Shown piece by piece: positions 1 through 64,000 of a DNA stretch of 64,000 nt (the stretch's first letter is position 1; every line of letters begins with the position of its first letter). The stretch lies in assembly GCA_016235065.1 (NCBI GenBank), contig JACRMB010000004.1, positions 3,629 to 67,628 on the forward strand. The letters run 5' to 3'. The DNA comes from Actinomycetota bacterium. Lineage in GTDB: Bacteria > Actinomycetota > Thermoleophilia > BMS3ABIN01. The notes under the pieces are model-generated. The model was not told the DNA's origin. It did no database searches and saw nothing but the letters and a program-made list of their open reading frames with translations. The position numbers and the translations under genes were made by a program.

Positions 1-2
1 GG

Positions 3-3000
3 TACACGACTGGTGTCCCGCTTTCGGTGCGTACCGGAGTCACTGTCAAGAACCTGACTGTATCCCAGTTCAACTACGGGATCTATCTGCTTTCGTCGAA
101 CTCGACCACACTCACCGGCAATACCGTTTCCAACAACGCCTTTGGGGTTTACGAGGTATTCTCGAACAACAGCCAGGTATTCAATAACAACTTCATCAGC
201 AACGGCATCCAGGCTTATGTGACCGGCGGCAGCGGTAACGTCTTCGATACGCCAAGCGGCGGTAACCACTGGAGCAATTACAGCACGCCAGGCCAGGGCT
301 GCGACGACAACAATGGCAACTTCGTCTGCGACGTCCAGTACACATTCACTGGCGGAATCGACCATATGCCCTGGAGAGACGCCGATGGCTGGAAATACAC
401 CCCGCCACCGGACTCGACTCCACCGAACATCACCAGCGTATTGCCAGCCGGGATAATCGAAACGAACTCTACGACGATCAGCATCGACTATAACGATCCG
501 GGAAGCAATATAAATCTGGCATCGATCTCAGTCACGCTTGATGGAGTGGCGCTTTCGGGATGCACTTCAAACCAGTCCAATACCAGTTGCCTGGTGACCG
601 GCGTGGCGCTGGGAGCCCATTCGATCGGCGGCACTCTGGAGGATAACCGTGGCAATGTCAGCCTTATAAACGGCGCCTTCAATTTCGTCGATACAACCGC
701 TCCTGCAGTAGGCACGGTTCTACCGGCGGGAACTGTCAATTCGACTTCGACGATGATCACTGCTGGTTATTCAGACGGGAGCGGTTCCGGCATCAATCCT
801 GCAACGGTAAGTGTGACCCTCGACGGTTCGCCGCTAGCTGGTTGTGCGATTGATTCGGGAAGTCTCAGCTGTGCCGTGTCAGGCCTGTCACAGGGTAACC
901 ATACAGCCGTTATCAGCGTAAGCGACGTCGCCGGCAACACCGGTACAGGCACCAGCAACTTCGCAGTGGACAGCCTGCCACCGTCAGTGTCCGCAGTATC
1001 ACCTTCCGGGACGATGACGACAGGGTCAGCGACGATCAGCGCCAGCTATTCTGACAGCCAGAGCCCGATCAACACCGGATCAGTGGTTGTTACGCTTGAT
1101 GGCACCAACCTTTCAGGATGTACGGTATCTGCCACTGGTGTCAGCTGCCAGGTCAGTAATCTGACAGTGGGTGCACATACGATCGGCGGTTCAGTCTCAG
1201 ACACCGCTGGCAACACCGCTCCCATCAGTGGCAGTTTCGTATTCTCCGACACCGTCGCTCCGACAGTAGCCAGTATCCTTCCTAGCGGAAGGATCACAAG
1301 CAATACGGCTACCCTGAGTGCAAGCTACAGCGATGGCACTGGCTCCGGCATCGACACGGGCACCGTTGCCGTGCTGCTGGATGGCAGTCCTGCAAGCGGC
1401 TGTGTTGCGGGTGCGGCGACGGTCAACTGTAACGTCAGCGGCCTGGCCGATGGCAGCCATACGCTTGCGGTCAGTGTCAATGACAGAGCGGGGAACACTG
1501 GCAGCGGAACCGGCTCCTTCACCGTGGACACGACGGGACCGGTTGTTACTCCGACTAAATACATCAGCGCCAGCGCCACCGGCGGCGACTGTCCCAGCAT
1601 CGGTGTCTGGGATGACGCGACCAAGACCTGTTTTCTCACTGGTGACTATTACTTCGCCAACAAGAACGGCATCCAGATCACAGCGAATGGAGTGACGCTT
1701 GATGGCAATGGCCACACGATATCCGGAAGCACGGCCTTCAACAGTGGCGTCTCGTATACGGTCAAGACTGGGGTCACGGTCAAGAACCTGACGGTGAAGT
1801 CGTTCAACTACGGCATCTACCAGGTCGCTTCGAACGGCAATACCATCACCGGCAACACCATCCTGTCTAACAAGAACGGCATATACATGTCGTCTTCGAG
1901 CAATAACACCATCTACGGGAATAGCATCAGCAGCAGTGTGACCCAACAGATAGTGATAGCTGGAGGAGCCGGCAACGTCTTCGATATGGCCGCACCGATA
2001 GGTGGCAACTACTGGAGCAACTTCGACACACCAGCAGAAGGCTGCAACGATCTCAACTTTGACGGTTTCTGCGACCTGCCGCTCTTATTCACAGGCGGCC
2101 AGGACAATCTTCCCAGGGTGAGCCCGCCTAACCAGTGGCTCGATATCACGCCTCCCAACGTGACCAGCGTGACGCCCTCAGGGACGATCAATGTCGATTC
2201 AACCAATATCAATATCAGCTACTTCGACATCGGTTCCGGCGTCGATACCAATACGGTTGTAGTGAGGCTTGATGGGACGACGCTGGCAGGCTGCGCGATA
2301 AGCGCCAGCAGCGCCAGCTGCCCGGTATCCGGGCTCGCCCAGGGCGCCCACACCATCAGCGGCTCGCTCGCTGACACTTCAGGCAACAGCGGTCTTATAA
2401 GCGGCAGTTTCATGGTGGAGATACTCACCGACGTCACACCGCCGGCAATAAGCAGCGTCCAGCCTTCAGGCACTATAACGACTTCAACAACTAACGTCAG
2501 CGCCAACTATACTGATTCCGGTTCAGGAATAAACAGCGCAACAGTTGCTGTTTATCTGGATGGAAGCCTGCGCGGCGGCTGCTCGGTGACCGCCAGCAGC
2601 GTCAACTGTCCCGTATCGGGTCTGGCTGACGGCGCCCACGGCATCAGCGTCAGCGTTTCTGATAACGCCGGCAACACCGGCACGGCAACTGGCTCGTTCA
2701 CAGTCTCCACCGTAGCGCCTGATACGACTCCGCCATCGGTGACCAGCGTATTGCCTTCGGGAATACAGACATCGACGAGCGCGACCATCACAGCCTATCT
2801 GAGCGACGCGGGCTCGGGAGTCAATCCCAGTTCCGTCGTCGCCAGGCTCGACGGAGTCGCCATGACCGGCTGCACCGCGACAGCCAGCTCGGTGAGCTGT
2901 CCGAAGACCGGCATCGGCCAGGGTGCTCATGCCATAAGTGTGACCGCTTCGGATAACGCCGGCAACAGCGGCACCGGCACTGGTTCATTCACGGTCGACT

Positions 3001-6000
3001 CGCTAGCGCCTTCGGTCACCGCCCTGTCGCCGACAGGCGCGCTGGCTTCACCCACTACGACCATATCCGCAAGTCTCTCAGACTCGGGTACCGGTATTAA
3101 TTCAGCAACCGCCCAAGTCTATGTCGAAGGCGGCACCGTCGGAACCTGCAACCGGACGGCCACGTCCGTCAGCTGCCAGGTATCCGGGATGGTCGACGGT
3201 ATCCACAACTACACGGTCACGGTCTCGGATATGGCTGGAAATACTGGAAGCGCTTCAGCCAGTCTGAATATCGATACCGTGGCTCCCGCGGTCTCCAATA
3301 TCCAGCCCTCGGGCACCATAACGACCTCGAGCGCGACCATAAGCGCCTACTATAGCGATACCGGCTCCGGGCTCAACATCTCGACCGCGGTAGTAACGCT
3401 CGACGGCACAGCGCTGACTGGCTGTACCCGTACTTTCTCCGGAGTCAGTTGCCCAGCCACGGGGCTCACGGACGGTATCCATAATATAAGCGTCAGTGTC
3501 CAGGACAATATCACCAACATGGGCACGGGCACCGGTTCGTTCACGGTAACGCTGCCTCAGGCTGACACGACAGCGCCTACTGTTACCAACGTGCAGCCAG
3601 GCGGCACTATTGCGACAGGTACAGCCACAATCAGTGCTTACTACAGCGATTCCGGATCGGGCATCAATAGTGCCACTGCAGCAGTGACTCTCGACGGGAC
3701 CCCGATTACTGGTTGCGTCGCATCTGCCAGCGCGGTCAGCTGCGATGCCATCGGCCTCTCCGAGGGCGCGCACAATATCACAGTCTCCGTCGCCGACAAT
3801 GCCGGGAACACTGGCACTGGCAGCGGCAGCTTCGTGGTCGACAGCGTGATACCGGTGGTAAGCAATGTGATGCCCAACCAGGCCACTAACTCCACGAGCG
3901 CTACGGTCAGCGCCTACTTCAACGACGGTTCCGGCACCGGCATCGACCCCGCTTCGGTGAGAGTCTATCTGGACGACGTACTGATGGCTGGTTGCGCGGT
4001 AAGCACTTCCGACGTCAGCTGCGCTGTCAGCGGTCTCACTGATGGATATCACTCCATCAGGGTGGATGTTCTGGACAATGCCGGCAACAGCGGCCACGGA
4101 ACTGACTCATTCCTGGTAGATACGACTATCCCGGTCATAAGCGACATCCAGCCGAGCGGCACTATCAGTACATCCGCCGCCACAGTAAGCGCGTATCTGA
4201 GCGACTCATGGAGTGACGTAAACGATACGAGCGTAGTTGTAATGCTCGATTCTGTCGCGATAACAGGATGTACGGCCACGAATACTTCCGTCAGCTGCCC
4301 GGTCACCGGCCTGGTTGACGGTTACCATACAATCGACATCTCCGTAGCTGATAACACCGGCAATACCGGTACAGGCACCGGAAGCTTCACGGTGGACACC
4401 ACAGTGCCGGACACGACGCCACCAGTGATCAATAATGTGATGCCGTCTGGCACGATTACGACGACAGGCGCCAACGTCAGCGCTTACCTCAGCGACACTG
4501 GCAGCGGCATCAACACCGCCTCGGTGAGCGTCCAGGTAGACTCCGTAGCCCTCACCGGATGCACGGTATCGGCCTCCAGCGTAAGCTGCGCCGCCACAGG
4601 CCTGGCCGAAGGCGCGCACAACATCAGCGTCACCGCCGCCGACAACGCCGGCAACTCAAGCACCAGCACCGGCAGCTTCACGGTAGACTCCATGAGCCCG
4701 ACCGTAAGCGGCCTGGCTCCGACAGGTCTCGTCAACTTGGCCGACCAGACAATAACCGCCAGCTACTCCGACTCGGGCACCGGCATTGACAGCTCCACCG
4801 CCCAGGTCTATATGGACTCCGGCGTGCTCAGCGGCTGCACAGCAACCGCAACCTCGATCAGCTGCCCGGCTGCAGGACTAGCCGAGGGAGCCCACAGCTA
4901 CACAGTGAGCGTCAGGGACACGGCCGGCAATACCGGCTCGGCTTCGGCCAGCTTCACGGTGGACTCGATCCGCCCGACGGCAGGCAATTTCGCTCCCCAG
5001 GGCTATCTGACCACGACCAGCGCCACGATCACTGCATATATCAGCGATAGCGGCAGTGGAATCGACACAGCGGCTGTCTGGGCTGCGGTCGACGGGGTCC
5101 AGCTCAGCGGCTGTACCGTAACCACATCATCAATATCCTGTCCGGCCACCGGGCTTGCGGAAGGCCATCACATCGTCAGCGTCCGCGTGCAGGATATGGC
5201 CAACAACGGCGACATATACTTCTGGGGTATAGATGTTGACTCCCTGGCGCCGTCCGTGACCGGCCTTTCACCTTATGGGTCGCTCGCTTCACCGATAACA
5301 CGGATATCAGCCAGCTTAAGTGACTCCGGTTCGGGAATAGACAGCGCTACCGCCCAGGTCTATGTAGAAGGCGGTACGGTCTCGAACTGCAGCGCGAGTG
5401 CCACTTCCATCAGTTGTGATGTAGCCGGCATGGCTGACGGCGTCCATTACTACACGGTCAGCGTCAGCGACCTGGCCGGCAACACCGGCACAGCCTCAGC
5501 CAGCCTGCATGTTGACACTGTGGCGCCGACAGTCAGCAATATCCAGCCCAGCGGTACTATCACAACCGATAACGCGACTATCAGCGCCTACTACAGTGAC
5601 GCCGGCGTCGGGCTCAACATATCGACCGCCGTGGTCACCCTGGACGGAACCGCGCTGACCGGCTGCACCCGGACTTTCACCGGAGTCAGCTGCCCGGCCA
5701 CCGGACTTGCCGATGGCGTGCATAACATCACTGTCAGCGTCCTTGATAACATCACCAACGTGGGCACCGGCACCGGCTCGTTCACCGTCGCCATTCCTCA
5801 GGCAGACACGACGGCGCCTTCGGTGACCAATGTCCAGCCAACGGGCACGGTAACGACGGGCACGGCTACGATCAGCGCTGATTACAGCGACGCCGGCAGC
5901 GGCATCAACGCTGCCACAGCCAGGGTATACCTGGACGGAACAGCGCTGACAGGCTGCACGGCTACCGCGACATCGGTTAGCTGTCCAGCATCGGGCCTGA

Positions 6001-7088
6001 CTGAGGCCGTTCATAATATCAGCGTCTCAATCGCTGACAACGCCGGCAACACCGGCACCGGCACCGGCTCGTTCACGGTGAATCTGCCTGACACGACGCC
6101 GCCTTCGGTGACGAACATCCTGCCGAGCGGCACCATAACGACCAGTGCGGCAACTGTCTACGCTTACTACAGCGATACTGACAGCGGCATCAACTCCGCC
6201 ACCGCAAAGGTCTACCTGGACGGCACGGCGTTAACCGGCTGTACAGCGACAGCAACCGGCGTCAGCTGCCCGGCAACGGGTCTCGCCAACGGCGTCCATA
6301 ACATCAGCGTCAGAGTCGCCGACAACGCCGGCAACACCGGCACAGGCACCGGTTCCTTCACGGTCAGCCTGCCGTCATGTACGACCGATTACACCGACGC
6401 CAGCGGCGCGTCCATCTCGGTCTACAGCGATTCGTCATATACGACCAAGGTCTGCCAGCAGACCCAGCTGACTCCAAACACGAACTACTACGTGCAGCTG
6501 ACACATCCGACGATGAACCTGTCGTCGGAAGGCACGAACAGGAACCGAATGAGGATGTACAACCTTATGGGAACCCAGGTGAACTACGGTGACGGCACGA
6601 ACGAGAAGACGTTCACCCAGCAGTCAGGCGGAGCACCGTACCGGTACCGCACGACCTTCCGGACTCCGTCCACGGCCGACATCTACACGCTGGAGCCCAG
6701 CCTGCGGAACAACGCCCAGACCAAGCAGGTCACGATATATGGATGGATGACCAAGGTCGGCAATTCAGCCAGCTATGTGGCTACCTATTCTGACGCCGCC
6801 TATTCGGTCTACACTGATACGTTCGCTCCTGGAGCCACGGTCTACGTGCAGATGTACAGCGCCAGCTTCAGCGACGGCACTCCGACCACGTCGGCTACTT
6901 CGATCAACAGCTACGACTTTGCCGCGGCCTCTACCGTGCTGTCGGAGAGCTCTGTGAGCAGGATCGCCTCAAAGACGTACAGGACCGCGTTCACGATGCC
7001 GAGCGGCACCGGAGACCGCGGATTCCGGCTCAGCATATCCAGCGGAAGTACACTGGCAAGACCTGAATTCCTGCTGAACAGGCAGTAA
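3..7088 (+). CDS. giant secreted surface protein, 5' partial at window edge: two parallel beta-helix modules each followed by arrays of ~95-aa Ig-like domains (about 20 copies), plus a distinct ~230-aa C-terminal domain
   Basis: ORF 27..7088 is open to the window start and its first residues (TGVTVKNLTVSQFNYGIY) repeat an internal segment (KTGVTVKNLTVKSFNYGIY, ~aa 570), so the true start lies upstream. Beta-helix signature NNxFxxNGIxxY/GNxIxxN; Ig-like unit PSGTIxTxxATISAxYSDxGSGIxxATxxVxLDGxxLxGCxxxxxxVSCxxxGLxxGxHxIxVxVxDxAGNxGxGxGSFxVD with two conserved Cys. Confidence 0.8.
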   Translation, partial: YTTGVPLSVRTGVTVKNLTVSQFNYGIYLLSSNSTTLTGNTVSNNAFGVYEVFSNNSQVFNNNFISNGIQAYVTGGSGNVFDTPSGGNHWSNYSTPGQGCDDNNGNFVCDVQYTFTGGIDHMPWRDADGWKYTPPPDSTPPNITSVLPAGIIETNSTTISIDYNDPGSNINLASISVTLDGVALSGCTSNQSNTSCLVTGVALGAHSIGGTLEDNRGNVSLINGAFNFVDTTAPAVGTVLPAGTVNSTSTMITAGYSDGSGSGINPATVSVTLDGSPLAGCAIDSGSLSCAVSGLSQGNHTAVISVSDVAGNTGTGTSNFAVDSLPPSVSAVSPSGTMTTGSATISASYSDSQSPINTGSVVVTLDGTNLSGCTVSATGVSCQVSNLTVGAHTIGGSVSDTAGNTAPISGSFVFSDTVAPTVASILPSGRITSNTATLSASYSDGTGSGIDTGTVAVLLDGSPASGCVAGAATVNCNVSGLADGSHTLAVSVNDRAGNTGSGTGSFTVDTTGPVVTPTKYISASATGGDCPSIGVWDDATKTCFLTGDYYFANKNGIQITANGVTLDGNGHTISGSTAFNSGVSYTVKTGVTVKNLTVKSFNYGIYQVASNGNTITGNTILSNKNGIYMSSSSNNTIYGNSISSSVTQQIVIAGGAGNVFDMAAPIGGNYWSNFDTPAEGCNDLNFDGFCDLPLLFTGGQDNLPRVSPPNQWLDITPPNVTSVTPSGTINVDSTNINISYFDIGSGVDTNTVVVRLDGTTLAGCAISASSASCPVSGLAQGAHTISGSLADTSGNSGLISGSFMVEILTDVTPPAISSVQPSGTITTSTTNVSANYTDSGSGINSATVAVYLDGSLRGGCSVTASSVNCPVSGLADGAHGISVSVSDNAGNTGTATGSFTVSTVAPDTTPPSVTSVLPSGIQTSTSATITAYLSDAGSGVNPSSVVARLDGVAMTGCTATASSVSCPKTGIGQGAHAISVTASDNAGNSGTGTGSFTVDSLAPSVTALSPTGALASPTTTISASLSDSGTGINSATAQVYVEGGTVGTCNRTATSVSCQVSGMVDGIHNYTVTVSDMAGNTGSASASLNIDTVAPAVSNIQPSGTITTSSATISAYYSDTGSGLNISTAVVTLDGTALTGCTRTFSGVSCPATGLTDGIHNISVSVQDNITNMGTGTGSFTVTLPQADTTAPTVTNVQPGGTIATGTATISAYYSDSGSGINSATAAVTLDGTPITGCVASASAVSCDAIGLSEGAHNITVSVADNAGNTGTGSGSFVVDSVIPVVSNVMPNQATNSTSATVSAYFNDGSGTGIDPASVRVYLDDVLMAGCAVSTSDVSCAVSGLTDGYHSIRVDVLDNAGNSGHGTDSFLVDTTIPVISDIQPSGTISTSAATVSAYLSDSWSDVNDTSVVVMLDSVAITGCTATNTSVSCPVTGLVDGYHTIDISVADNTGNTGTGTGSFTVDTTVPDTTPPVINNVMPSGTITTTGANVSAYLSDTGSGINTASVSVQVDSVALTGCTVSASSVSCAATGLAEGAHNISVTAADNAGNSSTSTGSFTVDSMSPTVSGLAPTGLVNLADQTITASYSDSGTGIDSSTAQVYMDSGVLSGCTATATSISCPAAGLAEGAHSYTVSVRDTAGNTGSASASFTVDSIRPTAGNFAPQGYLTTTSATITAYISDSGSGIDTAAVWAAVDGVQLSGCTVTTSSISCPATGLAEGHHIVSVRVQDMANNGDIYFWGIDVDSLAPSVTGLSPYGSLASPITRISASLSDSGSGIDSATAQVYVEGGTVSNCSASATSISCDVAGMADGVHYYTVSVSDLAGNTGTASASLHVDTVAPTVSNIQPSGTITTDNATISAYYSDAGVGLNISTAVVTLDGTALTGCTRTFTGVSCPATGLADGVHNITVSVLDNITNVGTGTGSFTVAIPQADTTAPSVTNVQPTGTVTTGTATISADYSDAGSGINAATARVYLDGTALTGCTATATSVSCPASGLTEAVHNISVSIADNAGNTGTGTGSFTVNLPDTTPPSVTNILPSGTITTSAATVYAYYSDTDSGINSATAKVYLDGTALTGCTATATGVSCPATGLANGVHNISVRVADNAGNTGTGTGSFTVSLPSCTTDYTDASGASISVYSDSSYTTKVCQQTQLTPNTNYYVQLTHPTMNLSSEGTNRNRMRMYNLMGTQVNYGDGTNEKTFTQQSGGAPYRYRTTFRTPSTADIYTLEPSLRNNAQTKQVTIYGWMTKVGNSASYVATYSDAAYSVYTDTFAPGATVYVQMYSASFSDGTPTTSATSINSYDFAAASTVLSESSVSRIASKTYRTAFTMPSGTGDRGFRLSISSGSTLARPEFLLNRQ
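2995..3700. repeat. intragenic segmental duplication, copy A (~0.7 kb, two Ig-like domains)
   Basis: Encoded segment SLAPSVTALSPTGALASP...GSFTVTLPQADTTAPTVTNVQPGG is near-identical in protein and closely similar in DNA to copy B. Confidence 0.6.
5236..5945. repeat. intragenic segmental duplication, copy B
   Basis: Encoded segment SLAPSVTGLSPYGSLASP...GSFTVAIPQADTTAPSVTNVQPTG; long runs of identical nucleotides with copy A. Confidence 0.6.
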
Positions 7089-7152
7089 CAGGCAGGAAGT
7101 CGGGCATTTCCCGACCAGCGAGAATCTGGCCGGAGAACAGGATGAATCACGA

Positions 7153-7188
7153 GGCCCCGCCGTCAGGCGGGGCCTCTTTCTTGCTGTT
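7153..7188 (+). terminator. rho-independent terminator after the giant gene
   Basis: GGCCCCGCC-gtca-GGCGGGGCC perfect 9-bp stem followed by TCTTTCTTGCTGTT, 65 nt after the stop codon. Confidence 0.55.
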
Positions 7189-7257
7189 CTGAAACCATTT
7201 GTTCGTTTCCGCGTCTAACCGGGTAACACTAAACAGTCAAGCCATCGGAGGAAGACC

Positions 7258-7674
7258 TTGGAGACATCCGCAGCCATAAGTTTCGAAGTCCATACGGGCC
7301 AGCCGTTCGACCAGGCCATCGAAAGCCTGACGAAGGCACTCAAGGCAGAAAGCTTCGGCATCCTCACCCGCATCGACGTCCACACTACTCTCAAGGAAAA
7401 GCTGGACAAGGATTTTCGCAAGTACGCCATCATCGGAGCCTGTAACCCGCCGCTCGCGCACCGCGCCCTCGAGCACCAGGCGGAAGTAGGTTTGATGCTT
7501 CCCTGCAATATCACTGTCGAGGAAGACCCCAAAGGCGGTTCCATAGTCCGCATAGGCGATCCCGGAGCCATGTTGAAGGGTTTTGGAATGGATCAGGACC
7601 CGGTGCTCGCCGAGGTTGGAGCCGAAGCCCGCAAGCGGCTTGAGCGGGTGGCCAGAGCACTGGAAGCTACATAA
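7258..7674 (+). CDS. DUF302 domain protein
   Basis: TTG start preceded by GGAGGAAG; motifs ILTRIDVHTTLKEKL, YAIIGACNPPLAHRAL and LMLPCNITVEED typical of DUF302. Confidence 0.65.
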   Translation: METSAAISFEVHTGQPFDQAIESLTKALKAESFGILTRIDVHTTLKEKLDKDFRKYAIIGACNPPLAHRALEHQAEVGLMLPCNITVEEDPKGGSIVRIGDPGAMLKGFGMDQDPVLAEVGAEARKRLERVARALEAT

Positions 7675-8809
7675 GCTCCCGCACAAAGAAATCGACTATC
7701 ATCGCGTTGATCTCCTGGCGTGACGGGTCGATCTCTCCACCCTGGGGAACAAAAGCGTGTCCTGCGTTCTTCACCATCACCAGCGTGGCCGGCACTCCGG
7801 CAGCCTTCAGCAGGTCATAGAGCCCCTGGGACTGGTCCGGCGGCACGAGCATGTCTGAGTCGCCCTGCAGTATCAGGAACGGTGGATCGTCCGCGGTGAC
7901 GTAGGTGACCGGGCTAGCGATCTTCAGGATCTCAGAGCCGCTGTCGCTGGTGCCGAACACCCTTGCCCCCAGTGCCTTGCCGATGGCGCCACCCTCGAAT
8001 TCCCGGGTCAGATCCGAGGGGCCGAACATGTCCACGACCGCCTGTACCCGGCTTGATTCATCCTGGTTCCCGCACGATCCCTCGAGACCGTCGTCGTCAT
8101 CCATGACTCCCAGCAGCGATACCAGATGGCCGCCCGCACTGCCGCCCCAGGCGCCGATCCTATCGGGGTCAAGGGCATACTTGCCAGCATTAGCCCGAAG
8201 ATAGCGCAACGCGCATTTAACGTCCTCGATCTGTGCCGGGAACCGGTATTCGGGCGCGAGTCGATAATTGACCGACACCACCAGGAAGCCGGCCTCCTGC
8301 AGGCTGGGGATGGTAGTGGTGCCGGCTCCGTCCTGCTTGTCGCCTTTGGTCCAGCCGCCTCCGTGGACATACATCACCACCGGCACCGGCCCGGCTGCCT
8401 TTAACGGATAATAGATATCCATCTTCAGGTCGACGCCGTTAGCCCTGCCGTAGGTCACGTCACGTTCCACGGTGCCAAGCTTTGCGGGGTCCAGCGGTAC
8501 AAAAGTGCTCGCCGCATCGCCGTCAGATCCGGTGGTCGAAGCGGTCTCTTTGCCAGTCTCAGAATTGCTGCCCGGGCTATCAGTGCCGGCGTCCGCGGTA
8601 GCGCCGGATCCATCGCCGGACAGAACGCCTGCGGAGCTTCTATCTGCGTCAGGATCTCCGCAGCCTGTAACCAGCATTATCAGTACCAGCATCATGAGCA
8701 CCAGCAGCACGACTGCAAGGGAGGTAAGGGCCGTGAATAACCTTCCCGCACGGAGGCCACGCAAAAGTCTCCGCCGGATGATACCGCCCGATGTCAGACC
8801 GGCACTCAC
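7667..8809 (-). CDS. alpha/beta-hydrolase fold esterase/lipase, lipoprotein
   Basis: MYVHGGGWTKGDK (HGGG oxyanion motif) and GGSAGGHL (GxSxG nucleophile elbow); N-terminal hydrophobic segment ending in lipobox LVTGC. Confidence 0.7.
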   Translation of the reverse strand: MSAGLTSGGIIRRRLLRGLRAGRLFTALTSLAVVLLVLMMLVLIMLVTGCGDPDADRSSAGVLSGDGSGATADAGTDSPGSNSETGKETASTTGSDGDAASTFVPLDPAKLGTVERDVTYGRANGVDLKMDIYYPLKAAGPVPVVMYVHGGGWTKGDKQDGAGTTTIPSLQEAGFLVVSVNYRLAPEYRFPAQIEDVKCALRYLRANAGKYALDPDRIGAWGGSAGGHLVSLLGVMDDDDGLEGSCGNQDESSRVQAVVDMFGPSDLTREFEGGAIGKALGARVFGTSDSGSEILKIASPVTYVTADDPPFLILQGDSDMLVPPDQSQGLYDLLKAAGVPATLVMVKNAGHAFVPQGGEIDPSRQEINAMIVDFFVRELM

Positions 8810-10143
8810 TGGCCACCCGCCATCGTCACGATATCCTCGGAAGTGACTACCCGCAGGTTAGCGCTGGCCCAGGCGACCATCTCCTCGTATGCCGCCCAGA
8901 TGGCTTCCTGCTCTTCGGCGGAGCGCACGGTGGAGCTCTCCGGTCTGGTCAGATCGAAGGGAGGCGACAGCGGCCGCGACTTGTCGCCACCGGTGAAGTA
9001 GTAAGCAGTCCAGCCTTCCGGCCCGCTGCGGGCGAAGTTGTTCTCATGGATAAGCGAGGTGATGATCGGCGGGCGGCCGACCGCCGCCGTGTTCCAGCCT
9101 GCGAGACGCTCCTGCAGGTAAGCGGTGGGATCATATTCTCCGGCATTGGGAGTCGTCAGCATGTTCCACCAGAAAGGTTCTTCACCTTTTTTGGACTGAG
9201 CACTTCCCGTGGCATCCCAGCGGGTGATGCTGAAGTCGCTTGGCCGCACCAGCAGGCCGTTCACCCAGACGAACGGCTCTTCCAGGTCCGTCCCTTCCTC
9301 ATGGTAAAGGAGGGTCATGTGTGCGCCGAGGTTGGCATACAGCTGCTGGCCGGCAGCCTTGATCTCGGGGCTCTTGCTGGGAACCGGCGCACAGACAGGG
9401 TCACGCCCGAAAGTGTCAGCAACATATGAATAGCCACCGGGCTGATCGCGCAGGAGGCCGCCAGTCGTCATATCGAGGGCGAAAGTCTCATAGTCTTGGA
9501 GCGTCGCCGCCAGCGCCGTTCCATCCAGGCCTTGCAGGCTCTGGTCGAACCCGGCATAGAGGGGGTGGGGAGGACGCACGTGATAACTGATCGTCATCTC
9601 GCTGTTCTTCAGTCGCTCGATCACATCGGGGCGTTCCCGGCTGTAAGCCTGCACGATCGGCGCAGTCAGATAGAAGTCGCCGCGAACGCCGTATTTCTCA
9701 TAGATGCCGATCAGCCTCAGGATCGTGTCAGCGCTCTCATCCACATGCACGGTGTCATGGACGTTGATCACGAATGTGATATAGCCGGGAGCGGTCTTAT
9801 CGAAGGTCGTGTAGGTGACGCCGCCACCAGCTCCGCCGTCAGTAACGCCATCCATCCCGGCCGATTCGGTGGCGCTGCCGGTCTCATCGGAAACCGCATC
9901 GCTGGTTCCGTCCGGTCCCGCGGCAACATCCGTGCTCGGACCGCCATCCGCCTCTCTGTCGCAGGCGAGAGCTGACAGCAGCAGCATCGCGCTTACCAGA
10001 GACACGAGCAGGAAAAACGTGATGCGCAGCCCGGCGCAAGTACCGCCAACCGTGCTGATACCGCCGGCCGTCACGCTGCTATCGCCACACAGCCGGACTC
10101 TGCGTATTCTGCTCTTCCCGCTCTCTCTGCTCACTCTGATCAC
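8806..10143 (-). CDS. secreted lipoprotein, putative polysaccharide-deacetylase-like hydrolase (paralog 1)
   Basis: GTG start; lipobox LSALAC; TFVINVHDTVHVDES...ISYHVRPPHP His-rich motifs; paralogous to the downstream gene. Family assignment is tentative. Confidence 0.45.
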   Translation of the reverse strand: MIRVSRESGKSRIRRVRLCGDSSVTAGGISTVGGTCAGLRITFFLLVSLVSAMLLLSALACDREADGGPSTDVAAGPDGTSDAVSDETGSATESAGMDGVTDGGAGGGVTYTTFDKTAPGYITFVINVHDTVHVDESADTILRLIGIYEKYGVRGDFYLTAPIVQAYSRERPDVIERLKNSEMTISYHVRPPHPLYAGFDQSLQGLDGTALAATLQDYETFALDMTTGGLLRDQPGGYSYVADTFGRDPVCAPVPSKSPEIKAAGQQLYANLGAHMTLLYHEEGTDLEEPFVWVNGLLVRPSDFSITRWDATGSAQSKKGEEPFWWNMLTTPNAGEYDPTAYLQERLAGWNTAAVGRPPIITSLIHENNFARSGPEGWTAYYFTGGDKSRPLSPPFDLTRPESSTVRSAEEQEAIWAAYEEMVAWASANLRVVTSEDIVTMAGGQ

Positions 10144-11321
10144 GTTTTCGGGTTGACGCCGGGATTGGTCTGCTCCCAGGCTTCATAGGAGTCGGCCATC
10201 TCCGAGAAGGTGGCCCACTGCACTCTTCCGGACGCCACCAGCGGATCGACAACTTCTGCCAGGAACCGGTCGATGACCTCGAACGGATGCTCCGGCTCGC
10301 CGCGGAACTCACCCGGATGGACCGTGAAGTGGAAGACGCTGACGCGGGAAGGATCTGCCTCAGCCTCGGCCAGCGACTGCATCAGGCTCTCTTTGAGAAA
10401 ATCGAAGTATGCCTGGTCGCCGCCCATAGCCCTGGCGGATCCGCCATAGTCGTTCCGTGAGTATGAGCCCTGGGGCAGGTAGACCACGGGACCGTCAGGA
10501 TCATGCGCGGCGAACTGTGAGACGTCGTTGCCGTTCGAGCCTCCGGCAGGCCGCCAGGGATTGATGCCTATCAGGTCGCTGACGGTTGTCTGCTCGTTCG
10601 GATTCTTCCAGTCGCTGTTGACATCGAGGCCGGCGCAGCTGGCCGCGTCGATGAGGCCGGGGTAGAGGTTGCCGCCGCTCCAGTAACGGATGTCTACTTC
10701 ACTGCCGGCGGCCTGCCTGATGAAACCGACCTCCTCCTTCATCACCGCGCACCAGGTCTCTGCAGGCAGTTCGTTGCCGTTCTTGCCCAGATGCGCGTCT
10801 TCATGAAAGTGAAGCGCGATCTCGTGGCCGCTGGCCGCCAGGTCGGAGAGCACGGGATCACCGCTACTGGCCGCGACTGTTGTGAAAGGGGTCTGCGCCT
10901 GCACGGTCATGCTGCCCTGGTGCTTCTCGACGATGGCGGCGACGGATTTTATATCTTCCACGTGCCGCTGGAAGAACTCAGGGTTGTTATAGTCCCCCTT
11001 GTTCGTCCAGGTCGGGCCCGCGGCATTGCCGCCCACGATCGGACTGGGCGAAGCGCCCCGCGGCTCGATATGCATGCCGATACCGAACAGGAGAACGCCG
11101 GCGGACGATGAGGTCGTGGCGCCGGTCGACGTCGATCCCACGGCTGATCCTTCACTGTCTCCAGTTTGCGAGAGACTCTCGTCAGCCGAATCACCCACAG
11201 TCCCTGTGGTGACGATTCCCGCATTCCCATCATCCTGTCCGTTCATAGAACAGGCGACTGAAAGCGAGAGCATGGAAGCGAGCAGCAATATGCCTACTGA
11301 TATCAGAATAATGCGCCGCAT
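10140..11321 (-). CDS. secreted lipoprotein, putative deacetylase/hydrolase-like (paralog 2)
   Basis: AGGAG RBS 10 nt upstream of ATG; signal peptide with lipobox LSVAC; EIALHFHEDAH motif. Confidence 0.45.
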   Translation of the reverse strand: MRRIILISVGILLLASMLSLSVACSMNGQDDGNAGIVTTGTVGDSADESLSQTGDSEGSAVGSTSTGATTSSSAGVLLFGIGMHIEPRGASPSPIVGGNAAGPTWTNKGDYNNPEFFQRHVEDIKSVAAIVEKHQGSMTVQAQTPFTTVAASSGDPVLSDLAASGHEIALHFHEDAHLGKNGNELPAETWCAVMKEEVGFIRQAAGSEVDIRYWSGGNLYPGLIDAASCAGLDVNSDWKNPNEQTTVSDLIGINPWRPAGGSNGNDVSQFAAHDPDGPVVYLPQGSYSRNDYGGSARAMGGDQAYFDFLKESLMQSLAEAEADPSRVSVFHFTVHPGEFRGEPEHPFEVIDRFLAEVVDPLVASGRVQWATFSEMADSYEAWEQTNPGVNPKT

Positions 11322-11552
11322 CTTTCATCACTCCTGACAACTGCTTCGCTTTTTAGCTTCCGTCACTATCATTATTGGTATTTACGGTTATCCCCGTGTA
11401 ACGGGAATGTAAAATCTCTGTAAGTGATTGCGGGCCCGCGACACCTGGGAAACTTGACTAATCCTCCGCTGTGCCAATATGCTCAGGACGAATTCTGTAA
11501 TGGGATCCCGGATGGAATGGATCGGGAAAGACGGGCAGGAGCAGATTCACGT

Positions 11553-12038
11553 ATGGCTGATAGTAAAGGCACAAATCCAGCGAGGAAATGGCGGCCGTCG
11601 CCGCCTGAACTGATCGTCCTGTTCGAAAAGCTCATCGAGGCCGTGCCCGGCGCTCAACCACGCAAGATGTTCGGATACCCGTGCGCATTCGTGAACGGAA
11701 ACATGTTTACAGGGCTGCACCAGGAGAACCTGATGCTGAGGCTGTCTGAAGAGGACCGCGCTACACTGCTCAGCATCAAGGGAGCGGCGCCATTCGAGCC
11801 GATGCCCGGCCGGGCGATGAAGGAATATGTCACCGTGCCGGATTCGATGCTGAAGAAACAAGCTGAGCTGAAGAAGTGGCTGGCAAGGTCATTCGGGTAC
11901 GCGAACTCGCTGCCACCCAAAGTAAAAAAGCAGCCGGCTGTGACAAAGAATTCTGCAGGGAAGAATCCAGTGGCGAAGAAGCAGCCCGCTGCGAAGAAAC
12001 AGGCGAAGAAGCCGGCCGGACCGGCAAAAAAGAGATAA
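11553..12038 (+). CDS. TfoX N-terminal domain-like protein with lysine-rich C-terminal tail
   Basis: RKMFGYPCAFVNGNMFTGLHQENLMLRLSEEDRATLL matches the TfoX_N pattern as I recall it; ATG at 11553 preferred over the longer ORF-track start at 11424; KKQPAAKKQAKKPAGPAKKR tail. Confidence 0.5.
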   Translation: MADSKGTNPARKWRPSPPELIVLFEKLIEAVPGAQPRKMFGYPCAFVNGNMFTGLHQENLMLRLSEEDRATLLSIKGAAPFEPMPGRAMKEYVTVPDSMLKKQAELKKWLARSFGYANSLPPKVKKQPAVTKNSAGKNPVAKKQPAAKKQAKKPAGPAKKR

Positions 12039-12057
12039 ACGACAAGGAGCCAGGCAG

Positions 12058-12549
12058 ATGCCATCATTCGATATCGTAAACAAGGTTGACCTGCAGGAAG
12101 TCGACAACGCCCTCAACAACACCCGCAAGATGACTCAGACGCGTTATGATTTCCGTGGGTCGAAGACCGAGATCGAGCTGAACCGCAAGGACAGCAAGAT
12201 CAGCATCCTCACCGAAGACAGCATGAAGATGAAGGCCATCGAGAATGAGCTGATCTCAAATCTGGTCAAGCGCAAGGTCGATGCGAAATCAGTGAAGTTT
12301 GGCGAGCCGGAGCGGGCTGCCGGCGATATGGTCAAGCTCGACGCGGAGATCCTCGCCGGCATCGACAAGGAAACCGCCCGCAAGATCGTAAAGATGATCA
12401 AGGAAACGAAGATGAAGGTCCAGGCGGCGATCCAGGAAGACCAGGTGCGTGTGACCGGCAAGAAGATTGACGACCTGCAGTCAGTCATTGCCCTGCTAAA
12501 GGAAAAAGACCTGGGCATGCCGCTGCAGTACATCAACATGCGCGACTGA
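12058..12549 (+). CDS. yajQ: YajQ family nucleotide-binding protein (UPF0234; cyclic-di-GMP binding in some species)
   Basis: MPSFDIVNKVDLQEVDNA...RYDFRG...KIVKMIKETKMKVQAAIQEDQVRVTGKKIDDLQSVIALL is collinear with E. coli YajQ; AGGAG RBS. Confidence 0.9.
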   Translation: MPSFDIVNKVDLQEVDNALNNTRKMTQTRYDFRGSKTEIELNRKDSKISILTEDSMKMKAIENELISNLVKRKVDAKSVKFGEPERAAGDMVKLDAEILAGIDKETARKIVKMIKETKMKVQAAIQEDQVRVTGKKIDDLQSVIALLKEKDLGMPLQYINMRD

Positions 12550-12594
12550 AACTCAGGGACACCATAGCTTTATTAGCAGGGATAAAAGGACAGC

Positions 12595-13395
12595 CTAAAC
12601 CGGCCGCATCGTCCCGAAGAACATCTGCCACGCCAGCGCCGACTTGGCCACCAGGCTGAGGATGATATACACCCTCTCACCGTAAAGGTAGTCTTTCCAC
12701 GGCCCGATCTGCCGGTACTGCAGCCACTGGTTCACGGCGAAGATGTTGAAGAAGATGAACAGCGAAACCATGATGCCGTAGACGAAGTCAGGTACTGATG
12801 TATCCGGGTACTGGTTGGACCCGATCGTGTAGAGCGCTATCACCACCCAGGGGATGATCCCCGCGAAGCAGCCGAAATAGAACGCGGTCCAGCTTGTCTT
12901 TTCCGTAGTCTGGTTATGCAGCTCCATCATGTAGCCAAAGAAGATCATGCAGGCGTTGATGCAGAAGATGAGGATCAGGCTCGAAAGGTCGTAGACGCCC
13001 ACCAACATGGCGATCAGCACTATCATGATCGACGAGCTCAGCGAATACTCCCACCAGCGCGCCTTGTTGATGTGCTGCTTGAGGTTTGCCACATACCAGT
13101 TGAATCCGAACGAAGCCAGGATGAAGTGCGCCATCGCCGACAGCAGCAGGAAGATGGCAACCATGGGTGCGATGCGCAGGGTATAAGGGTCCTGAAGATT
13201 CTGGACCAGTCTGCCGGAGGAGACATCGAATTTCAGGTAGATAGTCGACACCGGCAGTGAGAAGCTGGTGCTCAGCCACAGCATCAGCACACCCTGGCCC
13301 AGGTGCAGGCAGCCCATGATGAAGTTGAAGCGGCGAAGGCCGCCGTAGGTTATTTTACTGGCGGGCGCGGCGTCTGTAGCTAAGGCGATATTCAT
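12595..13395 (-). CDS. heliorhodopsin (7-TM retinal protein)
   Basis: Strong match to heliorhodopsin 48C12 as recalled: WWEYSLSSSIMIVLIA (TM3 with Glu counterion), FGCFAGIIPWV, VPDFVYGIMVSLFIFFN, GERVYIILSLVAKSALAWQMF (TM7 with retinal-binding Lys); GGGAGG RBS 5 nt upstream of ATG. Confidence 0.85.
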   Translation of the reverse strand: MNIALATDAAPASKITYGGLRRFNFIMGCLHLGQGVLMLWLSTSFSLPVSTIYLKFDVSSGRLVQNLQDPYTLRIAPMVAIFLLLSAMAHFILASFGFNWYVANLKQHINKARWWEYSLSSSIMIVLIAMLVGVYDLSSLILIFCINACMIFFGYMMELHNQTTEKTSWTAFYFGCFAGIIPWVVIALYTIGSNQYPDTSVPDFVYGIMVSLFIFFNIFAVNQWLQYRQIGPWKDYLYGERVYIILSLVAKSALAWQMFFGTMRPV

Positions 13396-13428
13396 TTAGG
13401 CCTCCCGGTTCCGGGGACGGGTACGATC

Positions 13429-13458
13429 ATTACAACGTGACCTATGCAGCACGCTCAA
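13429..13458 (-). promoter_or_regulatory. candidate sigma70-type promoter for the heliorhodopsin gene
   Basis: On the minus strand TTGAGC, 18 nt, TGTAAT, about 35 nt upstream of the heliorhodopsin start; no intrinsic terminator seen between the polymerase gene and the heliorhodopsin gene. Confidence 0.25.
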
Positions 13459-13552
13459 TCGATTACTACTGCCTTGGATACCGTTTCCCTTTTATCGTCG
13501 GGCTAATCTCTTGCTTCGGCGCCGGGAGTCGGTCGTCACAGGTTACTTCTGC

Positions 13553-14869
13553 TCACTTCACCTCACCCATGAACATGGGGATATTGATCCGCTGCCGCTC
13601 CGTCTCGCCCTTGAACAGCTCCTCCCGCCGCGCCGGCACGTCGCCGCGGTCGCCCAGGTGCTGCGCGAATTTATTAGCAGTGAAGCTCGAGCCCAAAAAC
13701 AGCGTGTGTTTGCCGTATTTCACCCGCACGCCGTCCACCGCCTCATAGACTCGCGCCAGCCGTTCGATGCGCGCCGTCACGCCGAAGAGGTCCGGCTGAG
13801 TGATGACGTCCTCGGTGAGCTTCAACAGAACCACGCCGGTCGACCGGTACAGCTTCGTCGGCTTGAACAGCCGCTGGAACACCGGCTCCAGCGCCGCCAT
13901 GATCTCATGGGGGAAGGCGGTGGGCCGCGAGAACTTCACCTTGGCGCCGACGCCGTGGAAATCCTGGGTCTTGAGGAAGCAGACCGCCTCCCGCGCCGCC
14001 AGCTTGTAGCGCCGCGCCTTCATGGTGGCGTTCTCCACGTTCTTGGATAGTTGGGCGAAGACGAACTCCGGGTCGCTGGACGGCGGCGTGAAGGTCTTCA
14101 CTTTCTGGATGGTGTAATAGCTCTCTTTTTCCTCGGTGTCGAGCCCCATGACCATGCGCCCGTTCAGCTCCTGCCAGGTCTCGTAGAATGGCTTGCTGAA
14201 GTTCGCTTTCACCCAGTCCTCGTCGCGCCGGGCGAAGTCGAGCGCCGTGGTGATGCCGAACTTGGCGAGATAGGCGGTGGTCTGCGGCCCGATGCCCCAG
14301 ACCTTCTCCACCGGCATGCCGCGCAGGAACTCGTGGATGTCGCGCCCGGGGATCACCGTCAGCCCCGAAGGCTTCTGCCATTTGGAGGCGATCTTGGCGA
14401 TGGTCTTGTTGGGCGCGAGCCCGGTGGAGAAGGTGAAACCGAAGGCCTCGTCCAGCTCCTCCTTCATCGCCCTGGCGATGGCCCGGTAGCCCATGCGCAG
14501 CGGCCGCTGCATGCCGGTGATATCGGCGAAGCACTCGTCGATGCCGTATTCCTCCACATCGGGCGTGTAGCGCCGCACTATGGCGAAGAAGCGTTTCGAC
14601 AGCAGGCTGTAAGTCTCGTAATCGGAGGGAAGGAAGACCGCGTCGGGGCAGAGCTTACGCACCTCGGAGAGCCGCATGGCTCGCACGACGCCACGGGCCT
14701 TGGCCTCGTAGCTCATGGAGGCGACGATGTTGCGCTCCTTGCCGGTGATCACAGGGATACCCTGGAGCTTGGGGTTCCGTGATTGCTCACACGACGCAAA
14801 AAAAGCGTCGGCGTCGATGTGGATGACCGCCCGGGGGAAGGAGCGGATGGAGAGGGGGTTGTCACCCAT
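13553..14869 (-). CDS. Y-family (UmuC/DinB-like) translesion DNA polymerase
   Basis: VIHIDADAFFASCEQSRNP (catalytic Asp motif), IDECFADITG, NIVASMSYEAKARGV; start 1 nt after the lexA stop, so translationally coupled. Confidence 0.85.
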   Translation of the reverse strand: MGDNPLSIRSFPRAVIHIDADAFFASCEQSRNPKLQGIPVITGKERNIVASMSYEAKARGVVRAMRLSEVRKLCPDAVFLPSDYETYSLLSKRFFAIVRRYTPDVEEYGIDECFADITGMQRPLRMGYRAIARAMKEELDEAFGFTFSTGLAPNKTIAKIASKWQKPSGLTVIPGRDIHEFLRGMPVEKVWGIGPQTTAYLAKFGITTALDFARRDEDWVKANFSKPFYETWQELNGRMVMGLDTEEKESYYTIQKVKTFTPPSSDPEFVFAQLSKNVENATMKARRYKLAAREAVCFLKTQDFHGVGAKVKFSRPTAFPHEIMAALEPVFQRLFKPTKLYRSTGVVLLKLTEDVITQPDLFGVTARIERLARVYEAVDGVRVKYGKHTLFLGSSFTANKFAQHLGDRGDVPARREELFKGETERQRINIPMFMGEVK

Positions 14870-14870
14870 C

Positions 14871-15443
14871 TCAATACTTCCGAATGACCGCTCGCACGAT
14901 CGCCGCGACCCGCAGCTCGTTCTCCGGCGTGATCGGCCCGAACCTGCTATTGGCCGCTTCCAGCCAGACTTTGCCGCCGCGTTTGCGGTAATACTTCATG
15001 GTCCACTCGCCGTCGACCTCGGCGATGATGATGTCGCCGTCCTTCTCGGTGACGCCCCGTTCCACCAGCACCATGTCGCCGGGCATGATGCCGGCGTCGA
15101 CCATCGACTCGCCCTGCACCTTGAGCAGGTAGGTCTGCTCCGGGCGCTTGATGAGGAACTCCTCCAGGCTCATGGTGTCCAGCAGCTCCTCCTCGGCGGG
15201 AGAGGGCCAGCCGGCCTCGACCGTGCCGAGCTGGGGCACGGCGTTGAAGCGCCGCCCCGGCAGCAGTTTGCCGGTCTCGTCGCGCTCCACGAAGCCCTGT
15301 TCCACCAGCCGGTTCACCAGTTTGTAGGTGGTTCCCTTTGAGCGCAGGCCAGCCGCCCGGGCGATCTCGGCATGGCTGGGCATGCGCCGGTTGGCCCGGT
15401 AGAAGGCGATGATCTTATCCAGATGTTTTGGTGTCTTTTTCAT
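14871..15443 (-). CDS. lexA: LexA repressor (S24 peptidase)
   Basis: N-terminal wHTH (HAEIARAAGLRSKGTTYKLVNRLVEQGFVER), cleavage-site region VEAG, catalytic Ser in VQGESMVDAGI and Lys in WTMKYY. Confidence 0.9.
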   Translation of the reverse strand: MKKTPKHLDKIIAFYRANRRMPSHAEIARAAGLRSKGTTYKLVNRLVEQGFVERDETGKLLPGRRFNAVPQLGTVEAGWPSPAEEELLDTMSLEEFLIKRPEQTYLLKVQGESMVDAGIMPGDMVLVERGVTEKDGDIIIAEVDGEWTMKYYRKRGGKVWLEAANSRFGPITPENELRVAAIVRAVIRKY

Positions 15444-15467
15444 GATGAGAGTGGGGTGACACAGTAT

Positions 15468-15487
15468 AGGCGTACGAAAGTACGCCT
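15468..15487. promoter_or_regulatory. perfect palindrome AGGCGTAC-GAAA-GTACGCCT, candidate LexA operator
   Basis: 8-bp perfect inverted arms with a 4-bp spacer, 25 to 45 bp upstream of the lexA start in the divergent intergenic region; the GTAC-N4-GTAC core resembles non-E. coli LexA boxes. Confidence 0.4.
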
Positions 15488-15538
15488 GTCAACTTTCCGG
15501 AAGGAGGGCTCTAAACGCGGGATGGTGGGGAGGAAGTC

Positions 15539-15937
15539 GTGAAAAAAGAAAGAAATGCCGAGGGACGGAAGATCATGTGGAATTTATTGGTTATGAGAAG
15601 TTTTGCCCGTGCCGCCGCAGCAGATGACCGGCCTGTTCTCATTTCCGTTGTTTGCATATTAGGCTTTATGAGCGGCTTCACTTCGCTACTGGCTCCACTG
15701 TTGCTGGTAAACCCTGTTGCCTGGCTGACGGCCTATATGCTTGTCTCAGGCATTTTCAGCCTGGCTTGCATGATAGCGCTGTGGCGCATGAGGCTTTGGG
15801 CTGTTCCGGCTTTCATTCTGTTATTCATCATCAATCAGATCGTCTGGCTGTCAGCTGGTATCTGGTCCGGCCGTGATATTCCTTTTTCACTCATGGTTAT
15901 CGCAGTCGGAATTTATTATTTCCGGGAGCTGGAATAA
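15539..15937 (+). CDS. small integral membrane protein (3-4 TM), hypothetical
   Basis: GTG start after GGGAGGAAG; hydrophobic helices; divergent from lexA. Confidence 0.45.
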   Translation: MKKERNAEGRKIMWNLLVMRSFARAAAADDRPVLISVVCILGFMSGFTSLLAPLLLVNPVAWLTAYMLVSGIFSLACMIALWRMRLWAVPAFILLFIINQIVWLSAGIWSGRDIPFSLMVIAVGIYYFRELE

Positions 15938-16112
15938 ATGTCCATCGAATCAGGAGGGCAACGCAACATGAGTGCCATCGAACCTGTTTGGCAAACAGTA
16001 CGACTACAAGTTTGATTTCAGCGCGATCCGCGGCAGCATGCAGAAGATCGCCGTCGATAACGGCTACTCGTTAAGCTACAGCATCACGCCAGCCGGGATC
16101 TGACGCAACCGC

Positions 16113-16547
16113 TTACGCGTAAGGATACAGCTTCTTCTTGAAGTCATTCAGCTGGTGCAGAAGCATATAGTGCTTCCTCTCGTCCTCGAGCAGATATGAC
16201 ACAAGGTGGTTAACCACGAAATTGCGGCTCAGTTCCAGCTGCTCCGCCGCCAGCTCGACGGTATCCTTCTCCAGGTCACGGTGTTTCTCCAGCAGCCCTG
16301 ACAGCTCGCCGAGTTCATCCGGGGTCAGGGTGATGGTGCCGTTGAGTGCTTCCTGTACTACGCCGAGGACCATCTTGTGCTTCGTCGAGTCAGACTTGAT
16401 GATGCCTGCGATCGTCGTCACCAGTTTATTGTCGGTCGCCGCCAGGATCTCGTCGCAGGTCGCGATGGTAAGGTCTTCCATCTCCTGCCACTTGATGATG
16501 CCAGCCTCGAAAGTCTCCTGTTCCTCCACAAGGTTCCGTGTAGACAT
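16113..16547 (-). CDS. hypothetical protein, possibly ferritin-like (two ExxH motifs)
   Basis: AAGGAG RBS 8 nt upstream of ATG at 16547 (ORF-track start at 16556 lies inside the RBS); LEKHRDLE and EDERKHYML. Confidence 0.4.
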   Translation of the reverse strand: MSTRNLVEEQETFEAGIIKWQEMEDLTIATCDEILAATDNKLVTTIAGIIKSDSTKHKMVLGVVQEALNGTITLTPDELGELSGLLEKHRDLEKDTVELAAEQLELSRNFVVNHLVSYLLEDERKHYMLLHQLNDFKKKLYPYA

Positions 16548-16694
16548 TCTGATCACTCCTTAAGGTCTATTTTCATCAGTGCTTTCTGTATACCCGCATA
16601 GCGGAAAAAGGCATCAAGATTGAATTCCGCATTTTCCGGGCAATATTAATCCAGGGTATTCGGTCCGTATAAACGAGCCCAACCGGCGGCAACA

Positions 16695-17309
16695 ATGAAA
16701 TTACGCAGGAGACGCGAAGAATCACGCTGGGAGCAGGTGTACGAGAACCAGGCTGTGGAAACGCTGCCCTGGTACTATCCCGCCCTGGATCCGGACTTCG
16801 CGGCCGCGCTGGAACGCTACGGCATCTACGGCGGCGAGGTGCTCGACCTCTGCACTGGTCCCGGCACCCAGGCCATGGCTTTGGCCGAGCGGGGCTTCAA
16901 GGTCACCGCCATGGATATCGCGGGCTCCGCGGTCGAGAAAGCCTGTCTAAGGGCAAGGGATGATGGCATGGACATCGTCTTCCACCAGGATGATATCCTT
17001 GCGAGCAGCCTCGACCGTACATTCGACCTCGTCTTCGACCGTGGCTGCTACCACGTCTTCCCCCGCGACAAGCGCAGGGATTATGTACCCGCTGTCAGCC
17101 GCCTGATCAATCCCGGCGGCTATCTGATGCTCAAATGTTTCAGCCACCTTGAAACGCGCCCCGAAGGCCCTTATCGCATTCCCCCGAGTGAGATCGAGCA
17201 ACTTTTCAGCACCGATTTTGATATCCTGGCGCTCCAGCACACTACCTTCATCGGCCAGAACCAAAAAACACCACCAAAAGCACTATTCTGCGTTTTGCGC
17301 AAGCGCTGA
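16695..17309 (+). CDS. class I SAM-dependent methyltransferase
   Basis: EVLDLCTGPGTQAMALAERGFKVTAMDIA (SAM-binding motif I), FDLVFDRGCYHV. Confidence 0.7.
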   Translation: MKLRRRREESRWEQVYENQAVETLPWYYPALDPDFAAALERYGIYGGEVLDLCTGPGTQAMALAERGFKVTAMDIAGSAVEKACLRARDDGMDIVFHQDDILASSLDRTFDLVFDRGCYHVFPRDKRRDYVPAVSRLINPGGYLMLKCFSHLETRPEGPYRIPPSEIEQLFSTDFDILALQHTTFIGQNQKTPPKALFCVLRKR

Positions 17310-17324
17310 ATTAGCTGCTTTCGC

Positions 17325-18995
17325 CTAACTCCCGCCGGCATCCTCCAGCCGCTCCCGATGAAATCGCTCGAAACTCTTCCAGCCGCCGGCGAGGTTGTAG
17401 AGGTCGCTGAAGCCGTTCAGGTGGAGTATCCGGTAGGCGAGGTAACTCCTTATCCCCGTCAGGCAGTAGATGAAAATCGGTTCCGGCGCTCCGCGCAGCT
17501 CGTCGAGCCGCCCGCGGAGCCTGTCCACAGGAATCAGGACCGCGCCGTCCACATGCCCTTTCTCATATTCCTTCGGTGTGCGGACGTCGAGGACGGTACC
17601 GCTGAGAGTCATTTCAGGATGGTCTTCCGCGAACCAGAAGCGCACATCTCCCTTGAGCACATTGGCGCCGACGAAACCGGCCATATTGATGGCATCCTTA
17701 GCCGAGCCATAGGGCGGCGCATAAGCCAGCTCCTGCTCTTCCAGGTCGTAGACGGTCATGCCCGTGCGAACGGCGACCGCCAGCACGTCGATGCGCTTGT
17801 CGACGCCGTCGAAGCCGACTATCTGGGCGCCGAGGATCCGGCCGTCATCGGGATCGAACAGCACCTTTGTATGCATATGGCCGGTGCCGGGGTAATAGAT
17901 CGCGTGCCCGAATGGATAGATATAGATCTTTTCGAATCGCCTGCCCACACAGAGCAGGGTCTTCTCAGAAGCGCCAGTCATGGCGGCGGTCAGATCGAAG
18001 ACCTTGACGATGGCTGTGCCCTGCGTCGTGGTATAGACGCTCTCGCGGCCGCAGATGTTATCAGCGGCGATGCGCCCCTGGCGGTTGGCTGGACCGGCCA
18101 GCGGGATGTTCGTCTGTTCGCCGGTCACGGTATCGGTGACTTCGACCATGTCGCCGGCGGCGAAGATATCAGGGTCGGATGTGCGCATGTGCGCGTCGAC
18201 TTTCACCGCGCCACGGGCTCCAAGCTCCAGGCCGGCGTCTGCTGCCAGCGCCGATTCCGGAGTCACGCCGATAGCCATGACCACAAGGTCGGCGCAGACG
18301 CTGGAGCCATCAGAGAGCTCTACAGTGACACGTCCCTGCGCATCCGCAAACGACTCCACTCCGGCGCCGAGCCGCAGTCGCACTCCCTTCTCCTCCAGGT
18401 GATAGCGGAGGTCGTCCGCCATCTCCGGATCGAGGGTGGGGAGTACATGGTCCTGAAGCTCGACCAGGTCGACGCTGAGACCGCGATTCACCAGGGCCTC
18501 AACCGTCTCCAGACCGATATAGCCGGCGCCGACGACGACCGCTGAACCGGCGCCTCCATCAACAAGCTGCTTGACGGCGTCCATGTCAGGGATGTTCCTC
18601 AGGGCGAAAATCCGTGGGTGGCCGATGCCCGGCAGATCCGGCCGAACCGCCGAGGCCCCCTGGGCGAGGACCAGCCGATCGTAAGTCTCGTCATATTCGC
18701 GGCCGCCAGCGTGGTCGACCACCCGCACCGACTTGTTGTCGCGGTCGATCCTAACGACCTCATGACCGGTACGGACTTCGATCTCGAACTGCTCGCGGAA
18801 ATGTTCGGGAGTGGCGATCAGCAGATCCCGCCGCCGCTTGATATCTCCGCCTATGTGATAGGGAAGCCCGCAGTTGGCGAAGGATACATACTCACCGCGT
18901 TCCAGCATCACTATCTCAAGCTCTTCGGAAAGCCGTCTCATCCTGGCCGCCGCCGAAGCGCCACCGGCGACTCCGCCGACGATTACGACTTTCAT
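17325..18995 (-). CDS. CoA-disulfide reductase / NADH oxidase family flavoprotein with C-terminal rhodanese domain
   Basis: MKVVIVGGVAGGASAA (FAD-binding GxGxxG) with redox Cys in SFANCGLPY; C-terminal rhodanese with active-site Cys loop IFIYCLTGIRS. Confidence 0.85.
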   Translation of the reverse strand: MKVVIVGGVAGGASAAARMRRLSEELEIVMLERGEYVSFANCGLPYHIGGDIKRRRDLLIATPEHFREQFEIEVRTGHEVVRIDRDNKSVRVVDHAGGREYDETYDRLVLAQGASAVRPDLPGIGHPRIFALRNIPDMDAVKQLVDGGAGSAVVVGAGYIGLETVEALVNRGLSVDLVELQDHVLPTLDPEMADDLRYHLEEKGVRLRLGAGVESFADAQGRVTVELSDGSSVCADLVVMAIGVTPESALAADAGLELGARGAVKVDAHMRTSDPDIFAAGDMVEVTDTVTGEQTNIPLAGPANRQGRIAADNICGRESVYTTTQGTAIVKVFDLTAAMTGASEKTLLCVGRRFEKIYIYPFGHAIYYPGTGHMHTKVLFDPDDGRILGAQIVGFDGVDKRIDVLAVAVRTGMTVYDLEEQELAYAPPYGSAKDAINMAGFVGANVLKGDVRFWFAEDHPEMTLSGTVLDVRTPKEYEKGHVDGAVLIPVDRLRGRLDELRGAPEPIFIYCLTGIRSYLAYRILHLNGFSDLYNLAGGWKSFERFHRERLEDAGGS

Positions 18996-19058
18996 CGCGC
19001 TTTTCCTTTCAATGTCTGATCAAATCATATCTATACCAAAAGAGAAACAAATATCAAC

Positions 19059-19643
19059 TCAGGCCATCGCCATGGATCCAGGATTCCTTGCCGCCAGCGC
19101 CAGCATTATCATGGTCATTCCGGCGAACAGCAGGTCTATGCCTACCAGCAGGCCGATGACCCACTCGGATGAACTGGGCCAGCTGGCCAGGATAAGTATG
19201 CCAAGGATGATACCCAGAAGGCCGCTCACCAGCAGCATTCCCCAGCCCTGTGATTTTTGCGAAGCAAGCGCGATCACGGATTTGAAAGTACCGGAAACCA
19301 GGAAGCAGATCCCGAGTACCAGCGTCAGGGTGACGACGCCTGAAAGCGGATAGACCAGTAGCATGATCCCGACGCCAAGATAAAGAAGGCCCAGCAGCAG
19401 CTGCCAGACAAAACCTTGCTTGCGGGAAGCGATCGCATTGATCATATAGGCACAGCCACTGATCAATAGCAGGATGCCGACAAAAACTTCGATTCCATAG
19501 GCGGCACCCAGCGGAAAGACCATGGCAAAGCCTCCAGTCACTGCAAGCACGATCCCCAGGGCCAGATACCACTTCCAGGAGTCGCGGGTTACCTGCACCG
19601 ACATCATGCCCATCGATACCTGACCTTCAGAAACAGCGTTCAT
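19059..19643 (-). CDS. HdeD-family (DUF308) membrane protein
   Basis: Six hydrophobic helices with repeated GxxxG-rich segments in an HdeD-like arrangement. Confidence 0.55.
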   Translation of the reverse strand: MNAVSEGQVSMGMMSVQVTRDSWKWYLALGIVLAVTGGFAMVFPLGAAYGIEVFVGILLLISGCAYMINAIASRKQGFVWQLLLGLLYLGVGIMLLVYPLSGVVTLTLVLGICFLVSGTFKSVIALASQKSQGWGMLLVSGLLGIILGILILASWPSSSEWVIGLLVGIDLLFAGMTMIMLALAARNPGSMAMA

Positions 19644-19944
19644 CAGATCTCCTTTCCTGCCTGGGAAAAAACGACGATAAATATCGTGGATATATTCTGT
19701 ATCCAGCCGTTTTATCCCCCTTCAGCAGGAGGCTGAAACCGCTTAGCGGGGCCGGTTTGCATAGTAGCGGAGACGATGCTACTCTTTCAAAGGTACGTTA
19801 TTAAGCAGTAATAGTCGGAAACACACAATCCAGTCTCGCGGCGTTCTTTTAGCCCAAATCTCCGTTTCGAATCCCGATGAATTCTGCCGTTTTTTTCATC
19901 CGCGTGCCCTAAACAAAAAAAACCCCTCCCCCGGAGCGCATTTA

Positions 19945-20892
19945 ATGAAAAAACTAACCGCCCTTAGCGTATTCCTCCTGTCGATCGCATGCTTGCTGAC
20001 ATTCGCCGGCCAGGCCATGGCCGAGATGCAGGGCATCGATGTCTCCAGATGGCAGGGTACTATCGACTGGGATACCACCTACAATTACACTAACTTCGCC
20101 TTTATCAAGGCCGGCGGCAGCGACGAGGGCATGTATACCGACAGCCAGTTCGAACGCAATCGGGACGAAGCCCGCCGCGTGGGTATACCTCGGGGTTACT
20201 ATTATTATGCCGGCGGCGGTGACCCGATCCAGGAGGCTGAGCATTTCGCCAGCCTGGTCGCGGATCTGCAGCCTGGTGAGATCCTGGCTATCGATCTTGA
20301 GATCGACCATCCGGATCCAGTGGCCTATGCCTGGACATTCCTGGTGCGAACCGAACATCTGACCGGCAGCAAGCCGCTCCTGTATACGAACATGAACCGG
20401 GTCTGGGGTTACGACTGGCATGCCGTGGTCGAGAATGGCAATCATCTGTGGGGCGCCATCTACGACGGCAATCCCCAGGTCATGCCGGATCCCGGCCCCT
20501 GGCCGGCAGTGGCCGTCAAGCAATACACCAGCGAGGGGACTCTTCCCGGGATCAACAGCAACGTCGACCTGAATATCTTCCCCAGCGTGATCGATGATTT
20601 CAAGGCGATGGGCCAGATCAAACCGGCTCTCCCCATCGTCGAGAAGCTCGAGCCTGCAGCCCCTGCGGCCATCGAACCGCAGCCGCCAGTCATGGTCGAG
20701 CCCGAGGCTGGCAACTGGAAGACTGACATCCAGGTGGTGGAAGTGATCGAGCCCGAGCGTCTTGTCGGCATCGTCCCGGCGGAGCGGCCAGCGGCTGGCG
20801 AGACTGAGATCCTCACCATCCAGTGGCCAGCCAGGCGCCCGGTCATCGAGACCAGCTTCGAGATGGATTTCGCCGCCGCGCTCGATTCCTGA
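19945..20892 (+). CDS. secreted GH25 family lysozyme (muramidase)
   Basis: Signal peptide MKKLTALSVFLLSIACLLTFAGQAMA; GIDVSRWQGTIDW and FAFIKAGGSDEGMYTDSQF GH25 motifs. Confidence 0.8.
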   Translation: MKKLTALSVFLLSIACLLTFAGQAMAEMQGIDVSRWQGTIDWDTTYNYTNFAFIKAGGSDEGMYTDSQFERNRDEARRVGIPRGYYYYAGGGDPIQEAEHFASLVADLQPGEILAIDLEIDHPDPVAYAWTFLVRTEHLTGSKPLLYTNMNRVWGYDWHAVVENGNHLWGAIYDGNPQVMPDPGPWPAVAVKQYTSEGTLPGINSNVDLNIFPSVIDDFKAMGQIKPALPIVEKLEPAAPAAIEPQPPVMVEPEAGNWKTDIQVVEVIEPERLVGIVPAERPAAGETEILTIQWPARRPVIETSFEMDFAAALDS

Positions 20893-21039
20893 TCGCCCCC
20901 GATCCCGAACGCGGTCGGGTCCCACCTTCCGTGCGGGTGATTCCCGCTGTTCTCACGATTCCTGATAGAAGTGCCTGAAAAAGGGTATTAATTCAATATA
21001 CCTTGCACCTGACAGGCACCTCGAAAAGGGGATGATGAG

Positions 21040-21189
21040 ATGGAAAGCATGTATTGGGGAATAGACGTATCGCAGATCATCTTTGGCGTGGGCATGCTTA
21101 TTGTTCTGGTCTTCTTCGCGGTCTGGGGAATCCGGGTGGGCAGGGGCAGGACGGGCGGCACCAAGCCGGGTGGCACCAAGACCAGTTGA
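21040..21189 (+). CDS. 49-aa single-TM small protein (not in ORF track)
   Basis: ATG preceded by AAGGGGA; MESMYWGIDVSQIIFGVGMLIVLVFFAVWGIRVGRGR... has one clear TM helix followed by a basic tail. Confidence 0.25.
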   Translation: MESMYWGIDVSQIIFGVGMLIVLVFFAVWGIRVGRGRTGGTKPGGTKTS

Positions 21190-21198
21190 TCGAAAGCT

Positions 21199-22020
21199 TC
21201 AGAAACCGATAGCGACCGCCCGCATGGAAACGCTTCCGTGGGCGATGCCATTCACGGGAAAGCCGACCGTTTCTTCTTGCCCTTTCAGGGCAAGGATATA
21301 AAGGAGCGGCCAGTAGTGGTCCGGCGTAGGTATTGAAAGCATGGCCGCCGGACCAAGCCTCGTATATTCGATAAGCGCCTCGTGGTCCCCCTCCTCGATC
21401 AACTTCCGGGAAAGCTCGTCGAATTCGATCGACCAGTCGTAAGGATCGGCGTCCGGATCGTAATCGACCCGGCCGAGGTTGTGGACGATGTTGCCACTGC
21501 CGACGATCAGCACTCCCTTGTCGCGAAGCGGCGCCAGTTCCTTCCCGATCCGGTAATGGAATTCAGACGGCTTGCTCATGTCGATACTGAGCTGAAAAAC
21601 CGGTATGTCAGCATCGGGGAACAGCCGCAGCAGCGGCACCCAGGTCCCATGGTCAAGCCCCCAGTCCCGGTCACGTTCCACCCTGGTTTTCCTCACCAGG
21701 GAAATCAGATCTTCAGCCAGTTCCGGCGCACCCGGGCAGGCATATTCGATCCCGTACAACTCCTCCGGAAATCCCCAGAAATCATGGATGGTCCGCGGTC
21801 GCGGCGAAGTGTGCACTGATGTGCCGTGGGTAAGCCAGTGGGCGGAAACCGAGAGCACGGCGGCGGGCCTGGGCAGCCTGCCACCCAGTTCCTTCCAGGC
21901 ACGGGAGTAAGTATTATCCTCGATCCCGTTCAGGGGGCTGCCGTGCCCCACGAAAAGTGCGGGCATCTTCTCAGTCCCGGGGAACTTTTCAGCCTGATGT
22001 CTAAACTGTTCAGGATTCAT
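21199..22020 (-). CDS. class III extradiol dioxygenase, 4,5-DOPA dioxygenase (YgiD/LigB-like)
   Basis: MPALFVGHGSPLNGIEDNTYSRAWKELGGRLPRPAAVLSVSAHW is collinear with E. coli YgiD. Confidence 0.85.
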   Translation of the reverse strand: MNPEQFRHQAEKFPGTEKMPALFVGHGSPLNGIEDNTYSRAWKELGGRLPRPAAVLSVSAHWLTHGTSVHTSPRPRTIHDFWGFPEELYGIEYACPGAPELAEDLISLVRKTRVERDRDWGLDHGTWVPLLRLFPDADIPVFQLSIDMSKPSEFHYRIGKELAPLRDKGVLIVGSGNIVHNLGRVDYDPDADPYDWSIEFDELSRKLIEEGDHEALIEYTRLGPAAMLSIPTPDHYWPLLYILALKGQEETVGFPVNGIAHGSVSMRAVAIGF

Positions 22021-22138
22021 CTTTGAAACCTCGGCGGACGCTATACCTCAGGGTACCCCTCAGGGGATGCCTGGTAACTTCCGAAACTCCAGTGAAGGTT
22101 TGGGACCTGTCTACATGATAGCGATCAGGGAGTGACAG

Positions 22139-22897
22139 GTGCAGATGAACTCGATGACGGATGAAAAGCCATACGAGCCAGATGTGCTGCTGGGCGTGAG
22201 CGCAAAGGGCTGGGCGTCCCTGGGCGGCGGTTTCGCGGCAGCACTGATAGTCTCCCTGCTTCCGTTCCTGCAGTATGTCTTCAGCTTCTTCTCGATCCTG
22301 GTCCATGAGATGGGCCACGCCCTGTCGGGCTGGCTGTTCGGCTACCCGTCTATCCCTTCCTTCGATTTCTATTACGGCGGCGGGGTCACGCTGCACCAGA
22401 ACCGGCTCATATTCCTTGCGGGCGCCGTCCTGCTGCTCTTCGCGATCCTGGGATTCATGGTCAGGGAAAGCAACGCGAAGTTGCTGCTGGTTGCAGCCGG
22501 CGCCGCGGCTTATGCATTCCTGGCGTTCACGCTCTGGCATGAGGTCCTTATCATCGCGCTGGGGCATGGTACCGAACTGATCATCGCCGGCATATTCATC
22601 TACAGGGCTGCCAGCGGTAGCGCCATCCTGCAAAAAGCCGAGCGGCCTGTCTATGCATTCATTGGCTTTCTGATAATCGTCCAGAATCTGATGTTCAACT
22701 ATCGCCTGATCACCAGCACTACCTTCCGCTTCGAATATGAATACGCCAAAGGCGGTATGGAGATGGACTACAGCCGCCTGGCTTATGAATACCTTCATCT
22801 CAGTCTGGCCTCGGTTGCGACGCTGTTCCTGGTCATGACCATCGCGACCCCGTTCATCAGTCTCGGGGTCAACATGGCGCAGCGCCTGCGTGACTAG
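22139..22897 (+). CDS. polytopic membrane protein with HExxH motif (putative M50-like metalloprotease)
   Basis: LVHEMGHALSGWLFGYP embedded in a TM helix; multiple hydrophobic segments. Confidence 0.45.
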   Translation: MQMNSMTDEKPYEPDVLLGVSAKGWASLGGGFAAALIVSLLPFLQYVFSFFSILVHEMGHALSGWLFGYPSIPSFDFYYGGGVTLHQNRLIFLAGAVLLLFAILGFMVRESNAKLLLVAAGAAAYAFLAFTLWHEVLIIALGHGTELIIAGIFIYRAASGSAILQKAERPVYAFIGFLIIVQNLMFNYRLITSTTFRFEYEYAKGGMEMDYSRLAYEYLHLSLASVATLFLVMTIATPFISLGVNMAQRLRD

Positions 22898-22985
22898 CCA
22901 GCCGGCTGCAGGCTACCGGATTTCGCCCCATAAATGGACCGTAGTATAATCGTGGCTTCAGGAAACGATCAAGGGGAGACACGAT

Positions 22986-24026
22986 ATGGCCTCATCCGAA
23001 TTCATCAGCGGCAATCCCAGCCTTGAATGCAAATATGGCGAGAACGGCTACCAGACGCCCGCAGCGTTGTATAGCGGCGGCACCGCCGATCCGCTCGCCA
23101 TGGACAGGTTCGATGTGGTCCAGGGGACCGCTCCCAGCTACAACAATCTCTGCGACCTGGACCGTCTGCTCCAGACCTCTACCCATATAGCTGCTGGTTT
23201 CGATGTGAACAGCGGCGTGGTGCCGCGCATCGCCGTCGCCTGCAAGCACGGCAATCCCTGCGGCGGCGCGGCAGGCGACGATGCGGCGAAGGTCGTCATG
23301 GCCGCGCTTGAAGGCGATCTTCGCGCGGTCTTCGGCGGCCTGGTGCTACTCAACTTCCAGGTGGACGAGGAGATCGCCGAAGTGCTGATGACCCACAAGA
23401 TGGACGCCGGCGGCCGCCGGCTCCTGGACGGCATCGTCGCTCCTGGTTTCACCGCCGGAGCCATGGAGATGCTCGAGCGCAAGGGTGATAAATGCCGCCT
23501 GCTGGCCAACCCGGCCCTGGAGAACATGGACCGGGGATCTCTCGACGCGGCGCAGCGTTTCCGTTATGTGCGCGGCGGCTTCCTGGCTCAGCCGAACTAC
23601 ACTTTCGTGCCGGAGCTTATGTCCGGAGCGGTGGAGAGGACCGGCGAGGCCAGCGACCGCCAGGTCGGCGACATGATCCTCGCCTGGGCGATCGGTTCGA
23701 CATCCAACAGCAACACGGTGACCATCGTGCGTGAGGGAATGCTTCTCGGCAACGGCGTCGGCCAGCAGGACCGGGTCGGCGGCTGCAAGCTCGCGGTGAT
23801 GCGGGCGAAGGATGCCGGCCATGACACCAGCGGCTCGGTCGCTTACAGCGACAGCTTCTTCCCCTTCGTCGACGGGCCGACTGAGCTCGCGGACGCCGGT
23901 GTCGAAGCTATAGTGGCGACCAGCGGCTCTATCCGTGACGATGAGGTGAAGGAATTCTGCCAGGGCAGGGGGATCACCCTGTTCCTGTATCCCGATTCCG
24001 CGGGACGAGGTTTCTTCGGCCACTGA
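22986..24026 (+). CDS. AICAR transformylase-domain protein (PurH C-terminal domain homolog, standalone)
   Basis: KYGENGYQ, KHGNPCGGA and AYSDSFFPFVDG...ATSGSIRDDEV match the PurH formyltransferase domain; no IMP cyclohydrolase/MGS domain. Confidence 0.7.
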   Translation: MASSEFISGNPSLECKYGENGYQTPAALYSGGTADPLAMDRFDVVQGTAPSYNNLCDLDRLLQTSTHIAAGFDVNSGVVPRIAVACKHGNPCGGAAGDDAAKVVMAALEGDLRAVFGGLVLLNFQVDEEIAEVLMTHKMDAGGRRLLDGIVAPGFTAGAMEMLERKGDKCRLLANPALENMDRGSLDAAQRFRYVRGGFLAQPNYTFVPELMSGAVERTGEASDRQVGDMILAWAIGSTSNSNTVTIVREGMLLGNGVGQQDRVGGCKLAVMRAKDAGHDTSGSVAYSDSFFPFVDGPTELADAGVEAIVATSGSIRDDEVKEFCQGRGITLFLYPDSAGRGFFGH

Positions 24027-24067
24027 GCACATCTGTAGGAAAAAACTGAACACCAAAACATCACAGG

Positions 24068-24100
24068 ACCGCTCCCATATGGGGGCGGTTTCTTTTACTC
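24068..24100 (+). terminator. candidate rho-independent terminator after the PurH-like gene
   Basis: ACCGCTCCC-atat-GGGGGCGGT hairpin (one mismatch) followed by TTCTTTTACT. Confidence 0.4.
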
Positions 24101-24141
24101 AAACCAAATCACCTCTTGACACCGAATGCCCCTTGATTTAT

Positions 24142-24194
24142 TCTACGCCGTAGATTAGTATTTCTACATTGTAGTAAAGTTCCTACACCGTAGG
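24142..24194. promoter_or_regulatory. array of three related palindromes (CTAC-N1-3-GTAG), candidate TetR operator
   Basis: TCTACGcCGTAGA (24142..24154), TCTACAtTGTAG (24163..24174), CCTACaccGTAGG (24182..24194), each followed by ATTAGT-like sequence; 50 to 100 bp upstream of the tetR start. Confidence 0.45.
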
Positions 24195-24241
24195 ATTAGT
24201 CCCTGCTAGAACAGTCAGTTGTATCAGGAAGTGAGGCGAAG

Positions 24242-24955
24242 ATGGCACCACCAAGAAAAAGAGCTTCATCAGATGAAGGAAAGTCCCGCCCGGGGCTTAC
24301 CCGTGAAGCGATTATTGCCGCCGCCCTGGAGATAGTCGACAAAGAGGGCCTGGATGCCCTTTCCATGAGGCACCTGGGGTCCGTTCTCAAGGTCGACCCC
24401 ATGGCGATCTACTACCATGTGCCCAACAAATCGGCATTGCTCGACGGCCTCATGGAAGCGGTCATGTCCGAGATCGACCTGTCGCTGGACGATCCTTCAC
24501 AGCCGGGCCCTGAGCGCATCCGTGTGGCGGCCCACATGTATCGTAACGTGATGATGGCCCATCCCAACGCGGTCCAGGTGGTTGCCGTCCGTAACCTCAA
24601 TACTACGGAGTCATTCCGCCCGGTCGAATTCCTCCTTGGCGTTTTTGTCGAAGCTGGCCTTTCCCCGGCCATGGCCATGGCCGCAGTGGACATCTTCGCC
24701 CTGTTCGTCCGCGGCTTTGTCCTTTTTGAAACCGGTAAGACCCTGGCTGAAGAAGCCGCCTGTAAGGGATGTGAGGCTGCTGATCTCCTGAAACAGATAC
24801 TTCCAATGGACGAATTCCCGGTCATGTATGAAGTGATGGCAAAGACCCGCTTCAACACTGCTGATGAGGAATTCGATCTTGGCATCAGGGCTCTGATAAG
24901 GGGCATGTTCGAGACTTTCAATGAAAACGCTGAGCAAATCGAGGAGTGTGATTAG
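24242..24955 (+). CDS. TetR/AcrR family transcriptional regulator
   Basis: N-terminal HTH LTREAIIAAALEIVDKEGLDALSMRHLGSVLKVDPMAIYYHVPNKSALL. Confidence 0.85.
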   Translation: MAPPRKRASSDEGKSRPGLTREAIIAAALEIVDKEGLDALSMRHLGSVLKVDPMAIYYHVPNKSALLDGLMEAVMSEIDLSLDDPSQPGPERIRVAAHMYRNVMMAHPNAVQVVAVRNLNTTESFRPVEFLLGVFVEAGLSPAMAMAAVDIFALFVRGFVLFETGKTLAEEAACKGCEAADLLKQILPMDEFPVMYEVMAKTRFNTADEEFDLGIRALIRGMFETFNENAEQIEECD

Positions 24956-24957
24956 TA

Positions 24958-27218
24958 TGAGCCTGTCCACTGGAAAAGTAGCGGCAAAATGCGCCCGCCA
25001 TCCCTGGATGACGATCGGTGTCTGGCTTGTCATCCTCGTTGCCGCGATAGCCGCCTCTTCGATGCTTCTCAGCAGCGCACTGACTACCGAGATGAAGTTC
25101 ACCAGCCCCACTGAATCGGACCAGGGGTTCAACCTGTTGTCTGACAGGTTGCGGGGCCCTGAAAGGGTCAAGGAGATCGCAGTCGTGACATCGAAGGACG
25201 CCACGGTCGACGATCCCGCGTTCAAGGCGCAGGTCGACCTTCTGGCTCTTGACCTGATCGCACTGGGTAGCGATGTGGTCGAGGGCGGCACCTACTACTA
25301 TCAGTTCCGGGATGAGACCCTCGTCTCGAAAGATCGCCACACGACGATATTGCCGATCGTGATGGCCGGCACGATCGCCGACGCGATTGACAACGTCGAC
25401 CAGATCCACGAGGTGGCGGCGGACGCCGCCGAGCGCAGCGGTTACGAAATCGTCGTCACCGGCACCGCCAGCAGCAATGCCGAATCCAACCAGCTGTCCG
25501 AAAGCGATCTGCAGAAAGCCGAGCTGTTCGGCATTCCGGTGGCCATGATCATCCTGGTCGTCGTTTTCGGCACTCTGGTTGCCGCCGGACTGCCGCTGAT
25601 ACTCGCCGGTTTCTCGATCATCATTGCCATAGGTATCACCGCGCTGGTCGGGCAGCAGTTCGAGATGAGCTTCTTTGTGGTCAACATGATCACGATGATG
25701 GGCATGGCGGTCGGTATCGATTATTCGCTTTTCGTGGTATCCCGTTACCGTGAGGAGCTGCTAGCTGGGCGGGACAGATACGAGGCCATTGAGATCGCAG
25801 GTTCGACTGCCAGCCGGGCGGTACTGTTCAGCGGCATGACCGTGATCCTGGCACTGGCGGGGCTGCTGATCGTACCCATGAGCATCTTTTACAGCCTGGG
25901 CGCAGGTGCGATCTTCGTGGTGGCCGTATCCGTACTTGCTGCCCTGACACTGCTGCCTGCGGTCCTGGGACTGATGGGGGAGAAGATCAACAGCCTGAGG
26001 GTTCCCTTCATCCATAGCTATGAGGCCGGTCGTGAAGGCGGGGAGGGTGGCCGTTTCTGGGACTGGATCACCCGCAAGGTCATGGGCCGGCCGGTGATAA
26101 GCGCGGTGCTGGCGGTCAGCCTGCTGCTCCTGCCGGCGCTTTACTACTTTCAGATCGAGACCGGCGCCAACGGCATCAATGCCCTTCCGGCGGAATTCGA
26201 ATCCCGCAGAGGCTTTGAGATCCTTGACCGGGAATTCTCCTTCGGACTGGTATCACCTGTGGAGATCGTGATCGACGGCGACGTGAATTCGCCGGCCGTC
26301 AAGGACGCGATCGCCAGGTTGCAGGAAGAGCTCAAGGGTGATGAAGTCTTCTACGGGAATGGCCAAGTGCAGACCAACGACAGCGGCGACCTGGCATTGC
26401 TTTCAGTTCCGGTATCGGGTTCACCCGAGAGCGACCAGGCGACTGGAGCTGTCAAGAAGTTGCGCCAGGAATATATACCCCGGATATTCGCCGATTCGGG
26501 AGCGGATGTGAAAATCACGGGCGCCTCGGCCATGAACCTGGATTATTTCAACATGACCGACGACTACCGTCCCATCGTCTTCATCTTTGTGCTGGGACTG
26601 AGTTTCGTGTTGCTGACAGTCGTCTTCCACTCGCTGGTGGTGCCGCTGAAGGCAATCCTCATGAACCTGCTCTCGGTGGGAGCAGCCTATGGTCTGATCG
26701 TTCTGGTCTTCCAGGAGGGCATCGGCGCCAGCCTGTTCGGCTTCCAGCAGGTGCCGGTCATCGAAGCCTGGGTACCGATATTCCTGTTCTCGGTGCTTTT
26801 CGGCCTCTCGATGGATTATCACGTCTTCCTGCTGGGACGCATCCGCGAGAATTACGTGCTGACCGGCGACAACAGCGAGTCGGTGGCCTCCGGCCTCAGA
26901 TCGACCGGGCGGATCATCACTGGCGCAGCCCTTATCATGGTAGCTGTATTCAGCGGTTTCGCCAGCGGGCAGCTGGTCATGTTCCAGCAGATGGGTTTCG
27001 GCCTGGCGGTTTCGGTGCTGCTGGATGCCACCATCGTGCGGAGCGTGCTCGTGCCTGCGACTATGAAACTGCTCGGTGACTGGAACTGGTATCTGCCCCG
27101 CTGGCTGCAGTGGCTGCCGGATGTCCATGTGGAAGGGGGCGGCGGAGAGCCACGGGACGCTACTGTAGACAGCTCTTCAGTTTCCGGGCACACAGAGGCA
27201 GGGCTGCGCAGGCATTAA
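24958..27218 (+). CDS. MMPL family (RND superfamily) transporter
   Basis: Two 6-TM bundles with large extracytoplasmic loops; ATG at 24958 immediately after the tetR stop preferred over the ORF-track start at 24921. Confidence 0.8.
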
Positions 27219-27301
27219 ATCACTGGCCTGGCTGTTTATCTGGTCTTAATTGCCATGTATAATGAGGTTACTCAACCAATGGAACCTTTCTTGGGGGAAC
27301 C

Positions 27302-29953
27302 ATGCGGAGTAAATCCAGGCTGGTCCTGATTGCAGCGGTACTTCAGACAGCGCTTTTGATAGCCGTTTTCCTTCTGTCAGTAGATACCGCCACTGCTGGA
27401 TATCCAGGCATGATCCGGGTGTCAACAAACAGCAGTGGCGCCGAAGCGCACGGTGACCTGAGCTTCGCCTCGGCGGACTACAGAAGTTCTGCTATCAGCG
27501 GATCGGGTCGGTACGTAGCCTTCGAATCGCGAGCCACCGATCTGGTTTCTGGTGATACCGACGAACTCAGCGATATCTTTGTCAAGGACGCTGAGACTGG
27601 TGCGACTACGATGGTATCGACTGATTCTGCGGGCGCCGCGGTCTATTCTGAAAGCATAAGGCCATCGATTTCCACGGATGGACGTTTTGTCACGTTCACA
27701 TCAGATTCTCCAGATCTTGTAGCGGGCGATACCAATGGCGTCTCGGATGTTTTCCTGAAAGACACCCAGACGGGAGTGACCACCCGGATCTCAACCGATT
27801 CGTCCGGTGTTCAGGCGAATTCTTATGGGTTTTATTCTGCTATCTCAGGTGATGGGCGTTATGTGGCTTTCGAATCAGATGCAGACAATCTGGTTGCAGA
27901 CGACACCAATCAAGCAACAGATATTTTCGTCAAGGACACCCTAACCAGTGTGACTGCCAGGGTTTCCACTGATTCATCCGGCAACCAGGCCACGCGCACG
28001 GATACTCCCTGGTTCGGAAACAGCATCAACATGGCGCCGACGATCTCACATGATGGCCGCTATGTTGCTTTCCAGTCATTCGCCGAGAACCTTGCAGCTG
28101 GGGATGCAAACGGCTGCTGGGACATATTCATCAAGGATACTGTGACCGGAGGCACAACTATAGTATCTACCGACACAGCTGGCTTTCAGAGTAACTTCCA
28201 CAGCTATTATCCGTCTATCTCCGCCGACGGGCGCTATCTTGCGTTTGAATCCTGGTCCAACAACCTTGTCGCTGGTGATACAAACTATAGCTCTGATATA
28301 TTCCAAAAGGACATTCTGACAGGCGTTACCATGAGGGTCTCAACCAGTTCGTCAGGAGACCAGGGAGCCTACAATACTCCCTTTCTGGGTGGCGGTTCCT
28401 TCACACCGACGATCTCCGCCGACGGGCGATATGTCACTTTCATTTCCGAGGCTGCAAACCTGGCGCCTGGAGATGTAAACCGGGAGCGCGACATCTTCGT
28501 CAAGGACACAGTTACCGGCGCAACCGCGCTGGTCTCGTCCGACGCGGTGGGAAGAAACGGCATCGGCTACAGCTACGGCCCGGCCATTTCCGCGGACGGC
28601 CGCTACATTTCATTCCTTTCCGAAGATTACCTGCTGGTCCCTGATGACACCAATGCCGCCCGCGACTACTATAGAGCCCGTAACTCCCTCGCGACCAACC
28701 TCTATTTTCCCTGGTACGACAATCTCTACGGGCGCACCTGGCTGATGATGGCCAATCCAGCCGGCAGCAGGACCAGTTCTTACTATAACTTCCTGGAAGG
28801 CGACGCCCTGGATGCGAACATCTCTGTAGCTTCTGGCAGCACCGCATTTCGCCGCTATGATGGCCAGATGGGCGGGCCGGCGCAGTCCTTCGCTACCAAA
28901 TTCCAGCCTCTAGTCAGCGAGCGTTCGCTCTATGGCAGCTCATTCGAAGAGGTCTGGGCGACGCCTTACAAAGAACTGGATTCCCACTACTACTGGCCTA
29001 ATTATCTGGGTTCGTCCATGGACATGTGGGTGCTGGCTGCCAATCCTGAGGAGAATGGCGAGGCGATCCAGGTGGATCTGACCATTTTGACTGAAGGATC
29101 GCCCGGCACGCCGGTCACACAACAGCAGGTGATCCAGCCTGGGGATAGCTGGACCCCGATCGTTCCCGGACTTGCGGGCTATAGCGTTGAGGTCGAGGCT
29201 TACAGGGTGGGTGGTGCCCCGGACAATCCTGCCGACGCGCGCAAGGTGATCGCCTCCGAGCGCTCGCTGATGGCAGGCGCCTTCAACGAGATGCCGGGTA
29301 TCCCGGCGTCGCGGCTCAGCGATCACTGGCTCTGGCCCTGGTATGACAGTCTCAACAGCCTGGACTTCATCTGTGTCGGTAATCCCGGCAGCCAGCCGGT
29401 CTGGGTCTCTGTTTATGTGGGTGGCGTGCTCAGGGGTACGCCCCATCAACTTGCCGCAGGGCAGGTGCAAAACTGGGGCAGCTATCTGGAGAGGTACGCC
29501 GACGGTCCGGTGGAGGTATACGGCTGCGCCAACGGCTCAGTACCCTGTGATACTCCCGCTGACATCTATGCTTCGCAGGCTGTGGTATTCGGTCCTTCAT
29601 ATCAGGAGACGTCCGGAATCAGATATGAAGACCTGCTGCCGACAGCCCACTGGACCTGGTACGACATGAGCACGCCAGGCTCAGCTGATTGGGTTCTGGT
29701 TTCGAATCCAAACGATTACGAGATCTATTATGAGATCAGCATGCCCGGCCTGGATACAGCCGGGGACATTCGCGCCCATGGGATCCTTGGGCCGGGAGAC
29801 ACAGTTACTCCCACATTCCCTGGTTTTATCGGTGGCCCGGTCCAGGTAAGCGCCTGGCGTGATTCCCAGAAGAACGTGACTGCGAGCATATACAGTTCGC
29901 AGCGGGTTCTCTGGAACGGCTATTTCAACGAGCTGACTGGTTTGGGCTTTTGA
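27302..29953 (+). CDS. secreted protein: N-terminal TolB-like (PD40-type) beta-propeller repeats plus four copies of the shared ~105-aa C-terminal repeat module
   Basis: Signal peptide; repeated GRYVAFES.A.NLV.GDTN...DIFVKD blades; C-terminal repeats (about 28683..29950) with WPWYD, WVLVANP, GGPVQV and ASQRVLW motifs. Confidence 0.8.
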   Translation: MRSKSRLVLIAAVLQTALLIAVFLLSVDTATAGYPGMIRVSTNSSGAEAHGDLSFASADYRSSAISGSGRYVAFESRATDLVSGDTDELSDIFVKDAETGATTMVSTDSAGAAVYSESIRPSISTDGRFVTFTSDSPDLVAGDTNGVSDVFLKDTQTGVTTRISTDSSGVQANSYGFYSAISGDGRYVAFESDADNLVADDTNQATDIFVKDTLTSVTARVSTDSSGNQATRTDTPWFGNSINMAPTISHDGRYVAFQSFAENLAAGDANGCWDIFIKDTVTGGTTIVSTDTAGFQSNFHSYYPSISADGRYLAFESWSNNLVAGDTNYSSDIFQKDILTGVTMRVSTSSSGDQGAYNTPFLGGGSFTPTISADGRYVTFISEAANLAPGDVNRERDIFVKDTVTGATALVSSDAVGRNGIGYSYGPAISADGRYISFLSEDYLLVPDDTNAARDYYRARNSLATNLYFPWYDNLYGRTWLMMANPAGSRTSSYYNFLEGDALDANISVASGSTAFRRYDGQMGGPAQSFATKFQPLVSERSLYGSSFEEVWATPYKELDSHYYWPNYLGSSMDMWVLAANPEENGEAIQVDLTILTEGSPGTPVTQQQVIQPGDSWTPIVPGLAGYSVEVEAYRVGGAPDNPADARKVIASERSLMAGAFNEMPGIPASRLSDHWLWPWYDSLNSLDFICVGNPGSQPVWVSVYVGGVLRGTPHQLAAGQVQNWGSYLERYADGPVEVYGCANGSVPCDTPADIYASQAVVFGPSYQETSGIRYEDLLPTAHWTWYDMSTPGSADWVLVSNPNDYEIYYEISMPGLDTAGDIRAHGILGPGDTVTPTFPGFIGGPVQVSAWRDSQKNVTASIYSSQRVLWNGYFNELTGLGF

Positions 29954-29988
29954 TCAGCAGGCGGGTGCCAGGCTGAAATTGCTTGATA

Positions 29989-31239
29989 TCAACCTGAAGG
30001 CGCCACCGCCGGCGTCGCCGGCTGTACCGGCAATATCTGGCCGCAGGTGGGACTGGTCGGCTTGCCGTTGAAACGATCGTCCAGCCACATGGTCACTGTC
30101 GGTCCCGAGACTTTGGCCGCTACCTGGTGGCCGATGCCGCCGAACCACATCGTGGTCAGGTTTGAGCCGGCATCGCATGAGCGTTGAACATAAAGCATCG
30201 TGGTGTTCGGCAGCACTACCTGGTCGTCCAGGCCCTGGGCGATCAGCAGCGGCTGGTCCGGCGGTAGCACCGCAGGGGTCTCACTAGTGGAAGCGCTGTA
30301 CCATGCCGGAAACGTGACCGGATTGTTCTGGAAGAAGTCCTGCCCGAGCTCTTTCCTTATCAGGGCTTCGTCTCCACCCTTCGCCAGGCAATCATTGGCC
30401 ATGGACTCATACCTTTTCTGCCCCGACGAAGATATGACGTCGTCGACGGGGATATCCGGATAGACGCCGGGCCAGGCGACCAGGACCTCGGGTCCGATGA
30501 CCCAGCCTACAACCGACTGGTATTGCTCGGAAAACAGCGTCGCCAGTTCGGCGGCAGGTGCGGCGGCAGCCGTCGCGACAAGGTCCAGCTCGGGAGCGTA
30601 AGACTCTGATTCCATGGCAGTGAAGAGGGCCGCGTGGCCTCCCTGGGAGTGCCCCCAGACGGCATATTCCTTTCCCGCATACGCGGCTTCGACCCGCTGA
30701 GCAGCCCGGACGGAATTGATGACATCCCTGGCTTCGTCACGGCCGACCAGATAGCGCTCGGTGCCCGGCGTACCGAGGCCGGCGTAATCGGTGGCGGCTA
30801 CCACCCAGCCGCGCGCCAGCATCTCCGAAAGCCAGCTCATGTCCCCGATCGGATCCTCGGTACGCGACGGGGCGCAGGCGTCGCCCATCCCCACGGTCGG
30901 ATGAGCCCAGGCGACTACTTTGCGTTTTTCCGCCGGTGCCGGCCCCTCCGGGTAGAAGACCATGCCGGACGAGGCGGTCATCGTGCCGTCAGACTGCTGG
31001 CTGAGATAAAGGACACGCACTCCCTGTCCGCCGCCGGGAATCGAAACATCCAGCGGTTCCTGGCTGATGATCGTGCCGGGAGCTCCGGCAGGCAGGGGTG
31101 ATGGCGGGGCATAGAAGGATTCGAGAGTTTTTTGCCTCTCGTCCTCCTTGATATCTTCACGGCCGACCTTTATCGCTAACGCGAACAGGGCAATGAGTAT
31201 CACTACTCCAACAGCGGTCAATAAACGGTGTCTTGCCAC
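29989..31239 (-). CDS. secreted/membrane-anchored alpha/beta-hydrolase (lipase-like)
   Basis: GHSQGG nucleophile motif; N-terminal signal-anchor; GTG at 31239 (GAAGG RBS) preferred because the ORF-track start at 31335 overlaps the kinase gene. Confidence 0.6.
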   Translation of the reverse strand: MARHRLLTAVGVVILIALFALAIKVGREDIKEDERQKTLESFYAPPSPLPAGAPGTIISQEPLDVSIPGGGQGVRVLYLSQQSDGTMTASSGMVFYPEGPAPAEKRKVVAWAHPTVGMGDACAPSRTEDPIGDMSWLSEMLARGWVVAATDYAGLGTPGTERYLVGRDEARDVINSVRAAQRVEAAYAGKEYAVWGHSQGGHAALFTAMESESYAPELDLVATAAAAPAAELATLFSEQYQSVVGWVIGPEVLVAWPGVYPDIPVDDVISSSGQKRYESMANDCLAKGGDEALIRKELGQDFFQNNPVTFPAWYSASTSETPAVLPPDQPLLIAQGLDDQVVLPNTTMLYVQRSCDAGSNLTTMWFGGIGHQVAAKVSGPTVTMWLDDRFNGKPTSPTCGQILPVQPATPAVAPSG

Positions 31240-31310
31240 GAAGCCAGCCTTCGGTTTTGCGTTCAAGTCATTCCTCCTGAATCGATTCTGATGACAAAGC
31301 AGGCAGACAG

Positions 31311-34094
31311 CTAACTTTCGTTCAGCAGCTCCCATATTTTTTTCAGGATGATCTCCCTCGAATAAGGCTTCTGCAGGAAAGGATATTCGCGCTCATGGAT
31401 GTTTTCCTGCCATTCGATCTCGCTGTAGCCGCTGGCGAGGAGTACGCGCAGGCCGGCTTTTTTCTTCAGCAGCCGGTCGACGAGCATGATCCCGTTTTCC
31501 TGAGGCAGCACCACATCGCTGAAGACAAGATCAAAATCTCCCCGGGCTTCGTCAAATAGCGACAACGCTTCCTCGGCGCTGGCAGCGGTCGTGACGGCAT
31601 ACCCTGCCTTTACCAGGATCCTTTCAGCCAGCTTCCTGACAGTATCTTCATCCTCGACCAGCAGGATCTTTTCTCCCCGTCCCGTCAACTGCGCGGGAGG
31701 GGTCACTTCCTTCACAGTGTCTTCTTCCGTCAAGGGGATGACCGGGAGAAAGAAATAAAGGGTGGAGCCGCGACCAGGATCGCTCTCAACATCTACCCAG
31801 CCTTCATGGTGGGAGATTATGCCGTAGACCACGGAAAGGCCCAGGCCGGTGCCCTGGGCTGCGCCCTTGGTGGTGAAGAATGGCTCATACATATGTGCGA
31901 TCGTCTCGGCGTCCATGCCGCTACCCTCGTCCCTGACGGAGATGCGGACGAATTCTCCTTCCCGGGAATCGGCGTGGGCTTCGGCGTACTTTCTGTCCAC
32001 CGGGAAGTTCTCTGATCTGATCTCGATCTTCCCGCCGTCAGGCATGGCATCCCTGGCATTGACTGCCAGGTTCATGATCACCTGCTGGATATGTGATTTG
32101 TCTGCGCTGACTGTCTTGAGATCCGGTGCGAGGTCGGTAGTCAACATGTAGCGTTCGCCAATGAGCCTCCTGAGCATCTTCATGGCGTCGGTTATCAGTG
32201 CGTTCAGGTTTGTCGGCGCCGGATGCATGGCTTCCTGACGGCTGAAGATCAGCAGCTGCCGGGCCAGGTTGGCGGCGCTCTCGGAAGCCTTGCGTGACTC
32301 CAGCAGTTGCCCATATTCAGCGCTCTCCTCGGGAAGCTCAGTCAACACCAGGTCCGTATAGCCCTCTATGACTGTGAGGAAGTTATTGATGTCATGGGCG
32401 ATCCCTCCCGCCAGCCTGCCGACGGCCTCCATCTTCTGGGCCTGGAGCAGCTGCGCGCGCAGGCTTCTCCGTTCTACCTCAGACTTTTTGCGGTCAGTAA
32501 CCTCCCTGACCGCCTCTATCCCGCCGATTATCTCTCCCTCGGAGTTCCTCAGCGGCGATGCGGTTATTTCGAAATAATGATTACCGTCAGGGAAGACTAC
32601 GGTCCTTTCAGTAAAGTGGATCTTTCCGTCGGCCATCGCCATTGCGACCGGACACCCTTCACAGGCCCCATCCCGCTTTTCATATCCGTTATAGCAATAT
32701 TCCCCTACGTGATCACCGATAAAATCCCGGTGGACCTGGTTCTGGAACAGGACTTTCAGGTCGGTATCCTGGATGCTTATCCCGTCACCGATCCCCTCGA
32801 TGATCGCCCGGTTCTTCTCCTTTTCGTCCTCAGCGAGCTTAAGTGCTTCCTTAAGGGATGCTTCAGCAGTTATGCGTTCAGTGATGTTCTGGGCCGTGCC
32901 GCGCAGCCCTGTGATCGCGCCGGTGGTGTCATGTTTGACTTCACCGCGGGCTACTATCCATCGGCGAGTTGCGTCGGGCTGGGAAAGTTCCAGATCGAGC
33001 TCATAAGGCTCGCCGGTCTTCATGGTCTCTTCGACCGAAGCATTGAGCCGGGCGGCGCTTTCCGGCGTATAGATCCTGAGATGTTCCTTGTAGTTGGGCG
33101 AAGGCTTCGCCGGATCGAAGTTCAGTATGTGATACAGCTCCTCTGACCAGAAAGTGGCGTCGGTAACGGCATCCCAGTCCCAGTTGCCGATCTGCGCGAT
33201 CTGCTGCGCCTCCTTGAATTGCTGCTCGCTTTCAGAGAGCGTTTCTTCCGCATGCCTGCGCTCGGTCAGCTCGACCTGCAGCTGCCTGTTTGCATCCTGC
33301 AGTTCTCCTGTCCTCTCTTTGACACGGACCTCGAGGTCATCCCTTGACCGGCGAAGTTCCAGCTCACCGCGTCTTTGCCTGACAGCCCCCAGGGAGATTC
33401 CAGCGCAACCGGTGAGCCAGATAAGCGAATATATGATGCCGGCCTGCTTCTTCTGAGAATCCGCATGGGCCGCAACCTGAGAGAAGGGTATCGAGATGCT
33501 GACGCCGCCGCGGATGTCACCCTCCTGATAGCCCTGTCCGGCATGGCATTTCAGACAGGGTTTTTCGGTGACCATGGGCCGCATCAGGCGCAGATAGGGC
33601 TGGCCGTCGATCTGCTCGATCGAAGTGACTTCAGTCTGCCCCTCATCGAATGCCCTGAGGGCGGTCGTTTCCCACTGGTCTGCTGCATTCCCGGGACGGA
33701 TCGGATTCAGGCTGGTGATATGGCCAAAAACATCGCCTTCGGCAGCGGCAAGTTCGTTTACCTGCCGGGTCATGTAAGCGGGATTCATGAGTGTCAGCTG
33801 CTTGCCGGATGGTGTGACGATATCCCGCTCAGGTATTTGAGTAAGATATGGATTAGAAGGAGTCTGCGCTGAAACCGGAACATAGACTCCGCCGTGCGAA
33901 GCGTTCCAGCGGCGATAGAGCACGTCCTTTTCCCAGACCACGCTGGCCCGGGTGACGGCTTCGTCTTCGGCCTGCTGATCGATCTCGCTGGCGCTCAAAA
34001 AATAGATGACCACCATTATCGCCGTCCAGCAGACGGCAAGCAGCGTCGCATACCGTGCGGCGCGGGTATATCTATTCCTTATTGTTTTCAGCAT
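31311..34094 (-). CDS. hybrid sensor histidine kinase with periplasmic CxxCH (heme-c) sensor domain, PAS domains, HisKA, HATPase_c and C-terminal receiver
   Basis: TM1, ~150-aa periplasmic domain containing KPCLKCHAGQ (CxxCH at 33543..33557), TM2, PAS repeats, AHDINNFLTVIEGYTDL (H-box), GTGLGLSVVYGII (G2 box), receiver ILLVEDEDTVRKL...DLVFSDVVLP. Confidence 0.85.
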   Translation of the reverse strand: MLKTIRNRYTRAARYATLLAVCWTAIMVVIYFLSASEIDQQAEDEAVTRASVVWEKDVLYRRWNASHGGVYVPVSAQTPSNPYLTQIPERDIVTPSGKQLTLMNPAYMTRQVNELAAAEGDVFGHITSLNPIRPGNAADQWETTALRAFDEGQTEVTSIEQIDGQPYLRLMRPMVTEKPCLKCHAGQGYQEGDIRGGVSISIPFSQVAAHADSQKKQAGIIYSLIWLTGCAGISLGAVRQRRGELELRRSRDDLEVRVKERTGELQDANRQLQVELTERRHAEETLSESEQQFKEAQQIAQIGNWDWDAVTDATFWSEELYHILNFDPAKPSPNYKEHLRIYTPESAARLNASVEETMKTGEPYELDLELSQPDATRRWIVARGEVKHDTTGAITGLRGTAQNITERITAEASLKEALKLAEDEKEKNRAIIEGIGDGISIQDTDLKVLFQNQVHRDFIGDHVGEYCYNGYEKRDGACEGCPVAMAMADGKIHFTERTVVFPDGNHYFEITASPLRNSEGEIIGGIEAVREVTDRKKSEVERRSLRAQLLQAQKMEAVGRLAGGIAHDINNFLTVIEGYTDLVLTELPEESAEYGQLLESRKASESAANLARQLLIFSRQEAMHPAPTNLNALITDAMKMLRRLIGERYMLTTDLAPDLKTVSADKSHIQQVIMNLAVNARDAMPDGGKIEIRSENFPVDRKYAEAHADSREGEFVRISVRDEGSGMDAETIAHMYEPFFTTKGAAQGTGLGLSVVYGIISHHEGWVDVESDPGRGSTLYFFLPVIPLTEEDTVKEVTPPAQLTGRGEKILLVEDEDTVRKLAERILVKAGYAVTTAASAEEALSLFDEARGDFDLVFSDVVLPQENGIMLVDRLLKKKAGLRVLLASGYSEIEWQENIHEREYPFLQKPYSREIILKKIWELLNES

Positions 34095-34307
34095 TCTGAG
34101 AGTACCTTCCCAATTCACTCTTTAGCTAAAACAGGAGTTATTCCTGTTGAACGTAACTTCATGCGGCTACCAGTTCGCCTTTGAGTATCACCGGCGTTGA
34201 AGGGCGTCAAACTTTTGTGTTGAACTGTGATGAGATGATATAGAGTGACGGAATGCGTCATGCTCGCCTGGTCATTTGTCCAGGTCGTGATTCCAGGATG
34301 GGAAAAA

Positions 34308-35183
34308 ATGGGAATAATCGAGACCAAAAGCCTGACCAAGTATTACGGCAGTGCCAAAGGCATAGAAGATGTCACCCTCAGCGTCGAGAAGGGCGAGATA
34401 CTGGGCTTCATCGGCCCCAACGGCGCCGGCAAGTCAACGACTATCCGCCTGCTGCTCTCCCTGATATATCCGACCAGCGGCAGCGCCACCATCTTCGGCA
34501 AAGACATCATCAAGTACGGTCCCGAGATCAAGCGTGAGATCGGCTACATGCCGTCCGAAGTGTTCTATTACGAGAACATGCGGGTCAGGGAGCTGCTCGA
34601 CTACTCCGCCAGTTTTTACGGCAAGGACTGCTCGAAGCGCATCAACGAACTGTCCGGCCTCCTGAAACTGGATCTGAACAAGAAGATAGACGACCTTTCC
34701 TACGGCAACAAGAAGAAAGTCGGCATAGTCCAGGGCCTGCTGCACGACCCGCAGCTTATCATCCTCGACGAGCCGACTGGCGGCCTGGATCCCCTGATGC
34801 AGAAGAACTTCTTCGCTCTGCTCAGGGAGGAGAACAGAGCGGGCAAGACTATCTTCTTCTCGTCGCATATCCTCAGCGAGGTCCAGAAGATCTGCAACCG
34901 TGTAGCTATCATCAGGGACGGTGCGGTGATCAACATCGAATCCATGGAGCACCTGATCCAGAACAACTACAAGCGGGTCCACCTGACAACGAGGCAGAAG
35001 CCTGACAGAAAGCTGTTCGATTTTCCAGGCGTGAGCGACCTGCTGGTTGAGAAGAACGTGGTCAGCTTCCTCTACAAGGGCGATGTGAATACGATCTCCA
35101 GAACCATCGCGCAGATCGACCTGGTCGATTTCATGGTCGGCGAACCGGACCTGGAAGAGATATTCATGCACTACTACCAGTGA
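34308..35183 (+). CDS. ABC transporter ATP-binding protein (ABC-2 type)
   Basis: Walker A GPNGAGKST, signature LSYGNKKKVG, Walker B LIILDEPTGGLD; ATG at 34308 preferred over the longer ORF-track start. Confidence 0.85.
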   Translation: MGIIETKSLTKYYGSAKGIEDVTLSVEKGEILGFIGPNGAGKSTTIRLLLSLIYPTSGSATIFGKDIIKYGPEIKREIGYMPSEVFYYENMRVRELLDYSASFYGKDCSKRINELSGLLKLDLNKKIDDLSYGNKKKVGIVQGLLHDPQLIILDEPTGGLDPLMQKNFFALLREENRAGKTIFFSSHILSEVQKICNRVAIIRDGAVINIESMEHLIQNNYKRVHLTTRQKPDRKLFDFPGVSDLLVEKNVVSFLYKGDVNTISRTIAQIDLVDFMVGEPDLEEIFMHYYQ

Positions 35184-35980
35184 TGCCCATGAACGTCTTT
35201 AGACTGGAGCTGAGGCAGAACCGCAACTCGACGATAGCCTGGACCATCGCCCTGATCGCCGTGGCTGCATTGTACATCTCCATATATCCTTCGATTTCAG
35301 GAAACACGGCCGTGACTGACGTCTACAAGAACTTCCCCGAGGCGTTCAAGAAGACTTTTGGCATCAATGAAGATTTTCTGTCTACTTTTTCCGGCCTGTA
35401 TGCACTGATACTCAACCTGGTGCTGCTTACCGGGGCGGTGCAGGCGATGAACCTCGGCACCGGCATCACTTCAAAGGAGGTGCGGGAGAGGACGGCGGAT
35501 TTCCTGTTGACCAGGCCTGTCAGCCGGATTTCGGTCCTGCGGCAGAAGCTGCTCACGGTATTCCTGCTTATCCTGATCACGGACCTGGTCTTCATGGCGG
35601 CGGACTGGGCCTTGATCCGGGCGGTGATCGACGATCCATTCCGGTTCAGCACCTTCATCACTAGCACCAGCAGCCTGGTCCTGATCCAGCTGTTCTTCGT
35701 CTCGTTCGGTTTTCTCCTGGGTACGTCGCTGCGGCGGATCAAGTCAGTGATCGCCGTATCGCTGCCTGCGGTGTTCGGATTCTATGTGGTCGGGCTGCTG
35801 GACACGGTAGTTGGGGAAAAAATCAAATATCTGACGCCGTTCAAATCCTTCAATCTGAACCTGCTGACGGCCGGAGGCAGCTATGAGACTGGGATTCTTA
35901 TATATCTGGCTGGCCTGTCGATGGCAGCCATCGCCGTGAGTTTTGTGGTTTACAAGAAGAAGGACATCCCCACGATATGA
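35183..35980 (+). CDS. ABC-2 family transporter permease
   Basis: Six predicted TM helices; start overlaps the ATPase stop (TGATG). Confidence 0.7.
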   Translation: MPMNVFRLELRQNRNSTIAWTIALIAVAALYISIYPSISGNTAVTDVYKNFPEAFKKTFGINEDFLSTFSGLYALILNLVLLTGAVQAMNLGTGITSKEVRERTADFLLTRPVSRISVLRQKLLTVFLLILITDLVFMAADWALIRAVIDDPFRFSTFITSTSSLVLIQLFFVSFGFLLGTSLRRIKSVIAVSLPAVFGFYVVGLLDTVVGEKIKYLTPFKSFNLNLLTAGGSYETGILIYLAGLSMAAIAVSFVVYKKKDIPTI

Positions 35981-36010
35981 GGGGCATCTCCACTATATGA
36001 GCCCGGAACG

Positions 36011-36808
36011 ATGAACATATACCTGAAAGAGCTGAAGGATTACCGGAAAGCGATGTTCTTCTGGACGATCGCCATCATCGCCTTCATGCTCTCGGCAATG
36101 AGCAAATATCAGGGATATGCCAAGTCGGGCACCTCGATAAACGAGGTCATCGAGAGCATGCCGGCGGGGCTGGGTGCGGTCCTGGGTTTCAAGGGGCTGG
36201 ACATGCAGACGGCCGGCGGATTCTTCGCCATGTGCGCCCTCTATCTCTCCATAATGCTCGGGGTGCACGCCGTGCTGCTTGGTTCCGGCATCATATCCAA
36301 GGAAGAATCCGACAAGACCATCGAGTTCCTCTACACGAAACCGGTGTCGAGGAACACCATCCTGTTCTCCAAGATGCTTGCGGCTCTCACCACGATAGTG
36401 ATCCTGAATATCGTCACCGCCATTACCTCTGTCATCAGTGTGGCAGCGTTTGCTGAAGGGCCACCCATGAGCAGCGACATAATATTCCTGATGCCGTCAA
36501 TATTCTTCCTGCAACTCTGGTTCCTGATGATCGGGGCCACCTTCGCGGCGGTCATGCGCCAACCGAGGCGCGCAGGGACGTATTCCGCCTCGGTGCTCCT
36601 GGCGACCTTCGTCATCTCCGCGTTCGTCGACATCACCGACAGGTTCGGATTCCTGAGATATATGACGCCGTTCAAGTACTTCGATCCGAAAACCATATTC
36701 GCCGAGCACAGTTACAGCGTCACTTATATTCTGATCACGCTGATGGCGACGGCCATCATGCTCGCGTGGTCCGGTGTGGCGTACAGGAACAGGGACTTCA
36801 TTATTTGA
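36011..36808 (+). CDS. ABC-2 family transporter permease (paralog)
   Basis: Same topology and recognisable similarity to the preceding permease. Confidence 0.7.
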   Translation: MNIYLKELKDYRKAMFFWTIAIIAFMLSAMSKYQGYAKSGTSINEVIESMPAGLGAVLGFKGLDMQTAGGFFAMCALYLSIMLGVHAVLLGSGIISKEESDKTIEFLYTKPVSRNTILFSKMLAALTTIVILNIVTAITSVISVAAFAEGPPMSSDIIFLMPSIFFLQLWFLMIGATFAAVMRQPRRAGTYSASVLLATFVISAFVDITDRFGFLRYMTPFKYFDPKTIFAEHSYSVTYILITLMATAIMLAWSGVAYRNRDFII

Positions 36809-37038
36809 CAGTAGTCGCATATATGACAGATATAAAACATGTGTAGGGCTGGGATCCTGGTGATATCCTTGGTGTTGTGAAATGATTGGTCTGAGTTCAC
36901 CGAAGGTATCTTGGGAGTCATGTATTGCCATCAATAGGATTTCCGGAATTAATAGCGATGTTCATCATTGGTACGGTAATCACGGTCATAGCGATACTTG
37001 TGCAGAATGGCAAGTAAGAAGAACCGGGTAATGACCTG

Positions 37039-38283
37039 ATGAACCGCCTCGCGGTCGCGACGATCGTCGCAAAAAATCACATCTCCTACGCGCGCGTGCT
37101 CGCGGAGTCTTTCAGGGAACACCATTCGGATGTTCCGTTCCATGTCCTGCTGGCAGACGAGATCGACGGGCTGTTCGATCCGGCGAACGAACCGTTCGAA
37201 CTTCTCACCCTGAAGGACCTGTCCATCCCGCATCAGGAGCGCTTCCGCTTCAACTACGCGCAGCAGGAACTAAGCTATGCCTGTACGCCGTATCTTCTGG
37301 AGATGCTTCTCGACCGCGGTTTCACTGCCGCGGCCTTCCTCAAGCAGGAAAGCCTGGTGCTGGATGATCTTTCTCCCGTCATGTCGGAGATGCTGCGGCA
37401 CCCGATCACGCTGACTCCGCACCTGCTGGAGCCCCTGATCGGCGAGGACGCCGCCGCCCGGGAACTCAATATCCTCCAGTCCGGCATCTATAACGTGGGT
37501 TTTCTCGGGGTCAGCGACTCCACTGCTGCGCGCCGGTTCCTCTCCTGGTGGCAGGACCGGGTCTACCGGCATTGCCGTCACGACGTTCCGGGAGGCATGC
37601 ACTTCGAGCAGCGCTGGCTCGACCTGGCGCCCGTCTATTTCGAAGGAACTCACATGGTGCGCGATCCCGGCTTCAACCTGGGCCACTGGAATCTCTCCGA
37701 GCGGGAGGTGCGAGTCTCCGCCAGCGGCCTGACCGCCGGCGGCAGCACCTTGCGGTTCATGCGTTTCAGCGGCTTCGAGCCGGAACAGCCCGAGGCAGTT
37801 ACCAGGTACAACGGGCGTCTGGAGATGGGGGATATAGGCCCGGCTGCGGACCTGTTCCGCAGGTATGCCCGCCTGCTTGACGAGGCGGGATATCAGGAGA
37901 CGAGCCTCTGGAAATATTCCTATGACAGTTTCGATAACGGGGTCGGTATCCCGTTTGTGGCCAGGCAGATTTACCGGGATCTAGGGGTGGAGGCTGAAGC
38001 ATTCGGCGATCCCTTCGAGTCATCTGGATCCGCCGGCTATTTCAACTGGTTACGTGAGCCGGCTGGGCGGGAATCCATCAATCCCTCCTCAAGCGAAGGA
38101 GCAGACGACGGCGGGATTGTGTCAAACCTCTGGCAGGGAGTCTACGAGAGGCGGCCCGACGTCAGGGCGGCGTTTCCCGATCTTGCAGGTTCGGACCACA
38201 GCGCCTTTCTGGATTGGGCTGAACGTTACGGTATTAATGAACACAGCATCCCCGAAGTCTTCCATCCGAAAGGCCGGCCGTAG
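37039..38283 (+). CDS. GT-A fold glycosyltransferase, GT8-like (paralog 1)
   Basis: Shares FARVLA.SFREHH, TPHLLEP, ILQSG and EQRWLDLAPVYFE motifs with the next two genes; DxD-like LVLDDL at the position where paralogs have YLDADI. Confidence 0.55.
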   Translation: MNRLAVATIVAKNHISYARVLAESFREHHSDVPFHVLLADEIDGLFDPANEPFELLTLKDLSIPHQERFRFNYAQQELSYACTPYLLEMLLDRGFTAAAFLKQESLVLDDLSPVMSEMLRHPITLTPHLLEPLIGEDAAARELNILQSGIYNVGFLGVSDSTAARRFLSWWQDRVYRHCRHDVPGGMHFEQRWLDLAPVYFEGTHMVRDPGFNLGHWNLSEREVRVSASGLTAGGSTLRFMRFSGFEPEQPEAVTRYNGRLEMGDIGPAADLFRRYARLLDEAGYQETSLWKYSYDSFDNGVGIPFVARQIYRDLGVEAEAFGDPFESSGSAGYFNWLREPAGRESINPSSSEGADDGGIVSNLWQGVYERRPDVRAAFPDLAGSDHSAFLDWAERYGINEHSIPEVFHPKGRP

Positions 38284-39226
38284 CGTGTTCCGGAAAAGAA
38301 GAAAAACCGGAGCCAGGCAGAAGTACGCCGCAGCCGCAGCCGGCACCATCATATCGAAGAATTATCTGCCCTTCGCTCGCGTTCTGGCATCCTCCTTCCG
38401 GGAGCATCACCCCGAGATTCCGTTCCACGTCCTGCTGATGGACGAGGTCGACGGTTGCTTCGACCCGCTCCGGGAGTCCTTCCCCATACTGAACCCTGGC
38501 GATGCAGGGATCACGGGTATCCCCGGTTTCGGGCGGGGCTACAGCCGCGAGCAGCTGCTCTCGGCGGCAAAGCCATACCTGCTTAGCCACCTGCTCGATG
38601 CCGGCCATGAGACTGCCGTCTACCTGGATGCCGATATCATGGTACTGGCAGATCTGATGGCGCCGCTCGGGGAAGCGGCGGCGCGGGGTGTGGTGCTGAC
38701 GCCCCATCTCCTGGAGCCCCTGGTCTCTGAGGACAGGGCGGCCCGGGAGCTCAACATCCTCCAGTCAGGATGCTTCAACGCCGGCTTTCTATCTGTTTCG
38801 GATCAGCCATCCTCGCGGCAGTTCCTCTCCTGGTGGCAGAAAAGAGTGAGGGAGCACTGCCAGCCGGCGGTAGCCGAAGGCATGCATCTTGACCAGCGCT
38901 GGCTCGACCTGGCTCCGGTCTACTTCGAGGATATGCAGGTCATGCGGCATCCAGGCTTCAACGTGGGACACTGGAACCTGCCCGAGCGGGCGCTGCTTCA
39001 GGATGAACGAGGCCTTACGGCAGACGGTGATCCCTGCTGTTTCTTCCACTTCAGCGGTTTCGATCCCGAGTGGCCGCAGGTCGTCACCAGATATAACGGG
39101 CGGCTGACGATGGATGATATCGGCCCGGCGGCGGCGGGGCTATTCATTCAGTACGCTTCCCTGCTCAAAGCCGCCGGCTATGAAGAGGCCCGGGATTGGC
39201 CATTCAGGAATCCTCTCGGGAAGTAG
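38237..39226 (+). CDS. GT-A fold glycosyltransferase, GT8-like (paralog 2)
   Basis: AVYLDADIMV (GT8-type DxD), TPHLLEPLVSED, DQRWLDLAPVYFE; start ambiguous (ATG 38237 overlapping upstream gene, or GTG 38285). Confidence 0.55.
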   Translation: MNTASPKSSIRKAGRSVFRKRRKTGARQKYAAAAAGTIISKNYLPFARVLASSFREHHPEIPFHVLLMDEVDGCFDPLRESFPILNPGDAGITGIPGFGRGYSREQLLSAAKPYLLSHLLDAGHETAVYLDADIMVLADLMAPLGEAAARGVVLTPHLLEPLVSEDRAARELNILQSGCFNAGFLSVSDQPSSRQFLSWWQKRVREHCQPAVAEGMHLDQRWLDLAPVYFEDMQVMRHPGFNVGHWNLPERALLQDERGLTADGDPCCFFHFSGFDPEWPQVVTRYNGRLTMDDIGPAAAGLFIQYASLLKAAGYEEARDWPFRNPLGK

Positions 39227-39265
39227 CCGGCTCCCATACATGAAAAGTAGCCGATCCTCTGAATC

Positions 39266-41692
39266 CTAAGGGGTAGTAGCCGGCCCCCGGAATCGTTTCA
39301 GGATGAACCCTCCGGGCTGGCGGCCGGGACCTTTTGTTACTTTACGGCCCCTGATACCGCCTAGTCGTCTGTTGATGAGATCCAGCCTGGCTTCCGGGCT
39401 GTGCATTTCGGCCATGTCACTGCGTGCTTTTTCCGCTTTAAGCCTCGCCTCATCCGGATTGTCATACACCAGTCGTATGTACGAGGCCGCTGCTTCCGTG
39501 TCTGGATCGGCCCAGGCATAACCCCTGGGATAAGGCGCGCATCCCCCGGGGACCTCTGTCATCGTGAACGGGACCAGGTAGCTGTTATCGTCGTCCATGA
39601 ATTCCAGGTTTCCCGAATACCCCGTGGCGATCACCGGTTTTCCATGCGCCATCGCTTCGGCCATGGTCAGTCCGAAACCCTCGGCCCGGTGCAGCGAGAC
39701 GTAGGCGTCGCACGAAGAGATCAGCGCCTGCTGATCCTCCCGACTCAGGTAACCGTCGATGACTCTGATATCAGGCCGGCCGGCGGCAGCCGCAGCCAGG
39801 CGCTCCATCTCCAGTATCCTTCTGTCACCGTTGATGGTCTTGATGATCAAAGCCGGCCCTTCACCGGGGTCGAAGGCCAGTTTGAAAGCTTCGATGACCG
39901 CCAGCGGATTCTTCCTCTCCATAACGCTGAGAAAATCGAAACAGAAGAGGAAGGAGAATCCGTCTGGAGGGCTTGAGTCTGTCAGTTGGCGGTCCGTGGA
40001 CAGGAGCGCCGGCGTGGAGACTGGCAGCGGGAACTTGTACACCGGTTTGCCGGTCGCCTCTGCGAGTGCTTTTACCGCATGATCGCTGTAAGTCCAGATC
40101 TCATCGACTGACCCCAGGGTCACGGGATCTATGCCGCCGGGATGCTCCTCCAGTTCCCAGGCCCACACCGCTATGGTGTAGCGTCCGTCGAAGAGTTCGA
40201 GGCCTGCATTGCTGGCGAAGACCGGGAACTGGTCGGCATTGACGCAGATGATCGAGATGTCGAAGCAGGCCGCGGCAGTCTGCAGATCGGAATCCAGTTG
40301 CCGCGACTGTGTAGCTTCGAGCGGCGCCATCGTGACATGAGGTATGCCGCCTGCCTTCAGTGTCTCGAGTATCAGACGGACGGATTCTCCCAGGCCACTT
40401 TGGCTATTGATGTAGCCGGCGACGTTGACGCCGGTGTCCATGCCAGGTTCAATGCTGGTCCTGCGGCGCCGGCCGCCCGTTTTTTTCGGCAGGCATTCGG
40501 ATGGTATGCCATGTTCCTTCCCGCCGTGCTCCAGCACCCAGTCGAGAAAGCGGTCAGCATCCGCGCCATGGATGTCGGGGAAGTTGAGCTTGAGGTCGAG
40601 GCGGCTGTCATGGATGAATGAGAGAAGGCGTGATATCCCGGCCTGAGGCGAAGAGGGAAGCGGCGAGTTGAGCCAGCTGGTGAACTCATCCGAACTGGCG
40701 ATGTCGAACGGGTCCGGGAACGGTTCCTCACCGGTTGTGTCCTCCAGTAATAATCGCCGGCAAGCCCGGCGCAGGTCCTTGCTGAAGCTGAGGCCGCCGG
40801 CAGCCGAGTCGAAGCCGAAGCCGCGGGGTGAGTCAGGGCTGCCGTGACCATGCTTTCGCAGTTGCCTGGCGTAGCGGTCACAGATCCGGGCGGTTGCGGG
40901 GTTCTGGCTGAGCAGGATGCGCGGCCGGGTCCCCTGATGCCGGCTCAAAAGGTGTGGCGCGTCCGGATCGAAGCCGCTGAGATGAAAGCAGCGTAGCGGC
41001 ATGCCATCTACCAGGAAGTCATCGTTCTCAAAAGTCAGGTTCCGGCTGGCAAGATTCCAGTAAGCCACGTTGAAAGCGGGGTCCCGCAAAACATGACGGG
41101 GGATGAAATCGGGCAGGATGTCCAGCCACCGCTGGTCGGCGAAATAGCCATCCGCCGGAGATATTATACAGTCACGCCGCAGCCGTTCCTTCCACCAGCT
41201 GAGAAAGTCACCGTTGCCGGCAGCCACTGCGATGAAACCGAGATTGAAAGTCCCCGCCATCAGCAGATCGGTTTCCCGCGGGGATAGATCATCCCGCGGC
41301 AGCGGCTCGAGAAGGTGTGGCGTCAGCACGATGCCATGTTGCCGGGCCAGGGCATCCACTTCATCCAGTGGTGCGTAGACATCCATATCGGCGTCGAGGT
41401 AGAGCACGACATCGCTACCCTGTCCGTGGAGATGGTCGATCAGCCATGGTTTCAGGGCGGAAGCAAGCTCCCTGGGCTCATAAATGGCAGCCATGGTATG
41501 GAAATCTCGCCGGTCGAGCGGGAGATCTTCCGGCCGGACAAGATCGAAGCCCTCGCCCTCGCCACTGAAGCCGCCCCCGACGTCATCGAATACAAGGACG
41601 CTGATCCGGTCGCCATGACAGGCCGAATATGAATCGGCCAGCACCCTGGCGAAAGGAAGGTGACTGCGGGAGATGATCGTGCAGGCTTTCAT
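39266..41692 (-). CDS. bifunctional glycosyltransferase: N-terminal GT8-like domain fused to C-terminal GT4 (GT-B) domain
   Basis: N-terminal VLYLDADMDV, TPHLLEP, DQRWLDILP; C-terminal GT4 signature RAEGFGLTMAEAMAHGKPVIATGYSGNLEF. Confidence 0.75.
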   Translation of the reverse strand: MKACTIISRSHLPFARVLADSYSACHGDRISVLVFDDVGGGFSGEGEGFDLVRPEDLPLDRRDFHTMAAIYEPRELASALKPWLIDHLHGQGSDVVLYLDADMDVYAPLDEVDALARQHGIVLTPHLLEPLPRDDLSPRETDLLMAGTFNLGFIAVAAGNGDFLSWWKERLRRDCIISPADGYFADQRWLDILPDFIPRHVLRDPAFNVAYWNLASRNLTFENDDFLVDGMPLRCFHLSGFDPDAPHLLSRHQGTRPRILLSQNPATARICDRYARQLRKHGHGSPDSPRGFGFDSAAGGLSFSKDLRRACRRLLLEDTTGEEPFPDPFDIASSDEFTSWLNSPLPSSPQAGISRLLSFIHDSRLDLKLNFPDIHGADADRFLDWVLEHGGKEHGIPSECLPKKTGGRRRRTSIEPGMDTGVNVAGYINSQSGLGESVRLILETLKAGGIPHVTMAPLEATQSRQLDSDLQTAAACFDISIICVNADQFPVFASNAGLELFDGRYTIAVWAWELEEHPGGIDPVTLGSVDEIWTYSDHAVKALAEATGKPVYKFPLPVSTPALLSTDRQLTDSSPPDGFSFLFCFDFLSVMERKNPLAVIEAFKLAFDPGEGPALIIKTINGDRRILEMERLAAAAAGRPDIRVIDGYLSREDQQALISSCDAYVSLHRAEGFGLTMAEAMAHGKPVIATGYSGNLEFMDDDNSYLVPFTMTEVPGGCAPYPRGYAWADPDTEAAASYIRLVYDNPDEARLKAEKARSDMAEMHSPEARLDLINRRLGGIRGRKVTKGPGRQPGGFILKRFRGPATTP

Positions 41693-41729
41693 GGCGTTCT
41701 AATTCTAATGGTATTTGCATCGCACATGT

Positions 41730-41759
41730 AGTCTGAAGGAGTCTGAAAGAGTCTGAAGG
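41730..41759. repeat. three tandem copies of 10-mer AGTCTGAARG in a divergent intergenic region
   Basis: aGTCTGAAGG aGTCTGAAAG aGTCTGAAGG between the glycosyltransferase fusion gene (-) and the LVIVD surface protein gene (+). Confidence 0.5.
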
Positions 41760-41832
41760 TGAAAATTCAAACCGATAATGTAAGTGGTATATATGAAGAT
41801 TAAAAACCACTGCTGATGGGAATCTTCGCGCC

Positions 41833-44800
41833 ATGATAGCAAAGACATCTATTCGCTGTGTTACTGCGGCAGTGCTGTTCATGTTTCTTGTTCTGCTGTA
41901 CGTATCCAGCGTAATGGCAGCGCCCGGGCCGGATATCAGCGGGCTTGTTTCTCCCACACACGCTGATGAGAACACCTGGTACTCGAACAACGATCCTTCG
42001 TTTTCCTGGAGCTCCGCGTTTGAAACCGGCCTGGCAGGTTCGTATTCGACGCCGGGCCATTCATATGATGTCGCTGTTTCGGGCATATATGCATATATTG
42101 CGGATGGGGGTTACGGACTTCGTATAATCAACATCTCCAATCCGGCAAGCCCGACGCTCGCAGGCTTTTACGACACGCCCGCCGCCGCCAGCGGTCTGGA
42201 CATCTCCGGCAGCTATGCTTATGTGGCCGACGATACTAGCCTGCAGATAATCAACATCTCCAACCCGGCCAGCCCGACTCTGGCTGGATCACTTGCGATG
42301 TCCAGCGCCGTCGACGTTGCCGTTTCAGGCGACTTCGCTTACGTCGCCAGCTATGGCTACGGATTGAGAGTCATAGATATTTCGAACCCGGCCAGCCCGG
42401 CGCTCAGGGGAACATTCAATACGCCGGGCATCGCCGTAGGAGTCGCTCTTTCGGGAAATCATGCGTATGTGGCCGACAACAACTCCGGCCTACAGATAAT
42501 CGATGTCACCGATCCGGACAATCCGGCGTTCGCGGGTGCATACAACCCAGGCTATTCATTCTTAGCGGCCAGAGTTTCCGGGACGCTGGCTTATATGGCC
42601 GCAGGCAGTTCGGGCCTTGTCATCGTCGACATCTCTGATCCGGCTAATACGTCACTGGCTGGAGCATACGATACACCGGGCAGTGCTCTCGATGTTGCTG
42701 TTTCAGGAATCTATGCATATATGGCGGATTATTCCTCCGGCCTGCAGATCCTGGATATCTCAAACCCGGCAAATCCGACGCTGGCTGGCTCCTACGCCAC
42801 GTTGCCGGCCAGTTATGCAGAAGACGTCGATGTCTCAGGCAGTTTTGCATACCTGAGCGACTATACCGTCGGCCTGACGATCGTTGAAGCGTCTACGGCC
42901 ACCGGTTATTCCTATATATTCGACCAGAATCCGGCAACGGTACCGGATACTGTTTCCGAGGGGGCCGATACCAGCAAGGCCTACACTGATACCGGCGATG
43001 GCATCTGGTATTTTCATGTAAGGGCAGTGGATCCCCTGGGTAACTGGGGCGCGGCCAGCCATCGTAAAGCGCAGATCGACACCGGAGCACCGGTTATCAC
43101 CAACATCCTGCCTTCGGGCACCATAACCACCGGCGATCCCGCTACCGTACAGGCAGACCTGAGCGACAGCATCTCCGGCATCGACGTCGCCACGGGTTCC
43201 GTCTCAGTTGACGGTACTGAACTGACAGGCTGCGTCGTCAACAGCTCGCTGGTGAGCTGCGATACCAGCTCGGCCGGTTTCGCTGAGGGGGCACACAGCA
43301 TATCGGTGACCGCCTATGACAACGCGGGTAACCCCAATACGGCCACCGGATCCTTCTCAGTCGACTCCATCGCTCCCTCTGTGACCGGCATTCAGCCTGG
43401 TGGCACGATCAACACCACTTCGACGACCATAAGCGCTGATTATAGTGATTCCGGTTCCGGCATCGACTCCGCGACTGCGACAGTCTACCTGGATTCAGTG
43501 CTTGTTACAGGATGCACGGCTGATGCAGTTAGCGTCAGCTGCCCGGTCACGGGGCTGTCTGTAGGAGCCCATTCGATCACAGTGTACGTCAGTGACAATG
43601 CGGGCAACACCGGATCGGGGTCAGGCAGCTTCACCATGACCCTGAGCCGGGACTACTACTGGGGACGTTATGACGGCACCAACAGTCTGGACTGGATCCT
43701 GCTGGGGAATCCGCCTGGTTCATCAGGGAACCTGACATTCGATCTTTATATCAGCACGGATGAGCAGTCACTGGCGCCATTCGTCATACCCGGCTATGGC
43801 GTGGGTGAGGTGCCGCCGGGCCAGTCGATAACTCCGATGTTCAACATGCCACCGGCGGGCCCGGTCAAAGCCTTGTCCACTACGGGCGGTCAGGCTATCG
43901 CTTCCCAGCGCATCCTCTGGAAAAGCAGGTATTTCGAAGAGGTGCCGGGGATCGAGGCAGGAAGCTTGTCCAGCCATTATTACTGGACCTGGTATGACCA
44001 GTTCTCACCAGGATTCTCCCAGGATGAGATCATCGTCGTCAATACCAACACGGAGCCGGTCATGGTGGAGATCTCCTTTACTGATGTGGCTCATCCACCG
44101 GCGGCCGATCCTGTGGACGACACTTTCCCGTTGCAGCCAGCTGGGACTCCCGGAGGCACGGATACCCTGAGACAGAGTTACCCGGGCAAGATGGGCGGCC
44201 CTGTGGAAGTCAAGGCATGGCTGGCTGGCGGTACATACGAGAGCGATCCCAGGAATGTGGTAGCAACCCAGCGGGTGATCAAGGACCAGGGTGCCGCTAC
44301 GGAGCATCTAAACGAGGTCCCCGGCATCCCGGCAGATGATCTCACCAGCGATTACTGGTGGACCTGGTACGACTGGAACAGCTCGGGAGCTTCCAACTGG
44401 GTACTGGTCTCAAATCCCGGCGCTGAAGCAGTCCATGTGGATATCTCATTCAGGAACGACCAGACAGGGACGATTGAGACCCTGGATGCCGACCTGCCCC
44501 CGGCAGCTCCCGGTGTCGCCCCATGGACGCCCAGCTTCGCCGGCAAAAAAGGTGGGCCTGTTGAAGTCAGGGCGTCGCTCGCCAGCGACCATAACCAGCC
44601 GCGTGACGTCATCGCCTCCCAACGATCGGTCTGGACCACATTCTTCGAAGAGGTGCCGGGCTTCGCGGCCTCGCAGCTATCGCCCCGCTATCTATGGACC
44701 TGGTATGACTGGAACAGCGCCGGCTCACAGAACTGGGTGATGGTAGCCAATCCGACCGCGGATACGGTTCACTCCGAGATCTCCTTCAAGGACTCGACTA

Positions 44801-45021
44801 CCGGAGAGACCAGGGGGGACGCCAATGTGATCCTCCAGCCGGCCGGCTCCAACGGGTCCATCAGGTACCTGCGCTTCGACGGATACATGGGAGGGCCCGT
44901 GGAAGTAAAGGCCTACCTGGAAGGCAGCGATTACGTAACCAGTCCGCGTGATGTCATAGCCTCCCAGCGGGTGCTATGGAACGGACAGTTCAATGAGGTG
45001 CTGGGAACTCTGCTGGAGTAG
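41833..45021 (+). CDS. secreted surface protein: LVIVD-repeat beta-propeller, Ig-like domains, and five copies of the shared C-terminal repeat module
   Basis: Signal anchor; repeats GLRIINISNPASP/GLVIVDISDPANT (LVIVD family); two two-Cys Ig-like domains; C-terminal repeats (about 43645..45018) with WTWYD, WVLVSNP, GGPVEV and ASQRVLW. Confidence 0.8.
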   Translation: MIAKTSIRCVTAAVLFMFLVLLYVSSVMAAPGPDISGLVSPTHADENTWYSNNDPSFSWSSAFETGLAGSYSTPGHSYDVAVSGIYAYIADGGYGLRIINISNPASPTLAGFYDTPAAASGLDISGSYAYVADDTSLQIINISNPASPTLAGSLAMSSAVDVAVSGDFAYVASYGYGLRVIDISNPASPALRGTFNTPGIAVGVALSGNHAYVADNNSGLQIIDVTDPDNPAFAGAYNPGYSFLAARVSGTLAYMAAGSSGLVIVDISDPANTSLAGAYDTPGSALDVAVSGIYAYMADYSSGLQILDISNPANPTLAGSYATLPASYAEDVDVSGSFAYLSDYTVGLTIVEASTATGYSYIFDQNPATVPDTVSEGADTSKAYTDTGDGIWYFHVRAVDPLGNWGAASHRKAQIDTGAPVITNILPSGTITTGDPATVQADLSDSISGIDVATGSVSVDGTELTGCVVNSSLVSCDTSSAGFAEGAHSISVTAYDNAGNPNTATGSFSVDSIAPSVTGIQPGGTINTTSTTISADYSDSGSGIDSATATVYLDSVLVTGCTADAVSVSCPVTGLSVGAHSITVYVSDNAGNTGSGSGSFTMTLSRDYYWGRYDGTNSLDWILLGNPPGSSGNLTFDLYISTDEQSLAPFVIPGYGVGEVPPGQSITPMFNMPPAGPVKALSTTGGQAIASQRILWKSRYFEEVPGIEAGSLSSHYYWTWYDQFSPGFSQDEIIVVNTNTEPVMVEISFTDVAHPPAADPVDDTFPLQPAGTPGGTDTLRQSYPGKMGGPVEVKAWLAGGTYESDPRNVVATQRVIKDQGAATEHLNEVPGIPADDLTSDYWWTWYDWNSSGASNWVLVSNPGAEAVHVDISFRNDQTGTIETLDADLPPAAPGVAPWTPSFAGKKGGPVEVRASLASDHNQPRDVIASQRSVWTTFFEEVPGFAASQLSPRYLWTWYDWNSAGSQNWVMVANPTADTVHSEISFKDSTTGETRGDANVILQPAGSNGSIRYLRFDGYMGGPVEVKAYLEGSDYVTSPRDVIASQRVLWNGQFNEVLGTLLE

Positions 45022-45068
45022 ATATCATACTTGTGCGTGTAGTTCTTTCTGCTGCCGAAGGTAGGGAT

Positions 45069-45275
45069 ATGAAGAGAACGGCAGCAATCATGGTGCTTCT
45101 TACGGTACTTGTCTCAACGAGCTTGCTTGTTCCGGCGGCAGCGCTGGCTATCGACAGCTCCCTTTCCTGGCCTGTCCGGGGCTTCGATTATCCATCCTGG
45201 TGGCACGACGAATACCTGGATCAAAGTTCCAGCGTCTCCCTGACCCGCATCGCTTCAACCGGATCGAATGCCTAG
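45069..45275 (+). pseudogene. possible truncated remnant of a secreted enzyme (signal peptide plus ~40 aa only)
   Basis: MKRTAAIMVLLTVLVSTSLLVPAAALA followed by SWPVRGFDYPSWWHDEY, then stop. Confidence 0.2.
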
Positions 45276-45397
45276 ATGGCGCAGGAGACAGGCACAGATT
45301 CCCGGATGGGCAGCAGGTATAAAAAACGAGTTAAAGGGTAGGATACCGGTGTCTTTACCCCTGCCATTAATGGCCCTGGTGAGCCGGAGGACAGGAA

Positions 45398-45613
45398 ATG
45401 ATCAGCAGGCTTCTGGATATCTGCATTGGTGCTATGTTGGTCGCTCTGGTGGCACTGACTGCGCAGCTCGCGTATCTCTACATCCAGCCCGCGGAACTCC
45501 AGGCCGAGCAACTCGCACAGAGGACTTCATCGCATCCAGTGGTTAACGGTCAGGTGATCAGCGAGATGCCTACGGCTGAGTGCATGGTCTGTCACGCCGG
45601 CAGTCTGCCCTAG
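45398..45613 (+). CDS. small TM protein ending in a CxxCH motif (possible N-terminal fragment of a NapC/NrfH-like cytochrome)
   Basis: One TM helix then ...TAECMVCHAGSLP-stop; resembles the membrane anchor plus first heme site of NapC/NirT-type cytochromes but terminates immediately. Confidence 0.2.
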   Translation: MISRLLDICIGAMLVALVALTAQLAYLYIQPAELQAEQLAQRTSSHPVVNGQVISEMPTAECMVCHAGSLP

Positions 45614-45637
45614 CGCTTCCATTCTCGCTATCAACCA

Positions 45638-46186
45638 GTGAGGTGCGTCATTAAGTCGAGCTGCATCAATGCTATTTCCGGATTATTCCTGCTTGTGGCC
45701 CTGCTCTTTGTGCTTGCACTAGCCGGTGAGGCCCAGGCGCAGACGGCGCCTGTGTGCGGCTCCGCCGGCACGCCCACTCCCGGGAGCCTGCATGCCTCGT
45801 TACTGCGGGAACCCCTGTATAACAGCGAAGGCAATTTTCTCAGCATTTCTTGGGAAGGCGCCATTCCACCTATGGAAATATGGATAGATGACGCGCTTTC
45901 CGAAATCACATACGTAAGCAATGGCGGCTCTGGACAGGCCCGAAACGAGCCCGAAACTGCGACGCACGTGGTGGCATTCATCACGCAGGGATACGCGCCA
46001 GTGTGCATAGAGGTGGCTGTCAGTCCTTCAGTGACCCAGGACGCCTATCCCGCAGCGCAGCAGGGCGAGTCTGTGCTACCGTCGACAGGTTTTGACACCA
46101 TCATGTTGCTCGCAGGCCTGTTGACATCCTTGGCTGGTGTCTTTCTGCTGCACCAACGAGCGCAATCACGAGAAAACCCTTTCTAG
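45638..46186 (+). CDS. small secreted protein with C-terminal LPSTG cell-wall sorting signal
   Basis: Signal peptide; C-terminus LPSTGFDTIMLLAGLLTSLAGVFLLHQRAQSR (LPxTG, hydrophobic span, basic tail). Confidence 0.6.
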   Translation: MRCVIKSSCINAISGLFLLVALLFVLALAGEAQAQTAPVCGSAGTPTPGSLHASLLREPLYNSEGNFLSISWEGAIPPMEIWIDDALSEITYVSNGGSGQARNEPETATHVVAFITQGYAPVCIEVAVSPSVTQDAYPAAQQGESVLPSTGFDTIMLLAGLLTSLAGVFLLHQRAQSRENPF

Positions 46187-46197
46187 GAAGGAAATCC

Positions 46198-46254
46198 TGG
46201 TGCCGAAGGTGGGAATCGAATCCACACCGGGGGTGACCCCGACCGGATTTTGAG
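46198..46254 (-). repeat. 57-bp copy of the 3' half of tRNA-Leu(CAA) (anticodon loop to 3' end), candidate distal att site
   Basis: Identical to 50970..51026 except one mismatch; the 5' half of a tRNA is absent here. Confidence 0.75.
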
Positions 46255-46416
46255 TTACGCGTCCGACTTCCCGGTTGTCAACTTAAAGTCCCAGAATAGC
46301 GCTGTAAATTTTGGTTTCAATGCTACGCGCTTCACGGCTTATGCTATCCCTTACTGCTTGGTCCCACGAATTTGGTTGGCAAAATTTGGTGGAAATGAGG
46401 TGAACAAGCAGGAATA

Positions 46417-49400
46417 TCACAAACCTGCACCGACCAACTCGTTGAAGTAGCCTTTCCACAGTACCCTCTGCGAAGCTAGCACATTTGCGGGATTCTCTTT
46501 TGATGACCCGTTCCATTGCCAGGCTCTGACCTGAACGGGTCCGCCGATGATGCCGGGGAAGCGCGGCGTTACTCGCTGGCCGGGCGCCAATACGCCGTGG
46601 TTGGTCGAGTAATAAGGATCTGCGGGATTGGCTGGATCGAGTTTGCCAGGCACTGAGATCTCGTAATAAATAGCGCTAGCGTTCGGGTTTGCGACTAGCA
46701 CCCAGTTGAGCGAGCCGGCCGATTTTTCGTCATACCAAGTCCAGTTCGCGGTTGGTTTAAGGCTATTTAGCGGCACGCCGGCAGTCTCCTCGTAAGAAGG
46801 CCCATAGATCACGATTTGGGAAGTATATATGTTAGCCGGACTGTAACAAGCCTCAGTGGTGTCAAAACAGGCCTTGACCTCAATCGGGCCGTCCATCAAT
46901 TTTTGCGGTGAGCTATCCCACCAAATGGTCGTGCCCGATGGAACGCCGTCGCTACTGGCCATCAGTTGACCGTGCAGGTAAAGAAAAAGATAAACAGGCT
47001 CGGAGTTGGGATTGCCGACAATGACTAGGTCGTTTGCGTTTTGGCTGTCATACCATGGCCACTCGTATTCGTTGCTCAATTTCGAGGCCGCGATGCCGGC
47101 CATTTCGTTAAACGAGTCACCCATCAGGATACGTTCCGAGGCGACGACCTTGCGAGCATCCGCAGAATTATTGGGCGAGCCACCGACCCGGTAGGCTTTG
47201 ACCTCAACTGGTCCACCGCTGTAGGGCCAGGTTGGCGTCCAGGTATCACCCGGCTGGATCACATGCCTATTAACGTAGATATCCGGCACAGGTATTTTGT
47301 TGATGTCTTCAACATTTCGTATAGAAATGTCAACCTCGACAGCTTCCCCATTTTCGGCCGGATTTGCAACCAGAACCCATTCAGAAGTCATGCTGCCGAG
47401 GTAGACCGGCCAATAATAGTGCGTGTCGAGATCATCGTATGAAGTGGACCAGACTTCCTCGAAAGAGTTTCCGAACAGCGAACGCTCGCTCGAGATGCCG
47501 TTACCATACTGGGACATGATCTTGATCGGGCCGCCGAGTCTTTTGTCGTACGAGCGGAACTGCGTTTCCCCATCATTGACACCGATGCCTTGTTCAAGAG
47601 AGTTGGTCTTCATCCAGAAGTCGACGATATTCGTTCCACTGCCAGGCATTTGCGCTGCTAGCAGCCACGTATGACCATAGATATTGTCATACCAGGGGAA
47701 GTAATAATGCATCGGGGTCGAGTATGACCAGTCAGCGGTCTGGGTATTGCCTACAACGTCGCTCACTTCAAGGTGCACGTTTTGAATGCCACAATTAGGA
47801 TTGAAATAAGAGACTTGGTCAACAGAAATCGTTGCCCGAGAAGTAACGACGATTCCATTCACAGTCAGCTTGACTGAATTCGGATTGACTCCCGACTTCG
47901 AGTCAGTATAAGAAGCATTGATTATTGCCGTGCTGGCCCAAACGTTTCCACTCGGGCTCGTTCCTCCTATTTCAGGTTTTGTCGTTTCGACTTCGAAGCT
48001 GCCATTAAGGGTCGCGCTGTTGCCAGCTTTGTCTCGCCCGACTATCAAGAAATCATGGTGTCCGTCTGAAAGGCCCGACGCCTGGCACCTCAACAGAGAT
48101 GAATCAGAGATATCGCAATTGGTAAGCGGCTGGCTGCTACCATCCAGATAAACCGCGCTTGCGGAGCTGTCTGGCCCCGATTGCTGATCGCTCAAAGTTG
48201 CACCGATTACGGTCGCGCTGCCGCTCCAGACTGGAGGAATGGCTTCGGAAATCGCAGGGGGCGCGAGGTCGACGCCGAATGGTGAGTCAGACAGCCCCGG
48301 CGTTCCGTCATTAGTCTCATACGAGATCGTTAGAGAGTGCCAGCCTGCAGAAAAGTCTGAAGTTGAGCAGCTGAGATGAGCGCCGACGAGCGAGCAGCCA
48401 GGCGCTGAGGTATCGTCGATATAAACGGCTACACTGCTCGAATCGATACCCGAACCGTTATCCGTTAGGTCCGCTTCAATCGCTTGGCTGGTCGTACGGA
48501 GCCAGCCTGAAGGGGAGATGTTTTGCGCTTGGAGAACCAGTGGTCCCCATGATGGGGTGATTCGTTCATAAAAAGGATGGCCCAAATCCGCAATGTTGTA
48601 ACAGCCTCCACCCGTTGCTCTTGCTGTGCAAAGAGTGCAGTTGTTGGAGTTATCTTTTTGGATAAATGCAATACTGGTACCATCCGGTGACCACGCGGGT
48701 TGACTATAAAATGGGGACCATGTCCATGTTCGTGTAATCACGGGTTGTGGTTGTGTGCCATCGGGCTTCATCGTATAGATTCCCGAGTCATTTGCATTGA
48801 AATAAACGTAACAGGCAATTTTGGAAGAATCAGGCGCCCAGCTTGGCATCGAATTGAAACTGGCTGGCCATCCATAGACGTTAAGAGCGGTCTGGTTTCC
48901 ACCATCGGGATTAATAAAAAAGATTCCATAAGTACCACTGTTGGCGTTGAAGGCGATCCTGGAACCGTCTGGTGACCAAGCAGGATTCTCGTAGGTACCC
49001 GAATTATTAGTCAGTTGATTCAGCTCACTTCCGTCGGAATTCATTACGTATAGCTTCTGAACACCGAAGCCAACGATTCCAAACGTCCTCGTAAAAGCTA
49101 TGCGGGAACCGTCGGGCGACCAGGTGGGGCTGTCATCGTAATTCGAGCCGAAGGTCAGCTGACTTATGCTCATATCCGATAGTCTGAGAACGTAAATCTT
49201 ATTAGTACCATTTCTGTTGCTGGAAAAAGCTATCTTGCTGCCGTCAGGCGAGAAGGCGGGTGACTGTTCGACCGCGGGGCTATTGGTGATACGAGTTAGG
49301 CCGCTGCGGTCAGGATTTACAGTGTATATCTCAGCATTGCCATCCCTATAAGAAACAAAAGCAATCTTGCCGTTTGGTTTTACAGTGGCATCCGCTGAGG

Positions 49401-49542
49401 ACGACATGGCCAGGATGGCGATTACTGAGAAGAGGAAGATAAACGCAAATGAGGATTTTTGGCGTGCGCTTTCAACGAACCCACCCATTGCGCCTCCAGA
49501 ATCTGGCATATCTGAGAGAAGCTTAATTGAAACGATTGCCAA
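46417..49542 (-). CDS. secreted surface protein: TolB-like beta-propeller, two-Cys Ig-like domains, and four copies of the shared C-terminal repeat module
   Basis: N-terminal signal; GKIAFVSYRDGNAEIYTVNPDRSG-type PD40 blades; Ig-like domains with GC...C pattern; C-terminal repeats (about 46420..47715) with FPWYD, WVLVANP and ASQRVLW. Confidence 0.8.
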   Translation of the reverse strand: MAIVSIKLLSDMPDSGGAMGGFVESARQKSSFAFIFLFSVIAILAMSSSADATVKPNGKIAFVSYRDGNAEIYTVNPDRSGLTRITNSPAVEQSPAFSPDGSKIAFSSNRNGTNKIYVLRLSDMSISQLTFGSNYDDSPTWSPDGSRIAFTRTFGIVGFGVQKLYVMNSDGSELNQLTNNSGTYENPAWSPDGSRIAFNANSGTYGIFFINPDGGNQTALNVYGWPASFNSMPSWAPDSSKIACYVYFNANDSGIYTMKPDGTQPQPVITRTWTWSPFYSQPAWSPDGTSIAFIQKDNSNNCTLCTARATGGGCYNIADLGHPFYERITPSWGPLVLQAQNISPSGWLRTTSQAIEADLTDNGSGIDSSSVAVYIDDTSAPGCSLVGAHLSCSTSDFSAGWHSLTISYETNDGTPGLSDSPFGVDLAPPAISEAIPPVWSGSATVIGATLSDQQSGPDSSASAVYLDGSSQPLTNCDISDSSLLRCQASGLSDGHHDFLIVGRDKAGNSATLNGSFEVETTKPEIGGTSPSGNVWASTAIINASYTDSKSGVNPNSVKLTVNGIVVTSRATISVDQVSYFNPNCGIQNVHLEVSDVVGNTQTADWSYSTPMHYYFPWYDNIYGHTWLLAAQMPGSGTNIVDFWMKTNSLEQGIGVNDGETQFRSYDKRLGGPIKIMSQYGNGISSERSLFGNSFEEVWSTSYDDLDTHYYWPVYLGSMTSEWVLVANPAENGEAVEVDISIRNVEDINKIPVPDIYVNRHVIQPGDTWTPTWPYSGGPVEVKAYRVGGSPNNSADARKVVASERILMGDSFNEMAGIAASKLSNEYEWPWYDSQNANDLVIVGNPNSEPVYLFLYLHGQLMASSDGVPSGTTIWWDSSPQKLMDGPIEVKACFDTTEACYSPANIYTSQIVIYGPSYEETAGVPLNSLKPTANWTWYDEKSAGSLNWVLVANPNASAIYYEISVPGKLDPANPADPYYSTNHGVLAPGQRVTPRFPGIIGGPVQVRAWQWNGSSKENPANVLASQRVLWKGYFNELVGAGL

Positions 49543-49715
49543 TGATAACTGTAATAAGTGGCTTAGTCAAAATTCTGAGATCTGGCAATAAGCTAAGAAT
49601 GACCCATTATTGAAGCCCAATCATTGTAACGTCGTGCTACGCGGCTCATTAATCACCAGGGTCCGGGCGACCGCTGTCGACGACTATCTCTAGTTCTCCC
49701 ACACTATGATTGTTC

Positions 49716-49944
49716 TCAGGCGGCAGACAGCTTTCTTACCTTGAGATTCTTGCGATTCTGTTCGGCCAGCCACAGATCGTACTGCGTCTGCTGATTGAGC
49801 CAGCTCTCCGCCGAAGCTCCGAAGGCTATCGAAAGCCGTATAGCCATTTCCGGACTGATCCCAGCCCGGCCGTTGAGAATTGCCGAAAGCGTCTTGCGGC
49901 TGACACCGAGAGCATCCTACGCCCTTCAAGAACTTCTCGGGCAT
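49716..49944 (-). pseudogene. higA-like (HTH_XRE) antitoxin gene disrupted by frameshift / internal deletion
   Basis: One frame gives the start MPEKFLKGV...; a second frame, entered after in-frame stops, gives [53 protein letters not shown], a typical HigA HTH core; no toxin ORF in the adjacent 235 bp. Confidence 0.55.
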
Positions 49945-50181
49945 TCAGACCCTAAACAACGATGGTCTATGTGACAAGCCCAGGTTTTTGATGCCAGTCC
50001 ATAGTTTAGGCCGGGCGTCTGTATGTGAGAGGAACCTGGGATGATATACCGTTGGCAGGCCGATTTCGGCTTAAACGGAACCCCTGACTCTTCCCTTAAA
50101 GCGAAGTATGCCGGTAATCACCACAAAAATATCGAGGACGCACCGGGTGCGCCCTCGGGCTAATCAGTTTATCTGATGCTG

Positions 50182-50688
50182 CTAGGCCTTACGGCGATTC
50201 TTCCTGAAGGTCGCTGCCCCCAAACCACCCAGAACCAGCCCTGCCGCCGGCAATAGCAGCATGAAGCCCGTGCTAGGCAGAGTGGCGGGCAATGAAGCTG
50301 GTGCGTATGCGTTCTGTTGCACGCTCTCTGTCACAGTGAAAGTCTCCGGGCACGCAATATCAATATCTTCGCTATCTGTTCCTTCAACGATGATGTTGTG
50401 GCTGCCCACAACAGCATCGGCTGGTATTGTCAGGACATCATTGAAATTTCCGGAGCCGTCACTAGTCGTTATGCCCAGTAGTGTAGTGCCGCTGACAGTG
50501 TCAAAGAACAATCCTAATAAATCACTGCTCCTTGCCCCGGAACCGCTATAGCTAACAGAGCTCCCGGCTGGCCCCTGGTTGGGGGTCAGGGTGAAACTTA
50601 CAGTGCCGCACGCGCTTTGAGCATAGGCCATGGGAGCTAAGGCAAGCGTAAAAAATATAGCTACAACTAATGCGACAACTTTCTTCAT
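50182..50688 (-). CDS. small secreted protein with C-terminal LPSTG cell-wall sorting signal
   Basis: Signal peptide MKKVVALVVAIFFTLALAPMAYA; C-terminus LPSTGFMLLLPAAGLVLGGLGAATFRKNRRKA. Confidence 0.6.
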   Translation of the reverse strand: MKKVVALVVAIFFTLALAPMAYAQSACGTVSFTLTPNQGPAGSSVSYSGSGARSSDLLGLFFDTVSGTTLLGITTSDGSGNFNDVLTIPADAVVGSHNIIVEGTDSEDIDIACPETFTVTESVQQNAYAPASLPATLPSTGFMLLLPAAGLVLGGLGAATFRKNRRKA

Positions 50689-50969
50689 GATGATTCCCCT
50701 TCTCCGTTTGTCCAGAATGATTTCGGTCCTGTTTTTTTAATTTTTTTGCCGGCAGCTAATCAAGGTCGGCAAACCAAAAAAATTATTTGACCATTGTATA
50801 CTTATTTCCCCTGGATGATATAAAACTGGCGATAGCCAGAGAGGTGGCTGGGTTTGTTTGGACAGCAAAATGCTTTTTTATAAGTGGCAAGAAGTCCCCT
50901 GTTCATGCCGTCATCTCATTGGCGAGCGTAGGGCAATAGACCTCATCTGGTGTTCTCCTGCTCAGATTC

Positions 50970-51058
50970 TGGTGCCGAAGGTGGGAATCGAACCCACACC
51001 GGGGGTGACCCCGACCGGATTTTGAGTCCGGCGCGTCTGCCAGTTCCGCCACTTCGGC
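50970..51058 (-). tRNA. tRNA-Leu (anticodon CAA), CCA encoded
   Basis: Minus-strand sequence GCCGAAG-TG-GCGGAACTGGCAGACGCG-CCGGA-CTCAAAA-TCCGG-long variable arm-TGGGTTCGATTCCCACCTTCGGCACCA; 7-bp acceptor stem pairs GCCGAAG/CTTCGGC; anticodon loop CUCAAAA; long variable arm (class II). Confidence 0.85.
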
Positions 51059-51124
51059 ACAGTCAAGCGGGGTGGAGCGATGAATGCTCCAGACGGATTC
51101 TACAATATCGGCGAGTTAAAGGCT

Positions 51125-52204
51125 CTAACCTTTTACCGCCCAGACGTGGAACTTCGCGTATCCCTTGTGCCCGACACCGACTGCACCCTTGTTCATATAT
51201 AGAGCCCAGGCCCAGTCCGGCTCGAACATGCTCGTGGTCGAGGACCAGTAAACTTCCTGGCATTTCCTGAACGGATGGCCGCCCGGCAGCGCCGGATCAT
51301 GCCGGCTCATGTCCACCAGCGATTCCAGTTCATTGATATTGGGGAGCCGCCAGATGTCATAGTCGCGCCGGGAATTCCGCAGACGGTTGCGCCCTGCACG
51401 AAACGCTGAATCGTCTTCAGCAGCATCAAACTTTCTGATAGCATCGAGTGCTTCTTCCCATAAAACCGGCTCTCCGGTCAGATCTGCCACACGCTGCCAG
51501 GTCAGGCCCGTCAGGTTGTCGCGGACTGCATCGCCGCCGCCGTATTTATTACCAGCGCCACCCCTGCGGATCGTGCTGTCGCCGTTCTCAACAGGCCCAA
51601 CCTCAAAACGCGGCTCAGGCCAGCTCGCGCCGAAGGGTGAATCACCCTGTTGCCCTGTCGCCGGCAGCACTCCATTGCCCTCGCCACGCACTGGCCAGAC
51701 AAGGTAGTACTGGTTCCTGGCTCCATAGAACGTGCGCCCACCTTCCATATGCACATACCAGGCAAATGCGTCGTCGATGGCTGCCTTGGTCGACGACCAG
51801 TACCATCCCATGAAGACGTTAATAAATGGATGGCCTTCAGGCAGAGCCGGATTCCTCGTCTGGTGGCTTATGAGACTCCTTAGCTCGCGCCGGTCGGGCA
51901 GACGCCAGTCGTCGAAACCATGCTGCCGCTCCCGGTTCATCCGCCTGATGAACTCATGGGCTTCCGCCCAGTCCATGGGAAACTCGCTGGGATCGGCGTC
52001 ACGGGTCCAGACGAGGCCGGTGAGAAGATCGGTCACGGTCCCGCCGCCTTCGGACTCAGCCGCCCTTACCTCGAATCGCGGTTCCGGCCAGGCGACGCCC
52101 CGCGGGAACTCGGCATCCTGACCGCTGCCATCGCAATCGATCCGCCGGCCGCCGGCATCGTGGCAGGATGTCTGTCCCGTCTGCAGAAATCCTTTAATAT
52201 CCAT
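51125..52204 (-). CDS. DUF1566 (Lcl C-terminal-like) domain protein, two tandem copies
   Basis: Twice-repeated TGLxWxR...W.EA...DWRLP...EL.SL...P...F...YWSST...AW...M. Confidence 0.65.
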   Translation of the reverse strand: MDIKGFLQTGQTSCHDAGGRRIDCDGSGQDAEFPRGVAWPEPRFEVRAAESEGGGTVTDLLTGLVWTRDADPSEFPMDWAEAHEFIRRMNRERQHGFDDWRLPDRRELRSLISHQTRNPALPEGHPFINVFMGWYWSSTKAAIDDAFAWYVHMEGGRTFYGARNQYYLVWPVRGEGNGVLPATGQQGDSPFGASWPEPRFEVGPVENGDSTIRRGGAGNKYGGGDAVRDNLTGLTWQRVADLTGEPVLWEEALDAIRKFDAAEDDSAFRAGRNRLRNSRRDYDIWRLPNINELESLVDMSRHDPALPGGHPFRKCQEVYWSSTTSMFEPDWAWALYMNKGAVGVGHKGYAKFHVWAVKG

Positions 52205-52293
52205 GAATTGAGGATAGTAAATTTTTTGCCATCATGGTACACTTAGTAATCTTCAGGATCTGCTGAGAACCTGGGGGAGGCGGAAAGACAGGT

Positions 52294-52566
52294 ATGGAAG
52301 AGCTAGTTTGTCCACATTGTCATAAGGTCAGCTATAGTGCTTCAGCTAGGGCGTTCTCGCCCTGTCCCCACTGCAAGTTCCGGTTTGCGATCTCCGAGGA
52401 TAACGGCCACAAGTATCTCGTTATCGACCGCCAGCTGGCCCATCTCCTCCAGAACTATTCAGAGTCTGTGGAGAACCATGAAGATATCGAAGTGATCGTC
52501 GACCGGAGGATATCCAACCGGCCCTTCGATGGTGTAGACAGCCGCAAGGTCACGACGCCGAACTAG
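52294..52566 (+). CDS. small zinc-ribbon protein
   Basis: CPHC...(16 aa)...CPHC pairs at the N-terminus. Confidence 0.4.
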   Translation: MEELVCPHCHKVSYSASARAFSPCPHCKFRFAISEDNGHKYLVIDRQLAHLLQNYSESVENHEDIEVIVDRRISNRPFDGVDSRKVTTPN

Positions 52567-52721
52567 AATCACAGTGATCTGAAGCCTGGTATCTCATTGC
52601 GAGGCCTGATTCAGATCTGATGCTGACAGCCTGATTCATAATTTCCCCAGCCTGTGCCTGTGTGCAATCGCAGGCTTTTTTTATTTTAACGGGCAACAAA
52701 CGGTGGGGCAGGGAGTCTGAC

Positions 52722-54260
52722 ATGAAAACGATCAGAGCGTTTTGCTTTCTGGGGATAGCAGCGGGCGTGTTTTTTGCCATTGTGGCTTCCGCCATGGCAT
52801 TGCAGGCCACGAATGTAGCGGTGAGCCGCGTTGCTTCAACATCCGCAGTCATTGTAGTCAAGGCGGATACAGTCGCTGATGTAAGGATCGATTATGGCTC
52901 GGCGCCTGGCGTTCTCACCTCGTCAAAAACCAGCTCTGCACTGGTCAGACATGAGATTCTGCTCGACAGCCTTTCGCCCTCATCCACGGTCTATTATCAG
53001 GTCACTATCACTGATAGCGCCAATCCGGCAATAACGAGCACCCTGGCGGAAAAGAGCTTCCATACAGCTCGCTCAAGCGGCCAGCCGTTCAGTTTTGCGG
53101 TAGCTGCGGACAATCGTCCTGCGAGCAACACCACAGTGCAGCCGGCTGCCTGGGGCACGATCAACAGCCAGATGGCCGCTGAGGGCCTGGACCTGGTTTT
53201 AAACGCCGGGGACCTCATATACGGGCTTCCCTCTGATACGCTTGACCAGAATGTCGCCAAATATGATGGTTTCTTTGCGGTCACGGCGCCGCTCACGGCT
53301 TCTGTCCCCATGTACACCGCCATCGGCAATCACGAGTACGCAGGTAGCGCCGGCAGCCGTGCCGGTTATGAGCAGGAATTCACCCTGCCCGTGAATAACG
53401 GTATTGACGCCGCTACCAGCGGCGAGCACTACTACAGCTTTGATAATGGCGACACCCACTTCGTCGCCCTGTCTACCGAAATCCCCGGGCAGGAAGGGAT
53501 GATCACAGGCAATCAGCGGTTATGGCTTACGCAGGACCTGGTTGCGAACAACAAGCCCTGGACCGTCATCTTCATGCACCGGCCGCTCTATTCCGGCATC
53601 CATATGACTGAACCCTGGATGAATACCAGTAACCTCGCGGGGCAGCAGAACAAGGCTGAGATCCATGCATTGTTCCTGCAATACGGCGTTGATGTCGTCT
53701 TTGAGGGGCACGATCATTTTTACCTGCGGCACGTGGAGGATGGTATCCAGTATGTCATCACTGGCGGTGGCGGTTCACCACTATACTGGGCACCGGCTCT
53801 CAAGCCTGGTGATGTCTTTGCCTGGAGCGGTTATGAACACGTCAAAGTCGACGAAACGGCAAGCTCGCTTAAACTGAGCGCCATCGATACGACCGGTTTC
53901 GTCCAGGAGAGTTTTACACTGGGAACCCCGGCCCTCAGTCTTTCACAGACAAGGACTTACTGGGCCTCATACGCCGATTATCTTATCCGTGACCTGTCCG
54001 TGGACTACTCGCTGTCCAATACGGGAACCGGGGATGCGGCCGGGTTGCAGGTCGTTTACCTGAATTCGACGAATGGCGTACTGCCTTTGACCAGCGTACC
54101 GGCATCCCTGGGAAACGTGGCTGTGGGAGCCGGCGCCTCGATGACAGTACACTACCAGGTTCCCAATGATGTCTTATTGTTCCGTTCTACTATCTATGTG
54201 ACCTGCACCGATCTTGCGGGGGGATCATACGCCTTCCCTGGTCCAGCCCCTGTGTTTTAA
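52722..54260 (+). CDS. secreted metallophosphoesterase, purple acid phosphatase-like (paralog 1)
   Basis: Signal peptide; GDLIYG (GDxxY), IGNHEY (GNHE), MHRPLYS, FEGHDHFY (GHxH) phosphoesterase motifs; N-terminal FN3-like domain. Confidence 0.75.
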   Translation: MKTIRAFCFLGIAAGVFFAIVASAMALQATNVAVSRVASTSAVIVVKADTVADVRIDYGSAPGVLTSSKTSSALVRHEILLDSLSPSSTVYYQVTITDSANPAITSTLAEKSFHTARSSGQPFSFAVAADNRPASNTTVQPAAWGTINSQMAAEGLDLVLNAGDLIYGLPSDTLDQNVAKYDGFFAVTAPLTASVPMYTAIGNHEYAGSAGSRAGYEQEFTLPVNNGIDAATSGEHYYSFDNGDTHFVALSTEIPGQEGMITGNQRLWLTQDLVANNKPWTVIFMHRPLYSGIHMTEPWMNTSNLAGQQNKAEIHALFLQYGVDVVFEGHDHFYLRHVEDGIQYVITGGGGSPLYWAPALKPGDVFAWSGYEHVKVDETASSLKLSAIDTTGFVQESFTLGTPALSLSQTRTYWASYADYLIRDLSVDYSLSNTGTGDAAGLQVVYLNSTNGVLPLTSVPASLGNVAVGAGASMTVHYQVPNDVLLFRSTIYVTCTDLAGGSYAFPGPAPVF

Positions 54261-54373
54261 GAGAATCGGCACTTTCCCCTATCAACCGCCGCCAGCCTTC
54301 CGGTAACAGCTTCTCCTGTCGACTCTATTATTGAGTGAACGAACCCCAGGTTCGCTGAATACAGGAAGTTGTC

Positions 54374-55924
54374 ATGATTGCTGGCAGGTCGAATATCATG
54401 CTTTTCCCGGTTGCAGCGCTGATCCTTACCGTGCTGTTCCTGCTGACTGCGGCAGCCCCGGCATCCGCTGTCACCGCGATGAATGTCGCCATAAGCGATG
54501 TCGCCTCCACTGAAGCCGTACTGGTCGTGAAAGCAGATGTAACCGCGGATGTTACCGTGGATTACGGCCAGTCGACCGGAGTCTACACAGCCACAGCAAC
54601 GAGCAATGGCGCCACCAGGCATGAACTTACGCTTTCCGGCCTAAATCCGTCATCTGTGGTCTATTACCGGGTCACCATCTACGACAGCTCGGATCATGGT
54701 GTCAGCATCACGATCACGGAAAAGAGCTTCCACACCAGCCGGGCCGCAGGCGAGCCTTTCAGTTTCTCCGCTGCCGGTGATAACCGGCCTACTTCCGATA
54801 CCGCCGTTCAGCCGGCAATGTGGAACACGATCCTCGGGCAGATGGCGGGGGAGAGCCTGGACCTCTCGCTTCACGTCGGCGATATCATCTTCGGGACCAG
54901 CAGCGACAGCCTGGCTCAGAACGTGGCCAAGTATGATGGACTGTTCGCGGTGACCGCCCAGCTGACTTACTCGACGCCGATGTATGTAGCGGCAGGTAAC
55001 CACGAGCGGCTCTACGCCGCCAGCAGCCGCGCCGGTTATGAGCAGGAGTTCACCTTCCCGGTCAATAACGGCGCGGATTCCGGTACTTACGGCGAGCACT
55101 ATTACAGTTTCGACAACGGCGACACCCACTTCATCGCCCTGTCCACTGAGCTTCCCGGGCAGGAAGGGCTGATCACCGGCAACCAGAAGGCCTGGCTCGA
55201 ACAGGATCTTGCCGCAAGCAGCAAACCCTGGACCGTCGTCTTCATGCACAGGCCCCTGTTCTCCGGCCAGCATGGCGGCGACCCCTGGGTGAATACCGGT
55301 AATGCCACCGGCCAGCAGAACAAGGCGGATATCCACGCGCTGTTCCTGCAGAGCGGGGTCGACGTAGTCCTCGAAGGGCATGATCATTATTATCTGCGGC
55401 ATGTTGAGGATGGCATCCAGTACATCATCACTGGCGGCGGCGGCTGTTCACTGTCTGGAGTCCCGGCGCTCGGCCCTGGGGATGTATTCGCATCCAGCAG
55501 CTACGAGCATGTGAAAGTCGACGAGACTTCCACTTCGCTGGGGTTCGATGTGATCAATAGTGCCGGCGCCACCCTGGAGAGTTTTTCCGTGGCCATCCCC
55601 GACCTGTCACTCACGCTCGGTAACGCCTACTGGGAAAGCTACGCTGACTATCTCAGCCGCTCGCTCAGCGTCGACTATACCCTCACAAACAGCGGCGCCG
55701 GCGATGCTTCCTCGCTGCAGGTGCTGTCGCTTTCCGCCTCACAGGGTGTCACGCCGCTGACGGCCACGCCTTTCTCGCTGCCCGACGTCGCCGCTGGGGC
55801 AACGGGCACGATGACGGTGAGCTACCAGCTGCCCCAGGGTGTGGAAGCCTTTGCGGCCACGGCCACGGCTTCATGCACTGATGACCGCGGGTTCACCTAT
55901 CAGTATCCCGGATCGGACCTGTAG
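54374..55924 (+). CDS. secreted metallophosphoesterase, purple acid phosphatase-like (paralog 2)
   Basis: Same motif set (GDIIFG, AGNHE, MHRPLFS, LEGHDHYY); collinear with paralog 1. Confidence 0.75.
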   Translation: MIAGRSNIMLFPVAALILTVLFLLTAAAPASAVTAMNVAISDVASTEAVLVVKADVTADVTVDYGQSTGVYTATATSNGATRHELTLSGLNPSSVVYYRVTIYDSSDHGVSITITEKSFHTSRAAGEPFSFSAAGDNRPTSDTAVQPAMWNTILGQMAGESLDLSLHVGDIIFGTSSDSLAQNVAKYDGLFAVTAQLTYSTPMYVAAGNHERLYAASSRAGYEQEFTFPVNNGADSGTYGEHYYSFDNGDTHFIALSTELPGQEGLITGNQKAWLEQDLAASSKPWTVVFMHRPLFSGQHGGDPWVNTGNATGQQNKADIHALFLQSGVDVVLEGHDHYYLRHVEDGIQYIITGGGGCSLSGVPALGPGDVFASSSYEHVKVDETSTSLGFDVINSAGATLESFSVAIPDLSLTLGNAYWESYADYLSRSLSVDYTLTNSGAGDASSLQVLSLSASQGVTPLTATPFSLPDVAAGATGTMTVSYQLPQGVEAFAATATASCTDDRGFTYQYPGSDL

Positions 55925-56099
55925 CCGCCGCCCTGTGTGGTGATCGTGTTTCGCCTCGACCGTCAGCTGTCCTACTTTCCTGACCACCTGCCTGTCAGGC
56001 TCTTCCGTTAAGGAACTTCGACTCCGGGGAATACTCTCGTCGGAGCCATTTACTCCCGCATCCGCCTGCCCTGTGGGCGCTGCGGGGTATTTCTCGAGC

Positions 56100-58367
56100 A
56101 TGCCTGCCACACCGGACAACAGCGAACGGAACTCCCGTCTTCAGGCCGACGGCGGATTCTGGCTGGACCTGCGCCTGCCGGAAGTGCTCGCGGATGTGAC
56201 CGCGGCCCGCGCCGGCGGCAAGGCCGCCAACCTGGCGCGGCTGGCAGAACTGGGTCTGCCGACTCCGAGGGCCGTTGTCCTTACGACCGATGCCTGGCAT
56301 TTTTTTCTGGATAGTGCCGGCCTAAGGCCGCGGCTTGAGGCGGCACTGACCCTGCTTGAATCGGCGCCGGATGAAGCTGAGGCGCCGGCACGGATGATCA
56401 ACCTGCTCATCACGAAGGCGCCGATGCCGGCGGTGCTCGAGGAACAGATCCGTGAAGTATACGATGACCTTTCCGGGTGCGGCGCCGATCCCATCGCCGT
56501 CCGCAGTTCCGGTTCCTATGAAGACAGCGCTGATGCCTCCTTCTCCGGGATGCTCTCGACCGTGCTCGGCATCAGCGGCATCGAAGGGGTGTTCGCGGCG
56601 ATCCGGAAATGCTGGAGTTCAGGTTTCAATGCGCGCGGGCTTCGTTATCTGGTGAGGATGGGCCTGGATCCTTCGGGGATGGCGGTGGCGCTCCTCTTCC
56701 AGCAGATGGTGAAAGCAAAAAGTTCGGGAGTCCTTTTCACTGTCGATCCCGCAACCGGCGACCAGGACACCGCGGTGCTGGAGGCCGCATATGGTTATGG
56801 GCCGGGAGTGGTGTCCGGCAACGTGACTCCCGACTTGTACCGGATCAGGAAAAGCGATTTTGAGATCGTCCACAGGGACTCGCGCCCCCAGGAATATTAT
56901 TACGACGCCAACGGCCAGCGGCAGGATGTGAAGCCCGACAATCGTGAAGCGACCAAACTGACCGATGATCAGGTCCGCGAGCTGGTGGGATATGGACTCA
57001 AGGCGGAACTGGAACTCGGTGCCCCCCAGGATATCGAATGGTGCCTCGGGCCTGACGGACTGGTCCTGTTGCAGACGCGGCCGGTAACGGGGCTCGAACG
57101 CCTGTCGCTACGGCAGAAGAAATACACCCGGCCTGAGATAGTCATGGTCCGCGGTATCGGCGTCAGCCCGCGGATCGGCTGGGGAGAGGTCGTGAACGCG
57201 GATCCGGAGAAGGGGATGCCGGATACCGTCAAGGGGAAAGTCGTGGTCCTCAGGCGGCTCACCCAGGATCTCGCTCCCGGCCTCAAGGACGCCGCCGCGG
57301 TCATTGCCGACCAGGGCGGCGCTACCAGCCACGGCGCCAACATCCTGCGTGAGTTCCAGGTACCGTGCGTGGTCGGCACCCGCTACGGCCAGGATGTCCT
57401 CCACGACGGCGATATCGTCACTGTTGACGGCTGGCGTGGTCTGGTCCTCGACGGCATCGGCCCCAGGGTCAAGGAGAGGGATTTCGGCCCCGAGCACATG
57501 CTGAAAACGCGGACGCGGCTGATGACCACCATCAACGTCCCCGAGTCTGCGGAGAAAGCTGCCGCCATCGCCGACGGCGTCATCTCCTTCCGCAACGATT
57601 ACCTGCTGCTGCAGGGCGGGGTGCATCCCCGGCGGCTGCTGCAGAGCGGCAAGGGAGAGATCCTGACCGGCTCGGTGCTGGAGGCGTTGCAGGTCGTGGC
57701 CACCGCCTTCAAGGGAAAGCCTGTCTGGTACAAGACTCTCGACGCCCCCACCGATGATTTCCGGCGCCTGCGTGGCGGGGAGGACGAACCACTGGAGCGT
57801 AATCCTCTGCTTGGCTGGCGGGGGATCCGCCGGGAGCTGGAGGATTCGACCCTGCTGCGCGCCGAGTACGAAGCGGTGCGCCAGGCGGTCGAATCAGGCT
57901 GTGGCAATCTGGGCATCAAAGTCCCCTTCATCCGCAGCGTCGAGGAGTATGAATGGGCCCGTCAGGTAGCGATCGATGTCGGGCTTAAACCTCATGAAGA
58001 CGTGGCTTTCGGAGCTTCCATCGAGACACCGGCGGCAGCTATGACCCTCGACCGGATCCTCGATGCCCAGACCGACTTCATCAGCGTCGGCATCAACGAC
58101 ATGACCATGTGCTGTCTGGGGGTCGACCGCGAGAGTGAGAGAGTCGCTGAGCTTTTCGACCCCGCCCATCCGGCGGTCATACAGCTGCTGGCGGAGATCG
58201 CCAGGCGCGGCAAGGGGCGTACGATTCTGGCTGCAGCAGGCGATATCGCCCAGAGTCCCCGGCTGATGGAGGAGCTGATCCGCCTGGGGTTCGATGCTAT
58301 CGGTATCTCCCTGCCCTATCTGGGAACGGTGAGGGCGCAGGTGGCTAAGTGGGAGGAAGAAGGGTAG
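56100..58367 (+). CDS. PEP-utilising enzyme, phosphoenolpyruvate synthase (pyruvate, water dikinase) family
   Basis: N-terminal ATP-grasp (IAVRSSGSYEDSADASFSGM), central phospho-His domain (GGATSHGANILREFQVPCVVG), C-terminal PEP-binding barrel (GINDMTMCCLGVDRES); ATG at 56100 preferred. Confidence 0.8.
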   Translation: MPATPDNSERNSRLQADGGFWLDLRLPEVLADVTAARAGGKAANLARLAELGLPTPRAVVLTTDAWHFFLDSAGLRPRLEAALTLLESAPDEAEAPARMINLLITKAPMPAVLEEQIREVYDDLSGCGADPIAVRSSGSYEDSADASFSGMLSTVLGISGIEGVFAAIRKCWSSGFNARGLRYLVRMGLDPSGMAVALLFQQMVKAKSSGVLFTVDPATGDQDTAVLEAAYGYGPGVVSGNVTPDLYRIRKSDFEIVHRDSRPQEYYYDANGQRQDVKPDNREATKLTDDQVRELVGYGLKAELELGAPQDIEWCLGPDGLVLLQTRPVTGLERLSLRQKKYTRPEIVMVRGIGVSPRIGWGEVVNADPEKGMPDTVKGKVVVLRRLTQDLAPGLKDAAAVIADQGGATSHGANILREFQVPCVVGTRYGQDVLHDGDIVTVDGWRGLVLDGIGPRVKERDFGPEHMLKTRTRLMTTINVPESAEKAAAIADGVISFRNDYLLLQGGVHPRRLLQSGKGEILTGSVLEALQVVATAFKGKPVWYKTLDAPTDDFRRLRGGEDEPLERNPLLGWRGIRRELEDSTLLRAEYEAVRQAVESGCGNLGIKVPFIRSVEEYEWARQVAIDVGLKPHEDVAFGASIETPAAAMTLDRILDAQTDFISVGINDMTMCCLGVDRESERVAELFDPAHPAVIQLLAEIARRGKGRTILAAAGDIAQSPRLMEELIRLGFDAIGISLPYLGTVRAQVAKWEEEG

Positions 58368-58994
58368 CTAAAGCTCGCCTTCGTAAGTAAGCAACTCGTC
58401 GGCCGCGTCTTCGATGCTGTCAGCTATGCGGCCTGTCGTCAGGATCAGACGCCAGAATATGATAGTGCTCCAGGTGTCGAACTGCAGCCCGCTCGCCTTG
58501 CGCTGCATCTCGAACTCGATGTCGTCGACGCTCTCCTCCAGGTCGCTTATCCGCGCGGCATATTCCATGCGGCGCTCCGGGGGTTCGCTGAGGCAGTGGA
58601 TCGCTTCGGCCAGGTCGGCCATCGCCGCCTGTGAGAGCGAGACCATCTTCACCAGGTCACCCTTGAGTTCCGGCGGCAGCAGCAGGTCCTGGATGATGAG
58701 CAGGAAGCGTCCGGCGCGGCGGGCGGTATCGGCTACGTCATCGGTGAAATGGACAAGCCTGCGGAACAGATCTCCCTTGGCGTGAGCCAGCTCGGCATGG
58801 GATAGCTCGCGGGTGACGCTGCGGCGCAGGGAGTCGGCTTCCTTTTCGAAGTTGGAAAGCTCGGCGGTGAATTTGCCGAGCGCTTCGCGGTCGCCCCGCT
58901 GCCACGCTTCAGCAGCACTTTTCAGGGCGTGCACCGCCATAACAACCTTCTGGCTGTGCGCTATGAGCAGGCTATGTATTTTATCGCTCATCAA
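58368..58994 (-). CDS. PhoU-like / DUF47-family helical protein
   Basis: All-helical ~200-aa protein with repeated acidic E/D-rich motifs; family assignment tentative. Confidence 0.4.
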   Translation of the reverse strand: MMSDKIHSLLIAHSQKVVMAVHALKSAAEAWQRGDREALGKFTAELSNFEKEADSLRRSVTRELSHAELAHAKGDLFRRLVHFTDDVADTARRAGRFLLIIQDLLLPPELKGDLVKMVSLSQAAMADLAEAIHCLSEPPERRMEYAARISDLEESVDDIEFEMQRKASGLQFDTWSTIIFWRLILTTGRIADSIEDAADELLTYEGEL

Positions 58995-59155
58995 GGATCC
59001 TCCATGATCCGCGGGTACGCTGCCTGATACAATTCGCTCAACTCTCCCTGGGTTTTACCCGAACCTGCCAGGGGTATAATCCTATTGGGAAAGATCAAGT
59101 ACAAACAATGGAGGGATGACCTGTTGAGTGGGTCAACAGGTTATCATCTCTCAAA

Positions 59156-59183
59156 GGCCCGGATCGTCCGGGCCTTTTCTTTT
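59156..59183. terminator. GC hairpin with T-tract (intrinsic terminator, possibly bidirectional)
   Basis: GGCCCGGA-tcgt-CCGGGCC followed by TTTTCTTTT on the plus strand; lies downstream of the minus-strand MTH1187-like gene; a second hairpin CCTGTTGA-gtgg-TCAACAGG at 59120..59140. Confidence 0.4.
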
Positions 59184-59200
59184 GCCGTCAAACGGAACCC

Positions 59201-59254
59201 GTCAACGAAATCCCTCCAGTTTGCCTTCCAGGCCGGTCAACGAAATCCCTCCAG
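59201..59254 (+). repeat. 19-bp direct repeat GTCAACGAAATCCCTCCAG (2 copies, 35 bp apart)
   Basis: Copy 2 (59236..59254) is the last codons plus stop of the MTH1187-like gene; copy 1 (59201..59219) duplicates it just downstream. Confidence 0.6.
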
Positions 59255-59533
59255 CTTTCCCTCGATCGTGAGCCCGCTGTCGCGGTCGTCGATCTTGATG
59301 CTGGTTATCACGCGCCCGGCACCGGCGGCAAGCACCGCGCGGTGAGCGCTTTTGACCACTTCGAGGACCTCGTCGAGTGTTCCTTCCACCGTGGTGCCCA
59401 TGGCCCCGACCTCGAACTTGAGTCCGGCCTTTTCCACCTCGGCCACTGCCGCCTTCACGAAAGGTCTGAGCGACCCCTCGACGATGGGTATTACTGTGAA
59501 TTCCGCGACTACCATCCTGCCTCCCGAATGCAC
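59237..59533 (-). CDS. MTH1187/YkoF-family (DUF77) small protein
   Basis: VAEFTVIPIVEGSLRPFV...GLKFEVGAMGTTVEG; true start may be the second ATG at 59515 (GGGAGG just upstream). Confidence 0.7.
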   Translation of the reverse strand: MHSGGRMVVAEFTVIPIVEGSLRPFVKAAVAEVEKAGLKFEVGAMGTTVEGTLDEVLEVVKSAHRAVLAAGAGRVITSIKIDDRDSGLTIEGKLEGFR

Positions 59534-59896
59534 ATCGGACCGTACATTGCGTGCCTTCTTTCATGGACAGATACTGGTAGTCAGATATTGCCCCGGGAAC
59601 TGTTTAATAAAACACAAATGGGACCCGGAAAAGGCGAGGCCCCGGGTCGGGGCCCGGGGCCATGTCTCGGCGGATGAGTCAATCCACCAGTAAATCTGTA
59701 AGAATCAGGCGGTGGCGCCCCCTACTTACACCGATTCCGTATCTCAGCTGCGCTGCTATCTGCCGTATCCACATTTCCGCTGACAACGCCGCCGCCTGAT
59801 ATATTTATCGGGTCGTCCCCGGGGAAGCATGACCCGGGACTAATAAACCAGGGCTTTCCTTTACACTCCAACAGCGCACCTATACACTCTGATGCC

Positions 59897-61171
59897 ATGA
59901 AAATAACGCCGATACCAACAGCCATGAGGGATGTCCTGCCAGCGGAGGCAGGCGAGATCCGCCATCTCGAAGCCGCGATCTGCGGAGTCTTCGACAGCTT
60001 TGGCTATGGCGAGGTCATGACGCCCACGCTGGAGCTCGAAGAGGCAATCGAGACGGCTGGCGAGCAGCGCTTCGGCAGGTCGTTCCGTCTCTTCGACGAG
60101 CGTGGCGAGGTGCTTATGCTGCGGCCCGAGATGACCACTCCGATAGCGCGCCTGGTGGCTACCAGGATGGCAGACCGGGAGCCGCCCTTCCGCCTGTGCT
60201 ATTTCGCCAATTCTTTCCGGCCGACGAAGGCACAGCGTGGCCGCCAGTCCGAGTTCTTCCAGGCAGGACTGGAGCTGGTCGGCAGCGATTCGCCGGCGGT
60301 GGATGCCGAAGTCCTGGCGGTAGCCTGCGGCTCACTCGAAGTCTGCGGACTCACTGATTTTTCGATCGCCCTGGGTGAGGCTTCCTTTTTCAGGGCCCTG
60401 CTTGACAGCATCGGTGTCGCCGGCACGGATCGCATCTCCCTGTTCGAAGCCCTTGCCGGCCGCGACCTGGTAAAGTTCGGGTCGGTGGTCGAGGGGCTTG
60501 ATATCAGCGGGAAGGACCGGCAGGCGATCCTGGATGTGATCGCGCTGCGTGGCGGGTCAGAAGTGCTTGTCGCCGCTAAAGACCTCGTGCGTGGCGAAGC
60601 GATGGAAGCGGCTCTGACGCGGCTGGCGCGTACATATTATCTGGTCAGCCGTCATGGTTATGCCGGACGCATACTCTTCGACCTGGGCATCCTCAGGAAT
60701 TTTGATTATTACACCGGCATCGTCTTCGAGGTGCTGAGCGGAGACCTTGGTTTCCCCCTCGGGGGAGGTGGGCGCTATGACAGCCTGCTCGCCCGGTTCG
60801 GGCGGCCGCTTCCAGCTGTGGGATTCGCAGTGGGACTGGACCGCCTGCACATAGCTGTCACCAGGCAGGGTGGCGTTGCCATGCCGGGGAGTCGTGGCCT
60901 GGCGCTGGCAGGCGGCCTGGATCCCGCCCTGGATCTGGCGAGAGAGTTGAGGGAAGCCGGCGTGCCGGTCTCGGCTTTCGCCAGGGATACTGGTGCGGAC
61001 GAGCTATTGCGCCATGCGGCTGCTGCTGACCTGCCCTGGGCTGCCATCCCCGAAGGCGACGGCTATCTGCTGTTCGATTCGGCTTCCCCAGAAGGGATTG
61101 CTGCTGAAGGGATTAATGTGTCGCCGGAGGAACTCATAAGCAGGCTGACCGGCTCAGGCGGGCGGTCCTGA
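59897..61171 (+). CDS. hisZ: ATP phosphoribosyltransferase regulatory subunit HisZ (HisRS-like)
   Basis: Class II aaRS catalytic-core motifs (FRLFDERGEVLMLRPEMTTPIARL) without an anticodon-binding domain; directly upstream of short-form hisG with overlapping stop/start. Confidence 0.75.
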   Translation: MKITPIPTAMRDVLPAEAGEIRHLEAAICGVFDSFGYGEVMTPTLELEEAIETAGEQRFGRSFRLFDERGEVLMLRPEMTTPIARLVATRMADREPPFRLCYFANSFRPTKAQRGRQSEFFQAGLELVGSDSPAVDAEVLAVACGSLEVCGLTDFSIALGEASFFRALLDSIGVAGTDRISLFEALAGRDLVKFGSVVEGLDISGKDRQAILDVIALRGGSEVLVAAKDLVRGEAMEAALTRLARTYYLVSRHGYAGRILFDLGILRNFDYYTGIVFEVLSGDLGFPLGGGGRYDSLLARFGRPLPAVGFAVGLDRLHIAVTRQGGVAMPGSRGLALAGGLDPALDLARELREAGVPVSAFARDTGADELLRHAAAADLPWAAIPEGDGYLLFDSASPEGIAAEGINVSPEELISRLTGSGGRS

Positions 61172-61833
61172 TGAACCGCTCACCCCTCGATCCCGGGATC
61201 CTGCGGCTGGCAGTGCCTCGCGGCAGCCTCTTTAACGAAACCATTGATATCCTCGAGGAGGTCGGTTTCAATATCGCCGAGCTGAGGCACAATGACCGCA
61301 AGCTCCAGTTCGAAGTCGGTCCGGGCCGGACCATAATCACCACGAGGCCCTCTGATGTCCCGACTTATGTGGAGTACGGCGCCTCGGACGTCGGGATTGT
61401 CGGCAAGGACGTGCTGCTGGAGCACCGGCGTGACGTCTACGAGTTGCTCGATATGGGTTACGGCCGCTGCCGGGTCGTCTATGCGACGCCTTCAGACCGG
61501 GATCCGGAGGATGAGGAACTCAAACATCTTGGCATCATGAGAGTCGCAACCAAATTTCCCAATATCACAAGAGCTTATTTCGAAGGCCTTGGCAAACAGG
61601 TAGAGACGATCGAGCTGCGCGGCTCTATCGAACTGGCGCCTCAGGTCGATCTGGCTGAAGGCATAGTCGACCTGACCGCCACGGGCGTCACCCTGAAGGA
61701 GAACAAACTGGTCGAGCGGGCGGAGATAGCCGTCTGTACCGCCAGGCTCATCGCAAACCGTGTTTCTCATAAACTCAAAGCCGGGATGATCAACGAACTC
61801 ACCCGGCGCCTTAAGGGGGTAACCGGGAGTTAG
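61171..61833 (+). CDS. hisG: ATP phosphoribosyltransferase, short form
   Basis: LRLAVPRGSLFNETIDILEEVGF...YVEYGASDVGIVGKDVLLEH. Confidence 0.9.
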   Translation: MNRSPLDPGILRLAVPRGSLFNETIDILEEVGFNIAELRHNDRKLQFEVGPGRTIITTRPSDVPTYVEYGASDVGIVGKDVLLEHRRDVYELLDMGYGRCRVVYATPSDRDPEDEELKHLGIMRVATKFPNITRAYFEGLGKQVETIELRGSIELAPQVDLAEGIVDLTATGVTLKENKLVERAEIAVCTARLIANRVSHKLKAGMINELTRRLKGVTGS

Positions 61834-63156
61834 ATGCAGATCAATCGCTACAACCTGAACAGGGATAATATCCCGGAGCTGGTAAAAAAATTGAGAGTGG
61901 AACCAGGAGAGGACGATAGCGTCCGTGAGCTGGTGGAGGAGATAATCGGGCGGGTCCGCCGGGAAGGCGACGCGGCGCTGGCCGCGCTCACGCGTGAATT
62001 CGACTGCCCGGACTTCAGTGTGGACCAGCTGCGCGTACCCCCGGAAGAGCTTGCCGAGGCCGCCGCGGCCGCTCCCGCGTCGTTGATGGACGCCCTCAAG
62101 ACCGCCTCCGAGAACATCCGGCTCTTCCATCAACACGAGATGCGCGGCAGCTGGACGGCGACCATGCGTCACAGCCAGATGCTGGGCCAACGGATGATCC
62201 CGGTGGACCGCGCGGGGCTGTACGTCCCCGGTGGCGGAGCAGCCTATCCTTCCACAGTGCTCATGACTGCTATCCCGGCGCAGGTTGCCGGAGTCAAGGA
62301 GATCTTTATCTGCACACCGCCAGGCGTGGACGGACAGGTCAACCAGGCGGTGATGGCGGCGGCACAGATGCTGGGCGTCAATGAGGTCTACCGCGTCGGC
62401 GGGGCCCAGGCTGTGGCCGCCATGGCTTTCGGCACCGACATGATCCGGCCAGCGGACGTGATAGTCGGGCCCGGTAACATCTTCGTCACCGAGGCCAAGC
62501 GCCAGGTCTACGGCCGCGTTGGGCTCGACAGCCTCGCCGGTCCCAGTGAAGTGATCATAATCGCCAGCGATTCCGCCCAGCCCGACCTGATCGCTGCCGA
62601 CCTGCTGGCTCAGGTCGAGCACGGCAGCGGCGCCATCGCCATCCTGGCATGCTGGTCCACGGATCTTGCCGGCGCTGTCGAGAAACAGGTGTTCGCGCTG
62701 GCGGAAGAGCTGGGTATGGACACGGCACTGCTCGACCAGATCTCGATAATCCTGGCCGAAGGGCCGGATCCCATCGATCTGGCGGTTACTTTCAGCAACG
62801 CCTTCGCGCCGGAGCATCTGCAGATACATACCGAACATCCCGAACAGGAAGTCCATGAAGTCACTGCTGCCGGTGCTGTCTTCCTCGGCGAGGATGTGTG
62901 TACTGCCTATGGCGACTATGTCGCCGGCTCGAATCACGTCCTGCCCACCGCGGGTACGGCTCGATTCGGCTCGGCGCTGTCGGTGGAAAATTTCCTGTGC
63001 AAGGTGGCTGTGATATCCTTGATTCCGACGGCGATCACCGAGCTGACGCCACCATTAGTGGAGATCGCGAGGGCCGAGGGGCTGGTAGCCCACGCCCGCG
63101 CGGCGGAACTCAGGCAGGAGAAGTTCGGCATGCCTGAGAATGAGGAAGATGACTGA
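61834..63156 (+). CDS. hisD: histidinol dehydrogenase
   Basis: Length and motifs (GLYVPGGGAAYPSTVLMTAIPAQVAGV, VGPGNIFVTEAKRQV, HVLPTAGTARF) match HisD. Confidence 0.9.
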   Translation: MQINRYNLNRDNIPELVKKLRVEPGEDDSVRELVEEIIGRVRREGDAALAALTREFDCPDFSVDQLRVPPEELAEAAAAAPASLMDALKTASENIRLFHQHEMRGSWTATMRHSQMLGQRMIPVDRAGLYVPGGGAAYPSTVLMTAIPAQVAGVKEIFICTPPGVDGQVNQAVMAAAQMLGVNEVYRVGGAQAVAAMAFGTDMIRPADVIVGPGNIFVTEAKRQVYGRVGLDSLAGPSEVIIIASDSAQPDLIAADLLAQVEHGSGAIAILACWSTDLAGAVEKQVFALAEELGMDTALLDQISIILAEGPDPIDLAVTFSNAFAPEHLQIHTEHPEQEVHEVTAAGAVFLGEDVCTAYGDYVAGSNHVLPTAGTARFGSALSVENFLCKVAVISLIPTAITELTPPLVEIARAEGLVAHARAAELRQEKFGMPENEEDD

Positions 63157-63245
63157 GCGCAGCGTTTGACTCAGGCGCCGGCGCTGTCCGGCACCTGCAT
63201 GCACTCAGGCTGGCAAACACAATCTTTTAGAAAGGAACGGGCCCG

Positions 63246-63833
63246 ATGTCACGAACCGCGACCATCGAACGGACCACTTCCGAGACTGACATAACCGTAA
63301 AGCTGAACGTGGACGGTACCGGCGAGTCGAAGATCGATACCGGCGTCGGCTTTTTCGACCACATGCTGACCCTGTTCGCCAAGCATGGCCACTTCGACCT
63401 GGACGTCGACGCCAAGGGCGACCTGCAGGTCGACGGGCATCACACGGTCGAGGATGTGGGCATATGCCTGGGCCAGGCATTCAGGGAAGCCCTCGGCACC
63501 AAGGAAGGCATCGCCCGCTACGGCTTTTTCATCCTGCCCATGGACGAAGCCCTGGCTACCGTCGCACTCGATATCAGCGGCCGGCCCTACCTTGCCTACA
63601 ATCTGGACATGACCGCTTCGAAGGTCGGCGGCTTCGATACCGACCTCACCCACGAGTTCTTCCAGGCGTTCATCACTAACGGTGGCGTTTCCATGCATGT
63701 GCGCCTGCAGGCGGGCACCAATCCGCATCATGTGATCGAGGCCGTCTTCAAGGCGTTCGCCCGGGCGATGGATGTGGCCACGACTATCGATCCACGAATC
63801 ACCGGAGTGCAGTCCACCAAGGGCATGCTCTAA
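63246..63833 (+). CDS. hisB: imidazoleglycerol-phosphate dehydratase
   Basis: TSETDITVKLNVDGTG...GFFDHMLTLFAKHGHFDLDV...DGHHTVEDVGICLG. Confidence 0.9.
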   Translation: MSRTATIERTTSETDITVKLNVDGTGESKIDTGVGFFDHMLTLFAKHGHFDLDVDAKGDLQVDGHHTVEDVGICLGQAFREALGTKEGIARYGFFILPMDEALATVALDISGRPYLAYNLDMTASKVGGFDTDLTHEFFQAFITNGGVSMHVRLQAGTNPHHVIEAVFKAFARAMDVATTIDPRITGVQSTKGML

Positions 63834-63902
63834 GCAGCCCCTGCCAGTATTCATGAACCCCAGCGCCTTTTCTCGACCAGCCTTCAGCCTCGGATGTCAT
63901 CG

Positions 63903-64000
63903 ATGATAACCATCGTCGACTACGGAATGGGCAACCTCCGCAGCGTGGAGAAAGCTCTGCAGAAAGTGGGCGCCGAGGTCACAGTCAGCCGTGATCCTGA
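63903..64000 (+). CDS. hisH: imidazole glycerol phosphate synthase, glutamine amidotransferase subunit (3' partial at window end)
   Basis: [32 protein letters not shown] is the canonical HisH N-terminus; gene runs off the window. Confidence 0.8.

Follow-up and report, generated by a model that had tools for sequence, protein, structure and literature searches.

The window analysed here, a stretch of 64,000 nucleotides from an Actinomycetota bacterium (contig JACRMB010000004.1), contains three open reading frames, A (27302..29953), B (41833..45021) and C (46417..49542), whose positions were confirmed and which encode proteins of 883, 1062 and 1041 amino acids, respectively. Gene C lies on the minus strand and its NCBI start is placed 18 codons later, at 49488, giving a protein of 1023 aa; the unit numbering used below for this gene (aa 608-1041) refers to the 1041-aa ORF and not to the NCBI start. 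All three N-termini resemble Sec-type signal peptides, that of A being hydrophobic. The propeller and Ig-like N-terminal domains originally proposed for these proteins were borne out by domain-model searches, which identified a PD40 propeller in A (PD40 E 8e-19), an LVIVD propeller and an Ig-like Big_13 domain in B (LVIVD E 6e-77, Big_13 E 5e-8), and a PD40/TolB-like propeller with Ig-like domains in C (PD40 E 1e-36, TolB E 3e-46). The remainder of each protein is built of repeat units, and the features of the three genes are as follows.

27302..28690, plus strand: gene A, N-terminal part; signal-peptide-like aa 1-32, PD40/TolB-like beta-propeller aa ~40-460
28691..28960, plus strand: A unit 1, aa 464-553; divergent 'YFPWYD ... 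SERSLYGSSFEEVWA' type, eight strands in the model
28961..29299, plus strand: A unit 2, aa 554-666
29300..29617, plus strand: A unit 3, aa 667-772
29618..29950, plus strand: A unit 4, aa 773-883; terminus ...SQRVLWNGYFNELTGLGF
41833..43641, plus strand: gene B, N-terminal part; signal peptide, seven LVIVD repeats (propeller), Ig-like Big_13/Big_7
43642..43950, plus strand: B unit 1, aa 604-706
43951..44325, plus strand: B unit 2, aa 707-831
44326..44661, plus strand: B unit 3, aa 832-943
44662..45018, plus strand: B unit 4, aa 944-1062; terminus ...SQRVLWNGQFNEVLGTLLE
47722..49542, minus strand: gene C, N-terminal part; signal peptide, PD40/TolB-like propeller, Ig-like domains
47446..47721, minus strand: C unit 1, aa 608-699
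47095..47445, minus strand: C unit 2, aa 700-816
46777..47094, minus strand: C unit 3, aa 817-922
46420..46776, minus strand: C unit 4, aa 923-1041; terminus ...SQRVLWKGYFNELVGAGL

Each protein thus ends in exactly four tandem units of 90-125 aa (12 copies in all, and never five in one protein), where the original prediction had counted four to five per protein and about 13 altogether. The units carry the motifs WxWYD, (D/N)WVLVxNP, PG, GGPVEV, SQR and FNEVxG, and all three C-termini read ...SQRVLWxGxFNEhxG followed by two to four more residues, so that the conserved skeleton and the common ending described earlier were both recovered. Because no FNE strand precedes the first unit of any protein, the bounds of a unit were set from the aromatic WxWYD strand to FNEVxG. 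Pairwise identity between units ranges from 16 to 62%, and A and C are colinear by unit identity (A1 with C1, 44%; A2 with C2, 62%; A3 with C3, 44%; A4 with C4, 59%). When the unit HMM was run against the six-frame translation of the window, matches were found in A, B and C only, with four domains in each; the giant protein encoded at 27..7088 contains Big_13 and NosD domains and none of the units, as had been predicted for it.

The module belongs to no named sequence family, in agreement with the first assessment of the repeat: no model in Pfam, NCBIfam or the PDB sequences covers it, and the SLH, T9SS-CTD and sorting-signal models of Pfam and NCBIfam gave no match in the C-terminal 420-460 aa of A, B and C. 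Identity with SLH domains, the T9SS (Por) C-terminal domain or LPXTG signals was rejected on these grounds, and also because the module is about 430 aa long, is all-beta and need not stand at the C-terminus. In scans of the units one Pfam family alone came up repeatedly, the actinobacterial DUF5719 (PF18986). It scores 26.7 bits (cut-off 26.2) on a 40-residue stretch of one homolog (P0144) and 25.2 bits on another (P0243), and it matches 3 of 72 single units with E values of 0.03-1. Membership of this family was rejected, since A, B and C gave no match and lie below the gathering threshold, and the matches obtained extend over no more than about 40-80 positions of a profile that has 319.

An exhaustive profile search retrieved 1,196 cluster representatives at E<=1e-3, 383 of them at E<=1e-30, up to 12 module loci being present per assembly. 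The hosts are Actinomycetota/Thermoleophilia/Gaiellales MAGs, except for three short contigs binned elsewhere. The number of units is fixed at four and is not variable: exactly four are found in 138 of the 150 best cluster representatives (five others have eight) and in 86 of the 97 repeat-bearing ORFs of 1.05 Mb of related genomes. The closest unit from another protein holds the same position within the tetrad in 245 of 250 cases, which means that the tetrad is ancient and has been passed on in one piece; together with the number of cluster representatives, this disposes of a local recent duplication among three genes as the origin of the repeat. One nearly invariant set of motifs holds for all partner types and for all four unit positions. 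Among 208 tetrads, 179 are C-terminal, 14 N-terminal, 10 stand-alone and five internal, and in 86% the tetrad ends 1-10 residues short of the C-terminus with the conserved closing motif ...NGYFNEVxG(T)xLx.

Structure prediction followed by a structural similarity search, the route proposed together with the original prediction, placed the units near a known superfamily. AF2 models were obtained with a pLDDT of 94.1 and a pTM of 0.92 for B, and 91.6 and 0.91 for A, in which the units are predicted to be eight-stranded beta-sandwiches superposable on TM1070/ASRT. The sole Foldseek match at a probability of 1.00 was 1nc7 (TM1070), with a TM score of 0.67-0.68 normalised to the target, and for two independent models the two solved ASRT-family structures rank as the top two of 48,164 chains, with a clear gap below them. 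The superfamily concerned, ASRAH (De Souza, Iyer & Aravind 2009, Biol Direct 4:25; PMC2739507), is defined by a well-conserved tryptophan at the start of strand 1 and a near-invariant asparagine at the end of strand 2, from which a tight turn leads to strand 3 (PMC2739507). In the module, the tryptophan of (Y/H)Y(Y/W)W falls within strand 1 in each of the four units of either model (W7, W115, W240 and W352 in B) and is invariant or nearly so across 90 homologs. The asparagine of WVLVxNP is the last residue of strand 2 in each unit (N23, N134, N258 and N370 in B), is followed by a turn of 5-7 residues and then strand 3, and is conserved in at least 90% of the sequences. The ligand residues of TM1070, i.e. 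the histidine and cysteine of SHEshChhN, are not conserved in the units. The units are thus predicted to adopt the TM1070/ASRT ('ASRAH') fold, and their probable homology to ASRT rests on this fold and on two signature residues, in a class of small beta-sandwiches that can converge. According to the models, the four units should come together as a single rigid body of about 430 aa, which may be the single-chain counterpart of the TM1070 homotetramer; TM1070 itself is a tetramer, whose dimer interface walls the ligand cleft (PMC2739507).

Comparison by sequence gave no significant link. Profiles built from 754 units, pooled and per position, aligned by hhalign with E values of 0.09-0.5 to 120 PF07100 members and of 0.04-0.5 to ASRT plus TM1070, at a probability of at most about 1%, the PF07100 template being shallow (Neff about 2) and without bridging families; even so, these non-significant alignments put asparagine on asparagine in the correct strand register. 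PF07100 was never reported by hmmscan for 72 units, and hmmsearch with the unit profiles against PDB sequences missed 1nc7. Accordingly, no significant HMM match to a characterised family was obtained that might account for the repeat: the link to ASRT is structural, and the function of ASRAH domains is itself a prediction. The module is a new, unannotated sequence family inside a known superfamily, its function being inferred.

Within this superfamily, TM1070 (1nc7) and ASRT from Anabaena (2ii7), both of PF07100, are free-standing proteins of the cytoplasm, about 125 aa long, whose genes lie in sugar-metabolism operons; the SHEshChhN motif that they carry is absent from the module, and the sequence similarity is not significant. 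ASRAH domains of secreted proteins come either in pairs (dyads) or in sets of four (tetrads), and it is the tetrads that are joined to N-acetylmuramoyl-L-alanine amidase (PMC2739507). These amidase tetrads share with the module secretion, four tandem TM1070/ASRT-like beta-sandwich units, the tryptophan in strand 1 and the asparagine at the end of strand 2, fusion to cell-wall hydrolases, and a proposed mimicry of the TM1070 tetramer with binding of sugar or peptidoglycan. They differ in being always fused to the amidase and in coming from Chloroflexi (Roseiflexus, Chloroflexus and Herpetosiphon), whereas the module has at least 15 partner types in Thermoleophilia-like Actinomycetota; the two are likened here by architecture and fold. 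Membership of the Chloroflexi family was rejected, as no N-acetylmuramoyl-L-alanine amidase occurs among the 120 homologs listed and the hydrolase partners are M23, SLT and SpoIID. DUF5719 may correspond to the lipoprotein with an ASRAH dyad and a link to WhiB that was described in 2009; it shares its phylum with the module hosts, but the lipobox and the WhiB and glycosyltransferase neighbours of the dyad family are not seen at module genes.

SLH domains are helical and CWB2 domains alpha/beta. The module, all-beta in the models, differs from both, lacks any sequence match to them and has four units instead of three. It appears nevertheless to share with SLH and CWB2 triads a small fixed repeat number forming one pseudo-symmetric body at one end of unrelated exoproteins, and it also resembles them in having many paralogs per genome, with wall hydrolases among the partners.

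The module is common to otherwise unrelated exported proteins, as first suggested from the three genes of the window, and at least 15 unrelated types of partner domain, ranging from M23 to cytochrome c, were identified. The 120 homologs listed include wall hydrolases (six M23, four SLT-type and one SpoIID), 29 NosD/beta-helix proteins, propellers (nine PD40 and nine BNR), two cytochromes c, two CAP proteins, GH114, Pectate_lyase_3 and further single cases. In the gene neighbourhood of module loci, no conserved companion gene was found, such as a polymer-modifying enzyme like CsaB for SLH.

On balance, the tetrad is probably a lectin-like module of the TM1070/ASRT fold that holds exoproteins non-covalently on a glycan in the wall of the producing cell. 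In the uncultured Thermoleophilia-like lineage it is attached to many different domains exported by Sec, as a rule at the very end of the protein on its C-terminal side, and the tetrad would bind peptidoglycan or a secondary wall polymer, keeping enzymes, propellers and redox proteins at the surface, a task comparable to that of SLH or CWB2 triads in Firmicutes. Binding of sugar or peptidoglycan is a prediction for the superfamily, its founding members included (PMC2739507).

It is rather unlikely that the tetrad is instead a carbohydrate-binding module steering enzymes to external polysaccharide of plant, algal or biofilm origin and not to the own wall. The commonest partners are indeed carbohydrate-active or lyase-like, and the beta-helix, BNR/sialidase-like, GH114 and pectate-lyase-like proteins would suit a substrate-binding module as well as a self-wall anchor; sugar binding in general terms is also what the ASRAH paper predicts (PMC2739507). 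Cytochrome c, CAP, the PD40/TolB-like and LVIVD propellers and the Ig-only proteins, however, have no polysaccharide substrate, while the M23, SLT and SpoIID partners act on the cell's own peptidoglycan. Moreover, the near-invariance of the motif set over all partners and positions points to one common ligand and not to diverse substrates, and the numerous paralogs per assembly and the tetrad-only proteins recall anchor families such as SLH. A module for protein-protein assembly without glycan ligand, for example a lattice-forming or oligomerising one from which multi-enzyme complexes at the surface or a coat resembling an S-layer are built, is distinctly unlikely, although ASRT and TM1070 oligomerise, ASRT has been reported in physical interaction with a rhodopsin (PMC2739507), the high pTM implies extensive inter-unit interfaces in the models, and double-tetrad proteins of eight units exist. 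The tetramer interfaces would already be satisfied within one chain, leaving no obvious free surface for oligomerisation; fusion to peptidoglycan hydrolases is a classic signature of wall-binding domains, and no dominant, highly conserved S-layer-like partner was seen among the module proteins.

The likeness to TM1070/ASRT might also be convergent, the unit then being an independent beta-sandwich family to which no function can be transferred. Consistent with this, the profile-profile and HMM comparisons with PF07100 are not significant, but we regard it as very unlikely in view of the structural ranking and its clear gap, the placement of both family-defining residues in all units, the asparagine register kept by hhalign, the dyad or tetrad habit of secreted ASRAH families (PMC2739507), and the actinobacterial DUF5719 as the sole recurring weak Pfam signal. 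Of the two roles offered in the original prediction, envelope attachment stands as the best-supported function, while export targeting does not. A sorting signal for dedicated machinery, like T9SS C-terminal domains or LPXTG, would suit the tetrads that finish close to the C-terminus with a conserved motif, yet that motif is no more than strand 8 of the last unit, and the remaining 14% are N-terminal, internal or stand-alone. Such a role is extremely improbable also for a predicted rigid fold of about 430 aa, a size beyond any known sorting signal, in proteins (A, B and C) that already bear Sec-type signal peptides, with no conserved transporter or sortase-like gene found beside module genes and the T9SS CTD, SLH and sortase-signal models unmatched.

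Anchoring on the own wall may extend further. As a tentative proposal, somewhat short of an even chance, the tetrad could be a general surface-display system, in which a single-chain pseudo-tetrameric lectin, derived from the ASRT/TM1070 fold, non-covalently attaches at least 12 different exoproteins of each cell to a wall glycopolymer peculiar to the lineage; equally tentatively, its cargo would comprise wall hydrolases along with beta-helix enzymes, propellers and c-type cytochromes as well, all from an uncultured, monoderm actinobacterial lineage. Such a system would be a fourth independently evolved anchor beside SLH, CWB2 and choline-binding or LysM-type domains, and through it the ASRAH superfamily would for the first time have a concrete ligand and function.

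This 430-aa module, unnamed in domain databases, occurs in about 1,200 protein clusters, and the proteins are called 'hypothetical' or named for their N-terminal domain, as in the NCBI product name 'PD40 domain-containing'. With the placement in the TM1070/ASRT fold, about half of each protein gains a testable proposal, that of a cell-wall glycan anchor, and what was in 2009 a computational finding of one architecture, the Chloroflexi amidase tetrads, becomes a promiscuous module in another phylum. Should binding be confirmed, this would explain envelope decoration in a poorly known lineage of subsurface and hot-spring Actinomycetota, make the tetrad usable as a fusion tag for surface display, and provide the first biochemical role for the ASRT superfamily, which has so far been predicted only. 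A good Pfam or NCBIfam model could be built on the constant number of units, four, and on the motifs specific to each position.

Three genes in the window share a C-terminal repeat block, and all three ORFs are recovered exactly as the original prediction had delimited them:

27302..29953, plus strand, gene A, 883 aa
41833..45021, plus strand, gene B, 1062 aa
46417..49542, minus strand, gene C, 1041 aa by the mechanical call from a TTG start

The predicted N-terminal domains agree with Pfam and NCBIfam, which assign a PD40 propeller to protein A, seven LVIVD repeats and Ig-like domains (Big_13/Big_7) to protein B, and a PD40/TolB-like propeller with Ig-like domains to protein C, while no model of either database matches the last 420-460 residues of A, B or C. 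The three N-termini resemble Sec signal peptides. In NCBI the products are labelled "hypothetical protein" or "PD40 domain-containing protein" of the MAG "Actinobacteria bacterium", and gene C starts at an ATG at 49488, 18 codons downstream (1023 aa), which gives a cleaner signal peptide (MGGFVESARQKSSFAFIFLFSVIAILAMSSSADA).

Delimited by motifs and then aligned, the repeats number exactly four in each protein and 12 overall, instead of the 4 to 5 per protein and ~13 overall counted originally. Each unit opens with the aromatic strand (Y/H)Y(Y/W)W-x-W-Y-D and closes with the strand F-(N/E)-E-(V/L/M)-x-G; the FNE strand is absent ahead of unit 1 in A, B and C, and all three proteins end 2-4 residues after the final FNEVxG. 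Identity between the 12 window units ranges from 16 to 62%, and the tetrads (blocks of four units) of A and C are colinear (A1~C1 44%, A2~C2 62%, A3~C3 44%, A4~C4 59%). A unit HMM searched against the six-frame translation of the window matches A, B and C alone, with four domains apiece.

When 1.84 billion cluster representatives are searched exhaustively with a profile, 1,196 carry the module at E<=1e-3 and 383 do so at E<=1e-30. Among the best 150 of the 1,196, which were re-scanned for unit counts, 138 proteins contain four units, five contain eight, four contain seven, two contain three and one contains five, some of the odd counts being likely truncations. A variable tandem array is thus ruled out, as the unit count is fixed at four. 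The eight-unit proteins (P0039, 1607 aa; P0040, 1270 aa; P0045, 1375 aa; P0058; P0093) consist of two complete tandem tetrads. In 179 of 208 four-unit proteins (86%) the tetrad lies behind another domain and within 10 residues of the C-terminus, while it is N-terminal in 14, alone in 10 and internal in five. Ten proteins, such as P0169, P0181 and P0254, comprise only a signal peptide and a tetrad. A rough hydrophobicity criterion indicates a signal-peptide-like N-terminus for 129 of 200 apparently complete homologs.

The closest unit from another protein sits at the same position (1, 2, 3 or 4) in 245 of 250 cases. Judged from these sequence relationships, divergence into four positions happened a single time, after which the tetrad spread between proteins as an intact block. 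A merely recent local duplication among the three genes, which the original prediction had named as the reading that would undo it, is excluded by this positional identity and by the 1,196 representatives.

The AlphaFold2 models of the B tetrad (459 aa, 90-sequence alignment) and of the more degenerate A tetrad have mean pLDDT values of 94.1 and 91.6 and pTM values of 0.92 and 0.91, respectively. As pTM values this high across four domains mean that the prediction is confident in how the units are placed relative to each other, the tetrad is, in these models, a single rigid body, not beads on a string. Units have about eight strands, and in all four units of both models a conserved Trp lies within strand 1 and the Asn of WVLVxNP ends strand 2 ahead of a turn of 5-7 residues. 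The set of aromatic and polar motifs (WxWYD, NWVLVxNP, GGPVEV, SQR and FNEVxG) is kept at each of the four positions.

Comparison of the predicted fold points to ASRT (PDB 2ii7) and TM1070 (PDB 1nc7), which define the superfamily named ASRAH (De Souza, Iyer and Aravind 2009; PMC2739507). Its members adopt an eight-stranded beta-sandwich in which a conserved Trp opens strand 1 and a near-invariant Asn, stabilising a tight turn, closes strand 2, and TM1070 forms a tetramer in which the dimer interface supplies part of the wall of the putative ligand cleft (PMC2739507). By predicted fold and signature residues the module would be a tetrad of ASRAH type, for which a computational description has existed since 2009, the function of ASRAH itself being only predicted. 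No sequence-level membership is claimed, as hhalign of profiles built from 754 units, both pooled and separated by position, against authentic ASRT and TM1070 sequences from PDB (the ASRT bait being identical to 2ii7) and 120 PF07100 members is non-significant in every configuration (E 0.04-0.5, probability ~1% or less). The short non-significant alignments pair the Asn residues of the two families with the strands correctly in register, and pure convergence on the TM1070 fold is considered unlikely. The ligand residues of the ASRT family, His and Cys of SHEshChhN, give way in the tetrad units to the family-specific (D/N)WVLV.

PF07100 is never reported by hmmscan of 72 diverse single units, and searches of PDB sequences with the 12-unit and 90-tetrad HMMs return chance matches only (Fab, chimallin, pectate lyase, CD1). 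In Pfam and NCBIfam, searched with full proteins and single units, the module is unmatched except for a marginal similarity to DUF5719 (PF18986), the only recurring family (3 of 72 units, best E 0.03), which one homolog matches just over the threshold (26.7 bits, cut-off 26.2). DUF5719 may correspond to the dyad lipoproteins that PMC2739507 describes in actinobacteria; the literature search yielded no publications dealing with DUF5719 or with the envelope of Thermoleophilia, and the term 'ASRAH' is confined to the 2009 paper. The original view that the repeat is no named domain thus stands for sequence families (Pfam, NCBIfam and PDB sequences), while the claim that it cannot be placed in any known family gives way at the level of fold and tetrad habit, which belong to the ASRAH superfamily.

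Scanning a single genome from each GTDB species yields 111 tetrad loci, none of them in a cultured organism, and all lie in MAGs labelled Actinomycetes, Thermoleophilia or Gaiellales except three short contigs that were assigned to Proteobacteria or Geobacter. Tetrad genes in non-actinobacterial bins are probably mis-binned contigs and not horizontal transfers, as the lineage restriction is otherwise strict. Odd bins include the 3-7 kb contigs L018 (JAKALI010000422, 'Proteobacteria') and L056 (DAIERH010000124, 'Geobacter sp.') and the proteins P0091 ('Acidithiobacillus ferrivorans') and P0011 ('Longimicrobiales'). An ORF census of 80 of the 111 loci (1.05 Mb) yields 97 repeat-bearing ORFs, 86 of them with exactly four units, and a single assembly has up to 12 tetrad-type ORFs. 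The ASRAH-like tetrads form a sequence family that is large, unannotated and restricted to one lineage, with promiscuous and mostly C-terminal use, which merits a domain-database entry and is not a categorically new system.

Precomputed and spot-checked Pfam domains outside the tetrad in the best 120 full-length homologs comprise NosD/right-handed beta-helix (29), PD40 propellers (9), BNR/PSII_BNR/sialidase-like propellers (9), M23 peptidase (6), Ig-like domains only (6), SLT-type lytic transglycosylase (4), cytochrome c, CAP and FG-GAP (2 each), and SpoIID, LVIVD, GH114, Pectate_lyase_3, a thermolysin C-terminal domain and a carboxypeptidase-regulatory-like domain (1 each), about one third having no recognised partner. 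ASRAH tetrads of Chloroflexi are found with an amidase, in contrast to those of the 120 listed homologs, which have none and whose partner range is far wider.

Envelope attachment is the best functional reading that we infer for the tetrad. It may act as a lectin-like module binding a glycan of the cell's own envelope, which would keep the cargo on the surface non-covalently, a role that SLH and CWB2 triads play elsewhere. This is suggested by the fusions to enzymes that remodel the cell's own sacculus (M23, SLT and SpoIID, with amidase in the Chloroflexi family) and to some cargo that has no polysaccharide substrate (cytochrome c, CAP and propellers), while one motif set whatever the cargo suggests a single ligand. 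The source organism also looks monoderm, which is in keeping with such an anchor, as the window encodes a heliorhodopsin and two proteins with sortase-type signals; heliorhodopsins are largely confined to monoderms:

12595..13395, minus strand, heliorhodopsin (PF18761, E 9e-103, full length)
45638..46186, plus strand, small secreted protein flanking gene C, 182 aa
50182..50688, minus strand, small secreted protein flanking gene C, 168 aa

Both small proteins, which match no Pfam family, end in LPSTGF, a hydrophobic stretch and a basic tail (LPXTG-like), so the organism appears, from these signals, to use covalent wall anchoring as well.

The dominance of beta-helix, BNR and GH partners would also suit a CBM that targets the attached enzymes to their substrate, a less likely but plausible role, and a platform for protein-protein assembly has a somewhat lower probability. 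Envelope attachment was one half of the original proposal; the other, an export or sorting signal, is scarcely credible and is dismissed on the module size of 430 aa and the existence of N-terminal, internal and stand-alone tetrads, the conserved C-terminal motif being simply strand 8 of unit 4.

The original prediction had also proposed a search for conserved neighbouring genes. Clustering of 769 non-tetrad ORFs from the 80 loci gives recurrent families of housekeeping synteny only (glyA, WecA-like GT4, atpA, topA, tmk, murI, holB) and no dedicated or universal companion. Gene B adjoins three glycosyltransferase genes, paralogs directly upstream with a common GT8-like N-terminal domain (motif ...KNH/YL.FARVLA.SF..HH...), which lie outside every recurrent cluster:

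37039..38283, plus strand, GT8-like
38054..39226, plus strand, GT8-like
39266..41692, minus strand, GT8-like with an additional GT4 (Glycos_transf_1) C-terminal half

As listed, the first two share ~230 nt, and the second gene therefore probably starts further downstream. A Ycf48-like PSII_BNR propeller with a tetrad is a conserved ortholog in 6-7 related MAGs (loci L013:5739-9317, L035:4874-8464, L043:7014-9212 and L045:6879-9233, with neighbours), where it belongs to a housekeeping locus with the order glyA, BNR-tetrad gene, cytidine deaminase, Glycos_transf_4 (WecA/MraY-like) and atp operon. The contig of an M23-tetrad homolog carries wall-polysaccharide genes close to its single tetrad gene. 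The glycosyltransferase, WecA/MraY-like and wall-polysaccharide neighbours are weak contextual hints of a wall-glycan anchor.

Further genes in the window are:

27..7088, plus strand, giant protein of at least 2353 aa, whose ORF may begin upstream of the window
19945..20892, plus strand, GH25 muramidase
51125..52204, minus strand, protein with two Lcl_C domains (E 6e-62)
52662..54260, plus strand, calcineurin-like phosphoesterase
54374..55924, plus strand, adjacent calcineurin-like phosphoesterase

The giant protein contains five Big_13 Ig-like domains, a NosD/beta-helix region, CE2_N and PKD-like domains; it was said to be without the module, and the unit HMM indeed finds none in it. Its part-homologs occur near tetrad genes in four other genomes (neighbour cluster 15). 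The C-terminal ~110 aa of the muramidase are unassigned and do not match the unit HMM; this enzyme, the Lcl_C protein and the phosphoesterases are likely envelope or secreted proteins. It is a curious coincidence that a heliorhodopsin is encoded in the window together with repeats whose structural relatives are named for a rhodopsin transducer, the two being unlinked here as the tetrads are secreted.

Follow-up and report, generated by a model that had tools for sequence, protein, structure and literature searches.

The minus strand of the window, by which we mean the whole 64-kb stretch of DNA that was analysed, encodes a hybrid sensor histidine kinase with a sensor domain of the haem-c Cache type, and the plus strand carries, 11 kb away, a 71-aa gene with a second conserved CxxCH motif (Table 1). 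The kinase has 927 aa when read from the ATG at 34094, which has GGGAAGG approximately 10 nt upstream and is also the start of the identical NCBI protein MBI5870373.1, named "DUF3365 domain-containing protein" in an Actinomycetota MAG. If begun at GTG, the long open reading frame spans 31311..34118 and its C-L-K-C-H motif occupies residues 188-192; ATG numbering (C180, C183, and H184) is used throughout. A scan around the gene was uninformative: promoter-like sites were absent, and sites resembling terminators occurred at the frequency expected from shuffled sequence. The sensor type is already known and the protein is already deposited at NCBI; the kinase is a new member of the sCache_heme family.

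Table 1. Positions of the kinase gene, its domains and motifs, and the 71-aa gene within the 64-kb window.
Feature	Position	Strand	Evidence
Hybrid sensor histidine kinase gene	31311..34094	-	ORF; 100% identical NCBI protein; domain scan
TM1 (~aa 17-37), preceded by K/R-rich cytoplasmic N-terminus	33984..34046	-	Hydropathy, charge counts; helical in AF2 model
Extracytoplasmic sCache_heme sensor (PF11845, Tll0287-like/DUF3365), aa 38-217	33444..33983	-	
C180-L-K-C183-H184 haem-c attachment motif	33543..33557	-	Coordinates exact; short helix aa 178-187 between last two beta-strands (AF2)
TM2 (~aa 218-238)	33381..33443	-	Hydropathy; continuous helix 205-261 in AF2 model
Charged helical linker (~aa 239-305) without HAMP	33180..33380	-	No HAMP match in domain scan
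PAS domain 1 (PAS_3)	32892..33155	-	Pfam E 1.7e-9
PAS domain 2 (PAS_4/PAS_9)	32487..32795	-	Pfam E 5.5e-12
HisKA dimerisation/phospho-acceptor domain, His567 (H-D-I-N-N)	32229..32420	-	Pfam; H-box motif
HATPase_c catalytic domain, N/G1/G2 boxes intact	31740..32102	-	Pfam E 1.2e-22; motifs at aa 675, 722, 748
C-terminal receiver (E814-D815, phospho-acceptor D860, K909)	31335..31667	-	Pfam E 5.7e-17; motifs
71-aa gene, N-terminal membrane anchor and short tail	45398..45613	+	Strong SD (GGAGGA), homologues, AF2

In the kinase, TM1 and TM2 enclose a 180-aa extracytoplasmic domain, and TM2 is followed by a coiled coil, a pair of PAS domains, HisKA, HATPase, and finally the receiver; this architecture is found in full in many metagenomic proteins. 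The sensor domain is predicted to face outward because, under the positive-inside rule, both the N-terminus (five K/R and zero D/E) and the K/R-rich segment RQRRGELELRRSR directly after TM2 should be cytoplasmic. Haem-c attachment needs an extracytoplasmic location. An earlier sequence-only reading had called the domain periplasmic; the predicted topology agrees with the outward side, but since the host looks like a monoderm actinobacterium, "extracytoplasmic" is preferred to "periplasmic". The same reading gave the domain approximately 150 aa ending in the motif, both of which need correction, as the domain extends over approximately 180 aa and CxxCH lies approximately 34 residues before TM2. 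Its cytoplasmic PAS domains and fused receiver were recovered by the Pfam scan.

The HisKA, HATPase_c, and Response_reg matches each exceed their own Pfam cut-offs, and the catalytic residues are intact (N-box at 675, DEGSG at 722, and GTGLG at 748), as in hybrid histidine kinases of the HisKA class. Orthology to CckA, raised by the top NCBIfam matches and by JGI names, was rejected because the scores for NF046020 and NF046026 (360.8 and 319.4 bits) are approximately one third of the cut-offs of 1000. The CckA match aligns the kinase-receiver core only, and judged from this alignment the kinase resembles CckA in kinase subclass and not by orthology. The NCBIfam matches to FixL and NahK/ErcS cover the kinase core only and fall far below their cut-offs (NahK/ErcS type: aa 719-919, 70 bits, cut-off 400).

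The sensor matches PF11845 with an E-value of 8.9e-23 and a score of 81.8 bits (gathering cut-off 24.1), covering profile positions 2-144 of 144. A DUF3365/Tll0287-like heme-PAS family had been suggested for this domain; the Tll0287-like part of that assignment holds, but the family is now classed as Cache and not as PAS. In the AF2 model (pLDDT 93.8), the helix 178-187 that carries CxxCH lies between strands 165-175 and 194-203, matching the description of the sCache_heme family, and the predicted structure is a single-Cache fold with the CxxCH helix inserted before the last beta-strand. Fold comparison gave 5B82 as the best match, followed by the sCache domains of WalK, TlpB, 8PY0, and KinD. 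Sequence searches of the PDB with the single sensor sequence or with a 56-sequence profile gave no significant match (3B42 was marginal, at E 1.6 over the CxxCH segment), so the tie to solved structures rests on the fold comparison. Because the subfamily profile misses 5B82 and 3B42 by sequence, the subfamily is distant from the characterised members.

A bare CxxCH is weak evidence, because nine copies of the motif turn up when stop-to-stop ORFs are taken from all six frames of the window, most of them in frames that are not coding. In the sensor, the motif was confirmed where the sequence-only reading had placed it, and is invariant in 120 of 120 sensor-domain homologues and in all 109 full-length homologues bearing the sensor. 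Conservation of the Cys and His residues in orthologues, the check that had been set in advance, was thus complete (229/229). All family-defining residues, 28 invariant columns among them, are kept in the kinase, and the subfamily can be recognised by the blocks NPAYMTRQ, GHITSL, RxMRP, CLKCHAxQGY, and GDIRGG. Met108, His125, and Met171 are near-invariant, and C180 and C183 are the sole cysteines of the sensor (aa 38-217).

The family was defined as "sCache_heme" in two 2026 preprints (bioRxiv 10.64898/2026.02.01.703092; 10.64898/2026.05.25.727664). CxxCH is found in at least 99% of its members, fusions to histidine kinases are frequent, and one member fused to a signalling domain and lacking the axial Cys binds NO with a koff of 6e-4 s^-1 and gives no stable complex with O2 (bioRxiv 10.64898/2026.02.01.703092). 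In a related receptor, NO modulates output across the membrane (10.64898/2026.05.25.727664). The Geobacter members have been interpreted as redox sensors whose Met is labile, and their sensor domains bind NO and CO reversibly (PMC8396549).

With a signalling fusion and no axial Cys, the kinase fits Cluster 2 of this family, the signalling-fused, NO-sensor-like group, in which histidine kinase fusions are listed as a frequent architecture. It resembles the Cluster 2 NO receptor of P. azotoformans (Cache_heme-HAMP) in its extracytoplasmic single-Cache fold, helical insertion with CxxCH, two flanking TM helices, missing axial Cys, and fused signalling output. However, the output of that receptor is HAMP, whereas a coiled coil-PAS-PAS-HisKA-HATPase-REC series without HAMP is present here; the kinase has no associated Ser/Thr kinase, unlike the Cluster 2 comparison system, and its host is a probable monoderm actinobacterium instead of a proteobacterium. 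Tll0287 of Thermosynechococcus elongatus (PDB 5B82) belongs to the same Pfam family and carries CxxCH at the same structural position, but it is soluble and stands alone, with Cys and His as axial ligands, a low potential, and a proposed redox role. The sensor studied here has no candidate axial Cys and sits inside a 927-aa kinase, and therefore falls outside Cluster 1 (Tll0287-type). GSU0582 and GSU0935 of Geobacter sulfurreducens (PDB 3B47 and 3B42) also hold a haem-c sensor between two TMs, with the CxxCH His as proximal ligand and a possible labile Met as distal ligand, and both bind NO and CO (PMC8396549). They differ in their HAMP and MCP output (chemotaxis rather than a kinase), appear in the crystal as domain-swapped dimers, and share approximately 16-18% identity with the kinase sensor over approximately 100 aligned residues. 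H-NOX/HnoK, NosP/NahK, and FixL follow the same logic, a diatomic gas on haem controlling a histidine kinase that is often hybrid, but use non-covalent haem b in cytoplasmic domains of unrelated fold or true PAS type; no H-NOX or NosP domain was matched in the kinase by Pfam.

With domain identity, fold, motif conservation, predicted topology, and catalytic residues established, we consider it likely that the protein is a transmembrane hybrid histidine kinase with an outward sCache_heme input that holds covalent haem and probably responds to NO or redox state. By family membership, the haem of the exported sensor would be joined covalently to Cys180 and Cys183 by a cytochrome-c maturation system, with His184 as the proximal iron ligand. 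The stable Cys/His ligation seen in stand-alone redox proteins (Tll0287 and the P. putida protein) is impossible here because the sensor has no other cysteine, and for the same reason the sixth haem position is probably labile; in keeping with the family, it may be occupied by water or by Met108, His125, or Met171. Haem ligation would then be altered by a diatomic ligand (NO being the likeliest) at the ferrous haem or by a change in the oxidation state of the iron, and the resulting conformational change would pass through TM2 and the helical linker without HAMP to the two cytoplasmic PAS domains. These would set the rate of autophosphorylation at His567. Asp860 in the receiver would next accept the phosphoryl group and pass it to a response regulator or Hpt protein whose gene lies elsewhere. 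A redox or gas (O2/NO/CO) input had been proposed from the sequence, and published family biochemistry favours NO or redox but not O2 (bioRxiv 10.64898/2026.02.01.703092; PMC8396549). NO specificity is extrapolated from one proteobacterial protein with HAMP output, that of P. azotoformans, the one member known to bind NO with high affinity (slow koff) and to form no stable complex with O2.

Points against this explanation include the distance of the subfamily from the characterised members, the extrapolated NO specificity, the lack of cytochrome-c maturation, NO-metabolism, Hpt, and response regulator genes in the 64-kb window, a host phylum in which sCache_heme is reported to be rare, and the redox reading of Geobacter proteins with a similarly spaced Met. 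An alternative keeps both domain and haem but has the kinase respond to ambient redox potential or to exposure to oxidants instead of NO. As in the proposals for Geobacter GSU0582/GSU0935 and Desulfovibrio DcrA, oxidation of the iron would detach a distal Met (candidate Met108), and the shift from low spin to high spin would drive the kinase. Met108 lies in the NPAYMTRQ block, is conserved in 120 of 121 and in 101 of 109 homologues, and precedes His184 by 76 residues, compared with the 84 residues between Met60 and His144 of GSU0935 (PMC8396549). Furthermore, 3B42 and 3B47 are among the structural matches of the sensor model, and the closest sensor-domain relatives come from the anaerobe-rich Thermodesulfobacteriota, Desulfobaccales, Nitrospirota, and KSB1. 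However, Met108 is substituted by A, I, or V in eight of the 109 homologues, and the only signalling-fused member tested for gas selectivity acted as an NO sensor. Nor do the two readings exclude each other, since NO and CO also bind reversibly to the Geobacter domains. On balance, we regard a purely redox signal as rather unlikely. Finally, it is very improbable that the sensor carries no haem in this host, as an ordinary small-molecule Cache domain or an inert relic that the host cannot mature or has newly acquired in non-functional form: sCache_heme is reported to be rare in Actinomycetota or missing from them, the 64-kb window yielded no maturation genes, and sensor and kinase chassis have different closest relatives, but all family-defining residues including the 28 invariant columns are retained, the reading frame and kinase residues are intact, and the other conserved CxxCH protein, encoded 11 kb away, would suit a host that produces c-type haem proteins. 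Actinobacteria, moreover, normally have System II (ResB/ResC-type) maturation for cytochrome c1/QcrC.

The kinase may be of composite origin. Relatives of the sensor cease to align at approximately aa 235-250 and the alignment of sensorless relatives starts at approximately aa 275, placing the junction between sensor and chassis at approximately aa 250-275. Because the closest relatives of the kinase part have no sensor, module shuffling is suggested. A scan of species-representative genomes found 15 loci sharing the PAS/kinase part only, with the sensor encoded in none of the 15, and no orthologue of the kinase with conserved synteny. Neither the Pfam scan of the large ORFs in the window nor the gap ORFs between them, which were listed and read by eye, contained a gene resembling those for cytochrome-c maturation, another cytochrome, Hpt, or a response regulator, and no NO-metabolism genes were found within the 64 kb. 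Thus, the idea that the kinase controls the adjacent ABC-2 exporter and glycosyltransferase genes is not supported, given that the window offers no response regulator or Hpt and no syntenic orthologue was found.

For the kinase, the analysis is of confirmatory value: sCache_heme, known biochemically from very few proteins, gains a deeply conserved subfamily of haem-c Cache kinases. One member is thereby located in what is probably a Gram-positive actinobacterium, where a gas or redox sensor with covalent haem would operate outside the cell with no periplasm. If NO is indeed the signal, kinases of this sort could inform the cell about intermediates of denitrification, or about nitrosative stress, at its surface.

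Other CxxCH sites were also considered. The downstream lipase ORF opens with CLLCH (31291..31305), which was rejected as a haem site because it is predicted to be cytoplasmic relative to the membrane anchor of that protein, and because the true start may come after it. Similarly rejected was CPHCH in a 90-aa ORF (52294..52566), which forms a zinc-ribbon-like pair (CPHC...CPHC) and has no signal peptide. The CxxCH noticed earlier in a tiny ORF (45581..45595) fared better and belongs to a real, conserved gene for a rare membrane-anchored protein, which is a more novel item than the kinase. Six full-length homologues were found among 1.84e9 representatives, and H46-P47, G51-Q52, C62-x-x-C65-H66, and a C-terminal L-P are invariant. 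The gene differs from L016 by 18 synonymous and four non-synonymous codons, and AF2 predicts a TM helix at 2-29 and a CxxCH helix at 59-66. No conserved neighbours of the gene were found, and nothing supports a functional link between it and the kinase. As a minimal cytochrome, the protein would have approximately 35 extracytoplasmic residues to hold the haem, possibly with His46/His66 ligation. Tentatively, and with doubt prevailing over the whole, we propose jointly that the kinase is a Gracilicutes-type haem-c Cache sensor on a Thermoleophilia-type PAS-kinase chassis and that the 71-aa protein founds a new family of minimal mono-haem c-type cytochromes. If the chimera is real, a monoderm actinobacterium would have gained an extracellular NO or redox sensor of a type reported to be nearly absent from its phylum; if the small protein binds haem, it would be of greater importance than the kinase and would rank with the smallest c-type haem proteins in nature. 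The 71-aa family also shows how families of small genes escape annotation.

The sequence-only reading proposed that the 927-aa hybrid histidine kinase receives its input from a DUF3365/Tll0287-family haem-c sensor, and the core of this proposal is supported by family match, fold, and CxxCH conservation. Residues 40-203 match PF11845 over the full profile length (E 8.9e-23; 81.8 bits against a cut-off of 24.1 bits). Pfam also bears out the cytoplasmic PAS domains and fused receiver of that reading, with PAS_3, PAS_4, HisKA, HATPase_c, and Response_reg following in order, while the same scan gave no HAMP match. The H-box (His567), N, G1, and G2 boxes are all intact, and the receiver is complete (E814-D815, D860, K909). 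The long minus-strand ORF (31311..34118) begins with GTG; eight codons inside it lies an ATG at 34094, preceded at suitable spacing by GGGAAGG, which is the start of the 100% identical 927-aa NCBI protein MBI5870373.1 (83.8-kb contig of an Actinomycetota MAG; "DUF3365 domain-containing protein").

The motif itself, C180-L-K-C183-H184, occupies 33543..33557, precisely the position first assigned to it. A bare CxxCH is common in this window of 58% GC (nine in six-frame translation, the majority in non-coding frames), and the weight is therefore carried by conservation and domain identity. With the N-terminal 246 aa as query, 1348 proteins were found; the best 120 of these (47%–60% identity) all contain PF11845 and a CxxCH aligned with the query. 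When the full-length kinase was used, 109 of 120 matches possessed the sensor and C-C-H aligned in all 109, so that the residues on whose conservation the earlier proposal depended are kept in every sensor-bearing homologue of both sets. The conserved blocks of a 56-sequence subfamily alignment (~48% identity, 28 invariant columns) include YRRW, NPAYMTRQ, GHITSL, RxMRP, CLKCHAxQGY, and GDIRGGxS. The ectodomain has no Cys other than C180 and C183, and Met108, His125, and Met171 are kept in 101, 100, and 100 of the 109 homologues, respectively.

No significant match emerged from PDB sequence searches with the sensor. An AlphaFold2 model of aa 1-262, computed from the subfamily alignment (mean pLDDT 93.8, pTM 0.83), consists of a long N-terminal helix (TM1 and Cache N-helix), a beta-sheet with intervening helices, and a long exit helix running through TM2, with the CxxCH borne on a short helix (aa 178-187) between the last two strands. 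The top Foldseek match was Tll0287 (5B82, E 4.7e-6); lower-ranked matches were the single-Cache sensors WalK and 8PY0 (a formate chemoreceptor) and the Geobacter haem-c sensors 3B42/3B47. The 180-aa domain is bracketed by two hydrophobic stretches (about aa 17-37 and 218-238) and is predicted to face outward because the N-terminus contains five K/R and no acidic residues and RQRRGELELRRSR follows TM2. The sensor had originally been called periplasmic; its outward location stands as a prediction, and "extracytoplasmic" is the better term because the envelope fits a monoderm. The LexA-like repressor with Y-family polymerase, TetR-MMPL pair, heliorhodopsin, and secreted LPSTG protein of the window all fit the NCBI label Actinomycetota and such an envelope. 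The LPSTG protein (182 aa, without a Pfam match) combines a signal peptide with a sortase sorting signal at its C-terminus (LPSTG, then a hydrophobic tail and basic residues), which points to a monoderm (Gram-positive type) host.

Deshpande, Xing, Gumerov, Crane, and Zhulin have redefined DUF3365/Tll0287 as sCache_heme, a Cache rather than PAS fold with CxxCH on an inserted helix, kept in 99%–99.4% of ~5,000 and ~20,000 sequences; about half of the family is stand-alone and the remainder is fused to histidine kinases, MCPs, GGDEF/EAL domains, or cyclases (bioRxiv 10.64898/2026.02.01.703092). Since the kind is described, the architecture listed as common, and MBI5870373.1 already labelled DUF3365, the kinase is an uncharacterised member of a kind already described. 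Its residual interest lies in an apparent module swap and in its actinobacterial host, as this family, enriched in Gracilicutes, is described as "rare or entirely absent" in Bacillota, Actinomycetota, and Chloroflexota (bioRxiv 10.64898/2026.02.01.703092). For the cytoplasmic 650 aa, the nine nearest relatives (41%–50% identity; two labelled Thermoleophilia) have other inputs, and none of them contains PF11845. The best sensor matches, those named belonging to Thermodesulfobacteriota, KSB1, Nitrospirota, and similar lineages, share 53%–60% identity in the sensor and only 30%–43% in the kinase part. Sensor-module relatives cease aligning at about aa 235-250, and sensorless chassis relatives, Thermoleophilia included, align from about aa 275. 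This switch-over in the helical linker is suggestive of module shuffling, with an apparent recombination junction at about aa 250-275.

The stand-alone, Cys/His-ligated sCache_heme of P. putida binds NO weakly, and the signalling-fused P. azotoformans protein, without axial Cys, has an NO koff of ~6e-4 s^-1, mixed 5- and 6-coordinate nitrosyls, and no stable O2 complex (bioRxiv 10.64898/2026.02.01.703092). NO binding to the latter receptor changes cytoplasmic phosphorylation (follow-up preprint, 10.64898/2026.05.25.727664). Our kinase is likewise signalling-fused and without axial Cys, and membership of this class gives NO or gas an edge over redox as its probable physiological signal. The alternative, a redox change rather than NO, recalls Geobacter GSU0582/GSU0935, which were read as redox sensors and in which His144 is proximal and a labile Met60 is displaced by NO or CO (PMC8396549); the Met108-His184 spacing of the kinase is 76 residues, compared with 84 for Met60-His144 in GSU0935. 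Haem would be bound covalently to C180/C183 with His184 proximal, and the distal position would be labile, its candidate occupants being water, Met108, His125, or Met171. At the iron, NO binding or a change of redox state may alter the sensor domain, and the signal could pass through TM2 and the helical linker into the PAS-PAS-kinase core; phosphotransfer to the fused receiver and then to partners encoded elsewhere would follow. Pfam scans of the large window ORFs detected neither a response regulator nor an Hpt, cytochrome, or cytochrome-c maturation gene, and none of the gap ORFs read by eye resembles one.

Regulation of the neighbouring exporter and glycosyltransferase genes by the kinase, as first suggested, is speculative, because synteny neither supports nor refutes it where no same-architecture orthologue was found among 185,579 species-representative genomes; all 15 loci recovered from them match the kinase in its PAS/kinase part only. 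Read from its first ATG, the lipase ORF begins 25 nt inside the kinase gene and so overlaps its stop. This ORF has a third in-frame CxxCH, CLLCH, at its very N-terminus. A haem role for it is unlikely, as the motif sits in a K/R-rich, presumably cytoplasmic segment ahead of the membrane anchor and may precede the true start.

Features of the window and their positions
Feature	Position (strand)	Placement
Giant secreted protein	27..7088 (+)	
Heliorhodopsin gene	12595..13395 (-)	adjoins DUF520 gene and LexA-like/Y-family polymerase pair (13553..15443)
PD40 protein and TetR-MMPL pair		farther downstream of kinase, past lipase
LIP-family lipase/hydrolase, membrane-anchored	29989..31335 (-)	same strand as kinase, downstream
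CLLCH of lipase ORF	31291..31305 (-)	
Hybrid histidine kinase	31311..34094 (-)	
Helical linker of kinase	33180..33380 (-)	
ABC-2 type exporter ATPase	34245..35183	divergent, upstream of kinase
Two ABC-2 permeases	as far as 36808	after exporter ATPase
Two poorly annotated ORFs		past permeases
GT4 glycosyltransferase		next, opposite strand
Large repeat protein	41833..45021 (+)	
Mini CxxCH gene	45398..45613 (+)	
LPSTG protein	45638..46186 (+)	
Large repeat protein	46417..49542 (-)	
CPHCH ORF	52294..52566 (+)	between Lcl_C-domain protein and two Metallophos phosphoesterases

The chief residual interest, above host and module swap, is the 71-aa mini CxxCH protein, whose tiny ORF had been noted as holding a second CxxCH and proves to be a real gene by conservation and purifying selection. 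It has a GGAGGA Shine-Dalgarno, an N-terminal hydrophobic anchor, and a CxxCH five residues from the C-terminus, and no Pfam match. An exhaustive HMMER search yielded just six relatives (P0242-P0247; 68-77 aa) among 1.84 billion representatives, and these align end to end; H46-P47, G51-Q52, C62, C65, H66, and a terminal L-P are invariant. Compared with a 94%-identical copy (locus L016; 88% nucleotide identity), 22 codons differ, 18 of them synonymously and 4 non-synonymously, which shows clear purifying selection. In the AlphaFold model (pLDDT 78), a TM helix (2-29) leads through a short helix and a loop to the CxxCH helix (59-66). We see no functional link to the kinase, since no flanking genes are conserved between the loci compared (L016-L020) and 11 kb separate the two genes. 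The protein is real, rare, and undescribed, and is a candidate minimal c-type haem protein, in which ~35 extracytoplasmic residues would have to hold the covalent haem, perhaps with distal ligation by His46.

Other features of the window were also observed. A 90-aa ORF starts MEELVCPHCH...CPHC; as it lacks a signal peptide, its CPHCH looks like part of a zinc ribbon, not like a haem site. Two proteins of >1000 aa, one with LVIVD repeats and Big_13 and the other with PD40 repeats, have in their C-terminal halves common ~110-aa modules (translations read by eye) with recurring YYWTWYD, NWVLVANP, GGPVEVKA, and ASQRV motifs and without Pfam coverage, which may represent an undescribed repeat domain. 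The heliorhodopsin matches PF18761 (E 9e-103), and the giant secreted protein (2353 aa) contains five Big_13 Ig-like domains, a NosD/beta-helix region, and CE2_N/TIG/PKD-like domains.

Follow-up and report, generated by a model that had tools for sequence, protein, structure and literature searches.

An ABC-2 exporter operon and a GT8-like glycosyltransferase triad, probably two independent units, adjoin in an Actinomycetota genome

The interval from 34308 to 41692 of the window (the whole 64-kb stretch of DNA analysed) is best explained, with a probability of about 60%, as two functionally independent units adjacent by chance in this Actinomycetota MAG, the second of which represents a large family of GT8-like GT-A glycosyltransferases lacking a Pfam model. 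The first (34308-36808) would be a self-contained ABC-2 exporter made up of an ATPase and two dissimilar 6-TM permeases, and the second (37039-41692) a cytoplasmic glycan-building triad consisting of an obligate pair of dissimilar paralogs, here termed K-type and D-type, and a bifunctional GT8-like/GT4 enzyme. The preliminary description, which had treated the interval as a single locus for glycan synthesis and export or for surface-protein glycosylation, is partly confirmed in its observations and partly supported in its interpretation.

Gene organisation

The exporter operon, on the plus strand, comprises a DrrA/GldA-like ABC transporter ATPase (34308..35183, 291 aa from ATG; the ORF opens at GTG 34245), ABC-2 permease 1 (35180..35980, 266 aa) and ABC-2 permease 2 (36011..36808, 265 aa). 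It is followed by an AT-rich intergenic spacer of 230 bp (36809..37038), in which neither an Rfam match nor a consensus promoter or terminator above background was found and which is probably the boundary of two transcription units. The glycosyltransferase pair, also on the plus strand, consists of the K-type paralog 1 (37039..38283, 414 aa) and the D-type paralog 2 (38285..39226, 313 aa from GTG), and the third paralog, an 808-aa fusion (39266-41692, minus strand), is convergent with the pair. The flanks are as described earlier, with a hybrid histidine kinase carrying a Tll0287-like domain and with LVIVD and PD40 proteins; the gene for the LVIVD surface protein is divergent from the fusion gene across a gap of 140 bp.

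The open ORF of paralog 2 spans 38054-39226 (+), and a start at its first position would create an overlap of 230 nt with paralog 1; a gene caller chose ATG 38237. The more likely start is GTG 38285, located 1 nt past the stop codon TAG of paralog 1 and preceded at a distance of 11 nt by GAAAGG. The alignment with the 81% identical orthologue in the closest related locus (L006) starts at this very codon.

Paralogy and assignment to GT8

The three genes, earlier recognised by a shared domain, are true paralogs, with TPHLLEP and (E/D)QRWLD invariant across them and with shared-domain identities to paralog 1 of 55% and 35%. No sequence model placed the shared domain in GT8: paralog 2 matched Glyco_transf_8 (PF01501) below threshold (20.6 bits; cut-off 24.3), and paralog 1 and the fusion had no match to this model. 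The family profile had no match among PDB sequences. An hhalign comparison with WaaJ, WaaO and LgtC (E 0.0025, at a probability of only 12%) placed KQE on DxD, NVG on NSG and EQ on DQ and ended before the His/Arg position, whose mapping to GT8 is based on the H-[FY]-x-G motif and strand position. The top structural match was glycogenin, with equal scores for LgtC and other polysaccharide/LPS enzymes. The family shares with the CAZy GT8 enzymes (LgtC, glycogenin, WaaJ/WaaO, GlyE) the motif order DxD, NxG, DQ, H-x-x-G and, as a TM scan detected no TM-like segments in the three proteins, a soluble, cytoplasmic nature. However, identity to these enzymes is merely 10-17%, a helical module of ~150 residues is additional, and the K-type subfamily lacks the metal ligands. 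The chemistry is presumably retaining. Clustered at 50% identity, the family has 9,915 representatives, and members were hit in the genomes of at least 582 species.

Two coupled active-site signatures

The YLDADI-type DxD previously ascribed to all three genes is present only in paralog 2 (YLDADI) and the fusion (YLDADM), and paralog 1 reads FLKQES. Five positions are T, K-Q-E, E and R in paralog 1 against K, D-x-D, D and H in the others. The K-type signature is formed by T83 (37285-37287), K102-Q-E104 (37342-37350), E190 (37606-37608) and R242 (37762-37764) in a protein made of a GT-A domain of ~260 residues and a helical C-terminal extension. In the D-type paralog 2, which is without this extension, the corresponding residues are K96, D115-A-D117 (38627-38635), D203-Q (38891-38896) and H255 (39047-39049), and in the fusion K81, D100-A-D102 (41387-41395), D186-Q187 (41132-41137) and H237 (40982-40984).

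The signatures are strictly coupled: among 241 sequences, 98 carry KQE/E/R and 143 DxD/D/H (one as DPD/E/H), with no other mixtures. Five alignment columns discriminate the classes, and their residues are fixed in 55-59 of the 59 K-type domains and in 59-62 of the 62 D-type domains. When these columns were removed, the nearest neighbour of 58 of the 59 K-types was still a K-type from another locus, which points to one ancient split between the two types. The K-type clade is old and well conserved. Its conservation equals or exceeds that of the D-type, the identities between the window and L006 being 79% (K-type) and 81% (D-type) and the means over 55 loci 50.8% and 43.5%, respectively, in a sample biased towards K-type similarity. 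The remainder of the pocket, namely N152, G154, Q191-R-W, P127-H128 and W170-W171 (K-type numbering), is invariant in both types.

Pairing of the K-type and D-type

Of 59 non-redundant K-type loci, 55 have a D-type domain as immediate neighbour on the same strand, in the order K-then-D in 52 and D-then-K in three. The two domains share one ORF in four of these 55, from two phyla, further natural fusions in both orders occur among the cluster representatives, and in L001 and L004 the two genes as called have 4 nt in common. The two types form an obligate pair whose translation is likely to be coupled, and the gene order and the fusions suggest a physical heteromer. Among the four unpaired K-type loci, two have truncated D-type hits and two are close to contig ends. 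With all its metal-binding residues replaced, the K-type nevertheless stands beside a normal partner in nearly all of the soil-bacterial genomes examined.

Possible role of the K-type

The D-type subunit retains the GT8-style Mn2+/diphosphate site (Lys, DxD, DQ, His), at which sugar from an NDP-sugar could be transferred using Mn2+. In the K-type precisely this set is exchanged, with Thr for Lys, K-Q-E for D-x-D, E for D and Arg for His, and NxG, Q-R-W, PH and WW are kept. In the preferred reading the K-type would act solely as part of a complex with the D-type, either binding the acceptor or growing chain or providing a metal-independent second site with Lys and Arg in place of the cation.

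Catalytic/non-catalytic glycosyltransferase pairs include GAUT1:GAUT7 (plant GT8), streptococcal GtfA/GtfB, EXT and CHSY/CHPF. It is quite conceivable, at somewhat less than even odds, that the K-type is likewise a non-catalytic pseudo-glycosyltransferase that stabilises or localises the D-type or presents substrate to it: all the GT8 metal- and diphosphate-binding residues are replaced in the K-type, K-types that lack a D-type partner are very rare, and a salt-bridge network of K102, E104 and R242 may fill the empty metal site. As in the pairs named above, a paralog lacking the metal motif is retained as the obligate partner of a canonical enzyme. Unlike in those pairs, which tells against a non-catalytic role, the substitutions are themselves invariant, charge-balanced rather than random and confined to the metal/diphosphate site of an otherwise intact pocket, with the K-type conserved as well as, or better than, its catalytic partner; the pairing is known here as bacterial gene adjacency and fusion.

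It seems rather unlikely that the K-type is itself a working retaining GT-A enzyme that needs no metal, Lys and Arg serving for Mn2+; the pair would then be a heterodimeric two-site enzyme adding two different sugars, comparable with the two GT-A domains of LARGE1. The retained sugar-binding motifs, the strict fixation of the five-position swap across phyla and the natural single-chain K-D and D-K proteins argue for such activity, as do metal-independent GT-A precedents, namely Bacteroides ovatus BoGT6a with NXN and GT14 C2GnT-L with Arg378/Lys401 for the metal (PMC3961637). They have in common with the K-type a replaced DxD and basic residues placed for the role of the cation. However, they act alone, whereas the K-type is partnered and shows DxD to K-x-E and metal His to Arg replacements; an autonomous enzyme would need no obligate pairing, and the Lys/Arg contacting the diphosphate in GT8 is lost (Thr83).

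The GT8-like/GT4 fusion

The 808-aa protein is, as proposed earlier, predicted to have two active sites, one GT-A and one GT-B (GT4), with both catalytic signatures conserved. Residues 1-260 (40913..41692, minus strand, as are the following) constitute the D-type GT8-like GT-A domain. Residues 261-414 (40451..40912), a helical module delimited by alignments and the secondary structure of the model, are homologous to the K-type C-terminal extension (PDPFD...W...FPD..G.D..FL.W motif) and appear in the model as the inter-domain linker. Residues 415-808 (39266..40450) form a complete GT4 glycosyltransferase, matching Glycos_transf_1 at 48.7 bits (cut-off 26.4), with R593/K594 and the EX7E motif E671...E679 (39656-39682), of which E671 is conserved in 100% and E679 in 99% of 120 homologs. 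Foldseek gave matches of ~400 columns to 3oy2, GlgM (6tvp), PimA (2gej), BshA and HepE for this half, whose tail is disordered from about residue 787 to 808. Sixty-eight of the 120 homologs exceed 1100 aa, and the listed homologs of this size carry SAM-methyltransferase Pfam domains. In only ~5 of 59 pair loci (the window, L006, L004, L056 and L073) is a D-type-GT4 fusion encoded less than 10 kb from the pair, so the pair and the fusion may be separate modules.

With the GT4 site adding a second sugar, the fusion could polymerise or extend a chain by alternating between its two sites, much like the multi-module polymerases known from ABC-transporter-dependent O-antigen synthesis. These include WbbM (PDB 6u4b), a GT111+GT8 enzyme, and the Klebsiella O4/O7 systems (PMC11231755). 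They share with the fusion family two glycosyltransferase modules in one polypeptide and a frequently fused or adjacent SAM-methyltransferase terminator-like domain. In contrast, the modules are GT8-like and GT4 in the window, which lacks Wzm/Wzt, a coiled-coil terminator and an initiating enzyme, and the host is an actinobacterium without LPS.

Glycan context

Distant DxD-type relatives lie inside Wzm/Wzt-type O-antigen-like clusters in cultured Proteobacteria, which makes a glycan-polymer role of the wider family reasonable; on Citrobacter, Pandoraea and Azospirillum plasmids, distant D-type members accompany Wzm/Wzt, methyltransferase and rfb clusters, a context also seen in L004. The K/D pair usually occurs alone, and the 64-kb window was found to lack genes for an initiating phosphoglycosyl transferase, a flippase, nucleotide-sugar synthesis and Wzm/Wzt, which is at odds with a classical exported-polysaccharide pathway. 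An intracellular product is to be considered, at perhaps one chance in four; it might be a cytoplasmic alpha-glycan, methylated or self-primed in the manner of glycogenin, or else a glycosylated protein or a small-molecule glycoside. Such a product would agree with the solubility of all three proteins, the isolation of the pair and of many fusions from export, flippase or initiating genes, glycogenin as top structural match, GT4 structural neighbours including the cytoplasmic GlgM, TreT, BshA and glycogen synthase, and the SAM-methyltransferases within or beside many fusions. However, LgtC and other polysaccharide/LPS enzymes match as well as glycogenin, classical Wzm/Wzt clusters hold distant members, and export genes could sit elsewhere in the genome.

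Independence of the exporter

The earlier assignment of an ABC ATPase with two ABC-2 permeases holds: the ATPase scores 93.9 bits against ABC_tran, and the permeases, each with six TM-like segments by TM scan, score 48.4 and 97.1 bits against ABC2_membrane_2 (PF12679, cut-off 27.2). Permease 2 reaches 19 bits, under the cut-off of 26.9, with the Wzm-type model PF01061. The top NCBIfam matches of the ATPase, GldA and DrrA, are both under their cut-offs, and the exporter has no NCBIfam equivalog match. It resembles DrrAB-, GldAFG- or NatAB-like ABC2_membrane_2 exporters in having one ATPase and 6-TM permeases that pass the Pfam thresholds, and differs from them in its two different permeases.

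The exporter is an unrelated neighbour of the glycosyltransferase genes. In L006 the triad, 73-81% identical to that of the window, is flanked by Lon and HSP20 and the ABC-2 operon is absent; homologs of the permeases were found in none of ~85 other family loci; and no neighbour family recurs around the K/D pair, none being common to more than four cases among 132 flanking ORFs from ~38 loci. The proposed link to exporters and surface proteins, and with it the conserved neighbourhood on which the preliminary description had staked it, thus failed. That all these genes form one dedicated locus is improbable, despite their adjacency, the common orientation of the operon and the pair, the divergent LVIVD gene across 140 bp, a related Ig-like surface protein ~2 kb from the fusion gene in L006, Wzm/Wzt ABC-2 exporters adjoining distant members and Wzm-like permeases close to family members in 6 of 81 loci, given that triad and operon occur apart, the permeases are of the PF12679 and not the Wzm type, 230 bp of AT-rich sequence lie between the units, and accessory-secretion and initiating enzymes were not found in the window. 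Orthologous operons (67-86% identity), headed by 291-aa ATPases in the same three-gene arrangement, were identified in three Thermoleophilia MAGs (L094, L095 and L096), where a six-frame HMM search detected no member of the glycosyltransferase family within 7 kb. In L094 the operon lies within an AICARFT-TetR-MMPL-lipase block that retains the upstream synteny of the window, and the exporter is part of a conserved TetR-MMPL-lipase-kinase neighbourhood.

Gene organisation of the locus

Six genes were recognised in the interval 34308-41692 from the ORF listing and the translations. The first three correspond to an ABC-2 type exporter comprising an ABC ATPase (34308-35183, in an ORF opening at 34245; ABC_tran, 93.9 bits in Pfam) and two permeases (35180-35980 and 36011-36808), which match ABC2_membrane_2 (PF12679) with 48.4 and 97.1 bits, respectively, and have six TM-like windows each. 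These are followed by the tandem genes of paralog 1 (37039-38283) and paralog 2 (ending at 39226, with possible starts at 38054, 38237 and 38285) and, convergent with this pair on the minus strand, by the gene of an 808-aa fusion protein (39266-41692). The domain shared by the three is 55% and 35% identical to that of paralog 1 in the other two proteins, with the motifs TPHLLEP and QRWLD invariant; the preliminary description of an ABC ATPase and two ABC-2 permeases followed by related glycosyltransferase genes was largely correct. The window belongs to an Actinobacteria MAG, its 100% matches bearing "Actinobacteria bacterium" names and the locus tag HZB44. A 230-bp AT-rich gap separates the exporter unit from the glycosyltransferase unit. 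A possible 49-codon ORF (36883-37032, plus strand) lies in this spacer, where the gene caller placed a 65-aa ORF, and there is no evidence for the reality of either. An Rfam scan of 33800-42200 yielded no match, and the scan for promoters and terminators gave nothing above the shuffled background and, therefore, no evidence on operon boundaries.

Relationship of the shared domain to GT8 enzymes

The shared N-terminal domain belongs to no significant Pfam or NCBIfam family. Paralog 2 scored 20.6 bits with Glyco_transf_8 (PF01501), below the gathering score of 24.3, and paralog 1 and the fusion gave no match to this model in the Pfam scan; among 18 family members compared with Pfam, two D-types (the type of paralog 2) matched PF01501 and three sequences matched PF03407, all weakly. 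The family profile found only chance matches among PDB sequences (E > 1). At the level of the fold, the domain is a GT-A domain whose nearest structural neighbours are GT8 enzymes (AlphaFold2 model of paralog 1: pLDDT 87.5, pTM 0.88), with a helical module of about 150 residues beyond the GT-A core that is covered by no GT8 structure.

For the comparison of catalytic residues, WaaJ and WaaO from E. coli K-12 (NC_000913.3) and an LgtC sequence were used. Profile-profile alignment with hhalign (E 0.0025, probability only 12%) placed the family motifs onto the DxD, NxG and DQ motifs of these enzymes, the His position being placed by motif only. By this mapping, the putative GT8 catalytic set (K, DAD, NxG, DQ, H) is complete in paralog 2 and the fusion, and paralog 1 carries T, KQE, NxG, EQ and R at the same positions. 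The term GT8-like is right at the level of fold and motifs, and the proteins lie outside the Pfam family; of the original interpretation, the glycosyltransferase folds hold. The DxD motif that had been attributed to all three proteins is present in paralog 2 (YLDADI) and the fusion (YLDADM), whereas paralog 1 reads FLKQES.

Two types of active site

Paralog 1 and paralog 2 represent two types, hereafter the K-type and the D-type, whose signatures are strictly coupled among 241 sequences. K-Q-E/E/R occurs in 98 of these (one as KEE) and D-A-D/D/H in 23 single-domain proteins, while the fusions carry D-P-D/D/H in 117 cases, in addition to two with DAD and one with DPD/E/H. In GT8 enzymes, a helix bears a diphosphate-contacting Lys or Arg; a fifth switching position, Thr in the K-types versus Lys in the D-types, is located at the matching helix. 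Hallmarks common to both types are PH, E142, G149, N152, G154, WW, Q-R-W, D195, RD, N213, W217 and SG.

Even on removal of the five signature columns, the nearest neighbour of 58 of 59 K-types was a K-type of another locus, which indicates that the division between the K- and D-types is ancient. That the K-type arose recently from the adjacent paralog, by decay or by gene conversion, is ruled out, as it groups with K-types of other phyla even when the signature columns are left out. Between the window and its closest relative (L006), the orthologues are 79% (K-type), 81% (D-type) and 73-74% (fusion) identical. The proposal that the K-type is more conserved than the D-type was dropped, since the underlying figure of 96% came from loci picked by similarity to a K-type query and was biased; in the unbiased comparison of the window with L006 the two are equally conserved. 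The K-type is at least as conserved as the D-type, and the purifying selection acting on it is no weaker. A further variant of the family is found in an Actinomycetota MAG (WLOQ01000002; L086:6020-12982), where a 1719-aa ORF contains two family domains, the second with a third signature (R-P-A/E/H), and is followed by two D-T-D-type genes.

Pairing of the K- and D-types

A D-type domain lies immediately beside the K-type on the same strand in 55 of the 59 non-redundant K-type loci, in the order K-then-D in 52 and D-then-K in three. The four exceptions include two with truncated D-type matches and two situated about 1 kb or less from a contig end. Both domains are encoded by a single ORF at four loci (Pyrinomonadaceae L017 and Solirubrobacteraceae L036, L038 and L048), and single-chain proteins among the best 149 family representatives have the order K-D in three cases and D-K in one. 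In L001 and L004 there is a 4-nt overlap between the called genes of the pair, and translational coupling of the two is likely. Conserved adjacency, together with repeated fusion and the likely translational coupling, classically points to a physical complex. The main finding is the predicted obligate pairing of a canonical GT8-like protein with one whose metal site has been swapped, in a large family without a Pfam model.

The family comprises 9,915 clusters at 50% identity and was matched in at least 582 species genomes when each species was represented by one genome. Its members occur in Acidobacteriota, Actinomycetota, Chloroflexota, Verrucomicrobiota, Rokubacteria, Arcobacter, Pseudomonas fluvialis and some other Proteobacteria; a search of E. 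coli genomes with the DNA of the Citrobacter homolog gave no match. Most of the family members among the matches listed are labelled "hypothetical protein", and keyword searches of the literature found no paper on the family. For annotation pipelines, the pairing marks out a module of two genes.

Bifunctional fusion protein

In the AlphaFold2 model of the fusion (pLDDT 83, pTM 0.74), the helical module joins the GT-A domain to a complete GT-B domain. The C-terminal part is a GT4 enzyme by its match to Glycos_transf_1 (PF00534; 48.7 bits against a cut-off of 26.4), its EX7E motif (E671 conserved in 100% and E679 in 99% of 120 homologs) and its complete two-Rossmann GT-B fold. In Foldseek searches, this half aligned over about 400 columns with GT4 structures (target-normalised TM 0.65-0.73), including chlorovirus 3oy2, GlgM, PimA, BshA, HepE and TreT. 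Across the 120 homologs, the GT-A site (K81, D100, D102, N150, G152, D186, Q187, H237) and the GT4 site (R593, K594, E671, E679) are both kept, which bears out the earlier view of a GT8-like/GT4 enzyme with two active sites. Many proteins have the fusion architecture. Of the 120 homologs, 68 are longer than 1100 aa, and those listed at such length bear SAM-methyltransferase Pfam domains. A GT4-conflict Pfam hit prompted a PADLOC search, which gave no defence-system match for any of the three glycosyltransferases.

Possible mechanism and role of the K-type

The TM scan detected no TM segment in any of the three glycosyltransferase-like proteins. By the favoured explanation, the triad of K-type, D-type and fusion would constitute a cytoplasmic system, in which the D-type sites would use Mn2+ and NDP-sugars, the two sites of the fusion would alternate on a growing glycan and the K-type would function only together with its D-type partner. 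The reading that the K-type is a non-catalytic partner of the D-type, to which a probability of about 0.4 is given, accounts for the disappearance of every metal and diphosphate ligand and for the obligate pairing; it is at odds with an intact sugar pocket and with substitutions that are invariant and charge-balanced, as in a working ligand site. These same features would be expected of a catalytic, metal-independent GT-A enzyme, for which precedents exist in BoGT6a and the GT14 enzymes, where Asn or basic residues take over the function of the DxD motif and the metal (PMC3961637), but the extent of the ligand loss and the dependence on a partner make this reading somewhat the less likely of the two. 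A more elaborate proposal, to be regarded as tentative, is that the K-types may form a new metal-independent retaining GT-A class using Lys-x-Glu and Arg (with Lys->Thr and Asp->Glu) in place of DxD, His and Mn2+, and acting only as a heterodimer or single-chain fusion with a Mn2+-dependent paralog, a two-site enzyme with which many soil bacteria would make a cytoplasmic, alternating alpha-linked glycan. The pairing rule offers a clean, testable case of a GT-A active site rebuilt without metal, the outcome being a highly constrained pseudoenzyme partner or else a new way of catalysis without metal.

Genomic context of the exporter and the surface proteins

The exporter and the glycosyltransferases had been proposed to form one locus for glycan synthesis and export or for surface-protein glycosylation, which is contradicted by the related genomes. 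In L006 the triad has the same arrangement, with Lon and HSP20 in place of the ABC-2 operon, and in three contigs of Thermoleophilia type (L094-L096), orthologues of the operon with 67-86% identity have no family member nearby in six-frame HMM searches. As in the window (22986-31335), AICARFT, TetR, MMPL and lipase genes precede the operon in L094; a PAS histidine kinase comes after it there. The permease type of the window has no homolog in the other family loci. The Wzm model PF01061 scored 19 bits, below its cut-off of 26.9, and this score and the unconserved co-location do not agree with a Wzm/Wzt exporter coupled to glycosyltransferases. Genes for an initiating transferase, a flippase, Wzm/Wzt or nucleotide sugars were not found in the 64-kb window, and a Pfam scan of its ORFs of at least 200 aa revealed no accessory-Sec glycosylation components (GtfA/GtfB; SecA2, SecY2, Asp genes), an NCBIfam match to GtfA (E 4e-4) representing generic GT4 similarity only. 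The exporter is a bystander, its apparent association of synthesis plus export being a chance juxtaposition, and the case cautions against deducing function from neighbouring genes when only one genome is considered. Nor do the relatives show a conserved neighbourhood of exporters or surface proteins, the one weak exception being an Ig-like surface protein encoded close to the triad of L006.

The order AICARFT, TetR, MMPL, lipase and ABC-2 operon is kept between window 22986-36808 and L094:1-7798 (86% identity), with a PD40 protein and a Tll0287-like hybrid kinase inserted or rearranged within the window block. In L095 and L096 (3144-7798), a second pair of ABC ATPase and ABC2_membrane_2 permease precedes the operon, forming tandem exporter modules. 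Four very large putative surface proteins are encoded at 27-7088 (+), 27302-29953 (+), 41833-45021 (+) and 46417-49542 (-), with Big_13/NosD/CE2_N, PD40, LVIVD and PD40 domains, respectively. Three were tested, and each is about 30% identical over 450-660 residues to one L006 Ig-like protein (130-2673), which suggests a common module, possibly for anchoring. A heliorhodopsin gene (266 aa; PF18761, E 9e-103) is located at 12595-13395 (-).

Neighbourhoods of the family members

When 838 ORFs located up to 8 kb from family loci were clustered by BLAST, no conserved neighbour was identified: GT4 proteins were present at 15 of 81 loci, ABC ATPases at 9, Wzm-like permeases at 6 and methyltransferases at about 9. 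Similarly, no family exceeded four of the 132 immediately flanking ORFs scanned with Pfam, and no conserved partner emerged; the two censuses rule out a fixed larger operon around the pair. The pair has a D-type-GT4 fusion no more than 10 kb away in the window and at four other loci (L006, L004, L056 and L073), which is far above chance, yet a minority of loci.

Distant D-type singletons (26-33% identity) of cultured bacteria are found inside textbook ABC-transporter-dependent clusters, as on Citrobacter braakii pF217-3 (rfbCD, ABC permease, ABC ATPase, a 649-aa methyltransferase and glycosyltransferases), Pandoraea oxalativorans pPO70-3 and Azospirillum B510 pAB510f (rfbABCD, galE, a 914-aa fusion and a methyltransferase). 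The clusters of these proteobacterial members match the multi-module polymerase and terminator logic of Klebsiella O antigens (PMC11231755). By analogy with them, the product of the triad may be exported; alternatively, it may stay inside the cell, in view of the pairs that stand alone and of the glycogenin-like and GlgM/TreT-like structural neighbours.

A PhyH-type dioxygenase adjoins family members in two unrelated Proteobacteria, on a Pandoraea plasmid (L093:10309-11562) and in Pseudomonas fluvialis (L084:14134-15165), in the latter together with a polysaccharide pyruvyl transferase. On a Priestia aryabhattai plasmid (NZ_CP129010.1; L091, 8314-10005), a 563-aa protein with a C-terminal D-type domain has the pseudaminic-acid genes pseG, pseH and pseI and galE as neighbours, a hint that nonulosonic acids occur in the glycans of some family members.

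Follow-up and report, generated by a model that had tools for sequence, protein, structure and literature searches.

Two small genes, A and B, in a 64,000-nucleotide stretch of actinobacterial DNA (the window, meaning the whole stretch analysed) are likely to encode two unrelated surface proteins of a monoderm actinobacterium that are processed by a sortase, and the two genes are located in an integration hotspot at tRNA-Leu(CAA). LPXTG cell-wall anchor proteins are substrates of sortase transpeptidases, and A and B appear to be ordinary new members of this class. Both reading frames were present with exactly the C-termini given in the original prediction, and consisted of the following parts (signal peptides were judged by inspection).

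45638..46186, + strand: protein A reading frame, 182 aa counted from a GTG start
A residues 1–34: signal peptide, predicted cleavage between AQA and QT
A core: acidic orphan domain with C40 and C123
46031..46048, + strand: linker motif VTQDAY of A, common to A and the B family (tail HMM test)
46076..46090, + strand: LPSTG pentapeptide of A, codons CTA CCG TCG ACA GGT
A tail, in order: VTQDAY linker, LPSTG, hydrophobic span, HQRAQSRENPF
50182..50688, − strand: protein B reading frame, 168 aa
B residues 1–23: signal peptide, predicted cleavage between AYA and QS
B core, about residues 30–120: seven-strand Ig-like sandwich with C27 and C113 (AF2 model)
50305..50322, − strand: linker motif VQQNAY of B
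50266..50280, − strand: LPSTG pentapeptide of B
B tail, in order: VQQNAY linker, LPSTG, hydrophobic span, RKNRRKA
50133..50157, − strand: terminator-like hairpin (11-bp stem, 8 GC pairs, T-run)

The N-terminus of A reads MRCVIKSS...LFLLVALLFVLALAGEAQA and that of B reads MKKVVALVVAIFFTLALAPMAYA, followed after the putative cleavage sites by QT and QS, respectively. In both proteins LPSTG was followed by ~20 hydrophobic residues and an Arg/Lys-containing tail, weakly basic in A (HQRAQSRENPF) and basic in B (RKNRRKA), as had been claimed. All window ORFs of at least 60 aa were scanned for LPXTG-type tails; only A and B carried one, and the LPXTG-model matches fell exactly on these tails. Like known LPXTG anchor proteins (PF00746; TIGR01167), A and B begin with a signal peptide and have, ~30 residues before their end, an LPXTG that a hydrophobic span and a basic tail follow. 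Their scores were 16.4 (A) and 14.8 (B) bits for Pfam Gram_pos_anchor (PF00746; cutoff 20), and 13.0 and 15.1, just under the cutoff of 15.9, for TIGR01167. The A orthologue P0006 (93% identity), which NCBI annotates as an LPXTG anchor protein, passed TIGR01167 at 19.0. Four further proteins scored singly, namely three members of the B family (P0018 and P0022 among them) and a B-like copy in L011, passed at about 19–21 (19.2–21.1 for P0018, P0022 and the L011 copy), and 15 of 18 B-family members matched this model at E ≤ 1.

Mature domains of A and B were both ~116–117 aa, acidic and Lys-free, with two Cys each. The original prediction of paired cysteines near the N-terminus did not hold: one Cys lies 4–6 residues past the predicted cleavage site (C40 in A, C27 in B) and the second ~85 residues further on, in the last strand (C123 and C113), while the remaining two Cys of A (C3 and C9) fall in its signal peptide. 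The core of B was modelled by AF2 with pLDDT 81–91, and by this model is a generic Ig-like sandwich. Compared with Ig-like extender and stalk domains from bacterial adhesins and S-layer proteins (Lap/MpAFP extender repeats, RbmA and MG domains of alpha-2-macroglobulin), it showed 4–19% identity; these domains form tandem arrays whereas B has a single domain, and no functional site was transferable. The AF2 model of A, built from a two-sequence alignment, had pLDDT 45 and gave no usable fold. Exhaustive phmmer searches found no real homologues of A other than its orthologue. An apparent match to the 4157-aa protein P0023 (E = 1.8e-50) consisted of 23 matches of ~10 bits each to near-identical repeats, and was rejected as repeat inflation.

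B had 21 homologues in other genomes, of 111–202 aa. In 18 B-family sequences the two Cys were invariant or nearly so, although core identity was only 30–48%, and the signal-peptide A-x-A and the following Q were kept family-wide. The homologous genes occupied conserved chromosomal positions rather than islets and lay repeatedly inside Wood-Ljungdahl clusters, a small curiosity in itself. A scan of genome contigs with the B-family alignment revealed no relative. A degenerate QDAY...LPSTG DNA pattern gave mostly chance matches over the same contigs, the only true ones being L068 and L105, which were the already known L009 and L011. Scanning metagenomes yielded only partial Ig-domain matches, apart from one additional family member (L014).

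A and B had been proposed to form a small paralogous family. Full-length BLASTP gave 28% identity (E = 2e-5), but this was due only to the signal peptide and tail and vanished once these were removed, so paralogy was rejected. The B-core HMM scored the A core at −1.3 bits, a value that many shuffled sequences exceeded. In hhalign the cores matched with a probability of 0.5%, and only the QDAY linker aligned. What stood of the proposal was a common C-terminal module, V-x-Q-[DN]-A-Y...LPSTG followed by the hydrophobic span and basic residues, and the AYPA/AYAPA segment noticed earlier proved to be a real part of its family-wide linker. The A tail scored 28.0 bits against an HMM of B-family tails only, while 3000 shuffles of its pre-LPSTG linker scored 16.3 ± 2.6 bits and none reached 28.0. 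By sequence comparison, paralogy of A and B cannot be demonstrated, and they have only this extended sorting module in common. The same tail occurs on P0022, whose core differs, and on an L005 protein of 113 aa. Such a cassette, common to several cores in the lineage, is probably an extended recognition signal of the lineage's sortase; the generic LPXTG model has neither the V-x-Q-[DN]-A-Y linker of the A and B tails nor the (F)LLPAAGLL hydrophobic core of the B family. A more far-reaching reading is doubtful: that V-x-Q-[DN]-A-Y, 5–15 residues, LPSTG, (F)LLPAAGLL and RRRR form an undescribed, lineage-specific extended sorting signal of Thermoleophilia/Gaiellales-like Actinomycetota, served by a dedicated non-class-E sortase and attached to unrelated small cores, with carriers mobile on tRNA-Leu islets here and the B family fixed in Wood-Ljungdahl clusters. 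If it were true, that placement would hint at a surface function tied to this metabolism.

The actinobacterial sortases of which examples have been characterised belong to class E. These enzymes favour LAXTG over LPXTG, and their substrates are small actinobacterial surface proteins that become covalently joined to the wall by a housekeeping sortase (PMC5148588). A and B resemble class E substrates such as the Streptomyces long chaplins ChpA–C (LAXTG) in being small actinobacterial surface proteins, but they carry LPSTG, with Pro at P3, and have no chaplin domain. Since their signal is not the class E LAXTG, the sortase class is probably different, and we infer that the responsible enzyme is probably A-, C- or F-like, or else an LPXTG-tolerant class E sortase. 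The very short (~105 aa) sortase-dependent EF2685/EF0750 family (NF053819) matched A/B-type proteins weakly over signal peptide and tail (E 2e-4 to 6e-2); membership was rejected, as scores of 13.8–22 bits were far under the 47-bit cutoff and the cores showed no similarity.

On the preferred reading, A and B would be exported by Sec and cleaved after the A-x-A site, and the C-terminal hydrophobic span and basic tail would hold them in the membrane. A sortase whose gene lies in another part of the genome would cut LPSTG between T and G, and the mature domain, probably disulfide-stapled, would then be linked to peptidoglycan; an adhesive or structural function may be supposed. In agreement with the original prediction, the window yielded no sortase gene (PF04203), either by Pfam (longest ORF per locus, at least 150 aa) or by a TLxTC active-site regex, and the regex found none in 20 related loci (~150 kb). 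A literature search on sortase in Thermoleophilia found no papers. Database hits name Actinobacteria or Thermoleophilia MAGs, and Logan contigs matching the window ends were short and all inside the window.

This lack of a sortase in the window and related loci, together with the scores of A and B under both curated thresholds, would fit C-termini that are plain anchors in the cytoplasmic membrane, with LPSTG incidental and no sortase processing. We consider this quite unlikely: the L, P, T and G positions do not vary among all 18 B-family homologues, A and its orthologue, while the neighbouring linker varies freely; a simple anchor does not require this pentapeptide; and family members pass TIGR01167. 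It is highly improbable that A and B are pilin subunits (minor, tip or base) which a class C sortase dedicated to pili would polymerise. B is indeed a small Ig-like LPXTG protein, and some family members match the SpaH/EbpB model weakly (tail only, E ~1e-3, far below cutoff). However, 18 of 20 mature domains, those of A and B included, have no Lys and hence no pilin-motif nucleophile, no sortase or other pilin genes adjoin any copy, and the single ~90-aa domain is far smaller than known pilins.

The third explanation, that A, B or both are islet debris, in decay or without function, concerns A in this genome especially. As shown by the sequence and its alignment with the relative L004, A has the following codon.

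45650..45652, + strand: ATT codon where the orthologue has its ATG start

This ATT stands 4 nt past a Shine-Dalgarno-like GAGGTG (45640–45645), with a 1-nt insertion just upstream, and the native upstream region of A has been lost, the end of orf71 standing in its place. The sole canonical in-frame start, GTG 45638, overlaps GAGGTG, so the start of A is uncertain in this genome. The basic tail has changed from RRR in the orthologue to HQR, to which its lower TIGR01167 score (13.0, against 19.0 for the orthologue) was attributed. From these sequence changes, the A copy looks weakened and may be poorly expressed. A higA pseudogene in the islet and the absence of an integrase from it point the same way. 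On the other side, the reading frame of A is intact, with dN/dS against P0006 of 0.29 for the whole frame and 0.15 for the sorting signal alone, and translation could begin at GTG 45638 or at the ATT after GAGGTG, or A could be co-transcribed with orf71. B starts with ATG behind a good GGAG-type ribosome-binding site, belongs to a conserved family, and has the terminator-like hairpin 25 nt past its stop codon, which came from a consensus scan only, the regional total of such matches being not above shuffles; the hairpin suggests that B may be monocistronic. Debris was judged unlikely, and sortase-processed surface proteins remain the preferred reading.

The original prediction had placed A and B at the edges of a tRNA-bounded islet. 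The islet was real, being delimited by a 57-bp direct repeat with 1 mismatch (2 matches, 0 expected by chance), but only one edge is an intact tRNA gene, the opposite one being a tRNA fragment.

46199..46255, + strand: left direct repeat, att-like, a partial copy of the tRNA-Leu(CAA) 3′ half
46417..49542, − strand: 1041-aa secreted protein, islet cargo (Pfam; GC3 0.556)
49702..49916, − strand: frameshifted higA antitoxin remnant, 88% identical to intact higA in L004
50970..51058, − strand: intact tRNA-Leu(CAA), whose 3′ half (50971–51027) is the right direct repeat

The islet is compositionally foreign (GC 0.51 versus 0.587), and GC3 of B was 0.544. Its content was the 1041-aa protein, the higA remnant and B; no integrase or recombinase was detected in it by Pfam, so the element has either decayed or is mobilised in trans. 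The 1041-aa protein combines a PD40 beta-propeller with Ig-like domains and, towards its C-terminus, repeated units; it is distantly paralogous to the product of 41833..45021 (BLASTP, 32% identity over 664 aa).

A had been described as lying just outside the islet. Nominally it does, yet A too is mobile cargo, belonging to the tRNA-Leu hotspot that holds the islet. In L004 its orthologue is bracketed by tRNA fragments (9721–9786 and 10545–10606) and followed by the intact higA. A and the L004 copy share 93.9% nucleotide identity (dS 0.115), against 75–81% (dS 0.82–0.85) for the flanking core genes, indicating recent transfer of A. The suggestion that the proteins travel with the element was therefore upheld in part: B lies in the foreign islet and A, on these other grounds, is hotspot cargo, but the homologues of B elsewhere are chromosomal. 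Small integrase-less islets would have accreted at tRNA-Leu(CAA), B arriving on the present 4.7-kb low-GC islet and A being a residue of an older module exchanged recently between lineages. Known tRNA-gene hotspots with tandem islet accretion likewise have a repeat of the tRNA 3′ half, foreign composition, variable cargo and toxin-antitoxin remnants; they differ in that here no integrase was found in the window islet or the L004 array (Pfam labels), and the modules are unusually small, that of A only ~0.8 kb.

Two further ideas about the locus were discarded. A functional pairing of each small protein with its neighbouring ~1050-aa protein was conserved neither in L004 nor at any B-family locus. 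Logan contig L001, which spans exactly 46226–50998, was considered as an excised circle, but an assembly-graph break at the repeat explains its span.

A and B add two more small, uncharacterised sortase-type substrates to the known surface proteins of an uncultured and little-studied actinobacterial lineage, and they show that genes of this type are exchanged through a tRNA-Leu hotspot. The shared extended tail could help to define the sortase specificity of the lineage. Current understanding of sortase biology is not challenged, and the importance of these findings is modest. As envelope context, the window also carries genes for a GH25 muramidase and a heliorhodopsin.

The original prediction, which held for the most part, described two small secreted proteins, A and B, with LPSTG sorting signals, and both ORFs were found as described, with the same C-termini.

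45638..46186, + strand, ORF of protein A (182 aa)
46076-46090, LPSTG of A
50182..50688, - strand, ORF of protein B (168 aa)
50266-50280, LPSTG of B

Each N-terminus was a typical Sec signal peptide (...LALAGEAQA/QT in A and ...LAPMAYA/QS in B), and after each LPSTG came a hydrophobic stretch of ~20 residues, then a basic tail. When all window ORFs of at least 60 aa were scanned for the pattern L[PAS]x[TSA][GANS] with a hydrophobic span and basic residues, these were the sole canonical LPXTG-type tails. Matches to the curated models Gram_pos_anchor (Pfam, cutoff 20) and TIGR01167 (NCBIfam, cutoff 15.9) fell precisely on the two tails, scoring just below both cutoffs (16.4 and 13.0 for A; 14.8 and 15.1 for B). 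Scored individually, the orthologue of A (P0006, 19.0 bits) and three sequences of the B type (P0018, P0022 and a copy in locus L011; 19.2-21.1 bits) passed TIGR01167, which 15 of 18 B-family members matched at E<=1. In an alignment of 18 B-family members, with cores 30-48% identical, the L, P, T and G of LPSTG were invariant and the S was present in 17, and the linker before LPSTG varied in length and sequence. The LPSTG of A was also that of its orthologue; dN/dS for the pair was 0.29 overall, falling to 0.15 within the sorting signal. Architecture and conservation give good support for reading A and B as putative sortase substrates; both are new and uncharacterised additions to a class of surface protein that is very well known.

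In agreement with the original prediction, no sortase gene was detected in the window, either by Pfam on the longest ORF per locus (at least 150 aa) or by a TLxTC/His/Arg regular expression, nor was one found across ~150 kb of sequence from related loci. The actinobacterial sortase type of which characterised examples exist, class E, favours LAXTG (PMC5148588), so the enzyme acting on the LPSTG of A and B is probably of another class.

A and B had been proposed to be paralogues. Full-length BLASTP aligned them with 28% identity (E=2e-5), but this evidence of homology was gone once both proteins were trimmed of the signal peptide and of the C-terminal part starting at LPSTG. The A core scored -1.3 bits against an HMM of five B-family cores, under many of 2000 shuffles, and hhalign of the two cores gave a probability of 0.5%, aligning only 14 residues around 'V.Q[DN]AY.PA'. 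In contrast, the A tail scored 28.0 bits against an HMM of 13 B-family tails (V-Q-x-x-A-Y to the C-terminus, A left out); shuffling only the 19 residues of A before LPSTG, with LPSTG and the hydrophobic span kept, gave 16.3±2.6 bits, and 0 of 3000 shuffles reached 28.0. The same kind of tail was carried on a different core by P0022, and a version of it without the QDAY linker by a 113-aa protein in locus L005. Thus A and B have in common a modular C-terminal sorting cassette and no common domain, the proposed relationship holding for the tails but not for the cores.

Paired cysteines near the N-terminus, also proposed, gave way to another conserved pattern, with one cysteine of each mature domain just after the signal-peptidase site (C40 in A, C27 in B) and one in the last strand (C113 in B, invariant in the B family; the second in A was C123). 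The arrangement points to a putative disulfide joining strands A and G. When AF2 was run on an alignment of 5 sequences, B was modelled with confidence as a seven-strand beta-sandwich (pLDDT 81-91 over residues 30-120), and a profile search of PDB sequences returned no significant match. B was identical to 'hypothetical protein HZB44_05415 [Actinobacteria bacterium]'. The AF2 model of A had a pLDDT of 45, and an exhaustive phmmer search of 1.84 billion representatives with A returned only P0006 and repeat-inflated matches; a 4157-aa protein (P0023) was rejected as a homologue, its 23 matches of ~10 bits each being repeat inflation. The only real homologue, P0006, was 93% identical, came from a Thermoleophilia MAG and carried the name 'LPXTG cell wall anchor domain-containing protein'. 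The A core is an orphan. Mature A and B were acidic (pI ~4) and without lysine, as were 18 of 20 family sequences in the latter respect, which is evidence against their being shaft subunits of pili.

B lay in an islet between two copies of a direct repeat, and A just outside it.

46199-46255 and 50971-51027, 57-bp direct repeat, 1 mismatch, the 3' half of tRNA-Leu(CAA)
50970-51058, intact tRNA-Leu(CAA)

Zero matches of this kind were expected by chance. The 4.7-kb islet (GC 0.51 vs 0.587 in the rest of the window) contained B, a frameshifted higA remnant and a gene for a 1041-aa PD40/Ig protein, with no integrase; B had a GC3 of 0.544 and the 1041-aa gene one of 0.556, vs 0.63-0.83 in host genes. 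B was followed by a strong terminator-like hairpin. The higA remnant (49702-49916, - strand) was without higB and 88% identical to an intact higA after the orthologue of A in a related locus, L004. Genes at 41833-45021 (+ strand) and 46417-49542 (- strand, in the islet) encoded secreted proteins of ~1050 aa with 32% identity over ~650 C-terminal residues; the N-terminus was LVIVD in one and PD40 in the other, and the shared part included Ig-like domains and a ~110-aa unit (YYWTWYD...GGPVEVKA...ASQRVLW), repeated 3-4 times, for which Pfam had no match. The gene in the islet also showed 69-73% nucleotide similarity to a PD40 gene at 27302-29953. A 4773-bp Logan contig (L001, SRR12113407), an independent short-read assembly, corresponded to 46226-50998 and ended exactly at both repeat copies, consistent with a graph break at the repeat and giving no evidence for an excised circle.

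The window and L004 had a common backbone (orf71 on the left; tRNA-Leu, Lcl_C, orf90, two metallophosphoesterases and PPDK on the right) with 75-81% nucleotide identity. Between its two sides, L004 contained four partial tRNA-Leu(CAA) 3' fragments delimiting four small modules.

4904-4950, 9721-9786, 10545-10606 and 11374-11445, tRNA-Leu(CAA) fragments
15269-15357, intact tRNA
Modules: MMPL/two-component; orthologue of A (between 9721-9786 and 10545-10606); higBA; radical-SAM/hydrolase

The modules contained no integrase according to their Pfam labels, and the arrangement resembles a tandem accretion array at a single hotspot. B was absent from L004. The A module was 93.9% identical between the two loci, and dS was 0.115 for A vs 0.85 and 0.82 for the flanking orf71 and orf90, so A was exchanged, or came to both from one donor, well after the host lineages had diverged. 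Only the repeat criterion in the window genome puts A outside the islet; A too is cargo of this hotspot. Missing from the window were the upstream tRNA fragment and the native 190 bp upstream of A, and A abutted the end of orf71, the conserved 71-aa ORF (45398-45613), whose 3' end stood in place of the native sequence. Within 45614-45652, the ATG of the orthologue was ATT in window A, with a 1-nt insertion just before, so that translation could start at GTG 45638, which has no SD, or at the ATT, which has one; the tail had HQR for RRR. With its upstream sequence replaced, window A may be co-transcribed with the 71-aa ORF, or may be weakly expressed or poorly translated.

A profile search placed 21 members (111-202 aa) in the B family, whose genes were chromosomal and off islets wherever contigs were long. 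In three distinct actinobacterial MAG lineages the gene lay between folD and a dsrC-like gene, itself upstream of acsD/cooS/acsB, in a Wood-Ljungdahl (acetyl-CoA pathway) cluster (fhs, RACo, cooC, folD ... acsD, cooS, acsB, acsC).

L005/L006/L007, lineage 1; small LPSTG genes in L005 at 10001-10498 and 11479-11820 (the second for the 113-aa protein)
L008/L009, lineage 2, 'uncultured Gaiellales bacterium'; L008 6196-6690, L009 6124-6618
L011, lineage 3, 'Actinomycetes bacterium'; three tandem copies, 5226-7094

In L010 a B-family gene adjoined an amidase gene. Window B was ~40% identical to its nearest relatives and is an islet-borne outlier of the family. Thus the view that these proteins travel with the element applied to both genes in the window genome (B in the islet, A as hotspot cargo), but not to the B family in general.

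The window also encoded a 2353-aa surface protein (27-7088, + strand) with six Big_13 Ig-like domains, a NosD/beta-helix region and a CE2_N-like region, and no LPXTG tail. The heliorhodopsin (12595-13395, - strand; Pfam E 9e-103), GH25 muramidase, MMPL and LVIVD/PD40 surface proteins of the window fit a peptidoglycan-walled actinobacterium.
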